Part shown: piece by piece, positions 1-64,000 of the stretch
Position numbering within the stretch: the stretch's first letter is position 1
Layout: every line of letters begins with the position of its first letter
NCBI GenBank assembly: GCA_964619365.1
Contig: CAZUDQ010000002.1
Coordinates: 5,537-69,536 of the forward strand
Source: an uncultured archaeon
GTDB taxonomy: Archaea > Altiarchaeota > Altiarchaeia > JAFGQM01
Direction of reading: 5' to 3'
Length of the DNA stretch: 64,000 bases
Made by a program: the position numbers and the translations under genes
Notes under the pieces: generated by a model
The model's database searches: none
What the model was told of the DNA's origin: nothing
The model's input: the letters and a program-made list of their open reading frames with translations, nothing else

Positions 1-129
1 GGTGCCGCTTATTTCCTTTGACTTCTTGTCAATAGGTACGTTAAGATCGCATCTCACAAGGACAGTCTTGCCACCTACATCAACATCATCAAGAGTGAGG
101 TGTCTTGGAACCTCGACAATTATCATCAT
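1..129 (-). CDS. pgk: Phosphoglycerate kinase, N-terminal fragment; the gene continues beyond the window start
   Basis: The reverse complement of 1..129 translates to MMIIVEVPRHLTLDDVDVGGKTVLVRCDLNVPIDKKSKEISGT. This matches the conserved PGK N-terminus (DVxGKxVLxRxDxNVP). The supplied ORF track omits it because the fragment is shorter than 60 aa. Confidence 0.6.
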   Translation of the reverse strand, partial: MMIIVEVPRHLTLDDVDVGGKTVLVRCDLNVPIDKKSKEISGT

Positions 130-162
130 TCTTTTTTGCTAGCATAACACGTTAGGAAATAA

Positions 163-533
163 GTGGATAATAATTTAGCATGGGGACATAAAAACCTTAA
201 CGCATACCCCTCCATGTTTACAGGATCAAATACACAAGATTTGCAAGCTAAGGGATACTATAGATGTCGTTTTGGTCGATTGTGCGCAGCACGGGCTTTT
301 TTCACCTTGACAGGTTTTCGGTTCCAACTCAATGACGAGATATTATTCCAGAATTTAGAGCGAGTATCTGTCGCATCATTAATCGCACCACGCATAACCT
401 TAGCTCTTGTCCCTCTTGTTTGTTGGGTTGCACGGAGTGCAGGTTCTGGCATGATTACAACTCTTTGCGGAGGTTTCTTATTCCCCTTCCCTCCAAAAAT
501 ACCTAAAATAGCCATAGTAATATAGATGCACAT
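163..533. other. Ambiguous region with overlapping 120 aa (+) and 91 aa (-) ORFs, neither recognisable
   Basis: Both ORFs are low-complexity or basic with no recognisable family. I searched by eye for SRP RNA and RNase P RNA motifs and found none. The real status is unresolved. Confidence 0.15.
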
Positions 534-756
534 TATTAAAAAACATTTGTTTTAGTTGCAAATAGCCCAGATATCTTGGGTTTTGTCACAGGCATAAAAA
601 CCTTCCTTTATACTATGACAGGCTTAGACCAAGAAAGGACATACAAAAATGCCCAAAAACAGTAATGTTTTTATAGACCTAACCCTTAATTTAAGCGAAC
701 CCGACCGCTTACGAAAGCTTTAAAAGCACTCAAAAGACGGTTAATAAACCAACAAA

Positions 757-1380
757 ATGCAGCTCAACGACCTTCAGGTGCTTGTTTCAAAGCTAAAAGA
801 AAATACTGGAATGCAAGTCGAGTCAACGACACTTGGACGCTTCCTTGGCCCCCGTGGATCTTATATCTCAGATGTGCTGGGAAGGGAGATACTCACACGA
901 CCTGTGATAATAAGTAAAAAAGAAGATTCAATCCAGATTCTTGACCTAAAAAAAGGTTTTGTCGTGCCGGTTTCTGATGAATCCGAAATTGTACCTGCCA
1001 TAATAAAGGTCTACTCAAAGACTCCGACGGCATCAGAGCGCGCGCGAGAGCTTAATCAGGGTGTTGAAAGCACAGTCGAGCTCTATCGCAAGGTCATAAC
1101 AAAAGAAATAGATGGAAATCCCATCTCCCAAACCCTTTCTGAGTTCCATACGATAATGTCACGACCCGGCTCTAATCAGGACAGGCTGGCTCTTGTTGAA
1201 AAGACAATAGATTTTCTTGAAGTGCACAAAGGCGAGAGGGTAGGCGAAGAGGAACTTTCAAAAATATGCAAGGCGCAGGACAAACTTGGTAAAATGGCAA
1301 AACATATAAAGTCGGGCAAGCTTGCGCCGGGACAGATTCCTTCTGTTTTTGAGCTTGCAGTATGGTCGTGGGTAAATTAA
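757..1380 (+). CDS. Hypothetical protein, 207 aa
   Basis: Clean ORF with ordinary amino-acid composition. A TTTAAAA element lies about 33 bp upstream. No family recognised. Confidence 0.5.
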   Translation: MQLNDLQVLVSKLKENTGMQVESTTLGRFLGPRGSYISDVLGREILTRPVIISKKEDSIQILDLKKGFVVPVSDESEIVPAIIKVYSKTPTASERARELNQGVESTVELYRKVITKEIDGNPISQTLSEFHTIMSRPGSNQDRLALVEKTIDFLEVHKGERVGEEELSKICKAQDKLGKMAKHIKSGKLAPGQIPSVFELAVWSWVN

Positions 1381-1390
1381 CTTAGATTTT

Positions 1391-2275
1391 TTATTTTAGA
1401 GGAACCTTAGTCGCTGTAGCGGGCAGTTTATTTCCGATTCTGCTTAAGATTATGACGAGTCCCACCCCCGTGGCACATAATATTATAAGCGAGCCGTACC
1501 AGACTCCCAGCTCGGTTGCAGGTATGCCCACCCCAAAGTTCATTATTTCTCTGATTGGCATGACAAGTCCCCCTATGACAAGACCGAATAAGAAGAGCAT
1601 GGTTAAGTCGTGCCTCTTTTTTAGAAGGTGGGAGATTATGTGCGAGACTATAGCTGCACCTACAAGAGCCCCCCCGCAGAATATTAATATGGGAAGCGCG
1701 TTTTGGCTTATTTGTGCCAGGGACTCAATCATATAAGTGTATATCCCCATGATAAGCAGCACAAAGGAACCAGAAACCCCTGGAACAAACATTGCACATG
1801 CCGCAAAAAATCCACCTATAAATATGTACCATAATGAAGGTGTAAAGCCGCTTGCCGGAGCAAGAAAACTGATTCCTGCGGCAAAAACCAGACCAATAAG
1901 GAACAAAGCGACTCCAGAGACTTTAATCTCTTTTATCGCCTTTAGCATGATTAGACCAGATGCCGCGATAAGCCCTGCAAAAAATGCAAAAGCAAAAGCC
2001 CCATGAGTCTCAAGCAAATCTGCCATGAGTCGTGCACCCCCTAAAATAGCTATTATGACACCGAGTCCTAGAATAGCAAGAAAACCAAAATCAACTTTTC
2101 GCTTGAAGCCTTTTCCCATAAATTTAATGGCGTTATCTGTTTCCCTTATGAATCGTGGATAAATGCCCATGACAAGAGCCATGGTACTAGCCGAAAGGCC
2201 AGGGATTAGGTTTGCAATACCCATCACAATCCCCTTTAAGAACACAAGCACAAAATCTAAATTCATCCTAAACAA
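1391..2275 (-). CDS. Polytopic membrane protein, DUF368/UppP-like (putative polyprenyl-phosphate handling)
   Basis: About 8 predicted TM helices. Two internally repeated PG(L/V)S(A/G)S motifs (IPGLSASTMALVMG and VPGVSGSFVLLIMG) recall the duplicated PGxSRSG signature of the DUF368/BacA superfamily. It overlaps the downstream gene by 8 bp, which suggests an operon. Confidence 0.5.
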   Translation of the reverse strand: MFRMNLDFVLVFLKGIVMGIANLIPGLSASTMALVMGIYPRFIRETDNAIKFMGKGFKRKVDFGFLAILGLGVIIAILGGARLMADLLETHGAFAFAFFAGLIAASGLIMLKAIKEIKVSGVALFLIGLVFAAGISFLAPASGFTPSLWYIFIGGFFAACAMFVPGVSGSFVLLIMGIYTYMIESLAQISQNALPILIFCGGALVGAAIVSHIISHLLKKRHDLTMLFLFGLVIGGLVMPIREIMNFGVGIPATELGVWYGSLIILCATGVGLVIILSRIGNKLPATATKVPLK

Positions 2276-3062
2276 GCTCTCCTACTTCAAGAATCGGACA
2301 CCCAAGTCGTTCTCCAAGCGCCTTTAGTGAAGAGGCGTTCTTTTTGTCGACAGATATTAAAAAGCAATCCAGGTTACGAGTCATGTGCACGGGCGATTCG
2401 AAAAGTTCGAATCCCAGCTTTGAGGCTTCTGCAATTTCCCTTGCAGTCTCCTTTATCCCGCCTTTTGTCACATCCTTTGCAGCATTGATTACCAAGCTGC
2501 CGGATTTTATGTCGGCGAGCAAGGCATACCAATCTGAAAATAGTTTTTTAGCCTTTGCCATACGTTCCCTTGAATCTCCCCATAACGGTTCTCCAAAAAG
2601 CATGAGTGAGTCTCCAAGCTTGCCACCGGACTGCTTCAAAGGACTTGGCAATAATAGCTCTCCGAACACGAATATGCTCGCACAAGGCCCTTTTGAAAAC
2701 CTCATCAGGGTTCCTTTGTCATGAGGGCAATTAGTATTTCCTCCGATAACGGGTATTCCAAGCTCCCGGGATTGTACACTAAGCGACTCGGCCATTTCGA
2801 TTATCTCGTTTTCTGTGCCTGAAAGGCAATCCAAGGCAAAAATCACCCGCCCGCCCTTTGCGAGTATGTCAGTTGAAGCATGAACTAGGGCAGAAAGCAT
2901 GACAAGACGCTTTGCATATGGCCCATCAGCACTAAAAAGAAGCTTAGATTTGTCTACAGGCAGGCAAACAGCGTCATCGCAGTCTAAAAGGCCAAGTATC
3001 TCAGAGCCCACGCAGGGTCCGGAAGCAAAAATCTCAACCACATGCTTTGAAATTTCATCCAT
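2268..3062 (-). CDS. PurM-like (AIR-synthase-related) protein
   Basis: 264 aa. The Gly-rich and Asp-containing motifs (SADGPY, VIGGNTN, LMLFGEP) are typical of the PurM/HypE/ThiL superfamily fold. The exact subfamily is not determinable from sequence alone. Confidence 0.45.
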   Translation of the reverse strand: MDEISKHVVEIFASGPCVGSEILGLLDCDDAVCLPVDKSKLLFSADGPYAKRLVMLSALVHASTDILAKGGRVIFALDCLSGTENEIIEMAESLSVQSRELGIPVIGGNTNCPHDKGTLMRFSKGPCASIFVFGELLLPSPLKQSGGKLGDSLMLFGEPLWGDSRERMAKAKKLFSDWYALLADIKSGSLVINAAKDVTKGGIKETAREIAEASKLGFELFESPVHMTRNLDCFLISVDKKNASSLKALGERLGCPILEVGELV

Positions 3063-3098
3063 AATATTATTTTAAACTACTATTTTAATGTCTTTATC

Positions 3099-5810
3099 TT
3101 GGAAAAAGACCTCGTAACTTCATATATGGAGTTGAACATAAGCATTTATATAGGTGGAAATTCAAAGTTACCACTGAACAGTAGTTACAAAATGAAAACA
3201 AAGCTAGTATTGATGACAGTTGTATTCGCATCAGCCCTTATTTTAGCTGGAATGCCAGCCTTGGCAGTAAACGACTGCGTATATCACGAAAGCTACGGGA
3301 GGGGTGTGGTAAGCTACGATTACTCTACTGGTGACGCGGAAGGAAATCACTATGTATACGATGATTTCGGCCAGACTATTCTCAAAACAGACCAGGGAAA
3401 TACCCTGATTACAATATGGGGCGACCAGAGGTCTAAGCATTTTAAATGTGCAAGCGGTGCACATATCGAGCCTGCTCTTTCAAAAAGTATCTGTGAAAGA
3501 GGCGTTCCCCAATTCACACGCATAAGCGATTCAGAAGGCTATTTTACATGCACTGACTCCCATGGGGGTGGTGAAGACTCAAGATTTTATTATGAATGCG
3601 AGGGTATAGACATACCTTATGTCATCCACGATTACCAAGCATGTTATGAAAACAATGTGTACTGGTTTGACTCAGGCGCGTGCCGTCAGGAACTTATAGA
3701 AGATTGTACTGGTGGGGACGTTTGTTTAGATGCGGTTTGTTACCCGACATGCACTCCAGGTTACACTGACAACTACCAATGCGCAGGCAACTGGCTAGAA
3801 AGAGAAGAAATCGATGAGTATTGCAGAACTTCATGGGTCGAGAACTATGAATACTGTGATTATGGATGCGATTCGACCACATTTACATGCAACAGTCAGT
3901 GCCACGAAGGTTACACTGAAAACTATCGTTGCGACGGAAACTGGCTGGAGCGCCAATATGTGAGCTCAGATTGCGATTATTCCTGGGATAATAATTATGA
4001 ATACTGTACAAGCGGTTGTAGTGATGTGACAAAAAGCTGCAATCCTTACTGTGAAGAAGGATATCTTGATGACTACCAGTGTATGGGTTCGTCCTTAGAA
4101 AGAAATTATCAATATTCAGACTGCTCAACAGAATGGCGCGAAATAGAACACTGCCAGTATGGATGTTCAGGAAATACTTGTAATTCGGGATGCACTCCAG
4201 GCTACATAAGCAATTATCAGTGTAACGGAAACTGGTTACAACAAGAGTATAAGGATATTGATTGCTCACTTGAGTGGAGAGACGCAGAATACTGTAACTA
4301 TGGCTGTTCTGCTGGTGCATGCAACACAGGAGCGACGCCTTATTGTGAGGATACAGATGGCGGGATAGTCTGGACGGTTCAGGGAAACACATACGGCCTA
4401 AACGATTATAATGAGTCATATTCAAAAACTGATTACTGCGGTGGAAACACAGTGCATGAATATTATTGTTCAGGAAATGACTGGGCACTGACTTCGTATT
4501 CTTGTGCGTATGGCTGCTCTGATGGCGCGTGTAAGACAAACCCGTCATGCACTGATGAATGCTCTGTTTGGGGCGATACAAAGTGCAAAGGCGATGAGAA
4601 ATGCACCTGTGGTTATTATGACTCGGACCCATGTTTAGAATGGGGTAACTGTTATGAATCCTCAACATGTGATAATGAATGCGATTCAGGATGGGATTCA
4701 GAACGGAAATGCCGATACGGCGACGTTTACAGGATGTACACATACTCTGATTGCGATGAGGAATGGCGCTTATATGATGAGTGTGATTATGGCTGTTCTA
4801 ACGGACATTGTAGATACGACCCATATGACGATTATTGTGGAAACGGATATTGTGATTATTCAGAGGGTGAAACTTGCTCAAACTGCCCATCTGACTGCGG
4901 TTCCTGCAACAGGTGCGGAAACGGATACTGCGAGACAAATTATGGCGAAACCTGCTATAACTGCCAGAGTGACTGTGGTGTCTGCCAAACATGCGGCAAT
5001 GGAATTTGCTCAGGCGGAGAAACCTGCTCAAGCTGTCCATCTGACTGTGGAACATGCGGCGACCTTTGCGGAAACGGCGTGTGTTCAAGCGGCGAGACTT
5101 GCGCAAGCTGTCCATCTGACTGTGGCTCATGTACACAGTGCGGTGATGGTATTTGCAGTGGGTCAGAAACTTGCTCATCATGCTCACTTGACTGCGGAAC
5201 TTGTCAGATTTGTGGCGACGGCATGTGCACAGGTTCAGAAACCTGCTCATCATGCTCTTTAGACTGTGGAAATTGCGTCACTGCGTGTCCGGTCCCAGTA
5301 GGCGAAAACGTCGAAGTGAGTTCAGAGGCCTGCGCGGAATTCAAAGGCGCGGGAACAGAGAGTTTCTCATTAACAGTATATAACAAAGAGCCTTACGCAG
5401 CAGAGTACTCAGTCGGGCTTAGCGGACCTGCTTCGGCATGGTCAAATATAAATCCGTCGACTGTACTTGTCCCGACAGGTGAAGGAAAGAGTGCTCAGAT
5501 AACAGTGAGTGTTCCAGAAGGCGTTTCACCAGGCCTTTACGAGATGACTGCAATAATCTCCTCAGGCAGTGAAGCTATAATGGAAAAAGAGCTTTATGTG
5601 AGTGTAGCCGAAGAGGACACAGGAGCAACAGGCTTAATAGTCCTTGATGTAAACAATATCTCAAGCTCTCCAACGGGCGCCGCCATAGCCGGTGAGATAG
5701 ACCTCTTTTGGATAATCATCGGAGTTTTTGTAGTGGCTGACCTATTACTCGTGGCAATTGTCCTTAGGCGGAAAAACGCGAGTGTTGGTAATACTGACAA
5801 AAAACTTTGA
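3099..5810 (+). CDS. Cysteine-rich cell-surface protein with C-terminal TM anchor, 903 aa; the probable true start is the ATG at 3192 (MKTKLVL...)
   Basis: It has an N-terminal signal or TM segment (MKTKLVLMTVVFASALILAGMPALA). Five repeats of about 45 aa follow (C-x-GY-x-NYQC-GNWLE...C-x-YGC). Seven tandem repeats of about 20 aa come next (CGNGxC-x3-ETC-x2-CP-x-DCG-x-C). A beta-sandwich-like domain follows and the protein ends in a hydrophobic helix plus RRKN. Confidence 0.75.
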   Translation: MEKDLVTSYMELNISIYIGGNSKLPLNSSYKMKTKLVLMTVVFASALILAGMPALAVNDCVYHESYGRGVVSYDYSTGDAEGNHYVYDDFGQTILKTDQGNTLITIWGDQRSKHFKCASGAHIEPALSKSICERGVPQFTRISDSEGYFTCTDSHGGGEDSRFYYECEGIDIPYVIHDYQACYENNVYWFDSGACRQELIEDCTGGDVCLDAVCYPTCTPGYTDNYQCAGNWLEREEIDEYCRTSWVENYEYCDYGCDSTTFTCNSQCHEGYTENYRCDGNWLERQYVSSDCDYSWDNNYEYCTSGCSDVTKSCNPYCEEGYLDDYQCMGSSLERNYQYSDCSTEWREIEHCQYGCSGNTCNSGCTPGYISNYQCNGNWLQQEYKDIDCSLEWRDAEYCNYGCSAGACNTGATPYCEDTDGGIVWTVQGNTYGLNDYNESYSKTDYCGGNTVHEYYCSGNDWALTSYSCAYGCSDGACKTNPSCTDECSVWGDTKCKGDEKCTCGYYDSDPCLEWGNCYESSTCDNECDSGWDSERKCRYGDVYRMYTYSDCDEEWRLYDECDYGCSNGHCRYDPYDDYCGNGYCDYSEGETCSNCPSDCGSCNRCGNGYCETNYGETCYNCQSDCGVCQTCGNGICSGGETCSSCPSDCGTCGDLCGNGVCSSGETCASCPSDCGSCTQCGDGICSGSETCSSCSLDCGTCQICGDGMCTGSETCSSCSLDCGNCVTACPVPVGENVEVSSEACAEFKGAGTESFSLTVYNKEPYAAEYSVGLSGPASAWSNINPSTVLVPTGEGKSAQITVSVPEGVSPGLYEMTAIISSGSEAIMEKELYVSVAEEDTGATGLIVLDVNNISSSPTGAAIAGEIDLFWIIIGVFVVADLLLVAIVLRRKNASVGNTDKKL
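4860..5280 (+). repeat. Seven tandem in-frame coding repeats of about 60 bp (CGNGxC...CPSDCGxC units)
   Basis: A periodic tgcggaaacgg / tgctcaagctgtccatctgactgtgg unit is visible by eye. These repeats generate the spurious overlapping ORFs in other frames (3883..4743-, 4798..5253-, 4654..5262+). Confidence 0.8.
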
Positions 5811-6408
5811 TAGGACAGGATTTACATAAGGGTTTTTTGGGTTTGCAGCTAAGCCTTCCGTGATCTACAAGAAGGCCGTTTACCTTCCCCCACATTTTTT
5901 TAGGAAGGAGGCCGCACAAATCTTTTTCTATTTTTTCTGCACTTTTAGCATCGCTTAGTCCCACCCTTTTTACGATTCTTTTTGCGTGAATGTCAATTGC
6001 AATGCCTTCAACTTTGCCGAAGCACTCTGTTAATATTATATTCGCGCTTTTTCTACCGATTCCAGGGATTTTTAGAAGACTGTCCATGTTGCCCCGGACC
6101 TTGCCGTTAAATTCATTTGTTATTGTCATTCCCGCCTCGACTATGTGCCTTGCCTTCACATGGTAAAATCCACTTGGGTGGATGTGAACTTCAATGTTTT
6201 TTGGGTTTTCTTTTGCGTAGTCGCTTGCAGTCTTATATTTTGAAAAAAGAAATGGCGTCATCTCATTGACTTTCTTGTCAGTGCACTGCGCGGCAAGGAT
6301 AAGGGCTACAAGAAGCTCAAGAGGGTTTGTATAATCAAGTTTTGGCGTTGGAACATGGTAACGCTTCTTAAGGAGACTAACTATCTTTATTGCAGTCTGT
6401 GAATCCAT
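5764..6408 (-). CDS. nth: Endonuclease III (HhH-GPD DNA glycosylase with a 4Fe-4S cluster)
   Basis: It has the HhH-GPD core (LVALILAAQCTD, GIGRKSANI) and a C-terminal C-x6-C-x2-C-x5-C cluster ligand motif (CKPKKPLCKSCPIKVFC). It overlaps the 3' end of the convergent 903 aa gene by 47 bp. Confidence 0.85.
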   Translation of the reverse strand: MDSQTAIKIVSLLKKRYHVPTPKLDYTNPLELLVALILAAQCTDKKVNEMTPFLFSKYKTASDYAKENPKNIEVHIHPSGFYHVKARHIVEAGMTITNEFNGKVRGNMDSLLKIPGIGRKSANIILTECFGKVEGIAIDIHAKRIVKRVGLSDAKSAEKIEKDLCGLLPKKMWGKVNGLLVDHGRLSCKPKKPLCKSCPIKVFCQYYQHSRFSA

Positions 6409-6412
6409 TACC

Positions 6413-7768
6413 CTAATTTCTCAGGCTTGTGACGGGTGCCGGCAGGCGTCCCCCGCGGTTTATGAATTTTGCAGGCGATGGCTTTAAGACCTCCATTACA
6501 GGACCTTTCCCCAAAAGACCCCCAAAATCAACCCAGTCCCCGGCTTTTTTGCCAGTTGCAGGAATGACTCGTACACCTGTTGTCTTGTTCTGAACAACTC
6601 CGATTGCAAGTTCGTCAGCAATTATTGCCGCAATCGTTTCCATAGGTGTATCTCCTGGTATTACAAACATGTCAAGCCCGACTGAGCACACCGCACTTAA
6701 AGATTCAAGTTTAGCTATAGATAAAACTCCTTCTTTGGCTGCTCTTGCCATGGCAAGGTCTTCAGTAACTGGGATAAACGTGCCTGAAAGCCCGCCTACA
6801 GATGATGATGCCATTGCCCCTCCACGTTTTATTGCATCAATAAGAAGTGCAACTGCTGCTGTTGAACCGTGGGTACCAACTCGCTCAAGCCCCATAACTT
6901 CAAGTATTTCACCGACAGAGTCCCCGACTGTTGGAGTTGATGCTAAGGAAAGATCGACAATCCCAAAAGGAACATCTATTTTCTTTGCAAGATCGCGACC
7001 TATGAGTTCTCCTGCGCGGGTTATCTTAAATGCAGTCTTTTTTATTATCTCAGAAAGCTCGCCAAGGTCGCAGTCCGGATGTTTTTCTACAATGTTTTTA
7101 ACAACGCCCGGTCCACTGATTCCAATATTGAGTGCATAGTCCCCTTCCCCTATGCCGTGGAATGCTCCAGCCATAAATGGTGAATCCTCAGGAACGTTTG
7201 CAAAGACAACAAGCTTGGCACAACCAATCGAGTTATGTGTAACTTTGGCAATTTCTTTAATCTTTTCTGAAGCAAGGATGACAGCATCCATATTAAGTCC
7301 GGATATGTTTGTCCCGACATTAAGGAAGCAGCATACTCTTTCTGTTTGAGATAGGACTTCAGGCAGGGAGTTTATCAGTCGCAGGTCGCTTTTTGTCATG
7401 CCTTTTTGCACATGCGCGCCGTATCCTCCTATAAAATCTATTCCCGCGTCTTTTGCTGCGCGGTCAAGAGTCTTTGCAATCTCAAGGAGACCCTTTTCAT
7501 CAATAGTTTCAGCGATGATTGATATTGGAGTTACCGAGATTCTCCTGTTGATTATCGGAACGCCGTATTTTTTCTCTAAGGAGCTGGCTTCCTTTACGAG
7601 TTGTTTTGCCTTCCCGACAATTTTCTCATACACGTTTTCCTTAAATTTTTCAAGGTCTGAATCAATACAATCCTTAAGATTAATACCAAGTGTTGCTGCG
7701 CGTATGTCATAATTGTAATACAGAGTCATCCCTGCCGTCTCATAGACCTCTTCAATACTATACGCCAT
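6413..7768 (-). CDS. UPF0210 family protein (DUF711)
   Basis: 451 aa. The N-terminal IEEVYET...YDIRAATLGINL and the Gly-rich core are typical of archaeal UPF0210. Its characteristic partner, a small ACT-domain protein, lies immediately downstream. Confidence 0.7.
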   Translation of the reverse strand: MAYSIEEVYETAGMTLYYNYDIRAATLGINLKDCIDSDLEKFKENVYEKIVGKAKQLVKEASSLEKKYGVPIINRRISVTPISIIAETIDEKGLLEIAKTLDRAAKDAGIDFIGGYGAHVQKGMTKSDLRLINSLPEVLSQTERVCCFLNVGTNISGLNMDAVILASEKIKEIAKVTHNSIGCAKLVVFANVPEDSPFMAGAFHGIGEGDYALNIGISGPGVVKNIVEKHPDCDLGELSEIIKKTAFKITRAGELIGRDLAKKIDVPFGIVDLSLASTPTVGDSVGEILEVMGLERVGTHGSTAAVALLIDAIKRGGAMASSSVGGLSGTFIPVTEDLAMARAAKEGVLSIAKLESLSAVCSVGLDMFVIPGDTPMETIAAIIADELAIGVVQNKTTGVRVIPATGKKAGDWVDFGGLLGKGPVMEVLKPSPAKFINRGGRLPAPVTSLRN

Positions 7769-7776
7769 TTCTTATT

Positions 7777-8058
7777 TTATATCCTGTGCATTGCCCGCAG
7801 GATGTCTTCGTGTTGTATCTGGATTTTTAAGCCCATTTCCTTTTCAACCACGTCCATCTTCTCGCGAAGCTCGTCCATGGAGACCTCAGCTCCTGCGACA
7901 TCAACAAACATACTCATGACAAAATAACCTTCCATAACTTTCATCTCGACGTCTTCGATGTTTATGTCGCAATCTGCAAGAATGTTTGATATTTTTGCGA
8001 CAATACCCTTTTTGTCCCCACCAATCACGGTTATAAAACAAAGTTCTCTCTTATCCAT
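7777..8058 (-). CDS. ACT-domain protein (UPF0237 family)
   Basis: 93 aa. CFITVIGGDKKGIVAKISNILADCDINI is the ACT regulatory fold signature. The conserved gene pair with UPF0210 supports the call. Confidence 0.7.
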   Translation of the reverse strand: MDKRELCFITVIGGDKKGIVAKISNILADCDINIEDVEMKVMEGYFVMSMFVDVAGAEVSMDELREKMDVVEKEMGLKIQIQHEDILRAMHRI

Positions 8059-8098
8059 TTTCTTAAATAGTTTGAAACAATATGCAATTAAAGTGCGA

Positions 8099-9148
8099 TT
8101 AAATCTTGTATCTTAAAATAGCGGCAAGTCCTCCAAGGCCGTTTAAGCGTTCTCCGGGTTCGTGACGCGAGTCAAATACGCAGAAATTTCCCCTGGATTT
8201 TCTTGTGTTTTCAATAAGTCTTTCGACAGACGCGTCTTTCCTAAGAAGGGAATCAAGAACAAGAAGCTCTAAGACCGCCCCTGATTCGCAGGCACTCTTA
8301 ACATCCCTTTTCCCGTAGGCAAAAAGCCCGTCTTTTGATATTTCGTAGAATACGCGTTCAATGAGACCCGATTCGCGGTTAATTCTGGAGTCGCCTATCG
8401 CGCGGTCTAGTTTTCCTGTGCGAATAAGTTCATACACCGCTTGCTTTCCATCGTTCCCACTGTCAATTACCTGGCAGTTAAATTTCTTTCCAGTCGAATC
8501 ACAGAATTTTGCAAAATTACCCTTTGTAAAGCCTGTACCACATAGGTATACAGTTCCCGCGTCTTCATGCTCAAGCTCGCTTGTAATGGCGGATTTCAGC
8601 TTAGAGAAGAATTCAGTTTCGTCTTTTGTGCCCCCTTCTGCGTATTTTCCACCCACGTTTTCACTTAAATTTATGAACTTAAGGCCTCGGTCGCGCACAA
8701 GGGCGATTACCGCACTGCTCTTATCAACTGCACATACTATTGCGCGCGCAGTCTTTCCTTTCTTCTCAGCGTCTGAAAGATAGCCCTTTTCACTGTCTGC
8801 CCAGTTGTTTTTTATGATTTTTATCTCAGAGTGTTCTCCAAGCTCAAAAGTATGATGCGAGCCAAAAGAGACATACTCGTCAGGCCCGCTTTTGATTATT
8901 CCTAGAACGCGCAGGCGGTTTGAGTTTTCGTCAAATTCACAGGAATCCACACGAATTCCAAGAGTCATTGCCCTTTTCTCACTTTTTCCAGAGCGCAGTT
9001 TATCATCTTTTCCTGCAATGGACCTAAAAGTCCTTGCTATTGCTAGGTCTCCTGGACTTATGACCTTTGATAAATACCAAAGGTCGTCAAGGCTTTCAGC
9101 AAGGACGCGAACTTCTCCGCTCCGAAAATCTCGTTTAAGGACTTTCAT
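8099..9148 (-). CDS. pelA: Pelota (Dom34 homolog, no-go/non-stop mRNA decay and ribosome rescue)
   Basis: The N-terminus MKVLKRDFRSGEVRVLAESLDDLWYLSKVISPGDLAIARTFR matches archaeal Pelota. The length and central/C-terminal eRF1-like domains also fit. Confidence 0.8.
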   Translation of the reverse strand: MKVLKRDFRSGEVRVLAESLDDLWYLSKVISPGDLAIARTFRSIAGKDDKLRSGKSEKRAMTLGIRVDSCEFDENSNRLRVLGIIKSGPDEYVSFGSHHTFELGEHSEIKIIKNNWADSEKGYLSDAEKKGKTARAIVCAVDKSSAVIALVRDRGLKFINLSENVGGKYAEGGTKDETEFFSKLKSAITSELEHEDAGTVYLCGTGFTKGNFAKFCDSTGKKFNCQVIDSGNDGKQAVYELIRTGKLDRAIGDSRINRESGLIERVFYEISKDGLFAYGKRDVKSACESGAVLELLVLDSLLRKDASVERLIENTRKSRGNFCVFDSRHEPGERLNGLGGLAAILRYKI

Positions 9149-9191
9149 GACTCCTAAATTTGAGCGGGGGAAGCTAAAAACAAGCCAAGAG

Positions 9192-11327
9192 CTATCTTAC
9201 TTGCCTAAGGATGTTTTCAGCAGTTTTTTTGCCCACAATACCTTCAAGCTCTTCAACATTCGTCTTAGACAGGTCGGATTTGCTCTTAAACCCTGACGAA
9301 AAGAGCTTTCGCCCGCGGACGCGGCCAATGCCTTTGATTGCAATGAGTGGTGCTAGCTCCTCTTTTACGCCGTGTTTTATTCTCATTTGGAGTGTTTGGA
9401 ACTCTCGTCTAAGTGATGGTCTTGCCTTAGTCAACGGAGCTATTTCAGCGCAGCAGTAAGCTAGCCACTCAGCAGTATTCAGTTTTATCCTAAGGAGACC
9501 TGGAGCCACCTGGTAATTCTCCATTATCCAGGCCTCAGAGCGCTCATCAAGCCAGTCGGAGAACATCAGCGCCGTTTTGAAGCGCTCAAGATAGTCAGAG
9601 TCGTTTCTTGTAAGTATAATTTCTTCAGTCTCGTAGTATTTGCCCCAAAGCTCGTCTTCCTCAGATTTCCTGACATAAAGAAGGGGTCTAAGTTCACTTG
9701 AAGTGCAAAGCATCTCAAGCCAGGATATTGTTTTGGCTCGCGCGCTCCCCTCTTTATCCTCCATTATTCCCTTAAAGACATAAGCGCTTTCAGGGTCTAG
9801 GTAAAGTTCAGACACGCGCGCTCCAAGAGGCGTTGCGATTATCTCGCTTTTTGAGCACGCCGAAATATCATTTGCAGTTACAAAGAGTCCTTCTGAATCA
9901 ATTGACGAATCTTTCCCACAGGGCATGACGACAAAGCCCCAGTCAGAAAGCTGGCGCAGTATACGCTCGACTTTGACTTTAAACTCTCCCCCAGTTCCGA
10001 ATTGATGGGCAAAAAACGTGCGTCCGAAGAATTCAAAAAGGCCATCTGTGCTTCTGCAAAAGCCCGATGCTATCGCCGAAAGGACATGCGTCCTTAAAAT
10101 CGGTTCGACTCCAAGCATGGAATGAATCGCTTCAGGTTCACCTTCTAAATATGTGCTTTGTAAGTAAGCCGCTTCCTTAGTATCTGGTGCAAGAAGCACG
10201 CACTCACCTTCATCATCATACCTGGGGCGTCCAGCGCGTCCTGCCATCTGCATGTACTCTAAAACCGGTATGTAATCCATGCCGTGGTCAGTGTAGCGCT
10301 TTATATCGCGGATGATGACTTTTCGTGCTGGAAGGTTGATTCCTGCGGCCAAAGTGGGTGTAGCACAAATCACCTTTATGCGTCCGTCTTTAAACGCGTT
10401 TTCAACAAGTTCGCGCTGACCATTAACAATCCCTGCGTGATGAAATGCAACGCCTCCTGCAACACATCTGCCTAGCCGGGCGCACTGGGCAGTTGGACTC
10501 GAAAGGACGTTTTCAATATCGCTTGATAAGGCAGAAAGCGCCATTTGTTCAGTTCCATCAAGGGTTTTCCCCATCTTTGCGCTAAGCTTTTCTGCAACGG
10601 CTTCAGCCGACCTTCTGGAATTGACAAAAACAAGACTTTGGGCACCGTCCTTTTTTGTCTTTGTGGTTTCAGATTCAAGAGTCTCAAACTTCCCAAGCTC
10701 TATTTTCTGGCTTAGTTTTGTCGGACGCCAAGTTGATTTAAGGAGCTTTGCCCCAAGCCACTCTGCCATCTCTTCAGAGTTGCCAACAGTCGCCGAAAGC
10801 CCGATTATTTGTGCTTCAGGGAACATCTCTTTAAACTTTGCGATAAGTATCTCGTAGGTGGGGCCGCGGTTGGTTCCAATCAGGTGTATTTCATCGATTA
10901 TTATTGCCCCAAGGTCGCGAAACCACGTTGGTTTTGAGCGCAGAATTGAGTCGCATTTTTCTGCTGTTGCGACAAGTAGGTCTGCAGCACACTTCTGGCT
11001 GAGAAATTTAGAGTCGAGGTCGCCCATTTCAAGTTCGACATTAAATCCAAGCTTTTCCCATTTTCCAAATTCACGCGCTTTTTCAGCGGCAAGCGCGCGC
11101 AATGGAACTAAGTAAAGCACTTGCTTTCCTTGGCGCATGGCTTTAAGTGCGGCAAGCTCGGCCATAACCGTTTTCCCAGATGCTGTCGGCGTGCAGACTA
11201 AAAGGTCGTTTCCTTCAAGAAGCCCAGCTTTTATTGCGTCTTCTTGGGGTGGGAAAAAGGAGATTATGCCGTCTTTTTCAAATACTCTGGTTATTGCGTC
11301 CCCAAGATTTAGTTCAGAAACATCCAC
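9192..11327 (-). CDS. hel308: Ski2-like DNA helicase Hel308/Hjm
   Basis: 711 aa. It has Walker A (TPTASGKTVMAEL), DEIH (IIDEIHLIG), SAT (LSATVGN) and motif VI (QMAGRAGRP), plus the C-terminal winged-helix/HhH domain architecture of Hel308. Confidence 0.85.
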   Translation of the reverse strand: MDVSELNLGDAITRVFEKDGIISFFPPQEDAIKAGLLEGNDLLVCTPTASGKTVMAELAALKAMRQGKQVLYLVPLRALAAEKAREFGKWEKLGFNVELEMGDLDSKFLSQKCAADLLVATAEKCDSILRSKPTWFRDLGAIIIDEIHLIGTNRGPTYEILIAKFKEMFPEAQIIGLSATVGNSEEMAEWLGAKLLKSTWRPTKLSQKIELGKFETLESETTKTKKDGAQSLVFVNSRRSAEAVAEKLSAKMGKTLDGTEQMALSALSSDIENVLSSPTAQCARLGRCVAGGVAFHHAGIVNGQRELVENAFKDGRIKVICATPTLAAGINLPARKVIIRDIKRYTDHGMDYIPVLEYMQMAGRAGRPRYDDEGECVLLAPDTKEAAYLQSTYLEGEPEAIHSMLGVEPILRTHVLSAIASGFCRSTDGLFEFFGRTFFAHQFGTGGEFKVKVERILRQLSDWGFVVMPCGKDSSIDSEGLFVTANDISACSKSEIIATPLGARVSELYLDPESAYVFKGIMEDKEGSARAKTISWLEMLCTSSELRPLLYVRKSEEDELWGKYYETEEIILTRNDSDYLERFKTALMFSDWLDERSEAWIMENYQVAPGLLRIKLNTAEWLAYCCAEIAPLTKARPSLRREFQTLQMRIKHGVKEELAPLIAIKGIGRVRGRKLFSSGFKSKSDLSKTNVEELEGIVGKKTAENILRQVR

Positions 11328-11425
11328 TCCTTATTTTGAAGCGGACGGGATTTAAGGGAGATTGCCTACCAGAGCACTAGTCGCTTGAGCTTAATGTTTT
11401 AATCTGCTTAAACAGAAACTAAGGT

Positions 11426-12256
11426 ATGCCAGGAAAACCCCACAAAGCACTTGCTCCAGCACCTCTTGATGTGAACGTGCTTGGTGTCTCAAAAAAATCA
11501 AAAAGTGCTTATCGCCAGCATAAGGTTTATCCACGCATGAATTCTCTTGTTACATCTTCCTTAACTGGCAGTAAAGCTGACGTAAAACATACTGAGACCG
11601 ATGCTAGGATAACTGAAAAGATTCTAGCTGATGCCATGCGAGAAGTTCGTCGTGGCAAGATTCCCTTACAATCCAGGGCGATACAGCATGGCCCAGAACC
11701 TGGCGCAATCAGAATTTGGACGAGAAACACCCCTCAAGCCAGGTTAGACCACGTACTTGACAAGGCAAGTTCAGCTGAGAAAAATGAGATATTCCAAAAG
11801 ATAATGGAAGGGGTTGGAAACATGCATTCTCTTGCTCGCGTGGCAAATAGGGATCTCCGTGGCACAACTCCCAATATATTTGTTTATCCAAAAGAAAAAG
11901 GTGGACGTCCATTAGAACCAAAATTCACAGACTTTGGCTGGGGCGTAAGCTTGCCTAGAGGTGGAGAACGCCTTGGCGAATACACGAATACTCGTGAAGC
12001 AATGCTAAAAGATATTGATGATGTCATTGATTTGTTCGAAGACCATATCCATCACGTTGATTATGAGAACGGTTTTAAGACTTATGAAAAAACTCTGCGC
12101 AAAGGGTTAGAAAAAACAAAATGGGCACCTTTTGAAAAACTAGACCTATCTTTAAAACTTGAAAAATCCCGAAGTCGTTTAAGAGACGAAGCAATTAAAA
12201 GAGGGAGAATAAATAAGGGAATCAAAGATTATCCTCATTCTTATTATCCGCGATAA
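11426..12256 (+). CDS. Atypical protein-kinase-like protein (hypothetical)
   Basis: SLARVANRDLRGTTPNIF resembles the kinase catalytic loop (HRDLKPxN). TDFGWGV resembles the DFG Mg-binding motif. A canonical Gly-loop and VAIK lysine are not evident. Confidence 0.35.
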   Translation: MPGKPHKALAPAPLDVNVLGVSKKSKSAYRQHKVYPRMNSLVTSSLTGSKADVKHTETDARITEKILADAMREVRRGKIPLQSRAIQHGPEPGAIRIWTRNTPQARLDHVLDKASSAEKNEIFQKIMEGVGNMHSLARVANRDLRGTTPNIFVYPKEKGGRPLEPKFTDFGWGVSLPRGGERLGEYTNTREAMLKDIDDVIDLFEDHIHHVDYENGFKTYEKTLRKGLEKTKWAPFEKLDLSLKLEKSRSRLRDEAIKRGRINKGIKDYPHSYYPR

Positions 12257-12274
12257 GAAGATACACGAAACAAA

Positions 12275-12940
12275 ATGAAAACACCAGCAATTGTTCTTAA
12301 TTTTAAGACGTACAAGGAAGCAACAGGAAAGGCGGCAATTACTCTTGCAAAAGTCTGTGACGAAGTCGCTCGCGACAAGGGCGTTGAAATCGTTGTATGC
12401 CCTCAGCTTGCCGATGCCGCAAAAATCGCTGAAACCGTTGATATACCAGTCCTTGCCCAGCATTTTGATCCTATAACACCGGGCAGCCACACGGGATGGG
12501 TGCTTCTTGACTCTCTTGTTGACGCGGGTCTTGCAGGCTCTCTTATAAACCACAGCGAGCACCGCATTCCAAAAGAAGATGTCGAAAAGTGTGTTAAGAT
12601 GCTAAAAGACGTTGGTCTTGAGTCAATTGTATGCACAAAAGACATAGGAGAAACGGCGGCATATTCTCACTTTACTCCTAATTTTCTTGCAATAGAACCT
12701 CCTGAACTAATCGGCAGCGGGATTTCAGTTTCTGAGGCGCAGCCTGAGATAGTGTCCGGCGCCGCCAAAGCAGGAGGAGACGTTCCGGTCTTTTGCGGAG
12801 CAGGAATAACAAAGGGCGTTGACGTCAAAAAGGCAATAGAACTTGGGGCGTGCGGCGTTCTTTTAGCATCCGGAGTCACTAAGTCAAAAGAGCCTGGAAA
12901 AGTCTTAAGCGAGCTTGCAAGTTACGTCCTTAGTGTTTGA
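12275..12940 (+). CDS. tpiA: Triosephosphate isomerase (short archaeal type)
   Basis: 221 aa. The N-terminus MKTPAIVLNFKTYKEATG and the motifs LINHSEHR, AIEPPELIGSG and CGAGI are diagnostic of archaeal TIM. Confidence 0.9.
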   Translation: MKTPAIVLNFKTYKEATGKAAITLAKVCDEVARDKGVEIVVCPQLADAAKIAETVDIPVLAQHFDPITPGSHTGWVLLDSLVDAGLAGSLINHSEHRIPKEDVEKCVKMLKDVGLESIVCTKDIGETAAYSHFTPNFLAIEPPELIGSGISVSEAQPEIVSGAAKAGGDVPVFCGAGITKGVDVKKAIELGACGVLLASGVTKSKEPGKVLSELASYVLSV

Positions 12941-12963
12941 ACTTCGGCTGACTCGCAAAAGCA

Positions 12964-12975
12964 AAGCTTTTAACC
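12964..12975 (+). promoter_or_regulatory. Candidate TATA-like element (aagcttttaacc) about 21-27 bp upstream of the giant-gene-1 ATG; consistent with a leaderless transcript
   Basis: AT-rich TTTTAA at the expected archaeal TATA distance if transcription starts at or near the ATG. A similar agctttt(tt)aagg element lies upstream of giant gene 2. Confidence 0.25.
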
Positions 12976-12994
12976 TCGCTTTTATTAATAATCC

Positions 12995-15900
12995 ATGCTG
13001 TCAGAAACAAAGCGAGCATTGCTTCCAAAAAGCCTTAATCTTGTTTTGGGTTTAGCAATTTTATCAGTAGTCTTAGCTACGCTCGTTTTTTCTTCTATGT
13101 CTGGCGCCTCAATAGATTCCGAGGACATTTATGAATACTTTGAATATCCAAATGCTTCAAGTTCAAATACAAGCGGGAATGAAACAGATAATCTGCCGAT
13201 TTTAGATATCTTGGATACCCCAGGGAACATAAGCATAAACATTTTTTCTCCTGCAAATCAAACACAAACACAGGACTTAAGTACTCTAGTTCAGGCTAAC
13301 CTTACTGCTGATAGGCTCGCCTATTTATTCTTAAACGATTCTTCCCTTGTCGCTTACTGGACGGCAGAGAACGGCGCAAACGACTCAAGTGAATACCACA
13401 ACGACGGAAGCTTTGGAGGAACTGCGACGACTGTTGCAGACGGCAAATTTGGAAGGGCTTTTGAAGCTGACGGAGCCGAACCCAATTACATAAACTTGGG
13501 AATGAGCACGGATTTTGACATATCAAGTGCATTCACGGTCAGTGTGTGGGTAAAAAACATAGGCAATAGCTCTGGACACACGATCTTAGGCGAGTGGGAT
13601 TCTATTATAACTAAATGGGACTGTGCTTCAGGTTGTGCTAAGTCATCATGGTGGATTGGTATTCAACCCAGTGATGAAATACTTTTCATAGTTGCCAATT
13701 CTACAGGTTCCAGGACAGTAACAGTCCCCGGTACGACTAAAATCAGATACGACTCGATTTGGCACCATGTAGTCGGAATCTATGATGGTTCATATTTGGA
13801 GGTATATCTTGACGGTGAGCGTGAGGGGCAGGTGGCATATTCAGAAGGCGTTCACGTAAATTCCACCGTACCTTTAGTTATTGCAGGTTCTGCAAATCCA
13901 CCTTTGGGCAGTTTTAATGGCTCAATTGACGAGCTTATGATATTCAACAGAAGCCTAAGTGAATCAGAGGTTAGGTCTCTTTATAATGCAACCGCCCAGG
14001 AATTCAATGTCACAGTAGACTTAGAACCCGGCAACAACTCCATATATCTCTCAGCAAAAGACACTCTCGCAAATTTCGCCAAGAACTATATCGTAGTCGA
14101 AAGGACCGAAACCAATCCCCCAAATATTATAATAATATCGCCCGCCAACTACACCCAGACACAAAACCAAACTACAAGCATAATTGCAAATGCCTCAGAC
14201 GAATCACAAGTCATGATGTTCCTTAACGATTCGTCCTTAGTCGGCTACTGGACGGCTGAAAACGGGGCGAATGACTCAAGTGAATACCACAACGATGGGA
14301 CTTTTGGGGACAATGCAACAACATCGGCAGACGGAAAGTTTGGGCGCGACTTCGCATTTAATGGATTAGGCGAATATGTCTCTATTAATGTTTCAAGCAG
14401 TCTTAACATAACTGACCCCATGACGATATCTCTTTGGGTAAAATTCAACAATGTTTCTGGGACTCAAACTATACTTTCAACATTTAATAGTTCTATAGAC
14501 GGATATTATATTCAAGAAAATAGTGCAAATACTATAGCCTTTATAGGCTCATGGGATCATAGGTCATATATTTATACTCCTGAGAATTTTACTACTGAGG
14601 ATACTTGGTATCTGATAACAGTTACAATAAACGGGACTCTTGGAAAATTATATATAAATGGCAATTTAACCGACTCAAACACTACACTTTATATGGCTCT
14701 TAACAGCACTGCAATCTATTTTGGGAAACATATTTCTGGGCAATTTCCCTTAAATGGTTCATTAGATGAAGTCATGTATTTTAACAGATGTTTAGGCGCA
14801 ACAGAAGTTCTCGCACTCTACAACGCGACAGCCCAAAACTTCAATGTCACAGTAGACCTAGAACCTGGCAATAACTCAATACATCTTTCAGCAAAAGACA
14901 CGCTTGCTAATTTTGCCAAGAATTATTTGGTAATCCAGCGTATAGTGCCACCTTCAGTTTCTTTTGTCCTGCCAACTCCTTCAAACGGGACGATTACTGC
15001 AAACACGAGTGTCCAAATCAATTCCAGCATAAACGCGTCAGACCTCGGAGACGTGGAGTTCAATTGGTCTGTCGGACCAAGAGACGGCCTCGTCCTTGAC
15101 CTGATATTTGACGATGGCAGTTTGAGGGATTATTCAGGAATGGGCAACGATGGGACAAATAATGGTTCAGAATATACTCCACAAGGGGCTGTTATGGGAG
15201 GGCGAGAATTTAATGGTATGACCGAGTATATTGATGTCGGAAATGATAATAGTTTAGATATAACTGGGAATATAACTCTTTCTGCGTGGATAAAAGCAGA
15301 AGCAAGACAGAATACATATCCGACTATTATTGCAAAAAGAGATACTGGAGGAAACACAAATTATCAGTTCTATCTGAATTGTGTGAATCGTTGTCAGCTA
15401 AGATTTGGTTTTGGCAATTACTCGCAACCGTGGTATGCCGACAGGGCGGGTAACATGGCCTTAAATGACAGCTTATGGCATTATGTCACCGTCACATATA
15501 ATGGTTCTGATTATATTTATTATGTGGATGGCAATGTCGATGCGATTAACCAAGAAACTGAAAGTTTAAGTTCGTATGTAACTGATAAAGACGCAATTAT
15601 CGGTTATTTTGAAGATGGCGGATCTACAAGATATTTTAACGGATCAATTGACGAAGTCAAGGTCTTTAACAGAAGCCTCAGTCAATCTGAGATAAAAGAA
15701 CTTTATTACAATTCCCGCGCCAGGTTCTATGATGATTCGCTTGTTTTGATGTATAACTTTGACAACCTAAGTGCAATTGGTGAAAACTCAAGCTATGTCG
15801 TTGACGCAAGTCTTTATAGAAATGATGCCAATGTGACGCGCGCAGTCTGGAATTCTTCCGGGAGATATGGCGGGGCATATAGTTTTAATGGAGTGTGTGG

Positions 15901-18900
15901 CGACGATTACATAAAGACCCCGAATAGTTCAATATTTAACATGTCAGAGTTTAGCGTTTCGGCCTGGATTTATTCCTCTTTAAATAAAACAACACCCGTA
16001 ATAGTGGCTGATGGGGATGTTATTGGTGGGGCATCACTTTTATGTGGCAAGGGAGCACGGGCGGGTTGGGCACTTCTCTTATATAACAAGACCAAGCTTA
16101 GTCTGACGCATTGTAACACGAGTTCTTACGGGAAGAACTATACCCTATTAATATCGGATGGTGAGGTCCAGCCCAATACTTGGACTTATGTGTCTCTGAC
16201 GTTTGATTCTGAGAATATCAACTTCTATGTAAACGGAGTCCTATCCAGCAGTTTTGAGAGTGGCGGGATAATGTATGACAACATAACAACAGATATAACT
16301 GTCGGCGCCCAGGATTACAATGAAGCTAATAATTTCAACGGCACGATTGACGAAGTCAGGGTATGGAACAGAAGCCTTAGTGCATCAGAAATATGGTTGA
16401 TGTATGAATCTAACTTAAAAAAATTCAATGTTTCTGGCTGGAGCCTTTATACAAACAAGACAAATCTTAGTTCGGGCAATTATGATTACATAACAGGTAT
16501 TGCAGACACTTTTGGAAATACAAGCGATACAGGTGAAAGGCTCCTTATTATTGATGCAAGTGCTCCGGTTATAACTTTTATTACCGAGAACCATACTCAA
16601 ACATTTAACACGAGTTTAGTAGTTGACGTAAATGTAAGTGATTCACTACAGACATATGCTTTCCTTAACGATTCGTCCTTAGTAGGTTACTGGACGGCTG
16701 AGAATGGGGCCAATGATTCGAGCAGATATCATAATGACGGGACTTTTGAAGGGGATGCGACAACTTCGCCCAATGGTAAATTTGGGCGAAAGTTTACATT
16801 TGATGGGACTGATGCGTATATAGAGACCTCTAATTTTTATAACCAGATAAACGACACAATCACCTTGTCAGTATGGGTTAATCCCAGTAGTTGTAATGGC
16901 TATGATTATATGCTCTATAAATGTCTGGACTGTGGTACTACTTCTTATGATGTTGGGACATATTCGATTAGCTGTAATTCAAATAATAGTGTAATATTTG
17001 GGGGAGTTTATGACAGTACATACATCCACCCCAGGTTTGTATCAAACTCTACATTATCAATGAATAACTGGACCCATATAACTGTAACTTACGATGGAAA
17101 CAATATTTTAATTTATTTGAATGGAAATTTGGATAAGCTTAGTTCCTTTCCTGGCCACTACTTCCAATATTCATACGGAGGAACTAATTTTCCAGTACGG
17201 ATAGGGCGTGGTAAAAATAGTTCTGTTCCTTGCTTTTTCAATGGTTCAATTGATGAGGTAATGATTTTTAGTCGTACATTATCAGCGTCAGAAATCCAGG
17301 CACTTTACAACGCAACAGCTCAAAATTTCAATGTCACAGTAGACCTAGAACCTGGCAATAACTCAGTACATCTTTCAGCAAAAGACACGCTTGCTAATTT
17401 TGCCAAGAATTATTTGGTAATCCAGCGTATAGTGCCACCTTCAGTTTCTTTTGTCCTGCCAACTCCTTCAAACGGGACGATTACTGCAAACACGAGTGTC
17501 CAAATCAATTCCAGCATAAACGCGTCAGACCTCGGAGACGTGGAGTTCAATTGGTCTGTCGGACCAAGAGACGGCCTCGTCCTTGACCTGATATTTGACG
17601 ATGGCAGTTTGAGGGATTATTCAGGAATGGGCAACGATGGGACAAATAATGGTTCAGAATATACCCCACAAGGGGCTGTTATGGGGGGAAGATCCTTTGA
17701 AGGTCTGGCTTATCAGGGCATTAGCGTCAATGTCAGTTCAAGTTTAGAGTCCCAAAATTTAACAATAAGTGCGTGGGTAAAGACAAGTAACCCAAATACG
17801 TCTCAGATAATAGCAACTAAAAGATACGCCCAGATAACCGCACCTTACAACTCCTATATCCTAGAGATGAATGCAGGTACCTATAGATTTGGTCTTGGAA
17901 AAGCCGCAGAAAACCAAACGCGACTATTCTCCATAACTCCAACATCTACAAACTGGGTTTTTGTTGCTGGCACTTATGATGGAGTCACTATGAAGATATA
18001 TGTTAACGGCGTTTTAGAAAATCAATCTAGTGATTTTGCAGGTCTGATTGCTTATAATGGCAGCTTAGGTTTCTTTGTCGGTAATTATGGTGGGGGGTGG
18101 GAATTTAATGGTTCAATTGATGAAGTTAAAGTTTATAACCGGAGCCTCAGTCAATCTGAGGTAGAAGAACTTTATCATAACTCGCGCGCCAGATTCTACG
18201 ACGATTCGCTTCTTGTGATGTATAACTTTGATGAGAATACTTTGATGAATGATTCAAGCTTACAAGACAATAACGGCAGGTGCGGAGGGACTGATATTTA
18301 TGGACGCAATAGCACTTGCCCAAACTGGACGACAAACGGGCGCTACGGTGGAGCCTATATCTTTAATGGACACGACAGTAACAACACAATCAAGGTTAAC
18401 CTCTTTAATATAACCCATGAAATCAGCTCTTGTATGTGGGTTAAACCATTAGCTCAGCCGGATGGAACAGATTATTTATTAAAATACAGAACATTTGTAG
18501 TATTCATAACTAATAATTCTGAGATACGGACTGCAGTCAGAATCGGGCAGACCTGGTATCATCTTACAGCTAACTACAGTCTATCTTTAGATAACTGGCA
18601 CCATGTTTGTACGGGATACAATAATGAAACAGGTGTACACATCTATGTGGACGGAGATTTAGTCGCAGAGAATGACTCGATTATTGGAGATCTTAATTCA
18701 ACTTACGCAGACCCTTCCGTTGAATGGGCGGCGATAGGTTCGCACTGGTCGCCTCCAACAGACGCCTTTGATGGTGTGATTGACGAGTTCCGGCTTTGGA
18801 ACCGCAGTCTTAGTGCCTCGGAGATACAGTTGATGTATGAGTCAAACCTAAGGGAGATAAACAGTTCCGTTTGGAACCTTTACACTAACAAGACAAACCT

Positions 18901-21900
18901 TAGTATTGGGAATTATAGCTACAAAGTTGGAATAGAAAACACAAGCGGGGCAAGCGCGACAACAGAGCTGCGCGAACTTGAGATATCCGACCACGACGTT
19001 ATTTCAGTTCATAGTTGTCAGAACCTAAGTGTAGAGGGCGCTACGTATCTCCTAGAAGATGATATAACATTCAATCCCCAAAGCGCATATTCATGTTTTA
19101 ACATAACTGCGGCCAACATAAGTTTTGACGGACAAGGGCATTCTATCGATTTTTTCGTAGATACTGCGTCCATTGCATTAGGGCATGTGCACGTAATCTA
19201 TGCTCACGAGGTAGATAATATCTCCATAACAAGTTTTAACATAACGCGCATCGGCCATTCAAACCATGCCATAGAACTTTCTTTTTCAGATAATTCAAGT
19301 GTGTATGGGAACAGCATTAACATGAATGGGCACGCTTGTTCAAGTCTTGGTGCAGGTGTAGATGTTTATTATTCAGATAAAGCAAACGTTTCAAATAATA
19401 TCATAACCCCCGGCGGATCTTGGGGTTGTTATAGTCCGAGACAAGGAATTTATGTTCAAAATTCGCAGAACGGAAGCCTTACAAATAATACTTTCTACAC
19501 AAGCATGGATAGGCTTGGGATAACATTGCAGACCTCAATTAACATGACCCTAGCAAACAATTCAGTTATAGGGAGCTTTGCAGGTTACGCTGTTTTTGCC
19601 TATGTCACAACTCCGGCTTATTATAATCACACAATTGGAACGGACAACACGGTTAACGGACTTCCATACGCGTATTTTTATGATGTATCAGGCACGGTTC
19701 CAGATATTTCAGGATATGGGGCGGCGTATTTCACACGAAGTAGCAACTTCACAGTCAAAGATATGACAATAAATGGCTCGTTTTACCTTAAGGATGTTGA
19801 GAATTACACGATTGCAAACAATACCTTTAATGTGAGTGATTGGGGCATTACCATAAAAGATTCAGATTATGGCACAATTGATGGAAACAATTTGACCGTT
19901 AATAGGCTCCCAGAGAGCGGGACATCTTATGTGTTTATGATGGCTTCCTCATACAATAACATAAGCAATAACAATTTTTCTTCAGAAAACAACTGCCAAG
20001 GTAACTGGGGTATTGATATTTCTCATGGGACTTCAACGGGAAACAGAATTGAGAATAATACTGCAAGTTCTTGTTACGGCAACCTCATGTACCCCCAGGA
20101 AGAGGGCAATATTATAAGGGGCAACAACTTTACTGCAAATCACAGTATCTTAGTTTCAAATCAGGACTCTAATAATTATTCAGATAATATCTTTAGATTG
20201 ATTTCAGACGGCACAATTGCTTCCTTTTCAAGCGCGCAGGAAAGCAGTATAAGCAATTGCACATTTATCTCAGGAGAAGTGTATTTCCTTATCGTAAGTG
20301 GATATGAGGTTTATCTAAATATAGCAAACACCACCTTCATAAATTCTTTGAACCTGTCAAGGAAGGTAAAAATAAATGACAATGTGTATAATACTGAAGT
20401 AAATTTTACAGATTCAAATATTGAGGGGGTTTTGTTGGGTAATAACATAGAGAATATCAGCTATTCCTCAAAAGGACATCTCAGGCTTTATTTCTCAAAT
20501 TCCAGTAATGATTCCGTTATCGGATTAAATGTCACAGGTTATAATGCTTTAGGTTCTAGAAATTTCTCTGCCCTTACTGGGGCAAACGGCAACATAACAG
20601 AGCTACTTGATATTTTCTCCGGAAACGAGACAAATGTGACTTACTACTCGAATTACACGATAAACTATACTTACATAGGGACGCCATTCTCAAACGTTCT
20701 TGACTTGACCGAGAATTTGACTTACCACATGCGGCTTCTTTTGGAAACGGGAGTCTCGGCAAGGCTTAGTGCGAGCCCCAGAGTGATTTCAGAGACTGGT
20801 AACATAATCTGGCGCGCGAATGTGACAAACTCGGGCAATGTGACATCAAACATCACAATAACCCCTTCATGGGGCTCTAGCTTCATTGTAGAGCTTGATC
20901 CTGGCGAGTCAAATATTAGAGAGTACCATCAGGCAGCCTCCTGTCCTACAACTTCAGTTACAAGGACGATTAGCGCATTTGCACAGAGTCCTATAGGAAA
21001 CGCGAGTGATTCAGATTCAGCCACAGCCAGCATATCATGTGGTTCTTCTACCTGTTCAAAAGCCTGGTCATGTGGTGAATGGGGCGATTGCATAAACGGC
21101 AGCCAGACACGCAACTGTTCATGTGCGTGTCCGAAGGATTCGCAATGCACTGGCGACCATGAAACGACAAGAGATTGTGATTTATGTGGCTCCATAATAT
21201 GCGAGGATGATGGAAATCCCTGCACCAGTGTGACTTGCATTGAAGGAATATGTGTCATCGAGCTTCTTGATGGAGTAACTTGTTCAGATGGAGATAATTG
21301 TACACTTGGGGATTATTGTAAGCTGGGGCTTTGCATACCTGGGAAAAAGTCAGACAAACCTGAGTGTATTGACGAGCCAAGATGCGATGCCGACTGGGTT
21401 TGTTCTTCTTGGTCAGAATGTAGCGGAGGCCTCAAGACTCGCATGTGCGAGTGTTCATGTGAAAGCGGAAACTGCCATGGCGACGGAGAGATGGTCAACA
21501 CCTGCGAAGTCAACGCAAGTGAGGGCGACCTTGAAATCATTGTTATCGGCGGGGAATTTGTCGGAGATGGTGTTAATGTCACAGTCCTTGATGAAAACGG
21601 CAATCCCGTTGACGGCGCGACAATACAGTTTATCACGCCTGACGGACACATACTCTCTTATAAAGCGGGCTTTAAGGCATATGAGCGTGGCAAGTGGGCA
21701 GTTATGGCCGATAAAAATGGGTATGCAGGAAATTACAAGTTATTTGAGGTCAATGACCTTGCAGTAGCATCAAATAATGATAAAGCAGGCTTTTTGGGGG
21801 TAGTATCAGAGACTGCCCAGGAGTTCTTTAACTGGGTTAAGAAAACCTACATACCCATAAGTATCATGGTCTTAATAATAATTGTTGCAGGAGCAGTGCT

Positions 21901-21934
21901 ATATTCTAGTAAAATAAAATTGAAAAAAATCTGA
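12995..21934 (+). CDS. Giant cell-surface protein 1 (2979 aa): signal peptide, about 8 LamG/ConA-like lectin modules, a right-handed parallel beta-helix region, a Cys-rich C-terminal module and a TM anchor
   Basis: A single uninterrupted ORF with an N-terminal hydrophobic segment (LVLGLAILSVVLATLVFSSMSGA). Lectin-like modules recur, each ending ...NGSIDE(V/L)[16 protein letters not shown] and separated by Ig-like FNVTVDLEPGNNS spacers. The pectin-lyase-like repeats are NISITSFNIT / NNSVIGS / NNTFNVSDWGITIKDS. It is extremely rich in N-x-S/T sequons. The C-terminus is a W/C-rich module followed by IPISIMVLIIIVAGAVLYSSKIKLKKI. Confidence 0.85.
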   Translation: MLSETKRALLPKSLNLVLGLAILSVVLATLVFSSMSGASIDSEDIYEYFEYPNASSSNTSGNETDNLPILDILDTPGNISINIFSPANQTQTQDLSTLVQANLTADRLAYLFLNDSSLVAYWTAENGANDSSEYHNDGSFGGTATTVADGKFGRAFEADGAEPNYINLGMSTDFDISSAFTVSVWVKNIGNSSGHTILGEWDSIITKWDCASGCAKSSWWIGIQPSDEILFIVANSTGSRTVTVPGTTKIRYDSIWHHVVGIYDGSYLEVYLDGEREGQVAYSEGVHVNSTVPLVIAGSANPPLGSFNGSIDELMIFNRSLSESEVRSLYNATAQEFNVTVDLEPGNNSIYLSAKDTLANFAKNYIVVERTETNPPNIIIISPANYTQTQNQTTSIIANASDESQVMMFLNDSSLVGYWTAENGANDSSEYHNDGTFGDNATTSADGKFGRDFAFNGLGEYVSINVSSSLNITDPMTISLWVKFNNVSGTQTILSTFNSSIDGYYIQENSANTIAFIGSWDHRSYIYTPENFTTEDTWYLITVTINGTLGKLYINGNLTDSNTTLYMALNSTAIYFGKHISGQFPLNGSLDEVMYFNRCLGATEVLALYNATAQNFNVTVDLEPGNNSIHLSAKDTLANFAKNYLVIQRIVPPSVSFVLPTPSNGTITANTSVQINSSINASDLGDVEFNWSVGPRDGLVLDLIFDDGSLRDYSGMGNDGTNNGSEYTPQGAVMGGREFNGMTEYIDVGNDNSLDITGNITLSAWIKAEARQNTYPTIIAKRDTGGNTNYQFYLNCVNRCQLRFGFGNYSQPWYADRAGNMALNDSLWHYVTVTYNGSDYIYYVDGNVDAINQETESLSSYVTDKDAIIGYFEDGGSTRYFNGSIDEVKVFNRSLSQSEIKELYYNSRARFYDDSLVLMYNFDNLSAIGENSSYVVDASLYRNDANVTRAVWNSSGRYGGAYSFNGVCGDDYIKTPNSSIFNMSEFSVSAWIYSSLNKTTPVIVADGDVIGGASLLCGKGARAGWALLLYNKTKLSLTHCNTSSYGKNYTLLISDGEVQPNTWTYVSLTFDSENINFYVNGVLSSSFESGGIMYDNITTDITVGAQDYNEANNFNGTIDEVRVWNRSLSASEIWLMYESNLKKFNVSGWSLYTNKTNLSSGNYDYITGIADTFGNTSDTGERLLIIDASAPVITFITENHTQTFNTSLVVDVNVSDSLQTYAFLNDSSLVGYWTAENGANDSSRYHNDGTFEGDATTSPNGKFGRKFTFDGTDAYIETSNFYNQINDTITLSVWVNPSSCNGYDYMLYKCLDCGTTSYDVGTYSISCNSNNSVIFGGVYDSTYIHPRFVSNSTLSMNNWTHITVTYDGNNILIYLNGNLDKLSSFPGHYFQYSYGGTNFPVRIGRGKNSSVPCFFNGSIDEVMIFSRTLSASEIQALYNATAQNFNVTVDLEPGNNSVHLSAKDTLANFAKNYLVIQRIVPPSVSFVLPTPSNGTITANTSVQINSSINASDLGDVEFNWSVGPRDGLVLDLIFDDGSLRDYSGMGNDGTNNGSEYTPQGAVMGGRSFEGLAYQGISVNVSSSLESQNLTISAWVKTSNPNTSQIIATKRYAQITAPYNSYILEMNAGTYRFGLGKAAENQTRLFSITPTSTNWVFVAGTYDGVTMKIYVNGVLENQSSDFAGLIAYNGSLGFFVGNYGGGWEFNGSIDEVKVYNRSLSQSEVEELYHNSRARFYDDSLLVMYNFDENTLMNDSSLQDNNGRCGGTDIYGRNSTCPNWTTNGRYGGAYIFNGHDSNNTIKVNLFNITHEISSCMWVKPLAQPDGTDYLLKYRTFVVFITNNSEIRTAVRIGQTWYHLTANYSLSLDNWHHVCTGYNNETGVHIYVDGDLVAENDSIIGDLNSTYADPSVEWAAIGSHWSPPTDAFDGVIDEFRLWNRSLSASEIQLMYESNLREINSSVWNLYTNKTNLSIGNYSYKVGIENTSGASATTELRELEISDHDVISVHSCQNLSVEGATYLLEDDITFNPQSAYSCFNITAANISFDGQGHSIDFFVDTASIALGHVHVIYAHEVDNISITSFNITRIGHSNHAIELSFSDNSSVYGNSINMNGHACSSLGAGVDVYYSDKANVSNNIITPGGSWGCYSPRQGIYVQNSQNGSLTNNTFYTSMDRLGITLQTSINMTLANNSVIGSFAGYAVFAYVTTPAYYNHTIGTDNTVNGLPYAYFYDVSGTVPDISGYGAAYFTRSSNFTVKDMTINGSFYLKDVENYTIANNTFNVSDWGITIKDSDYGTIDGNNLTVNRLPESGTSYVFMMASSYNNISNNNFSSENNCQGNWGIDISHGTSTGNRIENNTASSCYGNLMYPQEEGNIIRGNNFTANHSILVSNQDSNNYSDNIFRLISDGTIASFSSAQESSISNCTFISGEVYFLIVSGYEVYLNIANTTFINSLNLSRKVKINDNVYNTEVNFTDSNIEGVLLGNNIENISYSSKGHLRLYFSNSSNDSVIGLNVTGYNALGSRNFSALTGANGNITELLDIFSGNETNVTYYSNYTINYTYIGTPFSNVLDLTENLTYHMRLLLETGVSARLSASPRVISETGNIIWRANVTNSGNVTSNITITPSWGSSFIVELDPGESNIREYHQAASCPTTSVTRTISAFAQSPIGNASDSDSATASISCGSSTCSKAWSCGEWGDCINGSQTRNCSCACPKDSQCTGDHETTRDCDLCGSIICEDDGNPCTSVTCIEGICVIELLDGVTCSDGDNCTLGDYCKLGLCIPGKKSDKPECIDEPRCDADWVCSSWSECSGGLKTRMCECSCESGNCHGDGEMVNTCEVNASEGDLEIIVIGGEFVGDGVNVTVLDENGNPVDGATIQFITPDGHILSYKAGFKAYERGKWAVMADKNGYAGNYKLFEVNDLAVASNNDKAGFLGVVSETAQEFFNWVKKTYIPISIMVLIIIVAGAVLYSSKIKLKKI
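14811..15203 (+). repeat. About 390 bp in-frame direct repeat, copy 1 (near-identical to 17301..17693)
   Basis: The two copies are more than 97% identical by eye. They lie exactly 2490 bp (830 codons) apart and encode the same FNVTVDLEPGNNS...TPQGAVMGG segment twice. Confidence 0.85.
17301..17693 (+). repeat. About 390 bp in-frame direct repeat, copy 2
   Basis: See copy 1. Flanking DNA is homologous at the protein level but diverged at the DNA level. Confidence 0.85.
19025..20555 (+). other. Right-handed parallel beta-helix (pectate-lyase-like) region within giant protein 1
   Basis: Repeated 22-25 aa units carry N-x-S/T and (I/V)xG patterns: NISITSFNITRIGHSNHAIELS, NNIITPGG, NNSVIGSFAGYAV, NNTFNVSDWGITI, GNNLTVN. 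Confidence 0.55.
20938..21934 (+). other. Shared Cys/Trp-rich C-terminal anchor module, giant 1 copy (homologous to 50210..51373)
   Basis: SCPTTSVTR...[34 protein letters not shown]...[11 protein letters not shown]...[28 protein letters not shown]...[16 protein letters not shown]...KWAVMADKNGYAGNY followed by a TM helix. DNA stretches of up to 37 nt are exactly identical with the giant-2 copy. Confidence 0.8.
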
Positions 21935-21971
21935 TGCTCCGGTATTAGTATCCAATGATTAATACTCAAAC

Positions 21972-23348
21972 TTACTTAAGCTTCCTTAGGATACCGCGTC
22001 CTGCAAGGACTCCTGTTGCCGCAGCATTTGTTATGTCCCTGGAAAGGCCGCATCCGTCGCCTGCTGCAAAGAGGCCTGGAAGTGAAGTCTCAAGGTTCTT
22101 GTCAACTTTGGTCATTGTGGTATAGAACTTTATTTCGGGAGCGTAAAGGAGCGTTGAATCTGAAACTACACCCGGGATGACCTCATTTAGTTTCTCAAGG
22201 CCTTCTATTATGTCCATTACAGTTCTATGGGGGAGAGCCATTGAGATATCACCTGGAGTCGCGTCAAGAAGTGTTGGCTGAACGCGGTTCTTTTTTATCC
22301 TTGCAGCTGTTGAGCGCTTGCCACAGTAAAGGTCGCGCAGACGCTGCACAATAGGCTTTCCACCACCGATTGTCGTTGCCAGTTTCCCTATCGACTTTCC
22401 GTACTTTGTCGTGTTCTCGAGGGGTTCAGTTAGTTCAATTCTCTGGAGGAATGCAAAATTTGTATTTTTTGATTTCTTGTTTGTGAGTGAATGTCCGTTT
22501 ACGCCTATGTGCCCATCATATGTTTCTTTTACAACAAAGCCTTCGTGGTTTGTGCAAAACGTCCTTAGGAAATCATCGTATTTATTTGTCCTGATATGGA
22601 ACTTAGGGTCGCGGTTTATGGCGATAATCGGATCCATCACAATCGATGGAACTTCAACGCGCACGCCGACATCAAGAGGACCATAGCTGTATTCGACGCC
22701 ATGCTCTGTAAATACCTCATCTATCCAGCCCCCGCCAATTCGCCCCGGAGCTATAAGGATGCACTTTGCTTCAATTTCTGAACCATCTGTGAGTAACACT
22801 CCCGTGCATTTATTGTTCTTTACAATGATATCTTTAACCTCAGTTTCCATGAGGAAATCAACACCCAAATCACTTATCTCGTTTTCAAAGCTACCGATAA
22901 CCTGCGGTGCATTATTGCTTCCGATGTGACGCTGGTCTATTTCTATGAAATCAACACCAACAGAAGCTGCTTTTCGTTTAAGGTCCTCAGCCCCTTTACT
23001 TGTTGCTTTGTAAAGATGTTTTGGAGCGCCGTGCTTAAGGAAAATCCCGTCTACATAAGCAATTAGCTCCCATGAGAGTTTTGGGTCAAAAGTAAGAAGA
23101 TCAAGGTCGCCCCCGATATCCGGGCGCAAGTTAAGTGTGCCGTCAGACCAGGTACCAGCCCCACCCATGCCACTCATTATATCCTTTCCAGTCTCAGAGC
23201 CTGAGCCGCTTGCCTTTCTGCCTGCAATATCTTGTCCCTTATCGATAAGTAGAACTGATATGCCCTTTTTTTCTTTTGCTATTTCATAGGCGGCAAACAT
23301 GCCGGCCTGCCCTGCGCCAATTATGACGACATCATACGCCTTAGGCAT
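21972..23348 (-). CDS. FAD-dependent dehydrogenase (COG2509-like, NAD(FAD)-utilising)
   Basis: 458 aa. The N-terminal Rossmann motif is YDVVIIGAGQAGMFAAYEI and a C-terminal GDGCGLSRDITNAAATG motif is present. Confidence 0.7.
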   Translation of the reverse strand: MPKAYDVVIIGAGQAGMFAAYEIAKEKKGISVLLIDKGQDIAGRKASGSGSETGKDIMSGMGGAGTWSDGTLNLRPDIGGDLDLLTFDPKLSWELIAYVDGIFLKHGAPKHLYKATSKGAEDLKRKAASVGVDFIEIDQRHIGSNNAPQVIGSFENEISDLGVDFLMETEVKDIIVKNNKCTGVLLTDGSEIEAKCILIAPGRIGGGWIDEVFTEHGVEYSYGPLDVGVRVEVPSIVMDPIIAINRDPKFHIRTNKYDDFLRTFCTNHEGFVVKETYDGHIGVNGHSLTNKKSKNTNFAFLQRIELTEPLENTTKYGKSIGKLATTIGGGKPIVQRLRDLYCGKRSTAARIKKNRVQPTLLDATPGDISMALPHRTVMDIIEGLEKLNEVIPGVVSDSTLLYAPEIKFYTTMTKVDKNLETSLPGLFAAGDGCGLSRDITNAAATGVLAGRGILRKLK

Positions 23349-23473
23349 TGTGATTTTTGATTAGAATTTAAGGACCCTTCGGGCTCCCTAGCTTTAGCTA
23401 TTTGTCTTTTAAAAGCAAAGCTTTTCTTTTTTATTGTTTTTGTAGTTAATAGAACACAGATAAATAATTCAAA

Positions 23474-24064
23474 TTGCATAGTAACATGCCCAAAAAACCC
23501 ATTAAAAAACACAATAATTCCCCAGCTGGCAGAGTGCATACAGTAAAACTAAGGTCCTCCCAGGAGCTTGTAAAAGAAAGACATGGAGCCCTTGGAGAAC
23601 GTGCTCTTAAATGTGTACCCCATTCTCTTAAAGAAGATGCCGCCCGGGCGATAATCATTCATGGGGGGGATGCATTAAGTCCCATAACAGAGTTCCGCAC
23701 CCCTTTTGTAAACGTTATAACTACTCACGGCAAAGATGCCATTGAAATCGCCAAAGAGCATGGGAAACATGGCATTGGCGCGGCCAATCTTGGTGGGCGG
23801 GATGCAATAATTGCCATGCGGCGTGATGGTAATCAAGCGGCGCGTGTTATCATTGAACGAGCAAAAACCAAGGAACAAGGGAAAATAATCTCAAAACAGA
23901 TAAAGACTTATGGCACTGATGCATTAGTCGCAATTGATATCTATGGCATTCCTGCGGCAAGAGCAATAGATAAAGGCGGGGTAAGTGCGATTAAAGCAAT
24001 ACAATCAAAGGGCGATGCGGGGATAAAAGAATTCGTCCCAACCTTTAGGATGCCTAAGGACTAA
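23474..24064 (+). CDS. Hypothetical repeat protein (periodic G-x-DA-I/L motif)
   Basis: 196 aa. Units HGGDALSPI, HGKDAIEIA, GGRDAIIAM, YGTDALVAI and KGGVSAIKAI recur every 18-22 aa, suggesting a helical repeat scaffold. The true start may be the internal MPKKPIK. Confidence 0.4.
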   Translation: MHSNMPKKPIKKHNNSPAGRVHTVKLRSSQELVKERHGALGERALKCVPHSLKEDAARAIIIHGGDALSPITEFRTPFVNVITTHGKDAIEIAKEHGKHGIGAANLGGRDAIIAMRRDGNQAARVIIERAKTKEQGKIISKQIKTYGTDALVAIDIYGIPAARAIDKGGVSAIKAIQSKGDAGIKEFVPTFRMPKD

Positions 24065-25107
24065 GTTAATACCTCACCAGTTCTTTTTTCCTTAAAGGCG
24101 CGCTTGACTTCCTGAGCAATTCTTCCTCCTGTTGTCAGATTCGGTTCTATAAGCTCTGAATAAGGCGAACTAGGTATTGATACATTAGTTCCGGCAACGA
24201 TTCTTGCGCTGATTTCAAAAGCATAGATGTTAAGGTCCTTATCAATTATGCACTCCAGACAAAAAGGTCCCCACAGGCCGCCGAATAGCTCAAAGCTCTT
24301 ATCAACCGCTCGCGCCCCCATATCAAGGACTTTTGGGAGAAGCGACTCCCTAAGGACAAGTTCAACATTGCCGGTTACTGTAAATCCCGGTGTTATGCCT
24401 GCTTCTGCTAGCTCTTTTGGGCTTCCAAGTTTGGAAATCTCATCAATATCAGACTCAACGCGCCTGTCCATCCCAAGAAGCTGCAGACAGCCCTTTCTTG
24501 AGGGTAGCGCGTAACCTTCTTCCTTAGACATCAGAGGCGAGAAGAAGAAATGGAAGTAGAACCGCGTTCCGGGGATAAACTCCTGAATCGTGAATTTCTC
24601 AGTTCTATCGACGTTTTTGTCAAAATCAGCCTTGCTCTTTGCAATAAAAAATCCACGCCCGCCCTTTGCTCCATGGTATTTTACAATAACAGGGCCAGTT
24701 ATCTCTTTTGGCTCCTTTATTTCCTTGGGCATAAGGATTCTTGCACCTTCAAGCCAGCTTCGCTCAATTTCCCGGTCTGATTCCCAATCAAGAACCTTTT
24801 TGTTCCCGTAAACTGGCACCTTTAGCTTCTGGAAGTTCTTTGCCCCCATATACTCGACAAAAGAGCCATGGGGGATTATCACCGCGTTTTTTTGGATAAG
24901 TTCCTCTTCAATTTCTGGTTTAAGGAGATCAAGGTAACTGTCAAGAACTATGAATTCATCAGGTTTTGCAAGCGGGAATGCGTCATAGAATTTTGGCACT
25001 TCCTTTAGGCAGATGCCAAGCGTCCTTAGACCTTCCTTTTTTGCACCATAAAATATTTGGAGCGATGAGTGGGAGCAAACGGTTGCAATTGTTGGTGATT
25101 TTGTCAT
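24061..25107 (-). CDS. purP: PurP paralog (5-formaminoimidazole-4-carboxamide ribonucleotide synthetase family, ATP-grasp)
   Basis: IATVCSHSSLQIFYGAKKEGLRT, VIIPHGSFVEY, VPVYGNK and VIVKYHGAKGGRGFF match the archaeal PurP family (MJ0136-like). Confidence 0.8.
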   Translation of the reverse strand: MTKSPTIATVCSHSSLQIFYGAKKEGLRTLGICLKEVPKFYDAFPLAKPDEFIVLDSYLDLLKPEIEEELIQKNAVIIPHGSFVEYMGAKNFQKLKVPVYGNKKVLDWESDREIERSWLEGARILMPKEIKEPKEITGPVIVKYHGAKGGRGFFIAKSKADFDKNVDRTEKFTIQEFIPGTRFYFHFFFSPLMSKEEGYALPSRKGCLQLLGMDRRVESDIDEISKLGSPKELAEAGITPGFTVTGNVELVLRESLLPKVLDMGARAVDKSFELFGGLWGPFCLECIIDKDLNIYAFEISARIVAGTNVSIPSSPYSELIEPNLTTGGRIAQEVKRAFKEKRTGEVLT

Positions 25108-25143
25108 TTTAAGCTTGACGTGTGTAACACTCGCACATCCGAG

Positions 25144-26265
25144 TCATGTGACTATCTCGTTCATGCGACCTTCTTTTAAAGCGCGTTTGATTTCCATCGA
25201 GATTCTTCTCCCGACACTTATCTCCTGGCCGTGCAAGTACCCTGAATATGGTGTGAATTTTGTGCCTGGCGAGCCCTGCACTCTCATGCTGACATCAAAA
25301 GTTATCGCTTTCTCCTTTGGCGGCCCTGGGATAAACGTCGCCTGCAAGGCAAAAGGACCTATGATTCCTGGATCATAGTGTTTCCTGCTCGCCTCGACAA
25401 AACGCTCGCCAAGCTCAAATACCTGCTCTAAAAGCGATTCTTTCATCGTGCACGCAACGTGTCCTGCCTCAATGTTTTGGCACTCGACGTTCTTTAAGGC
25501 TTCAATCTGCCGTGGCGCAGGGAGCCTAAGGAAGCCGTCGAGATTCGTCTGGCGGCGCATGTCAGTCCCTAACAGCTCTAGTTCGTCATTTAAGGGTGAA
25601 TAGAAATAATTGAAGTTAACCTGTGCGCCAAGCACAAATTCTTCGATTACAGCCTTTTCTAGACCTTCAGCATTAATCCTTCCTGTGTTTATCAATTCCT
25701 CTGATTTCTCGAGGTATTCTTCGTAGCTTGAGGCAAGGAAGAACGCGCGTTCATAGCTGCGCTCGGCCTCAGCGACCTTTACAAGTACGAGTTTATCAAT
25801 CTTTTCAGGCGAGGGATAAGTCTCAGGGAAGGGGATTCCGGCTTCTTTCATGAGCCAGTACTGGTTTTTTGGCACATCTCGCTCTTCTGCGCGCAACATG
25901 TTCCTTGAGCCAAATAACGGGACGTCAAACTTGTTTTCTATGTCTTCATACCCGACATATACTTCAAAGGAGCGATGTGGTAGGAAAATCGTATTCTTTG
26001 AGTTTAGTTTGTCCAACGTAGCCTTATTCGTGATTTCATTGAATTTATCAAGGATTATCGTCTCATCTACAATACCAAGCTCTCCACGGGTTTTATAATA
26101 CTTATCATAAGTCTTTTCTCTGCCCTTTTGGCAGACGACAAGGGTGTTTAACCCTTCATCTTTTGCCCCGCGGCAGATGTCTAAGGCCGAGTGGCTGCCA
26201 AGACTGCCGATTGTTGCTGTCTTGTAATTCTTTGCACTTGCCCTGATATCTTTTGTTGAGATCAT
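25144..26265 (-). CDS. purP: PurP paralog 2 (FAICAR synthetase family)
   Basis: TIGSLGSHSALDICRGAKDEGL, NFNYFYSPLNDELELLGTDMR and GPFALQATF...MEIKRALKEG align closely to M. jannaschii PurP. It overlaps the downstream gene by 4 bp. Confidence 0.85.
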   Translation of the reverse strand: MISTKDIRASAKNYKTATIGSLGSHSALDICRGAKDEGLNTLVVCQKGREKTYDKYYKTRGELGIVDETIILDKFNEITNKATLDKLNSKNTIFLPHRSFEVYVGYEDIENKFDVPLFGSRNMLRAEERDVPKNQYWLMKEAGIPFPETYPSPEKIDKLVLVKVAEAERSYERAFFLASSYEEYLEKSEELINTGRINAEGLEKAVIEEFVLGAQVNFNYFYSPLNDELELLGTDMRRQTNLDGFLRLPAPRQIEALKNVECQNIEAGHVACTMKESLLEQVFELGERFVEASRKHYDPGIIGPFALQATFIPGPPKEKAITFDVSMRVQGSPGTKFTPYSGYLHGQEISVGRRISMEIKRALKEGRMNEIVT

Positions 26266-26699
26266 TTTACAGTTATGAAAAGCTCTTTATCGGCCATTCC
26301 GTCCCCGTTTACGTCAAAGCCTATTGAGAATTTACCTTCTTCACCCTGCGACGCTATGGCAAACTCCTTGTCAACCGTCTCTTTTGATCCAACGCCCTCA
26401 ATTGAATATTCTGTTTCCGATTCTGCCTTAAGGTTTGGCGAGACTATCATAGTTATTTTTACAGGACGCGTGACTGTGCCCTCATTTGTTAAGGCCACCG
26501 CAATCTTATCCTCCTGATAAGTGTTTATCGCGTCTGAACTAAGCTTAAAACAAACTTTAAGGTCACCTGATTGCATACACTCACCCTCAATTGCCTGTGT
26601 TATTATCCCAGCAACAACAATTGCCACAACAACAATCACAATAATGAGCGAAAGCGTGCCGATATTTTTCCACTTTACTCGTTTTATCGCATGGGTCAT
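26262..26699 (-). CDS. Small membrane-anchored protein (N-terminal TM plus beta-rich ectodomain), hypothetical
   Basis: 145 aa. It has a hydrophobic N-terminal helix (LSLIIVIVVVAIVVAGII). It is translationally coupled, with 4 bp overlaps on both sides, within the purP operon. Confidence 0.5.
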   Translation of the reverse strand: MTHAIKRVKWKNIGTLSLIIVIVVVAIVVAGIITQAIEGECMQSGDLKVCFKLSSDAINTYQEDKIAVALTNEGTVTRPVKITMIVSPNLKAESETEYSIEGVGSKETVDKEFAIASQGEEGKFSIGFDVNGDGMADKELFITVK

Positions 26700-27592
26700 T
26701 CTTCATTAGTTGTCACATAACTTACAATAAGTTTGCCTTCTGCAGTCGAATTAAGATAGCGCGAATCAGAAATTTTGGCAGTAAGGGTATAAGTCCCTTC
26801 AACTGTGTCTGGGGACGTTTGTACGCCTAAGAACGGCTCGCGTATCTCCCCAGGCAACATATCCCCGATATCTATGACTACAGTTTCACTTTCAAAGGTG
26901 GGGTCAGTGCCTTGCGGGTCTGTGAAAAATATTCCAGAGCCTTCAGGAGCGTTTGCGACAAGTACAATATCCTCTATCATCTCGTTATGTGTATTTACGA
27001 CTTCTACCCTTAGGCCTGCGCTACCCCCAGGGGGCGTTCCAAATTCTGGAACAACAGACGCGCTCATCTGTAGGTCAATATGCACAAGTTCCCAGGTTTC
27101 TTCATTAGTCTCTACTCCGTTGGCGATTATTACTCCGATTACAGCAATGACCGCAATGACGATAAGTATAAGGAAGATACCATTAGATCCTATGGATTCA
27201 AGCACCTTTTTTTCTGCACTCTTTATTTCGATTTCCTCGATTTCAACAGGGTCGCTGCTAAGCGATTTGTCGTTTGCCCGCGTTTTATCATATGCTTCTT
27301 GCTTTTGGAGGGTACGTATAAGGGGCTTTTCCTTTATCTGGAGGATTTTAGCATCCATCAGCCTAATTTTTTCCTCGTACTCAAAGATTTTGTCCTGGGC
27401 TTCCTTTTCCCCTATCTTCTTTTTGTAAAACGAAATCTTGATATGCTCAATTGTCTTCATGAGACGCAGGCGTTCTGCTTCAAGCTCACTAAGTTTTTGT
27501 TCAAGGCGATGCCGGTGTCTGCCTGAAGTCAGCATCAAAAAAGCCACAAAAAGGGCCGAACACACAAGGACGATTGTAAGGATGATATCCAT
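26696..27592 (-). CDS. Membrane protein with coiled-coil and C-terminal extracellular beta-domain, hypothetical
   Basis: 298 aa. It has an N-terminal TM, a heptad-like charged segment (LEQKLSELEAERLRLMKTIE), a second TM (IFLILIVIAVIAVIGVII) and a C-terminal domain ending EGTYTLTAKISDS (CARDB/NEW3-like flavour). Confidence 0.5.
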   Translation of the reverse strand: MDIILTIVLVCSALFVAFLMLTSGRHRHRLEQKLSELEAERLRLMKTIEHIKISFYKKKIGEKEAQDKIFEYEEKIRLMDAKILQIKEKPLIRTLQKQEAYDKTRANDKSLSSDPVEIEEIEIKSAEKKVLESIGSNGIFLILIVIAVIAVIGVIIANGVETNEETWELVHIDLQMSASVVPEFGTPPGGSAGLRVEVVNTHNEMIEDIVLVANAPEGSGIFFTDPQGTDPTFESETVVIDIGDMLPGEIREPFLGVQTSPDTVEGTYTLTAKISDSRYLNSTAEGKLIVSYVTTNEE

Positions 27593-27650
27593 TATATAAT
27601 TTTAAGGGCGCAGATGATAAAAAAGAATCTCTAAAGGATTAAAAGAATCG

Positions 27651-27890
27651 CTATATAAGGACTTCCTGGAAAAGAAGGGCTATTGCTATAAGCATGATAC
27701 CCCCAGAAAGTCCGATTACATTCCTTTCAACCATACCCCATAGCGATAGTACGGCTCCAATCATAAGGAAAACAGGTGGAAGGACTTCCATCTGATCACC
27801 GACAAAAAACATAAATGCAAGTATCAGTATGAAAAAAGCTATAAGCACCTCGTAAACATAACCTTCACCTCTTTTGTTCATTCTTAACAA
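27651..27890 (-). CDS. Small 2-TM membrane protein, hypothetical
   Basis: 79 aa with two hydrophobic helices. The short length keeps confidence modest. Confidence 0.35.
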   Translation of the reverse strand: MLRMNKRGEGYVYEVLIAFFILILAFMFFVGDQMEVLPPVFLMIGAVLSLWGMVERNVIGLSGGIMLIAIALLFQEVLI

Positions 27891-27916
27891 AGTTAATTAG
27901 TTAAGACTAAAAAACC

Positions 27917-29059
27917 TTACTTTAGAATGCCCTTCACTTTTGACATGCGGTTAAAGGCGGTTTTTAGGTCGTCAACACTGGCATTCCCATAGCTTATCCT
28001 TATGCATTCGCGCCCTTTTGGACCAAAGGGAGAACCAGGAACCGTTCCCACGCCGTTTTCAAGGAAAGATTCTGCGAGTGCAACGTCGTCCTTGCCCTCA
28101 AAATACGGGAAAACATAAAATGCGCCTTTGGGAGTTTTGCAGTCACAGTCAAATTCTGCCAGACGCTCCATTGAGTAATCTCTGCGCTTTTTGAACTCAG
28201 CAACCATCTCTTCCTGCGCCTTTTTTGCCTCTTCAGTAAATGCCGCAAGCGCGCCATACTGGGCGAATGTCACCGGGTTTGAAACAGACTGCTGCTGTAA
28301 GACATTGATTTTTTCTATTATGTCAAACTCAGGACAGGCGACATAACCAAGGCGCCACCCGGTCATGGAAAAAGGCTTTGAGAATGCATTTACAGTTAGT
28401 GTCTTTTCGTATTCTGAGCCAGGACTCCAGTGTTCTGCATCATATCTTATCGCATCATAACATTCATCAGATATAATCCACATATCATTTGCCCGGGCGA
28501 TTTTGACTATGTCCTTTAGAATTTTTTTAGGATATACGGCCCCTGTCGGATTGTTCGGACTGTTTAAAACTAAGATTTTTGCGTGGGAGGAATCAAGGGC
28601 GGAGAGGAACTCATCATCAGGAATAAAGCCGTTTTCATGCGAAAGCGGCAGCCAGGAGACTTCGCCTTCTGCAAGCTTGACCATGCTCTCATAACTTACC
28701 CATGACGGATCTGGAAGCGCGACTTTGTCCCCTTTATCAATCATAACCTGGAAAATCTCATAAAGGATGTGTTTTGCGCCCATCCCGATAACAATCTTTT
28801 CAGCATCAATCTCCTTTATCTGGTTTTCGGCAGTGAGCTTATCTGCAATCTTCTCTCTTAGTTCAGGCAGCCCTTTTGAGGCATCATAATGATGCTTTCC
28901 TTCCTTTAATGCCTTTATTGCCGCATCAACTATGCACTTGGGGGTGTCAAAACCAGGGCGTCCCAGCGTTAAGTTTATAGTACCTTCCTTTTTTGCGAGC
29001 GTAGAATACCTAAATGTCGCAGAAGGTGGAACGTCAAGGATTCGTTTTGCAAATTTCAT
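27917..29059 (-). CDS. aspC: Aspartate/aromatic aminotransferase (class I PLP-dependent)
   Basis: 380 aa. The PLP-lysine motif is SKPFSMTGWRLGY. NSPNNPTGAVY and the C-terminal RISY are typical of AspAT-like aminotransferases. Confidence 0.85.
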   Translation of the reverse strand: MKFAKRILDVPPSATFRYSTLAKKEGTINLTLGRPGFDTPKCIVDAAIKALKEGKHHYDASKGLPELREKIADKLTAENQIKEIDAEKIVIGMGAKHILYEIFQVMIDKGDKVALPDPSWVSYESMVKLAEGEVSWLPLSHENGFIPDDEFLSALDSSHAKILVLNSPNNPTGAVYPKKILKDIVKIARANDMWIISDECYDAIRYDAEHWSPGSEYEKTLTVNAFSKPFSMTGWRLGYVACPEFDIIEKINVLQQQSVSNPVTFAQYGALAAFTEEAKKAQEEMVAEFKKRRDYSMERLAEFDCDCKTPKGAFYVFPYFEGKDDVALAESFLENGVGTVPGSPFGPKGRECIRISYGNASVDDLKTAFNRMSKVKGILK

Positions 29060-29226
29060 CTCGTTGTTACCTCAAACTCTACAAGGGGAATTCTTGGCAA
29101 GGGTCAATAAAAATGAGCCTCTTTCTTAGGTATTTTAACAGATATTCTTGCGCATTAATACATGTTCTAAAACACATGCTTCTAAACAAATATGTTTAAA
29201 AATAAAGAAAACAGTAAGGAGGACGC

Positions 29227-29898
29227 TTACTCAAAGCGCGCGGCGACTTTACCGCGCAGCTTCTCAGCACCCTTACCTTTGTTTCTAAGTCCTCTGCCTT
29301 TCTTGCCTGCAGGAGTTTTCCCCCTGAATGCCCTGCCAGAGTGCTTATTAGAACAAATCCAGTTGATTTCCTTGCATGACTTGACATGAGGGTTTGATGT
29401 ATCGACAAGAATTACTTCAAAGTATTTGTATTGTCCGTCTTCCCAGGCCCAGTACGATGCCAGGACTTCACAGTTCGGGAATTTCCTTGATGCACGCTCT
29501 TCAGCCAGAACCTGCTTGCTCTTGTCAAGGATTGCATAATCATATTCTTTTGAGGGCTTACGTCCACCTGAGGTCTGGCGACGCTTTCTCCCACCTTTTC
29601 CAACACGTACGATACAAGCGACAAAACCTGGTTTGTCTTTATATCCCAATTCACGTGCGCGCCAAGTCTTAAGGGGCTTATCCTCTTTTGTTATGACGTC
29701 TCCATGACGGAAAACGCGGCATCTTTCTATCCAAACGCCCCTAAGCTCTGCTATAAGCTCTTTATACTGTGCAGGGTTTGTCTTCTTTAAAGCCAAGACC
29801 GACTTTCTTTTTTTCGGCTCGATTGCCGTTAAGAATTTTTTCTCATCCATTGTTATTTTTTCTTTTGGTTCGAATCTGCAAATAATTGCAAGATTCAC
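29227..29898 (-). CDS. rpl15e: 50S ribosomal protein L15e; the probable start is the internal MDEKKF at about 29850
   Basis: ARELGYKDKPGFVACIVRVGKGGRKR and EERASRKFPNCEVLASYWAWEDGQYKYFEVILVD match the conserved L15e core. Confidence 0.85.
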   Translation of the reverse strand: MNLAIICRFEPKEKITMDEKKFLTAIEPKKRKSVLALKKTNPAQYKELIAELRGVWIERCRVFRHGDVITKEDKPLKTWRARELGYKDKPGFVACIVRVGKGGRKRRQTSGGRKPSKEYDYAILDKSKQVLAEERASRKFPNCEVLASYWAWEDGQYKYFEVILVDTSNPHVKSCKEINWICSNKHSGRAFRGKTPAGKKGRGLRNKGKGAEKLRGKVAARFE

Positions 29899-29974
29899 AT
29901 TCCATACGGATTTGCTTTATTCTTTATCTTAAAGAGATAGAGCGCTAAGTTTGAGCTAAGGAGTATAAAAGCCT

Positions 29975-31372
29975 TTAGTCGCTTTCGACTATTATATTGT
30001 CGCCCTTTTTGCGGATTCGCGCCTTTGCAAAGAAGCGTTTCTTGCTCATTATGCCTTCAAGTTCGCCACCGCTTACAACGACTTTGGTGACTTCGCCTAT
30101 TTCTTTGCCTTCTGCGTCAAGAATCTTTTTCCCCGCATATTTCTTTTCAAGCGACTCCTTTTTTGAGATATAGTCAAAGAAGATAATCTTTAGGAGATAA
30201 TGAGTCACAAGGAGTGCGACCATGCTCACAAGCAAGGATATCAAAAGAGTCTGAACTGGATTCTTTGAAAGTGCGCTATCATAAAGCCCTTCAACAACAG
30301 CGTCAGGCTGTAGGTAAATCACCGACCAGTATATCGGCTGGGCCAGATAGGCAAGAAGTATCGCAAGGATGATAAGATAAATGTATTTTCTCATACCCAG
30401 GTAATTCTTTCTTAGGAAATTGTGTATCATAAAGCCCATTGCGGCTATTACAAGAGCCGCAAGCATTAAGTCAAGTGCTGAAAAGTCGCTTCCTGAGCTT
30501 GAAAACAAAAAGAAGTTGAGTGCTATTGCAGGCTGAGTTGTAAGAACATCCCCAACGCTCGCCGGAGCATTAAAAGTCCCTGGCATTTGCATCACACCTA
30601 GATTCTCCTGAACCTGCAGGTAACCCGTGACTATTCCAAGCATGAATACTGCAATTGCAACAGCGTTAAATACCTTGTAGATATTGCCCTTGTTTATCAT
30701 GGACTCGCCCACCTCATGGATTCCCGAGAAAAGCTGTTTGTCGTACCCGAATCCTTTTGCAAGAAGGTAAACACCGGCAAGAGCAAGTATTATTTCAAGT
30801 ATCGGGAAGCCAAGCCATGACAAAAACACTATTGTGAAGATTAAAAGACCTGGCAGGCCAAAAATCATCTTTGCCTGATGCGGGTTCTCACTTACTCTGT
30901 GGAAGAAATCCTGTAATTTTGAATATGCACTTTCAAGGCCGCGCGCGGCTTTCACATTGACACTTTTTACAGAGAGAATTTTAACCTCGCTTTGAATTAC
31001 TGGGAGTATTTCGGCGTCCTCGACCCCGTCTGTTACAAAGACAACACCTTTTGGCTTGAATTTATCAAGAACCCGTGAGAGCTGGTCTCCAAGCTTCCTA
31101 TCACTTTTTACACCGACATCAATGTCGCCTGTCAGGGTCACGACCTCGACATCATTGTATTCCCTTTCGCATTCGCGTTTTGTCTTAACTGCCGCAAAAA
31201 TAGCATTCGAGTCTGTGTCTTCGGGGTCTGATAAGGCAAGGCGCCGTGCCGCCTCCAGATTGGCTTCTTCGCCGATTATCGGTCCTGAGACTCCCGCTTT
31301 GACGCCAAGGTCATCATCACGGTCTATGCAAAGGACAAGGACGCATCCCTCCTTTGTTTTGACTAATGCCAT
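29975..31372 (-). CDS. DUF373-family archaeal membrane protein
   Basis: The N-terminal cytosolic domain VLVLCIDRDDDLGVKAGVSGPIIGEEANLEAARRLALSDPEDTDSNAIFAA is characteristic of DUF373. About 7 TM helices follow, then a C-terminal soluble domain. Confidence 0.6.
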   Translation of the reverse strand: MALVKTKEGCVLVLCIDRDDDLGVKAGVSGPIIGEEANLEAARRLALSDPEDTDSNAIFAAVKTKRECEREYNDVEVVTLTGDIDVGVKSDRKLGDQLSRVLDKFKPKGVVFVTDGVEDAEILPVIQSEVKILSVKSVNVKAARGLESAYSKLQDFFHRVSENPHQAKMIFGLPGLLIFTIVFLSWLGFPILEIILALAGVYLLAKGFGYDKQLFSGIHEVGESMINKGNIYKVFNAVAIAVFMLGIVTGYLQVQENLGVMQMPGTFNAPASVGDVLTTQPAIALNFFLFSSSGSDFSALDLMLAALVIAAMGFMIHNFLRKNYLGMRKYIYLIILAILLAYLAQPIYWSVIYLQPDAVVEGLYDSALSKNPVQTLLISLLVSMVALLVTHYLLKIIFFDYISKKESLEKKYAGKKILDAEGKEIGEVTKVVVSGGELEGIMSKKRFFAKARIRKKGDNIIVESD

Positions 31373-31484
31373 CTTTTATGCGCAATAATACTACCTACCT
31401 ATTTTAAGTTATTGCAGTTAAAAAGCTGGCAATTAACCTCGTCCCTTTTTAAGTCTTTACGCTTAATTTTAACATAGGTTAAGA

Positions 31485-32516
31485 ATGGCAAGTGATAAGA
31501 GTTCAGGATACGCTAAAATTCGCCCCCCAACTAGCCAATCGGCAGACAGGGCGCGCGATGATGCCAATAAGATTATAATCCAGGGTCAAAAGCGCCCGAT
31601 AACTCCGATGCAGATATTCGCATCATTCCTTCTTGCCGTTGTCATATACCTCTTTTTCAATTACAGTTATGGGTTTACAGTGGTAACTTCTGCCTCCATT
31701 GCCATACTTTTCCTCCTCCTTTGCATATTCTCCTTTAGTGCTGTAGTCTTCCTTGAGACTTATGAGCGCGCAGTCGTACAGAGATTCGGAAAGTATGACA
31801 GGACCGCAGGACCTGGATGGACCGTAATTATTCCCGGAGTCGAGATATACAATGTTGTAGATATCAGAGTCAAGACTCTTGATCTTTTGGGTTATGAGGC
31901 GATAACAAAAGATAACATAAGGCTGTACCTTGATGTGGTTGTCTATGCAAAGATAATAGATTCCTTTAAAGCGGTTCTTGAAGTCAAGAACGTAAACACT
32001 GCAATTCTTACATTCCTTCGCTCAATTACAAGAGAAACTGTCGGTAACTTGACAGCCGAAGAAGTGATATCAAACATCGCCAAAGTCAACGAGCTTTTAA
32101 TCGGCGAGCGCGATCGTTTGAAAAAAGAATGGGGAGTTGACTTAATTTCAGTCGAAATACAGGAGATAACCCTTCCTGCAGAAGTCCAAGACAGCATGCA
32201 CGACCTGCGGGCAGCAGAATACCAAAGACAAGTTGTCGAGCAAAAGGCCTTTGCAAGAGAAGCACTCATCAACGCTATTGGCCGCGCTGCATCAAAGCTT
32301 GATAATCCAGCCCTTTCATATATGTACCTTGAGGCTATGAAGCAGGTTGCAGATGGCAAAGCTACAAAGTTAATCTTCCCGATGGAGTTAACTCGCCTTG
32401 CAGAGTCTGTATCAAAAAACTTTGGCGAGGACAAGGACAAATTCCTGGCTGATATGATGAAGGCTTATCAGGAGACTGTTGCTAAGGACATGCCAAGCAA
32501 GCTTCCTAAGAAATAA
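31485..32516 (+). CDS. SPFH/band-7 (stomatin/prohibitin-like) membrane protein
   Basis: It has an N-terminal TM and the SPFH core (AVVQRFGKYDRTAGPGWTVIIPGVE...ITKDNIRLYLDVVVYAKI), with a C-terminal coiled-coil region. Confidence 0.8.
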   Translation: MASDKSSGYAKIRPPTSQSADRARDDANKIIIQGQKRPITPMQIFASFLLAVVIYLFFNYSYGFTVVTSASIAILFLLLCIFSFSAVVFLETYERAVVQRFGKYDRTAGPGWTVIIPGVEIYNVVDIRVKTLDLLGYEAITKDNIRLYLDVVVYAKIIDSFKAVLEVKNVNTAILTFLRSITRETVGNLTAEEVISNIAKVNELLIGERDRLKKEWGVDLISVEIQEITLPAEVQDSMHDLRAAEYQRQVVEQKAFAREALINAIGRAASKLDNPALSYMYLEAMKQVADGKATKLIFPMELTRLAESVSKNFGEDKDKFLADMMKAYQETVAKDMPSKLPKK

Positions 32517-32548
32517 GCTTTAGCTCTTTTAAGCTATTTTTCTCTTAT

Positions 32549-33490
32549 TTATTCTTCAAGGGCTAGTGCCAGCCCTGAGACCTCTTTTAGATCCACAAGC
32601 TTCCCTTCAGAAATGATTGGTACTGGGAGTAGTTTGTTTTCAGGAGCTTCCCTTAGACTCACACCACGCGGAGTGTCTTTCCAAAGCCTGCGCTCATCAA
32701 GTGAGGCAAAGAGTTCTTTTGCTTTTTTAGATTGGCTGCACGCAAGATTCTTTAGCTCAAAGTCGCCCATCAAAAGGAGCTCATTTAACTCTATTTGACC
32801 TTTGAGCTCTGATATGGCCTCAATAAGCATGGCATCGGCGATTTTTACGGTGTGATGGAAGTAGACAGCCGAATGCATCTGGCGCCGTCCGACAAGAAGA
32901 GCTTCAAGGGCAATCACCCCCTTTTTCTCAAAGGCAATGCCAGCATTATCCAGTCTCATAGCACTTATTATCCTGTCAGTATCGATTATCCCGTAAGCAA
33001 CGCCGGTATAAAGGGCATCGCGTAGGAGGTAATCCATACGGTCGGCATCAATGGATGAGCTTATTATTGCGCCTTTGCCTTTCCCTGAAAGGAACGAATC
33101 AATCTCATTTAATGAAAATCCTGAATCCTTTATTGCATCACCCAGTTCCCCGTTTAGCAAGAGCTTTAGATTATCCTCATGGTTGCAGGAAAAAAGGTTT
33201 TCAAGGGAATGGCTAAAGGGGAGGTGTCCGGCATCGTGGATTAGAGCCGCCACTCTTGCAGGAGTCTCTTCAATCCCCACTTGCTCTGCCATTTTCCCAG
33301 CAAGGTGCATAGTCCCAAGGGAATGTTCAAATCTCGTGTGATTGGCACCCGGATAGACAAGAGAACAGAAGGAAAGCTGCTTTATGCGCCTTAGCCTTTG
33401 CATCTGGGGCGTATCGATTATTGCAGTTTCCTCAGGGGACGCTGTGATGTCTTTATGAACTGGATCCCTAATAATCTTTGGCCCTTCCAT
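32549..33490 (-). CDS. HD-domain phosphohydrolase (COG1078-type, dGTPase/SAMHD1-like core)
   Basis: IRDPVHKDI...IIDTPQMQRLRRIKQL...YPGANHTRFEHSLGTM...LIHDAGHLPFSH carries the HD-superfamily His/Asp ligands. Confidence 0.8.
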   Translation of the reverse strand: MEGPKIIRDPVHKDITASPEETAIIDTPQMQRLRRIKQLSFCSLVYPGANHTRFEHSLGTMHLAGKMAEQVGIEETPARVAALIHDAGHLPFSHSLENLFSCNHEDNLKLLLNGELGDAIKDSGFSLNEIDSFLSGKGKGAIISSSIDADRMDYLLRDALYTGVAYGIIDTDRIISAMRLDNAGIAFEKKGVIALEALLVGRRQMHSAVYFHHTVKIADAMLIEAISELKGQIELNELLLMGDFELKNLACSQSKKAKELFASLDERRLWKDTPRGVSLREAPENKLLPVPIISEGKLVDLKEVSGLALALEE

Positions 33491-33531
33491 TTTTATATTA
33501 TTTTTATTACTGGAAACATAAATAGAAGACT

Positions 33532-34281
33532 ATGGTAAAGCTCACTCGTAAGAAAACTGGTATTGAAGGCCTCGACATGCTTCTTCCAAAAGGTGTGCCC
33601 TCGAATCATCTTATACTTGTTTCTGGACAGGCCGGTGCCGGAAAGTCCATAATGTCTATGCAATTCCTTGTGGCAGGAGTTCAGGAACTGGGTGAGAAAG
33701 GACTTTTTATAAGTTTTGAGCAAACTCGCGATGATATCGTTGCACAAGCCGAAAACTTTAAATGGAATATGAACAAGTTAGAAAAAGAAGGCAAGATAAA
33801 GATAATGACATTCAATCCCAATAAAGACCATGTTCTAGATATGCTTAAACATATTGACGAAGTCATAAAGACTTTTAAACCGGATCGCATAGTCGTTGAT
33901 TCTATCACCACCTATTCCATATATGCTGAAACCCTGACCTTCTTTGACACCCTGATGAACTATGGTCTCAAAAAAGAGAACTTACACCTTGCACCCTCGC
34001 CAAGATCCGTATCGAGGAAGGCGATAACAGACATCCTCACAAAGATAAAATCCTATAATCTACTTGCATTTATAATCTCAGAACTCCCTGAAAACTCAGA
34101 ATATCTCTCCCGCGACACGATTTCAGAGTTTTTTTGTGATGGCGTTATACTCTTAAAACATGTGCCAATAGGGGACTCTCTTAACCGGAGCATAGAAGTC
34201 AGGAAGATGAGGCAGGTGCGGATGCGTGAAGGCTCTCGTTCCTATAACATAACAAAAAAAGGAATAGTTATCGAAATATAA
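33532..34281 (+). CDS. KaiC-like RecA-superfamily ATPase (single domain)
   Basis: GIEGLDMLLPKGVPSNHLILVSGQAGAGKSIMSMQF is the Walker A motif in the KaiC/RadA-like N-terminal layout. 249 aa. Confidence 0.8.
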   Translation: MVKLTRKKTGIEGLDMLLPKGVPSNHLILVSGQAGAGKSIMSMQFLVAGVQELGEKGLFISFEQTRDDIVAQAENFKWNMNKLEKEGKIKIMTFNPNKDHVLDMLKHIDEVIKTFKPDRIVVDSITTYSIYAETLTFFDTLMNYGLKKENLHLAPSPRSVSRKAITDILTKIKSYNLLAFIISELPENSEYLSRDTISEFFCDGVILLKHVPIGDSLNRSIEVRKMRQVRMREGSRSYNITKKGIVIEI

Positions 34282-34282
34282 T

Positions 34283-35410
34283 ATGGATGCCAAAGACAAT
34301 GTCGTTCGGTTCTACATAAAAAATTATGTTATACCAAGAGCACTCATCTTTGATAAGCCCGGTTTTGTTGATTTCAGGATATCAGGCAAGACATCAGTAT
34401 TTGCCCGCCAGATTCTTATGCCCGAAGACCTTTTTGTGGAGTTTGAAAAGTCTATGATTGATAAGTTCGGAGAGGCTGGCGCCCAGGCGGTTTATTCTGT
34501 TGGAAAACGCTTTGGATACAGCTTTGCACAACTGGGTCGTTTTGAGAACATAAAGGAGCACCCTGGCAACAAAGTCAAGAAATGGATTGGAATTGCCAGT
34601 AAATTCGTAGAAGGGACTTATGCAGGCAGGATAGACCAAAAGGTCTCTGTTGAAGAAAAAACAGTCGATTACAAGCTTAAAAATTTTGTTATCTGCCGGA
34701 AACTGGGCTATGATTACCTATTTGCCACAGGGGGAGCGGCAGGGGTGATAGCATGGCTACTTCAGGATCCGAAGATAGAAGGCTATATGTATAACAGTAA
34801 GTCAAAGGGCGAAGAAAATGTTTGCAATGTCTTGTGTGCGACGCCTGCAACAATAAAAAACAAATTAAAACAGAACGCATATTCTGAAACAAAAGTAGGG
34901 GATTTATACCAAGACCCAATGCAATATGAGGCACTTAACAAAGAAGTCGAGATACAGCAGAAAAAATCATTCCAGACTTTCTTAGACGCCCGCATATTCA
35001 GTTATAAAAAAGGCATAATTTCTCATGATGATGAGCGTTTCTTCCTTCTTGAAGTCACTGGCATGTATCTTTTAGAGCTTGCGATGAAAGATGAGAAAAT
35101 GAAAAAGACTCTATTTGATTCTGCATTTTCCGTCGGGCAAAAAATGTTTGGAGATTCGAACATGGTGGGCATAACTGAATTTTTGGCTGCCCTTGGATGG
35201 GGCGAAGTTACTATAATACCCTCTTCTAATAAAATCAGGGTTGTAATAAAACATTTCCCCTGGACAAGATATTACAAAGATGTAGAGTATCTTTTAATAA
35301 GAGGTCTCCTTTCAGGAATGCTTTCCCGCATAAAAAAGAAAGACATATTACTCAAAAAACCAAAAGCTGACCTCAATTCAGGTTTTTTAACACTCTTGTT
35401 CGAAAATTAA
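34283..35410 (+). CDS. Hypothetical protein translationally coupled to the KaiC-like ATPase
   Basis: 375 aa. Its start lies 2 bp after the upstream stop. No family recognised. Confidence 0.5.
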   Translation: MDAKDNVVRFYIKNYVIPRALIFDKPGFVDFRISGKTSVFARQILMPEDLFVEFEKSMIDKFGEAGAQAVYSVGKRFGYSFAQLGRFENIKEHPGNKVKKWIGIASKFVEGTYAGRIDQKVSVEEKTVDYKLKNFVICRKLGYDYLFATGGAAGVIAWLLQDPKIEGYMYNSKSKGEENVCNVLCATPATIKNKLKQNAYSETKVGDLYQDPMQYEALNKEVEIQQKKSFQTFLDARIFSYKKGIISHDDERFFLLEVTGMYLLELAMKDEKMKKTLFDSAFSVGQKMFGDSNMVGITEFLAALGWGEVTIIPSSNKIRVVIKHFPWTRYYKDVEYLLIRGLLSGMLSRIKKKDILLKKPKADLNSGFLTLLFEN

Positions 35411-35430
35411 CCCGTATTAAAGGACAAATA

Positions 35431-36216
35431 ATGATAAGAATCGGCCCAGTCGAAAAGAAAGTCTATGAGCTTAGGGCAGACCACCCCGTTGTAATCCCGC
35501 AGATAGACCCGAGTAGCCTTGAACTTGATAAAGTCAAATCTTTGCTTAAAGAGATTAAAGCCATGGGCATTGATGTAGTTGCAATGGGTGGCAGCATAGT
35601 TGATAGGGATTCCTGCAACGAAGTAATTGATGTTGCCGTTAAAGACTTTGACCTTTCAGTTATCACTTACCTAACTCAAACAGATCTTGCATCCCTAAAT
35701 AATTATCCAGGTAAGACTGCAGTGTACTGGATGAGTGTACTGAATTCAGAGAATATGTTTTATCTAAGGGATGTTCTTGTGATGAGTTCAGTCATGCTTA
35801 AGAAAAAAGGTTCAGAAGCAATACCTACAGCATATGTTTTTGACGATCGCGGCCCGCTAAAGACAGCAACTTGGCTTTCAAGAGCAACACACGTTCCGCG
35901 CGAAAAGCCCACAATAAGTTTATCTCTTGCCGTGCATGCTCAAAACTGCGGATTTAGATTTTACATAATGGCAGGAGGTTCAGGTGCAGAGATTCCACCT
36001 CCCGAATCCCACGTAGCTTTATTATCAAAAGAAACTGATTTGTTTATAATGCCTACAAGTGGAATCAAAAATGTAAGCCACGCAGAAGATATGTTTAAAG
36101 CTAATGCGGATGCCATACACATAGGTAATCTTTTGGAGCAAAAAGATGGTATTGACCATTTGTCACAGATAGTCAAAGCCTCAAAGAAATATCCTGGCAA
36201 GGACTTCTTGCCATAA
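35431..36216 (+). CDS. Geranylgeranylglyceryl phosphate synthase (GGGPS/PcrB family TIM barrel)
   Basis: MGIDVVAMGGS, WMSVLNSENMFYL, IMAGGSGAE and ADAIHIGN align with the FMSLLNS / YLEAGSGAE / GADIIVTGN motifs of archaeal GGGPS. Confidence 0.75.
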   Translation: MIRIGPVEKKVYELRADHPVVIPQIDPSSLELDKVKSLLKEIKAMGIDVVAMGGSIVDRDSCNEVIDVAVKDFDLSVITYLTQTDLASLNNYPGKTAVYWMSVLNSENMFYLRDVLVMSSVMLKKKGSEAIPTAYVFDDRGPLKTATWLSRATHVPREKPTISLSLAVHAQNCGFRFYIMAGGSGAEIPPPESHVALLSKETDLFIMPTSGIKNVSHAEDMFKANADAIHIGNLLEQKDGIDHLSQIVKASKKYPGKDFLP

Positions 36217-36245
36217 TCCAAAAACACCCCCCAAAGCAAAATATT

Positions 36246-36971
36246 ATGGCCCACGAAGATAAGGACCTAATCGAAAAAATCAAAGAACTGGACTATTTTA
36301 TCTTTGATTTTGACGGAACATTATACCCCGGTCTTTTATTATCTGAACTCGTCTTTGATTTTTTAAAAGATTACGGCCTTAAGAATCCTAGCGAACAGTG
36401 GCGCTATGACGAGTTGGATTCAATATTCAAAAATCGTGACCTTTATTCTTTTGATGAGTTATGTAATCGCTCAGCCTTATTGCTTAAAGACGTAGAGCGC
36501 GATGAATTACTAAAAAAGCTACCTTTATTCATGGATAAGTGCTATCCCAGTAGTCTTGAACTCATAGCCCTCCTTAGACAAATGGGTAAAAAATGTTTTT
36601 TAAGCTCCTTAACCATTAAAGAAATTGCATCGGCCGCAAAAGCCAAATATAGCTTTGACGGCTGTGTTTTTAGGGATTTGGACCAAGTCAAAGTAGATGG
36701 CAAAACTCTTTTTACAGGCAAGTACACCAAATCCAATTTGGATTTAGGTAATTATAAGATTGGAACAATCGAGGCATTTGGACTCAAGTCCAAGAAATTT
36801 CTTATGGCAGGAAATGCTATAGAAGATAAGTGCCTACTCATAGAATCAGAAATCTCTGTAGGGGTAAATCCTCAAAAAGAACTTAAGGAGGGTATGGTCT
36901 TCGATGTCTTTTTAAGTGACCAAAAAGACCCATGGGAAACTCTGGTTGATAATCTTAAAAAAAGCCTTTAA
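36246..36971 (+). CDS. HAD-superfamily hydrolase
   Basis: Motif I is FIFDFDGTLY. Downstream K and D(x)nD motifs are plausible. 241 aa. It overlaps the convergent gene by 4 bp. Confidence 0.55.
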   Translation: MAHEDKDLIEKIKELDYFIFDFDGTLYPGLLLSELVFDFLKDYGLKNPSEQWRYDELDSIFKNRDLYSFDELCNRSALLLKDVERDELLKKLPLFMDKCYPSSLELIALLRQMGKKCFLSSLTIKEIASAAKAKYSFDGCVFRDLDQVKVDGKTLFTGKYTKSNLDLGNYKIGTIEAFGLKSKKFLMAGNAIEDKCLLIESEISVGVNPQKELKEGMVFDVFLSDQKDPWETLVDNLKKSL

Positions 36972-37687
36972 ATATCTATTACAATACCCTTGCCTTTTTC
37001 TATGCGGAAATCAACTGGCTTTAGGTCATGGTCAGTTGCACGCATCTTTGTTATAATAAGTATCCTCTTATCAAGAGTCTCAATCTTTGAAAGGGCAATT
37101 ACACCATCAACGACAAATTCTTCAACACCGTGGCGTGAATAGCCTTCTGTCCCAGATACTATTTCATCAAGAAGGAGTGATGTAAGTTCATTTTCCTGCA
37201 AGAGGTAATTAAGTTCGATTATCGCGTTTCTTACTTTGTTCTGGTCAGACTCAAGTAATACGTCAAGACTTGGAAGTGCGTCAACGACAACACGCTTTGC
37301 CCCGATGTTTCTTGCCGTCATAATAAGGTTCTGAACAAGGTGGTTAACATCAAAGTTTTCAGGTGAAAGAGTGAATTTTTCATCGGATTCAAGACCAAGG
37401 CGCACAAGGGAAGCATCGATTATTGCAATCTTGCCCTCTTTTTCAAGCTCAGTTATATCAAGACCAAGTTCTTTTAATTCCGCACGGATGTTCTTTGGCT
37501 TTTCTTCAAGAGTGAGATATACTCCCGGTTCGCCGTTTTTTGCGCCGTGGATGAGATATGTCATTGCAAGAATTGTTTTTCCACATCCACTGCCTCCTGC
37601 CAAAAGAACTGTGCGACCTCTGGGAATGCCGCCTTTAAGGAGCGTGTCAAGCTCTGCGATACCAGTCTCCGCTCGATTAACTGCCAT
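36968..37687 (-). CDS. KaiC-like RecA-superfamily ATPase (second copy)
   Basis: GIAELDTLLKGGIPRGRTVLLAGGSGCGKTILAMTY. 239 aa. It is a paralog of the gene at 33532..34281. Confidence 0.8.
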   Translation of the reverse strand: MAVNRAETGIAELDTLLKGGIPRGRTVLLAGGSGCGKTILAMTYLIHGAKNGEPGVYLTLEEKPKNIRAELKELGLDITELEKEGKIAIIDASLVRLGLESDEKFTLSPENFDVNHLVQNLIMTARNIGAKRVVVDALPSLDVLLESDQNKVRNAIIELNYLLQENELTSLLLDEIVSGTEGYSRHGVEEFVVDGVIALSKIETLDKRILIITKMRATDHDLKPVDFRIEKGKGIVIDI

Positions 37688-37689
37688 TT

Positions 37690-38484
37690 TTGGGGTTGGT
37701 CATATTTTTAACCTCTTATATTAGTGTACGCAATATAAAAATCTTTTTATCGAAGAAACCTTCAAAGAATGCGAAAAATAAGATGGATGGAGCAAAGATA
37801 GCAAAAAAAACCGCAGCAGACGCAGCATGCAAGAAAGTCACAGATGGGATGAATGTAGGACTTGGTACTGGTTCAACGGCCGAGTGGGCGATAAAACGCC
37901 TTGGGAGGATGATGCAAAGTGGCATTAAACTCACATGCGTCCCTTCTTCTATTGCAACCCAAAAGCTTGCAGAGGACTGTGGGCTTACAGTGATTCCTTT
38001 TGAAGAGTTCGTCAAAGCGCCCTTTGCTCTTGATGTCTGTATTGACGGGGCAGACAGGATAGACCCATACTTCAGGCTGACAAAAGGGGGTGGAGGAGCT
38101 CACACCCGCGAAAAGCTTGTTGCAAAGAACGCTGAGCTTTTTTGTTGTGTTGGCGACCCTTCAAAACTCTGCGACTCCCTAATCGGGGCGTTCCCACTTC
38201 CAGTTGAAGTACAAATGGATGCTTTGGAGGACACAATTCTTGCACTTTCAGAGTATGGTGAACCCAGCCAGAGAATAAAGGGTGAAGCTGCGCTTATCAC
38301 AGATAACAGCAATTACATTGTTGACCTCAAACTTTCAGAAGGAGACCCAAGCGCACTTGAGGATGAGATTAATTCCATTCCAGGCGTTGTTGATAACGGT
38401 TTTTTTACAAAAAGACGCCCAGAACTGGTATTTATCGGCAAGAGCGACGGGTCATGTGATATCTTAGATTCTCCTGAAAAATAG
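37690..38484 (+). CDS. rpiA: Ribose-5-phosphate isomerase A; the probable start is the in-frame ATG at 37783 (MDGAKIA...)
   Basis: VTDGMNVGLGTGSTA, IDGADRIDP, KGGGGAHTREK and FPLPVEV are the classical RpiA motifs. Confidence 0.85.
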   Translation: MGLVIFLTSYISVRNIKIFLSKKPSKNAKNKMDGAKIAKKTAADAACKKVTDGMNVGLGTGSTAEWAIKRLGRMMQSGIKLTCVPSSIATQKLAEDCGLTVIPFEEFVKAPFALDVCIDGADRIDPYFRLTKGGGGAHTREKLVAKNAELFCCVGDPSKLCDSLIGAFPLPVEVQMDALEDTILALSEYGEPSQRIKGEAALITDNSNYIVDLKLSEGDPSALEDEINSIPGVVDNGFFTKRRPELVFIGKSDGSCDILDSPEK

Positions 38485-38498
38485 GGTTTCTAAACTAG

Positions 38499-38537
38499 CT
38501 TTTTTAAGGCTTCTACAGTAGTAATAAAAGGTATAAT
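38499..38537 (+). promoter_or_regulatory. Candidate promoter region of giant gene 2 (agcttttttaagg ... gtaataaaaggtataat) directly upstream of the ATG
   Basis: AT-rich TATA-like elements lie 9-47 bp upstream of the start. The agctttt..aa motif is shared with the giant-1 upstream region. Confidence 0.25.
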
Positions 38538-38545
38538 CCCTGTAA

Positions 38546-41500
38546 ATGGTCTCAAAAGTAGCAGTAGTGTTAAGCTTAGCAGTACTTATTATAGCTTTTG
38601 CATTCTCCCTTAGCATCTTAAGTCCATTTGAAGAAAGCTTCAACTCATTACAATCGCCCCAAGGCCTTGCGATAGGGAATGATGACCTATTCGAGTACTT
38701 TATTACACCCCCAGAGGCAAACGATACTGAAAACGAAACTGGTAATGGGGATGGACAAGCAGTAGAGCCAAAATCCGAGAGCGTTTTCCCGCAAATTGAG
38801 TTTGTCCCACCGACACCTGATAACGGAACAACTACAACTGACACAAATGCCAGTATAAACGTAAGCATTACTGAAGAGAATTTAGCCAATGTCAGCTTTA
38901 ACTGGAGCGGAAGCGACTATTCCCTATATGATGATTCACTCGTCCTGATGATGAATTTTGACAATATCAGCTCATTAGGCGAGAATTCAAGCTATGTTGT
39001 TGATATGAGTGAGTATGGCAATAACGGTACTGTCAATGGCTCAACCTGGACTTCAAATGGCAGGTATGGTGGAGCGTATGAATTTGATGGCAATGGTTAT
39101 TTTATGAATTCAAGTTATATTGAGATTGCCGATTCAAATAGCTTAGATTTAGGAAATGAAATAACAGTTTCTACATGGATTAAATTTTATGATTATAATT
39201 TTGGGCCATATATTATAACTAAAAGGGATTCTGGTGCTGCTGTAGATAATCATTATGGAATTTATTTAAAAAATGAGACCGAAGGAGAAATGACCCCTAA
39301 ATTTACATGCGGAAATGGGACTCATAGAAATAGTGTTTCTGCCTCTAATGGAAGATTATCCGAGTTAAATCATTGGTATCATCTTGTTGGAATAAAGGAT
39401 GATGAATCAATTAGGATATATGTTGACGGTGAATTTGTTGGTTCCAACACTGAACTAAAAAATAGAAGTGGGGCTATTGTTGATAATGATACTATGGTTA
39501 CTGGGTGGTCTAATGATGTTCCATTAAGACTTGGTGCATTATATTATTCAAGTCTTGGGGTAAGTAGATATGGTTTCAATGGTTCAATTGATGAAGTAAG
39601 GATCTATAACCAAAGTCTGTCTGCTAATGAAGTAAGATTATTATATGAGTCAAATCTAAAGAAAATGGATCCTGATTCCTGGGAACTTTATGTTAACAAG
39701 ACAAATTTAACTTCTGGAACATATCATTATGTGGCTACTGCTACTGATTCAAGCGGGAATAGCAATAGTACGGAGATGAGGTTGTTGACCATTGATAATG
39801 TTGCAGATACTATTGCCCCCAATGTGTCAATTAGTTATCCTGTTGGGTATGGGGCTTATGTTAGTGTTGCATCATTTAATTATACTTCAAGTGAAGCGGG
39901 AAGCTGCTGGTATAGTTTGAATGATAGTTCTAATTCAACAGCAGTTGTTGCTAATAATAGTTTTGCTGGATTGAATTTAGAGGATGGAGATTATAATCTG
40001 ACTATTTATTGTAATGATAGTTCTGGTAATGTAGGAAGTAATAATTTGAGTTTTGTTGTTGGAGATTATTATGGTGCTGACGAAGTTAATAAGTTGTTGG
40101 CGAGTGATATTCAATTAAATGATGCTTTTGGTGCTTCTGTCTCAATTTCAGGAGATTATGCAATTATAGGAGCCTCTAATGAAGATGAAGGAGGTAATGG
40201 TGCTGGTGCAGCCTATATTTTTAATAAAAATTCTAGTGGGACTTGGAATGAAATTCAAAAAATTCGTTCAAGTGATAATAAAGGCGGAGATACTTTTGGT
40301 ACTTCTGTTTCAATTTCAGGAGATTATGCAATAGTTGGAGCATTTTATGAAGATAATTCTACTGGTTCTGTTTATGTTTTCAAGAAAAATTCTAGTGGAT
40401 TGTTTGAGGAGGTAAGTGAATTAAGAGCAAGTGATGCACAAGAGGGACCTCGTTTTGGTCATTCAATTTCTCTTTCTGGTGATTGTGCAATACTTGGAGC
40501 CGTTTGGGATGATACTAATGGTAATCGTTCTGGTGCAGCTTATATATTTAAGAAAAATTCTAGTGGTGGTTTTGAGGAAGTTAATAAAATAATAGCTAGT
40601 GATGGACAAGCTTATGATTATTTTAGTAATTCAATTTCTCTTTCTGGTGATTATGCAATAGTTGGAGCATCTGGGGAAGATGCTAATGGTGCTGGTGCTG
40701 GTGCAGCTTATATATTTAAGAAAAATTCCACAGGACAATTTGAAGAAATTCAGAAGATTTTGTCAAGTGATATTGCAGGTGGTGATGCTTTTGGTAATTC
40801 AGTTTCAATTTCAGGAGATTATGCAATAGTAGGGGCTCTTACTGAAGATCCTGAATCACTTTACAATGCTGGAGCAGCTTATATTTTTAAGAAGAATTCT
40901 AGTGGACAGTTTGAAGAAGTAGATAAAATTCAGGCAAGCGATAAAGAAACGATTGATAATTTTGGGCGGTCAGTTTCCATTAGTGGAGATTATGCAGTTG
41001 TTGGGTCTATTTATGAAGATACTGGTGGAAATAATTCTGGAGCAGCTTATATTTTTAAGAAGAATAGTAGTAGTGGATTTGAAGAAATTCATAAAATTAC
41101 TGCTAGTGATGGACAAGCTCATGATTATTTTAGTAATTCTATTTTTATTTCTGGAGAGTATGCAATTGTTGGAGCAAGTAATGAGAATTCTTCTGGTGCT
41201 GCTTATATGTTTAGATTGAATGAGAGTGTTGCTGATACAACTGCCCCTTTGATTACATTTATCACTGAGAATAATACCCAGATATATGCTTCAAGTATTT
41301 TGATTGAAGCTAATGTTACTGATGACAGCCAGACATATACGTTCCTGAATGATTCTTCCCTAGTTGGTTATTGGACTGCTGAGAATGGTGCTAATGACAG
41401 CTCTATATATAATAATAGTGGGAATTTTGTTAATGATACTTCAATCACTTCTTCAGGTAAGTTTGGAAGTGCATTCAGTTTTGATGGTAATGGTGATTAT

Positions 41501-44500
41501 ATAAATACTTCTATAGAGATTCCAGCCGAGAATTTTTCATTTTCCATGTGGTTCTATATGTTAGATAATGCAACATCAAGAAATGCTTCTATTAATTTAT
41601 TATCATCTGATGGGTTTGTGGTATATCAACATCCTGAAAATGATTTGATTTATTTTTATTCAGTTGGTGCAAGATATATTATTTGGTATCCAGAAATTAA
41701 TAAGTGGCATCATTTAGCTTGTTCAATTAATTCTGCAGGGAATGCGATAGATAATTATGATGCTAATTGTTACGCTGATGGTATTTTAAGAAGCCTTAAT
41801 CAGGATGGTTATTTAAATTCATCAACATATTTGAAGATTTCTTATTCTAGTGCTGCGAACCATTCTATTAATGGTTCTGTTGATGAATTTATGATTTTTA
41901 ATAGGAGTTTGAGTTCAAGTGAGATTAGTGCACTATATAATGCAACTGCACAGAACTTCAATACTACTGTTGATTTGGTTGTTGGAAATAATATAATTAA
42001 TTTGGTTGCAAAAGATACTTATGCTAATGTTGTTAGTGAGCAAGTTGTTGTTGAGCGGACCCCTACTGCATCTGAGAATGCGTTTGTTTCAACTTGGAAT
42101 ACTTCAGCTGTTTCAAATGTTTCAAGTAATGCATCACAAGTAATGTTGCCGTTAGAAGCTACGGGAAATTACGAGTTTACAGTTTATTGGGGAGATGGTA
42201 CTGATGATTATATAACAACATATAATCAAGCAGAAGTAAATCATACTTATGCAACTGAAGGTCTTTATAATATCTCAATTGATGGAACAATTGTTGGTTG
42301 GAGATTTAATAATGTTGGAGATAAGTTGAAGATAACAGATATTTCCAATTGGGGAAGTTTGAATGTGGGAAATAATAATGGTTATTTCTATGGTTGTGCT
42401 AATTTGGATGCAAGTGCGATTGATGCTTTGAATTTGAGTGGGACAACGATTTTGACCTCTATGTTTAGAAATAGTAGTTTTAATGGGAGTATTGGTAATT
42501 GGGATACTTCTAGTGTTACAAATACTGACTGGATGTTTTTCTACGCTAGTAATTTTAACCAAAACATAAGTGATTGGAATACTTCTAAGGTTACAAATAT
42601 GTTTTATATGTTGGGTGGTGCAAGTAGTTTTAATCAACCAGTAAATACATGGGATGTTTCTAGTGTTACTAATATGGGATATATGTTTTCTTATATGGAT
42701 TCATTTAACCAAGACATAAGCAACTGGGATGTTTCTTCTGTTACTTCCATGTATCGTATGTTTCTTAATGCTGACAATTTTAATCAACCTTTAGATAATT
42801 GGGATACATCTAGTGTTACTGATATGGAAAGGATGTTTCAGAATGCAGATAGTTTCAACCAAGATATTGGAAGTTGGGATACATCAAAGGTTACTAATAT
42901 GAATTCTATGTTCTATGGTGCTTTAAACTTTAATCAGCCATTAAATAATTGGGATACTTCTAGTGTTACGTCTATGAACTATATGTTTAGAGATGGTAAT
43001 TTGTTTAATCAAAATATTAGTAATTGGAATGTTTCTAATGTAGAATACATGGATTATATGTTTTATTCTTGTCCATCTTTTGATCAAAATATTGGTAGTT
43101 GGAATGTTTCTAATGTAATAAATATGGATAATATGTTTAATGGTTCAACTCTATCTACTGAAAACTATGATGATTTATTATCTGGTTGGTCAAATTTACA
43201 TAGTTTGCAAGAAAATATTGAATTTCATGCTGGTAATTCAACTTATACAAATTCCGCAGCTAAGGCCATATTAATTGATAATTATAATTGGACTATTACT
43301 GATGGAGGATATTTGGATATAGTTGTTCCCAATATTACATTTATCACTGAGAATAATACCCAGACATCCGCTTCAAGTATTTTGATTGAAGCTAATGTTA
43401 CTGATGACAGCCAGACATATACGTTCCTGAATGATTCTTCCCTAGTTGGTTATTGGACTGCTGAGAATGGTGCTAATGACAGCTCTATATACAATAATAA
43501 TGGAACATTTAATGGTAATGCTTCTGTTACAAGTTCTGGTAAGTTTGGCAGTGCATTTGAGTTTGATGGTGATGGGGATTACATTGAATCATCTGAAAAT
43601 GGCTCACTAAATATTGGTAGAGATCAACTTACAATTTCTTCTTGGGTTAAATTAAATAATTTTATAGATGGCCGTAGTTTTATTGTTGAAAGGAGATTTG
43701 AAACTGCCGACCTATACAGCTTATACGTACAGAATAATTCTGCCATTAGTTTTAATATGGAACGGGGACCTTCACCAACAGGTATTATTAGTAATCCAGA
43801 TATTTTTTCACTTAACGAATGGCATCATATTTTAGGAACTTATGATGGCGCATCAATTAAAATTTATTTAGATGGTAGTCTAATTCAGGAAAATTCATCC
43901 TCTGGAAATATTGATAATAGTTCAGGAACTTTCAGAATAGGTACAAATGATGGAGCTAGATTTTGGAATGGTTCTATCGATGAAGTAATGGTTTTCAATC
44001 GTTCGTTATCTTCTTCAGAAGTTAAAGCATTATACAATGCAACTGCACAGGACTTTAATGCTACTGTTGATTTGGTTTCCGGTAATAATTCTGTTCAGTT
44101 GGTTGCTGTTGATACTGAATATAATGTTGCTAGGGAAAGTATTAATGTTGAGAGAAATGATAGTACTGCTCCTTCAATTACATTTATAACAGCTAATAAT
44201 ACCCAGACATCCGCTTCAAGTATTTTGATTGAAGCTAATGTTACTGATGACAGCCAGACATATACGTTCCTGAATGATTCTTCATTAGTTGCTTATTGGA
44301 CTGCTGAGAATGGTGCTAATGACAGCTCTATATATAATAATAGTGGAACATTTAATGGTAATGCTTCTGTTACAAGTTCTGGCAAGTTTGGAAGTGCATT
44401 TGAGTTTGATGGTGATGGGGATTATGTGGATGTTGGAAATTCACAAACATTAAATCAAGCGACTCTTTCCTTATGGTTTTATAGAAATTCAAGTAAAGAT

Positions 44501-47500
44501 AATTTTCAAATGATGTATACTGGCTATTCCCTTTCAGAGTTAGAATTATCTTTCTATATAGATACTCTAAGAGCTTATGTGAATAATAGTTATGTTTTCT
44601 ATAATAATGCTTATTCATTAAATACTTGGTTTCATGCAGTTTTAACTTTTAATTCAACTAATCAAACACTTTATGTAAATGGTGTTCCAGTTGCAAGCAG
44701 AATTCCAATTGGAGTTGTGTCTGCATCTGCCAAAACTATTGGTGGAAGGAAATGGAATTATTCCTTTAATGGTTCTATTGATGAGGTTATGATTTTTAAT
44801 AGGAGTTTGAGTGCTAATGAAGTTAGTGCTTTGTATAATGCAACTGCTCAAAACTTCAATACTACTGTTGATTTGGTTTATGGTGATAATGCTGTTCAGT
44901 TAGTTGCTGTTGATACTGAGTATAATGTTGCCAGAGAAAGTATCAATATTGATAGGATAGTATATAATATCACAAATTGTGTTGAGTTGCAGGCAATGGG
45001 TTATAATTTGTCAGGAAATTATGTGTTGGCGAATAATATTGATTGTTCTGATACTGCTAATTGGAATAGTGGTGCTGGTTTTGATCCAATCGGTGATTCG
45101 TCAAATTATTTTACAGGTGGTCTTGATGGACAAGGATATAATATAAGTTATCTTTACATAAATCGTTCTGATGTGGGTTATGGAGGACTTTTTGGATATG
45201 TTAGTTCTGGTGAGATAAATAATTTAGGTTTGATTTCGGTTAATGTTACAGGGTTTAATCAGACAGGTGCTTTTGCTGGCTGGTTCGGGGGCTCAGTAAT
45301 AAATAATTCTTATGTTACTGGGAGTGTTTTTGGAGGGGTAACTGCTGTTGGTGGATTTTTTGGAATAATACATAGTTCAACAATTTTAAATTCTTATTCA
45401 ATAGTTGATGTAAGTGGTGTTCATGATCATATAGGAGGTCTTGCAGGACAAATGATTGGTTCAGTTGTTAATAATTCTTATGTGAATGGAAACATAAAGG
45501 GGAGTAGTACATATATTGGTGGAATTGGAGGTAGTTTATGGGATGCAACAATTTCAAATTCCTATTTTGTCGGAAATGTTACTGGAACCAATTTAGTGGG
45601 TGGTATAGTTGGGGGAATGATTGGCATTGGTAGTTCAACCAAGAACTGTTATTCTACTGGCAATATAACTGTTACTGGTGGAAGTGGAGTTGGAGCTATT
45701 ACGGGATACTTGAATGGTGCAGGAGAGACTATCATAAATTCATACTGGTTGAATAATACTGGAGATGATGTAGTTTCTTGTTATCCTGGAGGGAATGAGA
45801 ATTGTACTGCGGTGACAAGTGAAATTTATTTCTTTTCGGTTTCGAATTCTCCTATTTCAGCATGGCAGTTCCCGCCGTGGGATTCTTTTTGTGATGGAGT
45901 AGGATACCAACCATTGGCATGGCAAAATATATCAACTGAGACAGAATGTTTGGGATATTCTACAATAACACCACAGATTAGTTTTGTGAACCCTACTCCC
46001 GATAATGGAACAAATACTACTAATAATTCTGTTGAGATTAATGTTTCCATTACTGAAGAGAATTTAGCCAATGTCAGCTTCGACTGGGCACTAGGTCCAA
46101 GAGATGGACTTGTTCTTGATTTGAATTTTGATGATGGGAGTTTGGTTGATGAATCAGGGCAGGGGAATGATGGAGTAAATAATGGTTCTATCTATACTCC
46201 AGATGGAAAGATTATGGGTGCTAGAGAATTTGATGGTGAAAATGATTATGTTAATGCTGGAAATGATACATCTTTAGATATAAGAGATCAAATAACTTTA
46301 GGAGCTTGGATTAAGTTAAATGAATTAACTAATAATTCAGCCGTAAACATTATTTTAAATAAAGATTGGGCTGATTATGAAATTGGAATTGCAGCTAATT
46401 CTACTGGAGTATCAGTTTATAACTTTGCGTGGTATTTAGGTGGTGTTTCATCTGGATGGCATGATGGTGGAGGACCAATTAATATAAATGAATGGACCTC
46501 TGTTATGTTAACGTATAATGGTGAACAAGTTAGAACTTATATTAATGGAGTATTAACTAATAGCTATGAATATAATGGAAGTATTTATTATCCTGGACTT
46601 GATTGTGATTTGAAGATAGGAGCAAGATCACGGCCAGACTCCTGTGAGGAGAGTGGAAGTTATTTCAACGGTTCTATTGATGAAGTAAAAGTATATAATC
46701 GGTCGTTAAGTTCTACTGAGATTACTGAGTTGTATCATTCTAGTAGGGCTAAATTTATGGATGATAGTTTAGTTTTGATGATGAATTTTGACAATATCAG
46801 CTCATTAGGCGAGAATTCAAGCTATGTTGTTGACATGAGTGAGTACGGGAATGATGGCGTCGTTAATGGTTCTACTTGGACCCCAAATGGTAATTATGGC
46901 GGAGCTTATGAGTTTGATGGAGAGAATGATTATATTAACCTGACATCGGCTGTCTTGGAAACAACTAATGATTCTCATGAGATTACTTTGCTTGCATGGA
47001 TAAAACCTAATGATTATGGTGATCCTGATTCAAATCAAAGCTATATTATTAGCCAATATATATATCCTAATAGTGACAGATTCTTATGGGGATTCGATGG
47101 TAAGAAGATAAGATATTTTGTTGGAGGAAATCAGAGTTTAGGAAATACGAATATTACATTAGGAGTTTGGCAGATGATTGCTTCAACTAAGTTATCTAAT
47201 GGTACAGTCAAGCATTATTATAATGGAATATATGATGGTAAAGGTGTTGTGCAAGGAAAGTATCAAGATACAGAGACAATCATAGGTGGTGGACATGTAT
47301 ACGCTGGTGTTTATGCATTCAATGGTTTAATTGATGAACCAAGGATTTATAATAGAAGTCTTAGCGCAAATGAAATTCAGTTATTATACGAGTCAAATCT
47401 AAAGAAAATTGATCCTGATTCCTGGGAACTTTATGTTAATAAGACTAATTTAACCGTTGGAGACTATTCTTATTCTGCAAGCGCATGTGATTCGAGCGAT

Positions 47501-50500
47501 AATTGCAACTCAACTGAAACAAGATACCTAACTATTGAATCAGAATACGCACCTACATTCCAAGGCAATCTTGACTTAAATAACGACGGATATCTGGACA
47601 TAGTTTTCTCTAACTGGAGAAATGAAACGTCTTACAACATCAATAGTACCATATACTATGGTAGCGCAACTGGATTTAGGATAAATGATACTGGTGAACT
47701 TCCTACAATGGGGGCAGTTGGTAATTCCATTGCCGACTTAAATAACGACGGATACTTAGACATAGTTTTCTCTAACTGGAAAAATGATAGCACCTATAAC
47801 ATAAACAGCACCATCTATTACGGAACCGTTGCAGGATTTGATGCCGATAACAAGGCTGAACTGCCCACTCACGGCGCACAAGGGAACTCCATTGCCGACC
47901 TGAACAATGATGGTTATTTAGACGTAGTTTTCTCTAATTATTTCAATGGGGTATCTTACGACATCAACAGCACCATCTATTATGGGAGCGCAACAGGATT
48001 TGGTACCAACAACACCAAGGGCCTGCCAACAAACCACGCAATAGGAAATTCCATTGCCGACCTGAATAACGACGGATACTTTGACATAGTGTTTTCCAAC
48101 TCTGGCGAGTCAAGTGTTATATATTACGGAAGCGCAACAGGATTTGATGCTGATAATAAAACAGAGTTATTAACCCATGCCGCGACTGGAAATTCCATTG
48201 CCGACCTAGATAATGACGGGTACCTGGATATTGTGTTTTCCAATAATGGCGAAGGTGGGGACCGCAACATCAACAGTACGATCTACTACGGAAGCGCTGC
48301 AGGATTTGATGCCAACAATACGAAAGGATTACTAACACACGGAGCATATACAAATTCCATTGCCGACTTAAATAACGACGGATACCTAGATATCATATTC
48401 TCAAATTATCATAATAACACAGGTCGCAACATCAACAGTACGGTGTATTATGGGGGTGTTAGCGGGTTTAACATTAACAACAAAACAGAGTTACCAACAC
48501 ACGGAGCAAATGGCAATTCTGTTGCTGACCTAAACAACGACGGATACTTAGACATAGTGTTTTCCAACACATATAACGATACTGATTTTAACATCAACAG
48601 CACCATCTATTACGGAAGTGTAACAGGATTTAACACCAACAATACTGGGGGCTTACCTACAATAGGTGCTTCGGGGGTTTCAGTTGTCGTCGGACAAGTA
48701 GCTTCAGCAAATACGGCATATGGGACGACGCTTGGCGCAACGCTGATTCCTGATTTTAGGTTGGCAAAGAACTCCAGTTTAAGCGATTTTATTGACCTTG
48801 ACATATTCTTCAACGATAAGAATGGGGACGAACTTACGATTTTGGCATACAAAGATGGCGCACTTTACTCTGACTCAAGCGTGCAGCTGCTTATCGATAA
48901 TACAACACACAAATTAAGTATAATCCCTGCCACAGATTATGCTGGGACAATAACTGGCATCTATTTTGTCGCAAGCGATGGGCAGTACAATGTCAGCAGT
49001 AACAATGTAAGTGTGATTGTGCTAGGTAATGACACCCAGGCGCCACAAATCGACTTCGTCCCGCCGACGCCCGATAACGGGACTGTCACAGCAAATACCT
49101 CAGTACTGATAAACGTCAGCATCAACGATACAGGCCTTGCAAACGTCACATTTGACTGGAACGACAGCGAAGAAGTCTGTTCAATATACTCCCAGGACAT
49201 AAGCAATTACTCTTGCACCGATTATCATGACTCTTCTTTGGTTCTTGCTATGAACTTTGATAATTCAAGTGACCTAACGGATTTATCGGGTCATGGAAAT
49301 GACGGAATCAATAACGGAGCTACATGGACTCCTGATGGGAAGTATGGCGGAGCAAGAAGCTTTGATGGGTTAAATGATTCCGTCTACATCGATTCTTTTG
49401 ACATTGGAAATTCAATTGGAAAAACAAGTTGTGCATGGATATATCCATTATCTTTTAGAGTAAATAGTCTAATCGGAATCATAGCAGGGCCAAGCAGTTA
49501 TACTGTTAATGTCCCCTGGATGAGATTATATAATGGTTACATGTTTAATAGAATTTGGAATAGTACTCATGCGTTTAGCAAGGAATACTCATCTATAGAA
49601 GCTCTGAAACTTAATTCTTGGTCGCATCTTTGTGTGGTTTGGCAAGGCAATGGTCCAAATCAAAATTTAAGTATGCTTTATTACATCAATGGAGGTCTTG
49701 ATAAGAACATTACTTCAAACATAAAAGATACGGATGGATATGTCGGAATGGCTTATGGGGATGTCAGAATAGGTTCTGATCCCGTATATGCTTCGAGATT
49801 TTTCAATGGTTCTATCGATGAGATTAGAATTTACAACAGGATGTTATCCTCTGATGAAATTAACTTATTATATGAATCCAGGTTAGTAAAGTATTCTGAT
49901 TGGAACCTTCTAGTAAATAAAACTAATTTATCGGTTGGCAACTATACTTATTCTGCAAGCGCTTGCGACATTTATAATAATTGCAATTCTACGGGAATTA
50001 ATACTCTTGAAATAATTTCTACAAGCTTCACAGCAGGTTTTAGCGTGACCCCTTCAAGCATCTCGGAAACAGGAACTGCAATATGGAATTTAACGCTAAA
50101 CAATCTTGAGACATCAAACCTCACTGTGGAAATCTCACCCTCTTGGACATCAGCATATAATACGACTGTAAGCGTTCTTTCAAACTACTCGCGTGCGTGG
50201 AGCCAGGGCGTTTCCTGCCCGACAACATCAGTCACAAGAAGCGTCACTTTGACCGAGGGTAGCTCGTCAAAACAAAAATCAGCGATAGTATCAGTCTCCT
50301 GCCCCTCATCAACTTGCTCAAAAGACTGGTCATGCGGAGAATGGAGCGAATGTGTTGATGGGGCACAGACGCGTGACTGTTCTTGCGCGTGCCCAAAAGA
50401 CTCACAGTGCAATGGCGACCACGCAACAGAACAAGAATGCGACGCGTGCGAGGGTGTGACCTGCGAAGATGACGGCAATCCATGCACGAGCGTTGCGTGT

Positions 50501-51373
50501 TTTGAAGGGGATTGTGTAATCGAGCTGTTATCAGGAAACTCCTGTGGGGACTCTGGCGACCCATGTATTGACCTTATCTGCCAGGAAGGGGTGTGCACAG
50601 AGACTCCGACAACAAACGCGTGTGATGACGGTGATGTCTGCACAGAAGGCGACAGGTGTTCAGGCGGAGTTTGTACTCCTGGGGAATTTGTCTGTGATTG
50701 TAAGGTTGCAAGTGATTGCCCGCAGGAAGAATGCTTTATTGCAGATTGCATCGCAGGAAAGTGCAAGTTCACATATGATGAGACTTGCAAAAAAGAAAAA
50801 GATGAATGTGACGCCGACTGGATTTGTGAAGACTGGTCAGAATGCAGCGGAGGCCTCAAGACTCGCATGTGCGAGTGTTCCTGTGAAAATGGGAATTGCC
50901 GTGGCGATGGACAAATGGTCGACACTTGCGAAATCAATGCTACGGAAGGTGGATTAGAAATCGTAGTTGGCGACGGCTTTGTAGGCGATGACATAAATGT
51001 CTCGATATATGACGAATACGGCAATCCCGTTGACGGCGCGACAATACAGTTCATCGCACCCGACGGGCGCATACTCTCTTATGAGGAAGGCTTTAAGCTC
51101 TATGGGGAAGGCAAGTGGGCTGTCATGGTAGACAAGACTGGATATGCTGGAAACTATGAACTCTTTGATGTAGAGACTAAAAGCGGAACGAGTGAATCGG
51201 GAGTAGCAGGAGTCCTTGGTTCTGTTGCAGACGCAGTAGGCGGCTTTTTTGACTGGATTGCGCAGTCAGCCGCGCGTTCCGCATTACTCCCCGTCACAGT
51301 AATAATTGCGGCAATATTAATGATTATGTTTGTGCTAAAAAAGAATTATTCTCACAAGATAAAGGGACGTTAA
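38546..51373 (+). CDS. Giant cell-surface protein 2 (4275 aa), a modular adhesin-like protein ending in the shared Cys-rich module and a TM anchor
   Basis: A single ORF. The N-terminal signal is [17 protein letters not shown]. The order of blocks is LamG, 8 FG-GAP-like blades, LamG, about 11 DUF285 repeats, 3 LamG, 7 GLUG units, 2 LamG, 10 FG-GAP/VCBS-like repeats, an Ig-like region, LamG, then the shared C-terminal module and a TM. The lectin module end motif (NGSIDEV(M/R/K)I(F/Y)NRSLS) is repeated many times. N-x-S/T sequons are dense. The C-terminal TM is [15 protein letters not shown] plus [11 protein letters not shown]. Confidence 0.85.
40085..41216 (+). other. FG-GAP-like beta-propeller blade block (8 units of about 45 aa) within giant 2
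   Basis: Eight units of the form ASD...[15 protein letters not shown]...D.....[15 protein letters not shown]. This block is the most AT-rich part of the gene. Confidence 0.5.
41254..41423 (+). repeat. Intragenic direct repeat, copy 1 of 3 (about 170 bp; copies 2 and 3 extend to about 245 bp)
   Basis: The unit tacatttatcactgagaataatacccaga...gctctatatataataatag recurs at 43336 and 44179 with more than 95% identity. Confidence 0.8.
42370..43200 (+). other. DUF285-type repeat block (WD(T/V)S(S/K/N)VT(N/S)M..MF...FNQ(D/N/P)I(S/G)(N/S)W), about 11 units
   Basis: Units such as [45 protein letters not shown] are the signature of Pfam DUF285 (Mycoplasma/BspA-like) repeats. Confidence 0.65.
43336..43580 (+). 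repeat. Intragenic direct repeat, copy 2 of 3
   Basis: Near-identical to 44179..44425 and to copy 1 over its first 170 bp. Confidence 0.8.
44179..44425 (+). repeat. Intragenic direct repeat, copy 3 of 3
   Basis: See copies 1 and 2. Confidence 0.8.
45100..45770 (+). other. GLUG-motif repeat block within giant 2
   Basis: Units such as [95 protein letters not shown] and [21 protein letters not shown] match the GLUG motif pattern (GGLVG...NSYxTG.V.G). Confidence 0.55.
47560..48650 (+). other. FG-GAP/VCBS-like repeat block (10 units of about 44 aa: [15 protein letters not shown]...[14 protein letters not shown])
   Basis: The D-x-N-x-D-G-x-x-D Ca-binding-like motif is followed by hydrophobic strands and repeats with high regularity. 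This is an integrin-alpha-type beta-propeller signature. Confidence 0.6.
50210..51373 (+). other. Shared Cys/Trp-rich C-terminal anchor module, giant 2 copy
   Basis: It is collinear with 20938..21934: SCPTTSVTR...[34 protein letters not shown]...[11 protein letters not shown]...[28 protein letters not shown]...[16 protein letters not shown]...[15 protein letters not shown] plus a TM. An extra Cys-rich insert sits between the two halves. Confidence 0.8.
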
Positions 51374-51375
51374 GC

Positions 51376-52143
51376 TTACAATCCCGGCAATTCCCTAAGG
51401 TCGTTTATAATATAATCTGGGACAAACTGCGAGCTTTTGGCTTCTTCTTTTGTTGTTTCACCCGTTAAGACAAGAGCTGTTTTCATTCCGGCACGTATTC
51501 CCGCAGCAATATCGGTTGGAAGCTTATCTCCAACCATCAGGCATCCCTCAGGATTAAGTCCCAAGACCTCGGCAGTTATCTCCATTATCTTTGCCGAAGG
51601 CTTTCCAAGGATGGTTGCTTTTTTGCCAGACGCTGCTTCAAGGGCCACAACAAAAGCGCCAGTTCCTGGAAGTTTTCTTCCTTCCTTAAGGTAAGTGACA
51701 TCCGGCGCGCATCCTATAAGCTCAGCACCATCAAGAAGGTTTGAGAGCGCATTTGCGACCTTATCATAAGTAAGTGTCTCATCAAGTCCACAGACGACAA
51801 AATCTGACCCAGAATCGACTATCTCGTGTCCACAGGACTTAAGCTCGTGCACAAGGGCGCCTTTTCCCATGGCGTGGATTTTAGACGGGCCTTTGAGGTC
51901 AAGGATATATCTTCCTGCAGCATAAGAAGATACGATTATCTGTGAAATATCTGCAGTTATGCCAAAATTTCCTAATCTTTTTTGGTAATCCTCTCTTGAT
52001 TTTGATGCATTGTTTGTGACAAAAGCAAGCTTTCCCCCGCTAGTTATTATCTGATTTATCGTCTCTTTTGCGTGAGGTATGGGGTCGTCCCCATCCCAGA
52101 TGACTCCATCCATATCAAAAGCGTATCCTTGTATTTCCATCAT
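51376..52143 (-). CDS. HAD-superfamily hydrolase, subfamily IIA (NagD/PNPPase-like)
   Basis: YAFDMDGVIWDG (motif I) and the LAFVTNNASKSREDY and GDKLPTDIAAG motifs are typical of HAD-IIA. It overlaps priS by 4 bp. Confidence 0.75.
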   Translation of the reverse strand: MMEIQGYAFDMDGVIWDGDDPIPHAKETINQIITSGGKLAFVTNNASKSREDYQKRLGNFGITADISQIIVSSYAAGRYILDLKGPSKIHAMGKGALVHELKSCGHEIVDSGSDFVVCGLDETLTYDKVANALSNLLDGAELIGCAPDVTYLKEGRKLPGTGAFVVALEAASGKKATILGKPSAKIMEITAEVLGLNPEGCLMVGDKLPTDIAAGIRAGMKTALVLTGETTKEEAKSSQFVPDYIINDLRELPGL

Positions 52144-53228
52144 TGTTCTGTTTTGTAGGCTCTTCCCTTAGCACAAAGATATGCCGCAAAGCTTTCAGGC
52201 AGGTTTATGCTGTCCCCTTCTTTAAACGCACCAAATTTTTCTCCCCCAAAACGAATTCCAGGGGTATTAAGTGCAAATTCAATTCCAGTTTCGCTTTTTC
52301 CAAACGGGGAACATTCATCAAGCGGGTAAAAATCATCAAGGTTTTTTATCACTTTTGCCAGAAGCAGGCTTCCGCCGTGGATGGTGTTTGCCATACGTAT
52401 CATGTGCGAAGGGTCTGTTGTAACCTTAGAGTCAAGTGGTATCTGAACCCCCCCCTTTGCAGCAAGCTTTCGTATCTTTGCAAGGCCCCAGCCTTTGGGA
52501 AAGGCGTCCCAGTTGCCCTTTTTTAGTTGTTCGCTTAAATTTTCCTTATTACCTATGTCTGATTTAGACACTTCCTTAATGGCTGCAGCACATATTCTTT
52601 TTCCGAGGCTGCCTGACTCATAAGACGGCCCGATAAAAGAGCCTTTTTCCTCGAATATTAGTTCGGGTATTGTTCCTGTCCCGAGATATGCGCAGATTTC
52701 CTTTCGCCCAGATTCGTTTAGCTCTGCAACCTTTTCGTTCCCTATCCTTGCGTGATAACCACGCGATCCGGAGAAATTAAGACTAATTTCCTCCTTAGTA
52801 AACCCAAAATCCTCTTGAAGAAATTCATAAAGTTTTGTAATCTCTTCCTTTAGCGCGAGGAAGCAGTCTTCACAGCACCACGACGCGTCGTGCTTATGCT
52901 TTAGATTAAGATCCCCAACATCAATATCGAATATAAGGTCTGTTCCCAGCCTGACTTTTTCACTCATCTGCTCGTTACCTGGAAACTCGTAGCGTGAAAG
53001 AGAATGGTTCACATGCGCCGGCGCCTCGGTTTTTAGGTAATTAAGAAGCTCGTATTCGTTTGGAAATGCTCTGTGCCTGAATGTGACCTTTTTTGTAAGT
53101 GAGCCAAAACCAAACTCACGCTTGCTTAAATGGCATGGACTGTATTCTAGCCTCTTTTGATTCCCATAATAATCTGTTATGAGCCTCTTTAGCCAGAGTC
53201 TTGTCTTTAGGACGCGCGAATTATCCAT
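52140..53228 (-). CDS. priS: DNA primase small (catalytic) subunit PriS
   Basis: It has the catalytic motif LIFDIDVGD, a Zn-knuckle (CCEDCF) and the SGSRGYHARI motif (SGxRG(Y/F)H) diagnostic of archaeo-eukaryotic primase. Confidence 0.8.
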   Translation of the reverse strand: MDNSRVLKTRLWLKRLITDYYGNQKRLEYSPCHLSKREFGFGSLTKKVTFRHRAFPNEYELLNYLKTEAPAHVNHSLSRYEFPGNEQMSEKVRLGTDLIFDIDVGDLNLKHKHDASWCCEDCFLALKEEITKLYEFLQEDFGFTKEEISLNFSGSRGYHARIGNEKVAELNESGRKEICAYLGTGTIPELIFEEKGSFIGPSYESGSLGKRICAAAIKEVSKSDIGNKENLSEQLKKGNWDAFPKGWGLAKIRKLAAKGGVQIPLDSKVTTDPSHMIRMANTIHGGSLLLAKVIKNLDDFYPLDECSPFGKSETGIEFALNTPGIRFGGEKFGAFKEGDSINLPESFAAYLCAKGRAYKTEQ

Positions 53229-54177
53229 TTTTTACCTCCGGAGCCTTCTTTTTTCTAAATGCGTTTTTGATGTAATTTGCCTCAGGATGTCCCTTTTCAC
53301 ATTTTCCCGTACAAAGTCCGTAAGACTTTATAGTCTTGCACGCAGGACATGTGTATTTTCTTTGGAGGGCAAACCTTACCTGAGTCTCAGTCATCTTCTC
53401 GTTAAACTTTGGCGAGCGACGGTAAATGTCGATTATCCCTGCATTATCAAGGCCAAGGCCGATTAAGAATGTAACAAGAACAAAGTTTGCATTGTGGTTT
53501 GACTTTCCCGATTCAAGCGAGATTATTATATCTTTTATACATGGAGGCAGTGCGTCTTCCTTAAGACTCTTAATCTTTGGCGTTGTCCTCTTTTTTACCT
53601 TGCTTTTGGGAATGGCCTCCCCCTTTATCTCATTTGCGGCAGAGATGATTTCTTTTGGCAGGTCCTTTGGAGTGGGTATACTTTTTAGTATGTCATTTTC
53701 TATTGCCTGCCCAATCATCGTGCAGAGGTCTTCTTTTCTTATGGCAATAAAACCTTTTTTCAGGCGGGTGCGTATAAGGGGTTTACTTGTCCCCTCTTTT
53801 TTGTAAAGAAGATAATCTGTGAAATGGACAAGCACAGGGTCATTTTCTATTTTAACATCCATCCCAAAATCATCACGCGCCATTCGCACAAGGATGGTTA
53901 GCGATTCAGAGTTTAATTCGTCTTTCCAGAATTTTGCCTTCCTTTCAGCATAACTTTTGTTAAGCTCGTTGTTTTCAATCACCCCAAGAAGTATCTTTGC
54001 AAGGGTAAATGACACCACTTCAGTCTTGCTGCCTGCTTTTGCGATGCTTTTCCCACAAACATCGTCCTGAGCGCGCTTAAGGCAGTCAAAGATAAAAGGG
54101 TCTTTTGTTTCAAAAGAAATACTTGTCTGCCTAAGCTTTTCCCGTTCTTTTTTCTCAAATGGGTATGGCCTAGGCAT
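53221..54177 (-). CDS. priL: DNA primase large subunit PriL (Fe-S containing)
   Basis: 318 aa. A C-terminal Cys cluster (CPACKTIKSYGLCTGKC) fits the PriL 4Fe-4S domain. It sits between PCNA and priS and overlaps priS by 8 bp. Confidence 0.55.
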   Translation of the reverse strand: MPRPYPFEKKEREKLRQTSISFETKDPFIFDCLKRAQDDVCGKSIAKAGSKTEVVSFTLAKILLGVIENNELNKSYAERKAKFWKDELNSESLTILVRMARDDFGMDVKIENDPVLVHFTDYLLYKKEGTSKPLIRTRLKKGFIAIRKEDLCTMIGQAIENDILKSIPTPKDLPKEIISAANEIKGEAIPKSKVKKRTTPKIKSLKEDALPPCIKDIIISLESGKSNHNANFVLVTFLIGLGLDNAGIIDIYRRSPKFNEKMTETQVRFALQRKYTCPACKTIKSYGLCTGKCEKGHPEANYIKNAFRKKKAPEVKNG

Positions 54178-54209
54178 CTCTAAATAAAGAAAATACTCAA
54201 GAAAGGCAA

Positions 54210-54944
54210 CTACATGTTTTCAATCCTTGGCGCCAGGAAATAACCGATTTTTCCTTCACCCACAGGGTATGTAAGTTCAAGAGGGTTATCCTTTTTTAGC
54301 TTAAGCTCAAGTACTGTCGAAGAATCTGTGTTCCTGACCATGTTCTTTAGGTATTCTAAAGGGAACATCGCGCGTGCCGGGGCTTTTGCCTGTATCTCAA
54401 GGAGGTTTTCCTTTGGTATTGAGACCTCAGCCTTCCCGCTTTCGCTTTCTGCAACTATCGAAATCCCACTCTCACTTGCGTCAAAGACTACATAGTTTCC
54501 GACAAGCTCAACGTCAGCGAGTACCTCTTTTATCTCTGTTGCAGGTACTTTGATTGTGACGTCAAACTCAATCTTTGGCTTGTTTGGGTGTGATGTCGCG
54601 TCAAGAAGTGGCAAGAGGAATTTTCTTGTGGCCTTTCCACCGAAGATTACTTCAAGCTTGTTTCCTTTTAGCTCAAGGGTTATTTCATCATCAGGGCGCG
54701 CACGGCGCATGACTTTTGAGAGTTCTGAGAAGTCTATCCCCAAATTGCTTGATTCCTCCACATCATAAGTCTTAAATGCAGACTTTGCCATTTCAAAATC
54801 AACCATTGCAATCTGGCTTGGGTCCATAGCCTTTAGAACCATTTTCTCCCCGCTGAATTCAAATGTGCCCTCGTCAATTAGCGCTGCAATCGCGTCGATA
54901 CTCCTTTTCCATGAGTTGGCATCAGATATTGTTAATTTAAGCAT
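54210..54944 (-). CDS. pcn: DNA polymerase sliding clamp PCNA
   Basis: 244 aa. The N-terminus MLKLTISDANSWKRSIDAIAALIDEGTFEFSGEKMVLKAMDPSQIAMVDFE and the two-domain length match archaeal PCNA. Confidence 0.85.
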   Translation of the reverse strand: MLKLTISDANSWKRSIDAIAALIDEGTFEFSGEKMVLKAMDPSQIAMVDFEMAKSAFKTYDVEESSNLGIDFSELSKVMRRARPDDEITLELKGNKLEVIFGGKATRKFLLPLLDATSHPNKPKIEFDVTIKVPATEIKEVLADVELVGNYVVFDASESGISIVAESESGKAEVSIPKENLLEIQAKAPARAMFPLEYLKNMVRNTDSSTVLELKLKKDNPLELTYPVGEGKIGYFLAPRIENM

Positions 54945-54960
54945 TTTCCTTTTTCCACCC

Positions 54961-55631
54961 TATTTCTATTAGTATAGTGCCCTATTTAATGCCTTTGAAA
55001 ATAAAAAGGAACTAGACAAATGTTCCTGACAATACAGAACTAAGACCATATTTTGTCACAAAGAAAAGTACAATTGAAAGGGTTATCATTATCGGGATGT
55101 ATTTTATTCCTGATTTATCCTTTCCACTAAGAACTTGCCCAAGGACTATCGAGCCGCTAAATGGGGGACAATAAGCGCCAAAACAAAATACATTTCCATG
55201 AACCCCTGGGTGATATCAGAGCTGCTTTTTACAGGCATGCTACCTCCAAGGGAACCAAAGTCAATATCTGGTATCGAGTCCCCAACACCATGCATCGTGA
55301 CGTTTATTAAGTAATCAGATATGCCAAAAAGTATCGGGGCTCCAAAACCAATGACCATAAAAATGAATATGGCATACATTAGGACGTTTGAGCGCATCTC
55401 CTTTTTTAGGAGGTCTTGATCCCGAAAGATGTCAGATATGTTCTCAAGTATGCCTGCTAGCTGTCCTCCAGAGTTTATACCAGTAACAATCAGGTCTATT
55501 GCGCGGTCAAGGTTTTCTGATTTTATCTTGTGCGCCCTCCTTTTATACTGAGATATCTGGTTTAGGTACATGAAGAAAAAGACTAGCACAATACTAAAGT
55601 AAAGTCCAAAAGTAAGGCTACAAAGAAACAA
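54961..55631 (-). pseudogene. TadC/FlaJ-like (type II secretion system F-domain) membrane protein, possibly frameshifted near 55146
   Basis: ORF 55146..55631 encodes a T2SS-F-like segment (AIDLIVTGINSGGQLAGILENISDIF...VLMYAIFIFMVIGFGAPILF). Immediately downstream, another frame encodes a further 46 aa with a TM helix (IPIMITLSIVLFFVTKYGLSSVL). This suggests a split gene or an assembly frameshift. Confidence 0.35.
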
Positions 55632-55646
55632 AAGAAATAGTTCGCA

Positions 55647-56090
55647 TTAAACTAGTTTTCTTGCGTCAGCAATTATCTCTTCATGGTCAAAGGCAAGCTT
55701 TGGCAAATCGTCTAAGGAAAACCACTCTATATCCTGCGCGTCGTCTCCTGCTCCTTCTTTTCTTTTGTCTATAACTTCGACCAGATAAGCATCAGAAATA
55801 GTGTTTCCTCGTGGATCGCGCCCAGGTTTTGAGTATGTACCAGTGAATTTTACTATTTTACCTAAGATTCCAGCCTCCTCAAAAAGTTCCCTGATGCAGG
55901 CATCTTTTGAATCCTCACCAGGCTCTAAAAAACCCCCTGGAAGTGCCCAAAAACCCTTAAACGGATCATTTTTTCTCTTGATCAAAAGAATGTTTCTTCC
56001 TTCAATCAAAACGGCATCAGCAGTTCTTGCGCACATTTTAAATTTTAACAGTTTGGATGATTTTTTGTCCACCAGCAACGAGTGGAACAT
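55647..56090 (-). CDS. NUDIX hydrolase; the probable start is the internal Met at about 56036
   Basis: The Nudix box GGFLEPGEDSKDACIRELFEEAGI matches Gx5Ex7REUxEExGU. The annotated 5' end overlaps the upstream gene by 46 bp, so an internal start is likely. Confidence 0.85.
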   Translation of the reverse strand: MFHSLLVDKKSSKLLKFKMCARTADAVLIEGRNILLIKRKNDPFKGFWALPGGFLEPGEDSKDACIRELFEEAGILGKIVKFTGTYSKPGRDPRGNTISDAYLVEVIDKRKEGAGDDAQDIEWFSLDDLPKLAFDHEEIIADARKLV

Positions 56091-56983
56091 GCATTACCCG
56101 TTGCATAGTTCATTGCACAGACAAGACCAAGTTTGACATATCCTAAGGCAGGTATGCTGACCTTAGCTCTCCCCTCAATCATACTTTCATGGACTGGGTA
56201 GGAGACAATCGGGGCGATACATCCACCGTAGTCTATAAGACACTGGTCTTCCTTGTGATTGTTGTCGCCTTTTGTGAAAAATAACCTGTATCTATTTGCA
56301 TTTTCACTCATTTCAGGAAAACTGCTTAACAGATCCTCTCTTGAATAGAGTTCATTTAATGCGTTAAGTTCATACCTAGAGCCGCATGGCGTCATTATGG
56401 CATTTCCGTCAAAGCTTACTGCTCCTTGGGTGCTTGCACTCTTGTCTGAAATGTCTGCTATGCCAACGACTCTGTGGATTATTGGTTCCCCCCCACCATA
56501 AAGCGCACCTTGCCAGCAGCCTGATACCTTTTGGAATACTATGACGTCACCTACGACAATATCCTTTGCAGAGTCGCCAGTAACGACTGCTATATCTCCG
56601 ATATATATACCACCTGATTGTGGGATATTTGAACTTGTCAGGTTATTTTGTTCCAGCCACATGTTCCAGCCATCGTGGTGCTCCATAGACTCTGATTCGA
56701 TTACAACAACCGGGAAACCTGTTCCAAAAGCCACGCCTAAGACCTGAATTATGAGCCACGCACAAAATACTGCAAAAAGAAAATCAAATATGTCCCCTGC
56801 AACACCAGGGATATGCTTTTCCTTTGCAGTTTTTATCTTCTTGTGCTGCTTTTTTACAAAATGATATGCCTTTTTGTGAGGTGCTTTAGCTACAGGCTCT
56901 TTTGGCTCATTACCCTTTTTAGAGGATTTTTGTGAAGGCTTAGAATCGTTTGATTCGTCCCAGGAAATCCCCCCCAATGGCAT
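56045..56983 (-). CDS. Signal peptidase I (S26B/Sec11-type) with N-terminal basic extension and long C-terminal domain
   Basis: It has a TM anchor, then VVVIESESMEHH (the catalytic Ser box, like SGSMEP), GDIAVV / GDVIVFQ strands and IIHRVVG (the conserved His box). Confidence 0.6.
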   Translation of the reverse strand: MPLGGISWDESNDSKPSQKSSKKGNEPKEPVAKAPHKKAYHFVKKQHKKIKTAKEKHIPGVAGDIFDFLFAVFCAWLIIQVLGVAFGTGFPVVVIESESMEHHDGWNMWLEQNNLTSSNIPQSGGIYIGDIAVVTGDSAKDIVVGDVIVFQKVSGCWQGALYGGGEPIIHRVVGIADISDKSASTQGAVSFDGNAIMTPCGSRYELNALNELYSREDLLSSFPEMSENANRYRLFFTKGDNNHKEDQCLIDYGGCIAPIVSYPVHESMIEGRAKVSIPALGYVKLGLVCAMNYATGNACSTRCWWTKNHPNC

Positions 56984-56997
56984 TATTATATAGGAAT

Positions 56998-57327
56998 TTA
57001 TTTGACTTTCTTAAACGCCGCCGAAATTTCCTTTGCGTCCTTCGAGATCTTCACAAGAGCTTTCTTAAATGAGGCTTCAGGGGTTTTACTATGTATGTTC
57101 AGCACAAAGTCAGGGCTTATTGGAAGCTTACTCTCAAGCGGAGGTTTTTTACCGCTTTTTACAGCCTCTTTATCCCCAATTAACGGATGCGGCATGGTGT
57201 ATGATGCGAATTTGACATCTTTGTCTGCGTCAAGCGCTGAACAAAGCACGTTCATAATGCCATGGTCTGCACCAAGTATTTCAATACTGATTTTGTCCTT
57301 TGTCTTTTCGACGACTATTGATTCCAT
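56998..57327 (-). CDS. rpoL: DNA-directed RNA polymerase subunit L (Rpb11 homolog)
   Basis: KISIEILGADHGIMNVLCSALDADKDVKFASYTMPHPL matches the RpoL/Rpb11 dimerisation domain. It is adjacent to csl4, as in many archaea. Confidence 0.75.
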   Translation of the reverse strand: MESIVVEKTKDKISIEILGADHGIMNVLCSALDADKDVKFASYTMPHPLIGDKEAVKSGKKPPLESKLPISPDFVLNIHSKTPEASFKKALVKISKDAKEISAAFKKVK

Positions 57328-57335
57328 TTTGGCAA

Positions 57336-57884
57336 TTATTCTTCCTTGTAAAGGTAGTCTGTTGACGTTTTTCTTTGTTCGATTTTATTACAGGTTGTAC
57401 AACTGAGCTTTCCTTCCTTCTCCTTTAAGAGTCCCCTGCATTTTGAGCAGTATCCCTCGATAACTCCTAAGTTTGGTGCTTTAGTTGTCATCACCACATC
57501 ATTTGGAAGCACCTGAGAGACCTCGGCCTTTACTATGTCGCCGACCTTAAACTCATCTGCTGCAGATTCTGTGTATCCTGACGCGATATCCATCACACGT
57601 ACAACACCCAGTCTTTCTGAAGGGAGTCCTCTTTGTTTTCCGACAATCTTTAATATTTTTAATATGGCGATTTTCTCTCTTGTTGATTCAACGGTAGTTA
57701 TAACAACATCTCCACGCTCAAGTTCAAAGATTTCGGTTACTGGCTCGACATAAGCCTCGTCTCCATCTTCCCTTAGCGTGCCGGTTAGGCATGCGTAAGT
57801 TTTTCCGCCATCCTTATATAATCCTGGTCCCGCGAGTTTTTCGGTTTTAACCTTTTCACCCGGCACGACAAATATTTCTTTCAT
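57336..57884 (-). CDS. csl4: Exosome complex RNA-binding subunit Csl4
   Basis: 182 aa. It has an N-terminal beta domain, a central S1 fold (GDIVKAEV) and a C-terminal Zn-ribbon (CSKCRGLLKEKEGKLSCTTCNK). Confidence 0.7.
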   Translation of the reverse strand: MKEIFVVPGEKVKTEKLAGPGLYKDGGKTYACLTGTLREDGDEAYVEPVTEIFELERGDVVITTVESTREKIAILKILKIVGKQRGLPSERLGVVRVMDIASGYTESAADEFKVGDIVKAEVSQVLPNDVVMTTKAPNLGVIEGYCSKCRGLLKEKEGKLSCTTCNKIEQRKTSTDYLYKEE

Positions 57885-57979
57885 TTTAGAAGTGTTTTCC
57901 GCCCAAACGGCTGGTAACTAGTTAATTAGCCTATTTTGATGTAATTCCTATTTAAATAAAGCAAGTCGGCCGTTCATAT

Positions 57980-57996
57980 TTAAATATCCCTAAATG
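57980..57996 (+). promoter_or_regulatory. Candidate TATA element (catatttaaatatccc) about 40 bp upstream of the first small Cys-repeat gene
   Basis: An AT-rich palindromic TATA-like box at a plausible distance. Both small genes have ttaaaaaa immediately 5' of the ATG. Confidence 0.2.
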
Positions 57997-58030
57997 TTAG
58001 ATAAGTCGATTTTTAACCCTATTAAAAAAG

Positions 58031-58564
58031 ATGGAAACTAAACAAATGTATATAATTGGCGTAATCGTAGCAATAATTGTTATTGCAGTTGTTGCAATAC
58101 TTCTAATGGGTAGTTCTGACAAAGGAACCTCAACAGTTCCAGTTAGTAACATATCCGATGAACTAGGTCCGGGCCCAGCAATGCCTGGCAGCGATAGAGA
58201 CGAGCATGGGTGCATACCTTCTGCAGGATACTCATGGTGCGAAAGCCTGGGTGAGTGTATCAGGCCATGGGAAACTGACTGCCCCGCGATGGGATCAGGT
58301 CCACAGATAGTAGGTAACGACGCAGACGAGCATGGATGTATAGCCTCTGCAGGTTATACTTGGTGCGAAAGCCTTAGCGAGTGTATCAGGTCGTGGGAAA
58401 CTGACTGCCCAGATTTAGGTCCAGGTCCAGTAGTAGGTAACGACAAAGATGAGCATGGATGCATACCTTCTGCAGGTTACTCATGGTGCGAGACCCTTGG
58501 TGAGTGTATCAGGCCTTGGGAGACAGACTGCCCATTACTTGGAGCAGGTCCAGAGCTAGATTAA
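58031..58564 (+). CDS. Small secreted/membrane-anchored Cys-rich repeat protein (3 copies of DEHGC-x-SAGY-x-WCE-x-L-x-ECIR-x-WETDCP)
   Basis: 177 aa. It has an N-terminal TM/signal (MYIIGVIVAIIVIAVVAILLMG). Three repeats of about 40 aa follow, each with 4 Cys, separated by GPGP-type linkers. Confidence 0.7.
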   Translation: METKQMYIIGVIVAIIVIAVVAILLMGSSDKGTSTVPVSNISDELGPGPAMPGSDRDEHGCIPSAGYSWCESLGECIRPWETDCPAMGSGPQIVGNDADEHGCIASAGYTWCESLSECIRSWETDCPDLGPGPVVGNDKDEHGCIPSAGYSWCETLGECIRPWETDCPLLGAGPELD

Positions 58565-58585
58565 GAATAAAATAGAATTTAAAAA

Positions 58586-59458
58586 ATGGAAACCAAACAG
58601 ATGTACCTCATAGTCGGAGTTGTGGTGGTAATCGTGATTATCGCTGCTGCAGTCCTTTTGATGGGAGGTTCAGAAGATAAGAAAACAACAATCCCCGCGG
58701 GAATTGCAGAGAACATCTCAGACATGATGGGTCCAGGTCCAGTAATGCCTGGCAGCGATAGAGACGAGCATGGGTGCATACCCTCTGCAGGATACAGCTG
58801 GTGTGAAGGTTTAGGTGAGTGCATACGAACTTGGGAAACCTATTGTCCAGGTGAGTCACCTGTAGAGTCTGCAATGGAAGCCATGTGTGATGACACGGAC
58901 GTTGGCGCAGTGTATAAATGCGGTGATTTCTACAGAGTTGTTTCAATGATGCCTGGAGCTGGCTCAACAATCTATATGGCAAATGGCACACGCCTCCAGT
59001 GTCCGCTTGTAGCGCCTGACTCAATGTCAGAGGACTGCAGGATGTACATAATGGGCTCAAATTGCATAGAAACAGACCTTTGTACCGGTGAGATGGTAGT
59101 TCCTGGAAGTGCTGACGTCATGGTAGGTAACGACTCAGACGAGCACGGCTGCAAAGCCTCAGCAGGATACACCTGGTGCCCGATAACTGATAAGTGTATC
59201 AGACCATGGGAAGAAGCTTGCGGAGACGCAGAGTGTCTTGGAATGTCAGCATCTGATGCGATGCAGATTGCAATGGCTTCAGATTGTGAGTCCTCAACAA
59301 ACGGGACGCTTACTGCCGTTGCACTCTGTAACAACATAACAAGAACCTTCCAAATCAAGATGGATTCTCCAAAAGAGAATTGTGGTCTTGGATGTTATGT
59401 CTATGTTGACAACAGTACGGCAGTCGCGAACTGGATGTGTACAGGTCTTTTAATGTGA
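58586..59458 (+). CDS. Paralogous Cys-rich repeat protein (290 aa) with additional C-terminal Cys-rich domain
   Basis: It has the same leader architecture and about 40 nt of DNA identical to the upstream paralog (aatgcctggcagcgatagagacgagcatgggtgcatacc). It carries two DEHGC units plus an extra domain with about 12 further Cys. Confidence 0.7.
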   Translation: METKQMYLIVGVVVVIVIIAAAVLLMGGSEDKKTTIPAGIAENISDMMGPGPVMPGSDRDEHGCIPSAGYSWCEGLGECIRTWETYCPGESPVESAMEAMCDDTDVGAVYKCGDFYRVVSMMPGAGSTIYMANGTRLQCPLVAPDSMSEDCRMYIMGSNCIETDLCTGEMVVPGSADVMVGNDSDEHGCKASAGYTWCPITDKCIRPWEEACGDAECLGMSASDAMQIAMASDCESSTNGTLTAVALCNNITRTFQIKMDSPKENCGLGCYVYVDNSTAVANWMCTGLLM

Positions 59459-59568
59459 GGGTAAAACCTCACTCTTTTCTTTATTTTTAATTTTATTTTT
59501 ACTCCGCCCAATAGCGCAGAATTTTAACACTCAATGCATTTTTCATATATTCACACAAATAACTTACA

Positions 59569-60261
59569 ATGAAAACAATAGGACTTATCGGTGGAATGAG
59601 TTGGGAGTCTTCACTTGACTATTACAGGATTATGAATGAAACAATTGCAGAACAATTGGGCGGACTTCATTCGGCAAAGTGTATACTTTATTCTCTTGAT
59701 TTTGAGGAAATCGGAAAATTACAAAACGAGGGAGATTGGGACGCAATGGCAAGAATCCTCATCGATGCGGCCAAAAAACTTGAAACCGCAGGCGCAGATA
59801 CTGTCCTGATTTGTACAAACACCATGCATAAACTTGCAAATAACGTACAAGACGAAATCGATATCCCTTTATTGCATATTGCAGATGTGACTGCAAAGAG
59901 CGTTCAAAAGAAAGGATTTAAAAAAGTAGGTTTATTGGGTACAAAATTTACTATGGAAGATTCTTTTTATACAGACATCCTCACTGGGAAATATGGACTC
60001 GAAGTCGTTATTCCTGATGACGAAGAACGCCAAATGGTTCACGATGTAATCTTCAATGAACTCTGTGTCGGCCAGATTAAAGCCTCATCAAAAGAAAAAT
60101 TTATTAAAGTAATCGACAACTTGGCTAAAAACGGCGCGCAAGGCGTAATACTTGGATGCACAGAAATACCCAGTTTAATAAAACAGGAAGATTCTAAACT
60201 CCCTGTGTTTGATACGACTACAATCCATGCAAAAGCCGCAGTAGACTTTGCATTGGAATAA
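59569..60261 (+). CDS. Aspartate racemase (Asp/Glu/hydantoin racemase family)
   Basis: MKTIGLIGGMSWESSLDYYRIMNE, the ICTNTMH and GCTEIP Cys-containing active-site boxes, and the 230 aa length support the call. Confidence 0.85.
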   Translation: MKTIGLIGGMSWESSLDYYRIMNETIAEQLGGLHSAKCILYSLDFEEIGKLQNEGDWDAMARILIDAAKKLETAGADTVLICTNTMHKLANNVQDEIDIPLLHIADVTAKSVQKKGFKKVGLLGTKFTMEDSFYTDILTGKYGLEVVIPDDEERQMVHDVIFNELCVGQIKASSKEKFIKVIDNLAKNGAQGVILGCTEIPSLIKQEDSKLPVFDTTTIHAKAAVDFALE

Positions 60262-60346
60262 ACAAACCAAAAAGTCAAACCAAACAATTTTAAGTTAATG
60301 TAATATTAATCCAGTTAGTGCGAGATAAGCTAATAATGAGCATAAA

Positions 60347-60372
60347 CCTCAAGACTCGCATGTGCGAGTGTT
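60347..60372. repeat. Intergenic 26-nt exact copy (cctcaagactcgcatgtgcgagtgtt) of a segment inside both giant genes (21430..21455, 50854..50879); it contains a 6-7 bp hairpin and is followed by a T-tract on the + strand
   Basis: Exact string match at three loci. actcgc-atgt-gcgagt is self-complementary. The sequence tcttttattgttttttact follows at 60386..60404. Confidence 0.7.
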
Positions 60373-60420
60373 GAATGAGTAGACTCTCTTTTATTGTTTT
60401 TTACTAACATCCACCTTGGG

Positions 60421-62004
60421 TTATTCTTTCTTAGAATTCCACGCCCCGATAATATCAATATCATCCCCACCTGGTTTGGTGTCGCGCGCTTTTATCTTGA
60501 CTTTCATGGGGAAACGTATCGCAGCACCGGTGATTATTGCCTCACCGCGCCCAAGGGCTGGTAAATCCCGTATTATGTCTTCAGTAACAGATTCGGCGCT
60601 CTTTCTTATGAAGTCTTGATCAAGCGGGTTTACAATGCGCATTATAATCTGGGTTCCTGCCTGAGAAAGGACGTCCTGGTCAAGGCGTGAGGGCCGCTGG
60701 GATATCATACAAAGGCCTATCCCGAACTTTCGCCCTTCCCTTGCTATCCGCCTTAGGATATTTCGTGAGACGACCTCACGATCAAAGTCTCGTGGAATAA
60801 AATTATGGGCCTCTTCAATTACAAATAGACAGGGCACGTCAAGAGATTCTCCCGAGTAGCCGTTTAGGTGGTTCATGCGGGAGTAAAAGAGTTTTCGCCC
60901 AATTGCCGATGCGACAATCTCCTTAATTGAATCTGGCACCCCCGAAAGGTCAATAACTGTTGCCTGGTTTGTGCGCACAAGTTCTGTTATTGGAGTTTCC
61001 TTATCAGAGACAAGACCTGAGCGGCTTAAGGAGTCAAGCCTTCTGATAAGAGCGTTTATTGTTGATACATGAGCCTTTTTTGCAAGGCGCTCAAGGCTTG
61101 CGCTAAGGTCTGAAGCCATAAGGTCTTCTCCCTCAGTCTCTTTTTGGACTCCTTTCTTTTCAAGGGTCATTGAAAGGACCTCAATCATGTCCTTAAGAGT
61201 ATAATCGCGTTTTTTCTTGCGGCACACCTCAATTATGGCGTAAAGCAAGTCTCTTTGAGAATCAGTTGTCCCCGCACTCATTGCAGAGATGTCTTCAGCA
61301 CTCAATGCGTTTGCCTTGATTTTCAGGCGCACTTTTGCGATTTTTCCGACACCAAAGACCTTTACCTTATCATGGATGTCTGACTTGCTGCCATCGCTTT
61401 TAAAGCCAAGGTACTTGTATTCTCCGTGTGGGTCAAGGATTAGTATTGCTCCACCTTTCTTTAAGAGTTCTTCGATTATGACACCACCAGTGTATGATTT
61501 GCCAGCCCCAGTCATAGCAAGTATTGCAGAGTGCGTCGAGACAAGCTTATTGGCGTCAAGCGGGACGCTGACATCAGGACGTGCATCAACGCTTCCTACA
61601 GGGATTGCAACGCGCGAATCGATTTTAAGCAGGGACTCTATTGTTTCGTTTTTGGCCAGGTAAACTGGCGCTCCAGGCCTTAACCCCGACTTTAAGATGC
61701 TTAAGGAGTCCCCGCCGTTAAGATGACCCAGTATATCGACTATTCCCACAAGGTATTCTCCGTCTTCGATTCCATAGGAACTGACAAATTCACCCATGGC
61801 GCTCTCGCGGGCAAACTCGTCTGGAAGAAGCTGGTTTGAGGCGGTAAGCTCTTTTACAATACCGATTACCTCTTTTCCGGAAACAGGTTCTATTGCAGAG
61901 ATGAACTCATCCTTTTTTACATTCTCCTCACCATTTTCCGACACTGCAAACATGAAGCGCTTAAGCGTCGTTGTCCCGATTATTCTTCCTATCTCTTTTT
62001 CCAT
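60421..62004 (-). CDS. herA: HerA-type hexameric ATPase/helicase (DUF87)
   Basis: It aligns closely to Sulfolobus HerA. Walker A is AILAMTGAGKSYTGGVI and Walker B is FVIEEAH. The C-terminal AREGRKFGIGLCMISQRPSRLDQDVLSQ...GEAIITG is near-identical to the HerA consensus. No nurA, mre11 or rad50 is adjacent. Confidence 0.8.
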   Translation of the reverse strand: MEKEIGRIIGTTTLKRFMFAVSENGEENVKKDEFISAIEPVSGKEVIGIVKELTASNQLLPDEFARESAMGEFVSSYGIEDGEYLVGIVDILGHLNGGDSLSILKSGLRPGAPVYLAKNETIESLLKIDSRVAIPVGSVDARPDVSVPLDANKLVSTHSAILAMTGAGKSYTGGVIIEELLKKGGAILILDPHGEYKYLGFKSDGSKSDIHDKVKVFGVGKIAKVRLKIKANALSAEDISAMSAGTTDSQRDLLYAIIEVCRKKKRDYTLKDMIEVLSMTLEKKGVQKETEGEDLMASDLSASLERLAKKAHVSTINALIRRLDSLSRSGLVSDKETPITELVRTNQATVIDLSGVPDSIKEIVASAIGRKLFYSRMNHLNGYSGESLDVPCLFVIEEAHNFIPRDFDREVVSRNILRRIAREGRKFGIGLCMISQRPSRLDQDVLSQAGTQIIMRIVNPLDQDFIRKSAESVTEDIIRDLPALGRGEAIITGAAIRFPMKVKIKARDTKPGGDDIDIIGAWNSKKE

Positions 62005-62098
62005 CCCGTAAAAACTTTAGAAAAGGGAACTTAAGAGCGGTCTGGGCCTGCTCCCTAATTCATCTGGTATTTTATGCTCGCGCGTCTAAAAAACGCAA

Positions 62099-62806
62099 AT
62101 GGAAATCCTCACAGAAAATACTAAAGTTATGGCCAAAGTTATGACCAAAGTTAAGATTTGCGGCCTGACTTCTCCCGAAGATGCTCTTGCGGCTCAGGAG
62201 GCGGGTGCAGACTTCCTGGGTTTTGTCAATGCGGAAAACTCAAAACGCTTCTTAACAGAAGACGAGATATCAATGATAATAGCTGAGATAACACCAAAAG
62301 TGCCAAGCGTCCTTGTCTGCCATTCACTGGATACTTCAGACATATTAAACAGGTTTTTTGCGTCATCCTGTGACATACTCCAACAGCATGCTCCGCTTCA
62401 CCCTTTTGAATACGAGGAGCTAAAAAATCAGGTTCCGACACTGATTTCAAATGTTTCTATCCCATCTGAGCTTCATGGCGATATTCCAGATTACCTTATT
62501 GAGCGTGTCTCTTTATTGTCGCAGTACTCTGATTACATTCTTTTTGATACCAAAGTCCAAACACAAAACAGTACTGAAATAGGGGGTACTGGAAAGACAT
62601 ATGACTGGGATATCGCAGTAGAGCTTGCTGAGTACGCCGAAGTGCCTGTAATGATTGCAGGAGGACTTAACCCTCTAAATGTTTCAGATGCAATATCCAA
62701 GATTAAGCCCTTTGGGGTGGATGTGGCTTCAGGAGTTGAATCGGCACCGGGAGTGAAGGATTACAGTCTAATCAAAGAATTCGTCCGAGCCGCAAAATCA
62801 GCTTAA
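62099..62806 (+). CDS. trpF: Phosphoribosylanthranilate isomerase
   Basis: VKICGLTSPEDALAAQEAGADFLGFV and the C-terminal AGGLNPLNV / GVDVASGVE motifs are typical of TrpF. The true start may be MAKVMTKVKICG. Confidence 0.8.
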   Translation: MEILTENTKVMAKVMTKVKICGLTSPEDALAAQEAGADFLGFVNAENSKRFLTEDEISMIIAEITPKVPSVLVCHSLDTSDILNRFFASSCDILQQHAPLHPFEYEELKNQVPTLISNVSIPSELHGDIPDYLIERVSLLSQYSDYILFDTKVQTQNSTEIGGTGKTYDWDIAVELAEYAEVPVMIAGGLNPLNVSDAISKIKPFGVDVASGVESAPGVKDYSLIKEFVRAAKSA

Positions 62807-63240
62807 ATCTCTTTTAGGAGGAACCACTTATCGCACTTTGCGCCGGCTGAAAGCATCTTTTCCTTGACTTCTTCATCAACGACATAACATGTCCTTATCT
62901 CGTTTCCAGCAGGGCTGGAGTTGACGTTTCCTATAGTGCTCCAGTTCGTGGGAAGCGTGCTTAGCGTTTTTGGAGCGGGCCAAAGAAGTACAAGACCCGA
63001 GACGATTATGATAAGCCCGATTATTACCACAGCCGAAGCAATCATCGACCAATTGCGCGCAGGTTTTCTCTGAGTCCTTCTAACAGTCCTTTTGCGGTCT
63101 ACCTGCGCTATGATGTTATGGATGTCCTCATCATTGTAACCAGACTCAACCATCGCCATGCGAAGAGATTCAAGACTGCGTCCGTCACTCATGCCTTCTT
63201 CGACAGTTTCTGCAAGACGTAAGGTCTCTTTTTCATCCAT
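62803..63240 (-). CDS. Single-pass membrane protein, hypothetical
   Basis: 145 aa with a central hydrophobic helix (MIASAVVIIGLIIIVSGLVLLW). It overlaps trpF by 4 bp in convergent orientation. Confidence 0.4.
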   Translation of the reverse strand: MDEKETLRLAETVEEGMSDGRSLESLRMAMVESGYNDEDIHNIIAQVDRKRTVRRTQRKPARNWSMIASAVVIIGLIIIVSGLVLLWPAPKTLSTLPTNWSTIGNVNSSPAGNEIRTCYVVDEEVKEKMLSAGAKCDKWFLLKEI

Positions 63241-63291
63241 AGTATTCTAATTGATGAGCGTTTTTTTATTTTTAGACTAATACCTGTATTT

Positions 63292-64000
63292 CTAAGTACT
63301 AAGAAGAAATTCTTCGACCCCCGAACAGTCTATTGTCCAGTTGCCGACATCTTCAGGCCAGGGCTTGGTGCAATCAGAGCATGTGGCTTCAAAGATATAC
63401 CAGCCGTCCCCTGCGTCAAGTCCAACAGTCATATGGTCATAAGCGTCATCATAGGGCTCGCTTGCGTCTGCTATGCAAAGTTCTGCGTTACTGACTCCTG
63501 CGCGGTTCATCATTGAAATCATGAGTATTGACATATCATCACAATCGCCTTTCCCTGAGAGTAGCGTGTATGCGGGAGGCATTGGCCAGTCGTTATACCA
63601 GCTGGGGTCAAAATTGTATTTGACATTTTTCCTTACAAATTCCAGAATTGCAAATGCGCGCTCTTCTTCAGTCATGAGGTCACTTACTAAGGAATCTGTA
63701 ACATAGACTACAGTCTCGTCAAGCGGGTCAACATTGTAAAAATAAGTGTAATAGCCACTCTCACTAAGCTCTGATGCAAAATCGTTTCTTAGCTGATATA
63801 ACTCAGAAAGGCCTAGGAGAAAATTGGCTTCGGACTCCCCGGAGCCTATCGTCTTTTCATAATAAAAGTCTGGATATTCAGTCTTTGTCCTATAAACATA
63901 GTAGAATGCCGTGTTAAGTTCATTTACGAAATTTTCAAATTCAGTTTTTATGCCGGTTACGTCTCCCGCGTCAAGACCTTTTCCAAGGTGGTAGAAAGCA
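63292..64000 (-). CDS. Transglutaminase-like/cysteine-protease-like protein, 5'-partial (the reading frame stays open to the window end)
   Basis: The C-terminal 127 aa contain GKGDCDDMSILMISMMNRAGV (transglutaminase-like Cys core) and a downstream His/Asp. Manual reverse translation of 63676..64000 shows no stop codon, so the gene extends beyond the window. The ORF track reports only the Met-initiated tail. Confidence 0.55.
   Translation of the reverse strand, partial: AFYHLGKGLDAGDVTGIKTEFENFVNELNTAFYYVYRTKTEYPDFYYEKTIGSGESEANFLLGLSELYQLRNDFASELSESGYYTYFYNVDPLDETVVYVTDSLVSDLMTEEERAFAILEFVRKNVKYNFDPSWYNDWPMPPAYTLLSGKGDCDDMSILMISMMNRAGVSNAELCIADASEPYDDAYDHMTVGLDAGDGWYIFEATCSDCTKPWPEDVGNWTIDCSGVEEFLLST

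Follow-up and report, generated by a model that had tools for sequence, protein, structure and literature searches.

Results

Organisation of the two giant genes

The window, which is the whole 64-kb stretch of DNA that was analysed, carries two genes for giant putative surface proteins, P1 and P2, each of which forms a single open reading frame (ORF; Table 1). Together they cover 21,768 nt, or 34% of the window. The parts of P1 follow one another in the order leader, YEYF motif, seven LamG modules with Ig-like linkers, beta-helix, Cys-rich stalk, Ig domain and transmembrane (TM) anchor. A Kyte-Doolittle scan revealed exactly two strong hydrophobic segments in each protein, namely the N-terminal leader (approximately aa 14-32 in P1, where the IYEYFEY motif is conserved) and the C-terminal TM helix, which is followed by a basic tail; the cytoplasmic tail comprises 7-11 residues. 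Judging from the identity between the two proteins, which was 48% in the C-terminal ~400 aa, 36-43% in the LamG-linker supermodules and 28% in the N-terminal regions, P1 and P2 are paralogues.

Table 1. Features of the P1 and P2 genes, with positions in the window.
Feature	Position	Strand	Evidence or remark
P1, 2979-aa surface protein gene	12995..21934	+	single ORF without internal stop
P1 N-terminal leader, IYEYFEY motif and N-x-T-rich acidic spacer	12995..13414	+	
P1 LamG_3 array, seven modules with Ig-like linkers (aa 141-334, 438-613, 722-908, 947-1141, 1252-1442, 1551-1731, 1773-1952)	13415..18850	+	Pfam, local HMM, PDB relatives
P1 right-handed parallel beta-helix region (predicted), aa ~2100-2400	19292..20194	+	Beta_helix, NosD, TIGR03804
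P1 conserved C-terminal module	20738..21931	+	TM helix at about 21842-21910, then basic tail
P2, 4275-aa surface protein gene	38546..51373	+	single ORF without internal stop
P2 block of foreign-looking codon usage (codons 163-2952)	39032..47401	+	GC3 0.20, T3 0.56
P2 FG-GAP_2 beta-propeller, seven-bladed, aa ~510-930	40073..41335	+	Pfam, motif count
P2 PARCEL/DUF285 repeat solenoid, 8 units of 25 aa	42413..43345	+	
P2 GLUG-like block, aa ~2140-2480, five GGxxG units	44963..45985	+	sub-threshold Pfam
P2 second seven-bladed propeller, FG-GAP/FG-GAP_3	47543..48715	+	native codon usage
P2 conserved C-terminal module	50012..51370	+	TM helix at about 51272-51340

N-x-S/T sequons were found 2.2-2.7 times more often than expected: P1 contained 156 (shuffle mean 57, z = 15.2) and P2 contained 187 (shuffle mean 85, z = 12.7), and the control motif, the reversed [ST]-x-N, was near expectation. 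The sequon density was 4.4-5.2 per 100 aa, compared with 0-2 in the other genes of the window, and the excess was limited to the ectodomain, with the anchor being sparse in sequons.

Module composition

The Pfam family LamG_3 (PF13385) matched P1 with an E-value of 2.9e-169 and P2 with one of 1.2e-136. Each protein showed seven full-length stretches (profile positions 1-151 of 151), and a local HMM also detected seven in each. All 14 modules closed with a motif of the NG[ST][ILV]DE..[FWY][NS]R.L type. An ending of this type is the ordinary LamG_3 C-terminal signature. The linker between the LamG modules of P1 was Big_3_3-like (Pfam). When the LamG profile was compared with the PDB, an S-layer-domain protein (4qvs) was the best match (1e-13), and the other relatives were an arabinanase module, tetanus toxin Hc, pappalysin and neurexin; the solved relatives identified by this profile are lectin, carbohydrate-binding or adhesion domains. 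Enzymes and S-layer proteins can also contain LamG and beta-helix folds. Scans with Pfam and NCBIfam recognised no enzyme or ATPase domain in P1 or P2.

A parallel beta-helix is predicted in P1 from HMM matches that lay above the family thresholds: Beta_helix (PF13229; 43.8 bits, cut-off 25.9) and NosD (28.3 bits, cut-off 23.6) in Pfam, and TIGR03804 (22.9 bits, cut-off 19.45) in NCBIfam. An AlphaFold2 model of this region from a single sequence (pLDDT 44.5) was too poor for use. In P2, FG-GAP_2 (PF14312) passed its Pfam threshold with 339.7 bits (E = 1e-104) over seven stretches, and the SGDYAIVGA motif occurred seven times. The repeat solenoid of P2 matched DUF285 (PF03382; 285.6 bits versus a cut-off of 25, E = 3e-86; Pfam) and PARCEL (TIGR02167; 115 bits versus a cut-off of 30, seven stretches; NCBIfam) with a tandem period of 75 nt. 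The second propeller matched FG-GAP (PF01839; 76.7 bits) and FG-GAP_3 (PF13517; 92.7 bits) in Pfam, each in seven stretches, and contained seven DLNNDGYLD motifs that resemble calcium loops.

The GLUG-like block of P2 was the sole weak domain call. Its match to GLUG (PF07581) was below the Pfam gathering threshold (17.6 versus 20.5 bits, E = 0.005), and that to Peptidase_M26_N reached 20.5 bits, under the Pfam cut-off of 27.7. The block was approximately 40% identical to the GLUG blocks of P0014 and of a 1829-aa relative, and the homologous blocks in relatives have equally faint GLUG annotation. We therefore describe the block as GLUG-like and not as a proven GLUG member. Since internal copies were 89-96% identical in P2 (248-nt copies) and 91% identical in P1 (a 300-nt pair), the modules appear to be still undergoing duplication.

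These results agree in most respects with a first-pass annotation of the same DNA, which had described two paralogous giants in a third of the window, both single uninterrupted ORFs with a signal peptide, dense sequons and a C-terminal TM anchor, and both built from recurring LamG/ConA-like modules with an NGSIDEVxIFNRSLS ending. The parallel beta-helix that it had placed in gene 1 and the FG-GAP and DUF285 blocks that it had placed in gene 2 were recovered as well, the FG-GAP region as two seven-bladed propellers and DUF285 as eight repeats; lectin, beta-helix and propeller families were all found by sequence, and only the GLUG assignment was left weakly supported.

A family with conserved ends

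We defined a family by the C-terminal CxxDWxCxxWSxC..QTRxCxC knot, Ig domain, TM helix and basic tail, and 10 members were aligned. These elements are common to P0014, P0002, P0256, P0281, P0285, P0293, P0299 and P0264, and most family members have an [IVL][YF]EYF motif after the leader. The C-terminal module of P1 consists of an Ig-like domain, two WxCxxWSxC..QTRxCxC knots, Dicty_CTDC-like Cys repeats and a CarboxypepD_reg-like Ig domain; that of P2 has a P1-like build with extra Cys repeats. In both proteins, the Cys/Trp knots, the Cys repeats and an Ig-like domain make up a conserved stalk close to the membrane. The middles of the family vary and hold one GLUG block, four GLUG blocks, LamG modules or Cys repeats. 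In a profile search, the C-terminal module was found in full or in part in about ten clusters among 1.84 billion representatives. A scan of genome contigs with the C-terminal alignment did not detect the family and returned only Cys-rich repeats in Myxococcota and others, and no relatives were found in metagenome and viral contigs scanned with the linker motif (LV[GA]YWTAE / NGANDSS). The best reading of these sequence comparisons is that P1 and P2 belong to a small lineage-restricted family whose ends are conserved and whose middle is variable.

The WxCxxWSxC..G.QTRxCxC knots bear some resemblance to the thrombospondin type 1 repeat (TSP1). TSP1 membership was rejected: no TSP_1 (PF00090) match was obtained on the C-terminal segments at a Pfam E-value of 1 or below, and a PDB profile search returned only an LDL-receptor repeat (E = 0.41). 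Likewise, nothing meaningful emerged when the PDB was searched by sequence with the C-terminal profile, the beta-helix region or the GLUG block. The AlphaFold2 model of the C-terminal module, built from a 4-row alignment, was too poor for use (mean pLDDT 53.6); a Foldseek search of this model against the PDB yielded nothing at an E-value of 1e-3 or below, and only generic Ig/FnIII sandwiches appeared.

Genome context

The best named relatives of the Hel308 protein were from Candidatus Altarchaeota (best hit 58% identical), and this one marker places the host nearest to that group, which NCBI files under kingdom Nanobdellati (DPANN). The guess of the first-pass annotation that the DNA came from a small-genome archaeon fits this neighbourhood. 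Biosynthetic and housekeeping genes in the window include two PurP genes, a PurM-like gene, TrpF, TIM, RpiA and a GGGP-synthase-like gene, and a related contig encodes HMG-CoA reductase and IlvD; the source organism looks biosynthetically competent. The neighbours of P1 and P2 encode an FAD oxidoreductase, a HAD hydrolase and a primase. Relatives share the order PurP-PurP-FAD oxidoreductase-[slot]-TIM-unknown-Hel308-Pelota, in which P1 occupies the variable slot here and other genes fill it elsewhere. The window contained no AglB gene and no tRNA or Rfam element.

A block of foreign-looking codon usage inside P2

An 8.4-kb block of P2, which covers LamG1-6, the FG-GAP_2 propeller, PARCEL and GLUG, had a GC3 of 0.197 compared with 0.418 elsewhere (chi-square 455); P2 outside the block matched the housekeeping genes (p = 0.94). 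The block edges coincided with module edges. This pattern suggests that the low-GC3 block is an imported module cassette.

Cytosine deamination did not account for the block: A-to-T (51 versus 14) and G-to-T (19 versus 3) were asymmetric, C-to-T (105 versus 21) was no more so, and G-to-A equalled A-to-G. Amino-acid composition was also rejected as the cause, as P1 has the same composition and a normal GC3. In a donor search with P2 aa 372-1655, all matches were FG-GAP_2 propellers, the majority from bacteria; their identity, which did not exceed 59% across about 30% of the query, reflects the stereotyped repeat consensus. P0054 combines FG-GAP_2 with DUF285, but its neighbours are ankyrin and PolB-fragment genes and it was uninformative as a donor clue.

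The DNA probably comes from a metagenome-assembled genome, the internal repeats of the two genes are 60-96% identical, and the switch of codon usage in P2 is sharp, as might be seen if the long ORFs, or the mosaic within P2, had been assembled wrongly from repeated modules. However, the frame is unbroken across 8.9 and 12.8 kb, and the sequences on either side of the block are parts of one gene in one genome. In addition, the ORFs were reproduced in independent records: P0404 is 100% identical to P1, P0255, on a separate JGI/GEM contig from another assembly, is identical at 2977 of 2979 positions, and the same 4275-aa P2 sequence is present in NCBI, JGI/IMG, ENA and GEM. As P1 was recovered independently and P2 came from four sources, neither appears to be an assembly artefact, and we regard that explanation as extremely improbable.

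Discussion

Proposed function and alternatives

We consider it probable that P1 and P2 are Sec-exported, C-terminally anchored, multivalent glycan-binding adhesins within a small archaeal family of type I cell-surface proteins that is restricted to one lineage. As far as the sequences indicate, both would be exported via Sec and N-glycosylated at many of their sequons (156 in P1 or 187 in P2), and the C-terminal helix would hold them in the cytoplasmic membrane, from which they may project tens of nanometres out from the cell. The seven ConA-like/LamG lectin modules would bind carbohydrates or glycoproteins multivalently, with the propellers, the PARCEL solenoid, the GLUG block and the P1 beta-helix assisting, and would thereby attach the cell to other cells, to biofilm matrix or to particles. 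During evolution, the family would have retained both ends and exchanged the middle, and P2 would have taken up the 8.4-kb module run with foreign codons.

A structural or protective role in the envelope, in which the proteins would not be specific adhesins but would form an S-layer-like sheath or a glycocalyx as a shield against, for example, viruses or grazers, would suit the very high potential for glycosylation and the S-layer-domain protein that ranked first among the PDB matches of the LamG profile. A signal and a NosD-type beta-helix, together with a predicted TM helix at the C-terminus, occur in the altiarchaeal hamus protein as well. We nevertheless judge this role unlikely, as no S_layer_N or other S-layer family matched in Pfam or NCBIfam, the genes are not conserved in relatives, which would be unusual for a core envelope protein, and the module set is typical of binding proteins. 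The idea that these are cell-bound enzymes for polysaccharide processing, with the P1 beta-helix as a lyase or hydrolase and the LamG modules as carbohydrate-binding modules, draws on the Beta_helix and NosD matches, a weak Pectate_lyase_5 match and the arabinanase accessory module among the LamG relatives. It is very unlikely: no glycoside hydrolase or lyase family was significant (Pectate_lyase_5 E = 0.62, in a family that is itself described as an adhesive domain), the PDB held no sequence relative of the beta-helix region, and P2 is without any candidate catalytic domain.

The first-pass annotation had favoured a novel host-attachment or cell-cell interaction system. In the host-attachment reading, the proteins would allow an episymbiotic small-genome archaeon to recognise and hold a specific host cell. 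The neighbourhood at phylum level within the DPANN kingdom, the strain-specific genes in a variable slot, and the LamG-rich giant surface proteins proposed as such factors in Mia14 and nanohaloarchaea are consistent with this. On the other hand, the window is full of biosynthetic genes, with purine, tryptophan, sugar-phosphate and lipid steps, to which the related contig adds HMG-CoA reductase and IlvD; Altiarchaeales are described as free-living or biofilm-forming autotrophs, and Alti-2 as free-living (PMC4975002). No host, secretion ATPase or effector-like domain was linked to the two genes, nothing points to a host, and we find this interpretation quite unlikely. The proteins were also not novel in kind, since large, N-glycosylated, multi-LamG surface proteins have already been reported in Mia14/ARMAN, Nanohalobium and other nanohaloarchaea of the DPANN, where they were interpreted alike; the description of P1 and P2 as uncharacterised surface proteins was borne out.

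Comparison with known surface proteins

The glycan-binding adhesins proposed here most readily invite comparison with the LamG proteins of Nanohalobium, Nanohalococcus and Nanohalovita. Those proteins are likewise archaeal, strain-specific and often on variable islands, with a signal peptide, several LamG domains, many N-glycosylation sites and a predicted binding to glycans or glycoproteins for cell-cell contact. In contrast, P1 and P2 have seven LamG modules each (up to five have been reported), added FG-GAP propellers, PARCEL, GLUG and beta-helix, and a family-specific anchor of Cys-knot, Ig domain and TM helix, and their organism looks biosynthetically competent.

The giant membrane-anchored proteins of Nanohaloarchaeota (5,998-9,409 aa), which include SPEARE, share with P1 and P2 the large size, a Sec-type leader, Ig-like and beta-propeller modules, an anchor near the C-terminus and strain specificity, but those of the SPEARE type end in a cytoplasmic VirB4/TraG-like ATPase, and a second such ATPase adjoins. 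We rejected SPEARE membership, as P1 and P2 gave no ATPase match in Pfam or NCBIfam and have tails of 7-11 aa and housekeeping neighbours. The hamus subunit of Ca. Altiarchaeum hamiconexum comes from the same phylum-level neighbourhood. It is a glycosylated surface protein, as P1 and P2 are predicted to be, and combines an N-terminal signal with a predicted C-terminal TM helix; its NosD-type beta-helix resembles the one predicted in P1. However, it is defined by S_Layer_N, NosD and FKBP_C and is without LamG, and its homologues are reported absent outside stream-adapted Alti-1. Neither S_Layer_N nor FKBP_C was detected at an E-value of 0.01 or below in the full proteins, or of 1 or below in the segments scanned, which excluded hamus or archaeal S-layer membership. 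An NCBIfam scan of both proteins also gave no CTERM sorting model (PGF-CTERM and related), so they were not assigned to the archaeosortase/exosortase substrates; their tail is a TM helix plus basic cluster without a PGF-like motif.

In RTX/BAP-type adhesins and Methanobrevibacter adhesin-like proteins, a long repeated beta-sandwich stalk presents ligand-binding domains, and such bacterial and methanogen giant adhesins evolve via module duplication and shuffling. P1 and P2 follow the same stalk logic and module shuffling. They differ in export and anchoring, which are predicted to use a Sec leader and a C-terminal TM helix, and they are without a T1SS signal, LPXTG, outer-membrane anchor or archaeosortase CTERM signal.

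P2 as a possible chimera

The foreign-codon block in P2 is what is new here; in other respects, the two proteins extend a pattern noted in DPANN archaea and overturn nothing. Tentatively, and with somewhat less than even confidence, we propose that P2 is a natural chimera in which a native frame captured the 8.4-kb cassette in frame, at exact module boundaries, from an unsampled low-GC lineage with the same protein family. The native frame would consist of the leader and YEYF motif at one end and the second propeller, LamG7 and the anchor at the other, and the cassette would comprise six LamG modules, the FG-GAP_2 propeller, the PARCEL solenoid and the GLUG block. Because the GC content of some Altiarchaeales is about 32%, possible donors are another altarchaeon and a physically associated partner.

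Biological significance

A third of a 64-kb stretch given to two surface proteins is a large investment in outside contact, in an organism that appears to be related to the grappling-hook-bearing Altiarchaeales. The 14 LamG modules and two propellers are concrete, clonable candidates with which to learn what the uncultivated archaea of this group stick to, and the conserved ends, as a simple export-and-anchor chassis, are searchable in other genomes. The codon mosaic of P2 offers a clean natural case in which to study the assembly of very long modular genes. If P2 is a chimera, giant archaeal adhesin genes would diversify via whole module cassettes exchanged between lineages, and the conserved ends would be the chassis for export and anchoring.

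Overall architecture of P1 and P2

A six-frame ORF list revealed that the genes of the two giant surface proteins, P1 and P2, are the longest ORFs of the window by far. Both begin with ATG, were free of internal stops upon translation and together fill 34% of the 64 kb, consistent with the third of the window proposed in the first-pass annotation. In a Kyte-Doolittle scan, each protein showed two strongly hydrophobic segments and no more: one at the extreme N-terminus, and one that lies 20-35 residues from the C-terminus and precedes a tail of 7-11 residues rich in Lys/Arg. The predicted topology is that of a type I membrane protein, with anchorage at both ends should the leader stay uncleaved. 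We found 156 N-x-S/T sequons in P1 and 187 in P2, compared with 57 ± 6.5 and 85 ± 8.0 in sequence shuffles (z = 15.2 and 12.7), and the reversed control triplet [ST]-x-N was near expectation. The sequon density was 4.4-5.2 per 100 residues versus 0-2 in the remaining 38 window ORFs; sequons were sparser in the final 250-500 residues, which comprise the Cys-rich stalk and the anchor. The leader, C-terminal TM anchor and dense sequons noted at first reading were thus all recovered.

The possibility that the long ORFs are assembly artefacts, raised in the same annotation, was ruled out by other records. P0404 at NCBI is 100% identical to P1, and P0255, of equal length but on a different contig (JGI/IMG and GEM, 75,962 nt), is identical at 2977 of 2979 residues. 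The exact 4275-aa P2 sequence is on record at NCBI, JGI/IMG, ENA and GEM.

Positions of features (window positions, unless a contig of a relative is named)
Feature	Nucleotides (strand)	Residues or codons	Basis or composition
P1 ORF	12995..21934 (+)	2979 aa	six-frame ORF list
P1 upstream spacer	12941-12994
P1 [IVL][YF]EY[FL] motif	13120-13140	43-49
P1 LamG modules		141-334, 438-613, 722-908, 947-1141, 1252-1442, 1551-1731, 1773-1952	module HMM
P1 300-nt repeat pair	14750 and 17237
P1 shared C-terminal module		2582-2975	BLASTP
P2 ORF	38546..51373 (+)	4275 aa	six-frame ORF list
P2 upstream spacer	38485-38545
P2 [IVL][YF]EY[FL] motif	38678-38698	45-51
P2 LamG modules		163-371, 962-1135, 1656-1834, 1937-2101, 2545-2734, 2773-2952, 3589-3780	module HMM
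P2 248-nt direct repeats	41252, 43334, 44177
P2 shared C-terminal module		3823-4273	BLASTP
P2 leader and spacer		1-150	GC3 0.36-0.41
P2 block, profile		~160-2950	GC3 0.10-0.34
P2 block, whole (8.4 kb, in frame)	39032-47401 (+)	163-2952	GC3 0.20, T3 0.56
P2 second propeller		3000-3550	GC3 0.40-0.50
P2 LamG7		3589-3780	GC3 ~0.30
P2 anchor (C-terminal module)			GC3 0.44-0.53
Third surface protein	3099-5810 (+)	~870-900 aa
T2SSF protein	55146-55631 (-)
ORF adjoining T2SSF gene	56045-56983 (-)	311 aa
Small anchored protein, first	58031-58564 (+)
Small anchored protein, second	58586-59458 (+)
Three family members in a row	L002 (ENA ERZ27315495 k141_349635) 2-9655	879, 463, 1829 aa
Short form of P2	L050 8216-11320	1034 aa
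Slot genes	L051 5269-8516 and 17680-19485
Slot genes	L052 3368-8232

Conserved ends and a lineage-restricted family

BLASTP comparison of P1 with P2 revealed 48% identity over the last ~400-450 residues, 36-43% in several 550-aa LamG-linker supermodules and 28% over the N-terminal ~350 residues, which bore out the proposed paralogy. This paralogy may extend into the promoter or 5' regions, because both upstream spacers hold AGCTTTT(TT)AA and ATAATCC(C) shortly before the ATG. The shared C-terminal module begins with an Ig-like sandwich, followed by the Cys/Trp knot TCSKxWSCGEWxxCxxGxQTRxCSCxC and Dicty_CTDC-type Cys repeats (annotated as PF00526 in relatives); it also has a second knot of 26 residues and, distally, a CarboxypepD_reg/Big_1-like domain, a helix, the TM segment and the basic tail. 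The knots resemble TSP1 by eye only, and this identity was rejected as no model supports it.

The whole module was present in only two clusters among 5.8 billion clustered proteins, P0001/P0014 (1034 aa, 63% identical to P2) and P0002 (463 aa). When 1.84 billion representatives were searched with a profile, P0255, which is P1 itself, and P0256 (1829 aa) were added. About eight further clusters, including P0264, P0281, P0285, P0293 and P0299, contained the distal half only (knot, Ig domain and TM helix), and the other ~1700 matches of the anchor profile were merely Cys-rich repeats. Ten aligned members shared the invariant skeleton C..[DE]W.C..WS.C..G.[QK]TR.C.C.C, then vGd..t..De.Gn...P.G...G.w...K.GY, and, at the end, the TM helix with its basic tail, in many cases terminating in [EK]K[IL]. 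Most members carry [IVL][YF]EY[FL] within 10-25 residues after the leader, and then an N-E-T-rich acidic spacer. This motif, which also lies at the N-termini of P0014, P0256, P0281, P0293 and P0290 despite their unrelated middles, may serve as a mark for processing or sorting. The middles differ completely. P0014 has a single GLUG block and P0256 four; P0285 combines a LamG module with Cys repeats, and P0281 and P0293 combine Cys repeats with Ig domains.

Upon comparison with P2, its closest relative P0014 (leader 57% identical over aa 1-72, anchor 63%) looks like a short form of it at a different locus in a related organism. It sits between PfkB and small ORFs, near exosome and proteasome genes, whereas P2 lies between RpiA and a HAD hydrolase. 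On contig L002, three family members lie side by side, and the short form lies on L050, elsewhere in the same related organism. There, the contig GC was 0.44 and the native GC3 ~0.40 throughout, and the family is expanded without LamG arrays or a low-GC3 block.

Other surface and membrane genes were observed in the window. A third surface protein, with no Pfam match, starts with a signal-like leader and contains numerous Cys-rich repeats (CGNGxC..GETCxxCPxDCGxC) and an Ig-like region; it also has a C-terminal TM helix with a basic tail ending DKKL that resembles those of P1 and P2. Two adjacent paralogous small membrane-anchored proteins have near-identical leaders (METKQMY...) and repeated DEHGCIPSAGYSWCExLGECIRPWETDCP units with no Pfam match; the sequon density of the second is 2 per 100 aa. 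A truncated-looking T2SSF (FlaJ/TadC-like) gene adjoins a 311-aa ORF with a TM segment, no Pfam match and an ...ESESMEHH... stretch reminiscent of a signal-peptidase motif; together they may be a remnant, or a small pilus/secretion locus near the surface-protein genes.

Domain content

Pfam and NCBIfam scans revealed the lectin, beta-helix and propeller families that had been read from the sequence by eye. LamG_3 matched with E = 2.9e-169 in P1 and 1.2e-136 in P2, with seven full-length stretches in each, and the modules were positioned with an HMM built on the modules of P1 and P2 themselves. All 14 modules end in an NGSIDEVxIFNRSLSxxEIxxLY-type motif, which we take to be the ordinary C-terminal signature of LamG_3 and not peculiar to these genes. 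Their mutual identity is only 20-42%, and they sort into three subtypes that are interleaved between the two proteins. The linker and LamG profile matched solved ConA-like/LamG domains, including the S-layer-domain protein 4qvs (1.3e-13), an arabinanase accessory module, tetanus toxin Hc, pappalysin, neurexin, pentraxin and the trans-sialidase lectin domain. The ~100-aa Ig-like linkers between modules gave weak matches to Big_3_3, Big_13 and DUF4625.

In addition, P1 contains a beta-helix (Beta_helix 43.8 bits, cut-off 25.9; NosD 28.3; TIGR03804 22.9). P2 contains two propellers of different types, one with seven FG-GAP_2 matches (339.7 bits; seven SGDYAIVGA blades) and one with seven FG-GAP/FG-GAP_3 matches (seven DLNNDGYLD loops), and a DUF285/PARCEL solenoid whose eight 25-aa units repeat in tandem every 75 nt (285.6 bits for PF03382, 115 bits for TIGR02167). 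Of the modules first proposed, only the GLUG block of P2 was weak, at a sub-threshold 17.6 bits versus 20.5. No enzyme, ATPase or nuclease families were detected in either protein by these scans. The copies of the 248-nt direct repeat in P2 are 89-96% identical and those of the 300-nt pair in P1 91%, which shows that linker and LamG-start segments have recently undergone duplication or gene conversion.

Mosaic codon usage within P2

The composition profile revealed a GC of 0.32-0.36 and a GC skew of +0.2 to +0.3 at 40-48 kb, compared with a GC of ~0.44 elsewhere. This region corresponds to a block of P2 whose edges coincide with module boundaries: it opens where LamG1 starts and closes where LamG6 ends. 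Pooled GC3 was 0.197 in the block versus 0.418 in 31 housekeeping genes (chi-square 455, p = 6e-101; per-gene mean 0.412, SD 0.041), and T3 was 0.56 versus 0.28-0.32 in all other window genes and the rest of P2. The rest of P2 had a GC3 of 0.417 (p = 0.94 versus housekeeping), and P1, with the same amino-acid composition as the block, 0.39. Four-fold sites in the block were T 0.52, A 0.34, G 0.08 and C 0.07, compared with T 0.32, A 0.30, G 0.15 and C 0.23 in native genes, and purine-ending two-fold codons were unchanged. At conserved residues that P1 and the block have in common, third positions changed from C to T 105 times versus 21 in reverse, from A to T 51 versus 14 and from G to T 19 versus 3, with G-to-A (25) and A-to-G (24) equal; the drift toward T was absent from the native anchor when P1 and P2 were compared. 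The block thus shows an equilibrium preference for T-ending codons. A deamination scar was rejected as the cause, as C, A and G all drift toward T.

The simplest reading is that an 8.4-kb cassette was long resident in a low-GC genome and then recombined in frame into P2; we regard a foreign origin of the block as a real prospect, just short of probable. The donor would have to carry the same protein family, because the block linkers keep a signature common to P1 (LNDSSLV[GA] and 12 further residues). The donor is unsampled, since scans of JGI metagenome and IMG/VR contigs revealed this signature nowhere else and no homologue of the same architecture was found for P2 aa 372-1655. One alternative to such a cassette is a local mutation or selection regime of unspecified kind. 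A reproducible mis-join is much less likely, given the exact P2 sequence in the four record sources.

The only match pairing an FG-GAP_2 propeller with DUF285, as in P2, was P0054 (1300 aa; contig L054, JGI 3300029624 Ga0311279_117353). Its neighbours are ankyrin-repeat and DNA-polymerase-B-fragment genes, and its context looks viral or eukaryote-associated rather than archaeal.

Locus and host lineage

The genes around P1 and P2 are archaeal housekeeping genes: PCNA, PriS/PriL, Hel308, HerA and an HhH-GPD glycosylase for replication and repair; Pelota/aRF1-like and L15e for translation; two PurP, PurM-like, TIM, RpiA, a PcrB-family gene, TrpF and an aminotransferase for metabolism; and KaiC-like ATPases. 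We compared the locus with three contigs from relatives (L051, L052 and L053; Hel308 58-61% identical). The order PurP-PurP-FAD oxidoreductase-[slot]-TIM-unknown-Hel308-Pelota(-ACT-DUF711) was kept, and the slot content varied: P1 in the window, six small unrelated genes in L052 and L053, and two Cys-rich proteins of 466 and 575 aa with pilin-type leaders on the opposite strand in L051. These two leaders are type IV pilin-like (..GQTGLEY.. and ..GRSAVEY..). Since slot contents differ between relatives, P1 is an accessory gene in a variable slot, which seems to be a hotspot of variable surface genes across the lineage.

Placement by a single marker, Hel308, returned the window's own protein as the top match (P0135, NCBI/ENA, from a contig of 191,538 nt). 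The named relatives were all "Candidatus Altiarchaeota/Altiarchaeales archaeon" save two ('uncultured archaeon' and 'Methanobacteriota archaeon'); the best was 58% identical and most others 46-49%. Candidatus Altarchaeota belongs to kingdom Nanobdellati (DPANN) in the NCBI taxonomy, so the earlier guess of a small-genome archaeon was in the right neighbourhood on this one marker. Two points argue against an obligate episymbiont: biosynthetic genes are present in the window, and Alti-2 Altiarchaeales, with genomes of 1.4-3.3 Mb and a GC of 32-48%, are viewed as free-living (PMC4975002).

Proposed function

P1 and P2 each combine a leader, an ectodomain made solely of binding-type modules, a sequon excess, a conserved stalk with a TM anchor and a very short cytoplasmic tail. 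Archaeal Sec export and AglB-dependent N-glycosylation are established, and LamG, ConA-like and FG-GAP domains are ligand-binding modules. On this basis, both proteins would be exported, glycosylated and held by the C-terminal helix, displaying many weak predicted glycan-binding sites far from the membrane and adhering by avidity to cells, particles or extracellular polymers. "Adhesin-like surface proteins" seems a reasonable label. The 'novel host-attachment system' suggested initially was overstated. The two are of the same kind as the DPANN multi-LamG surface proteins, where we file them. Unlike SPEARE-type giants, they have no VirB4/TraG ATPase or adjacent secretion ATPase, and unlike Hamus and S-layer proteins, they have no S_Layer_N or FKBP_C; nor were they recognisable as archaeosortase substrates in the NCBIfam scan. 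Two features merit follow-up: the lineage-restricted export-and-anchor chassis with its conserved ends, and the foreign-codon cassette in P2.
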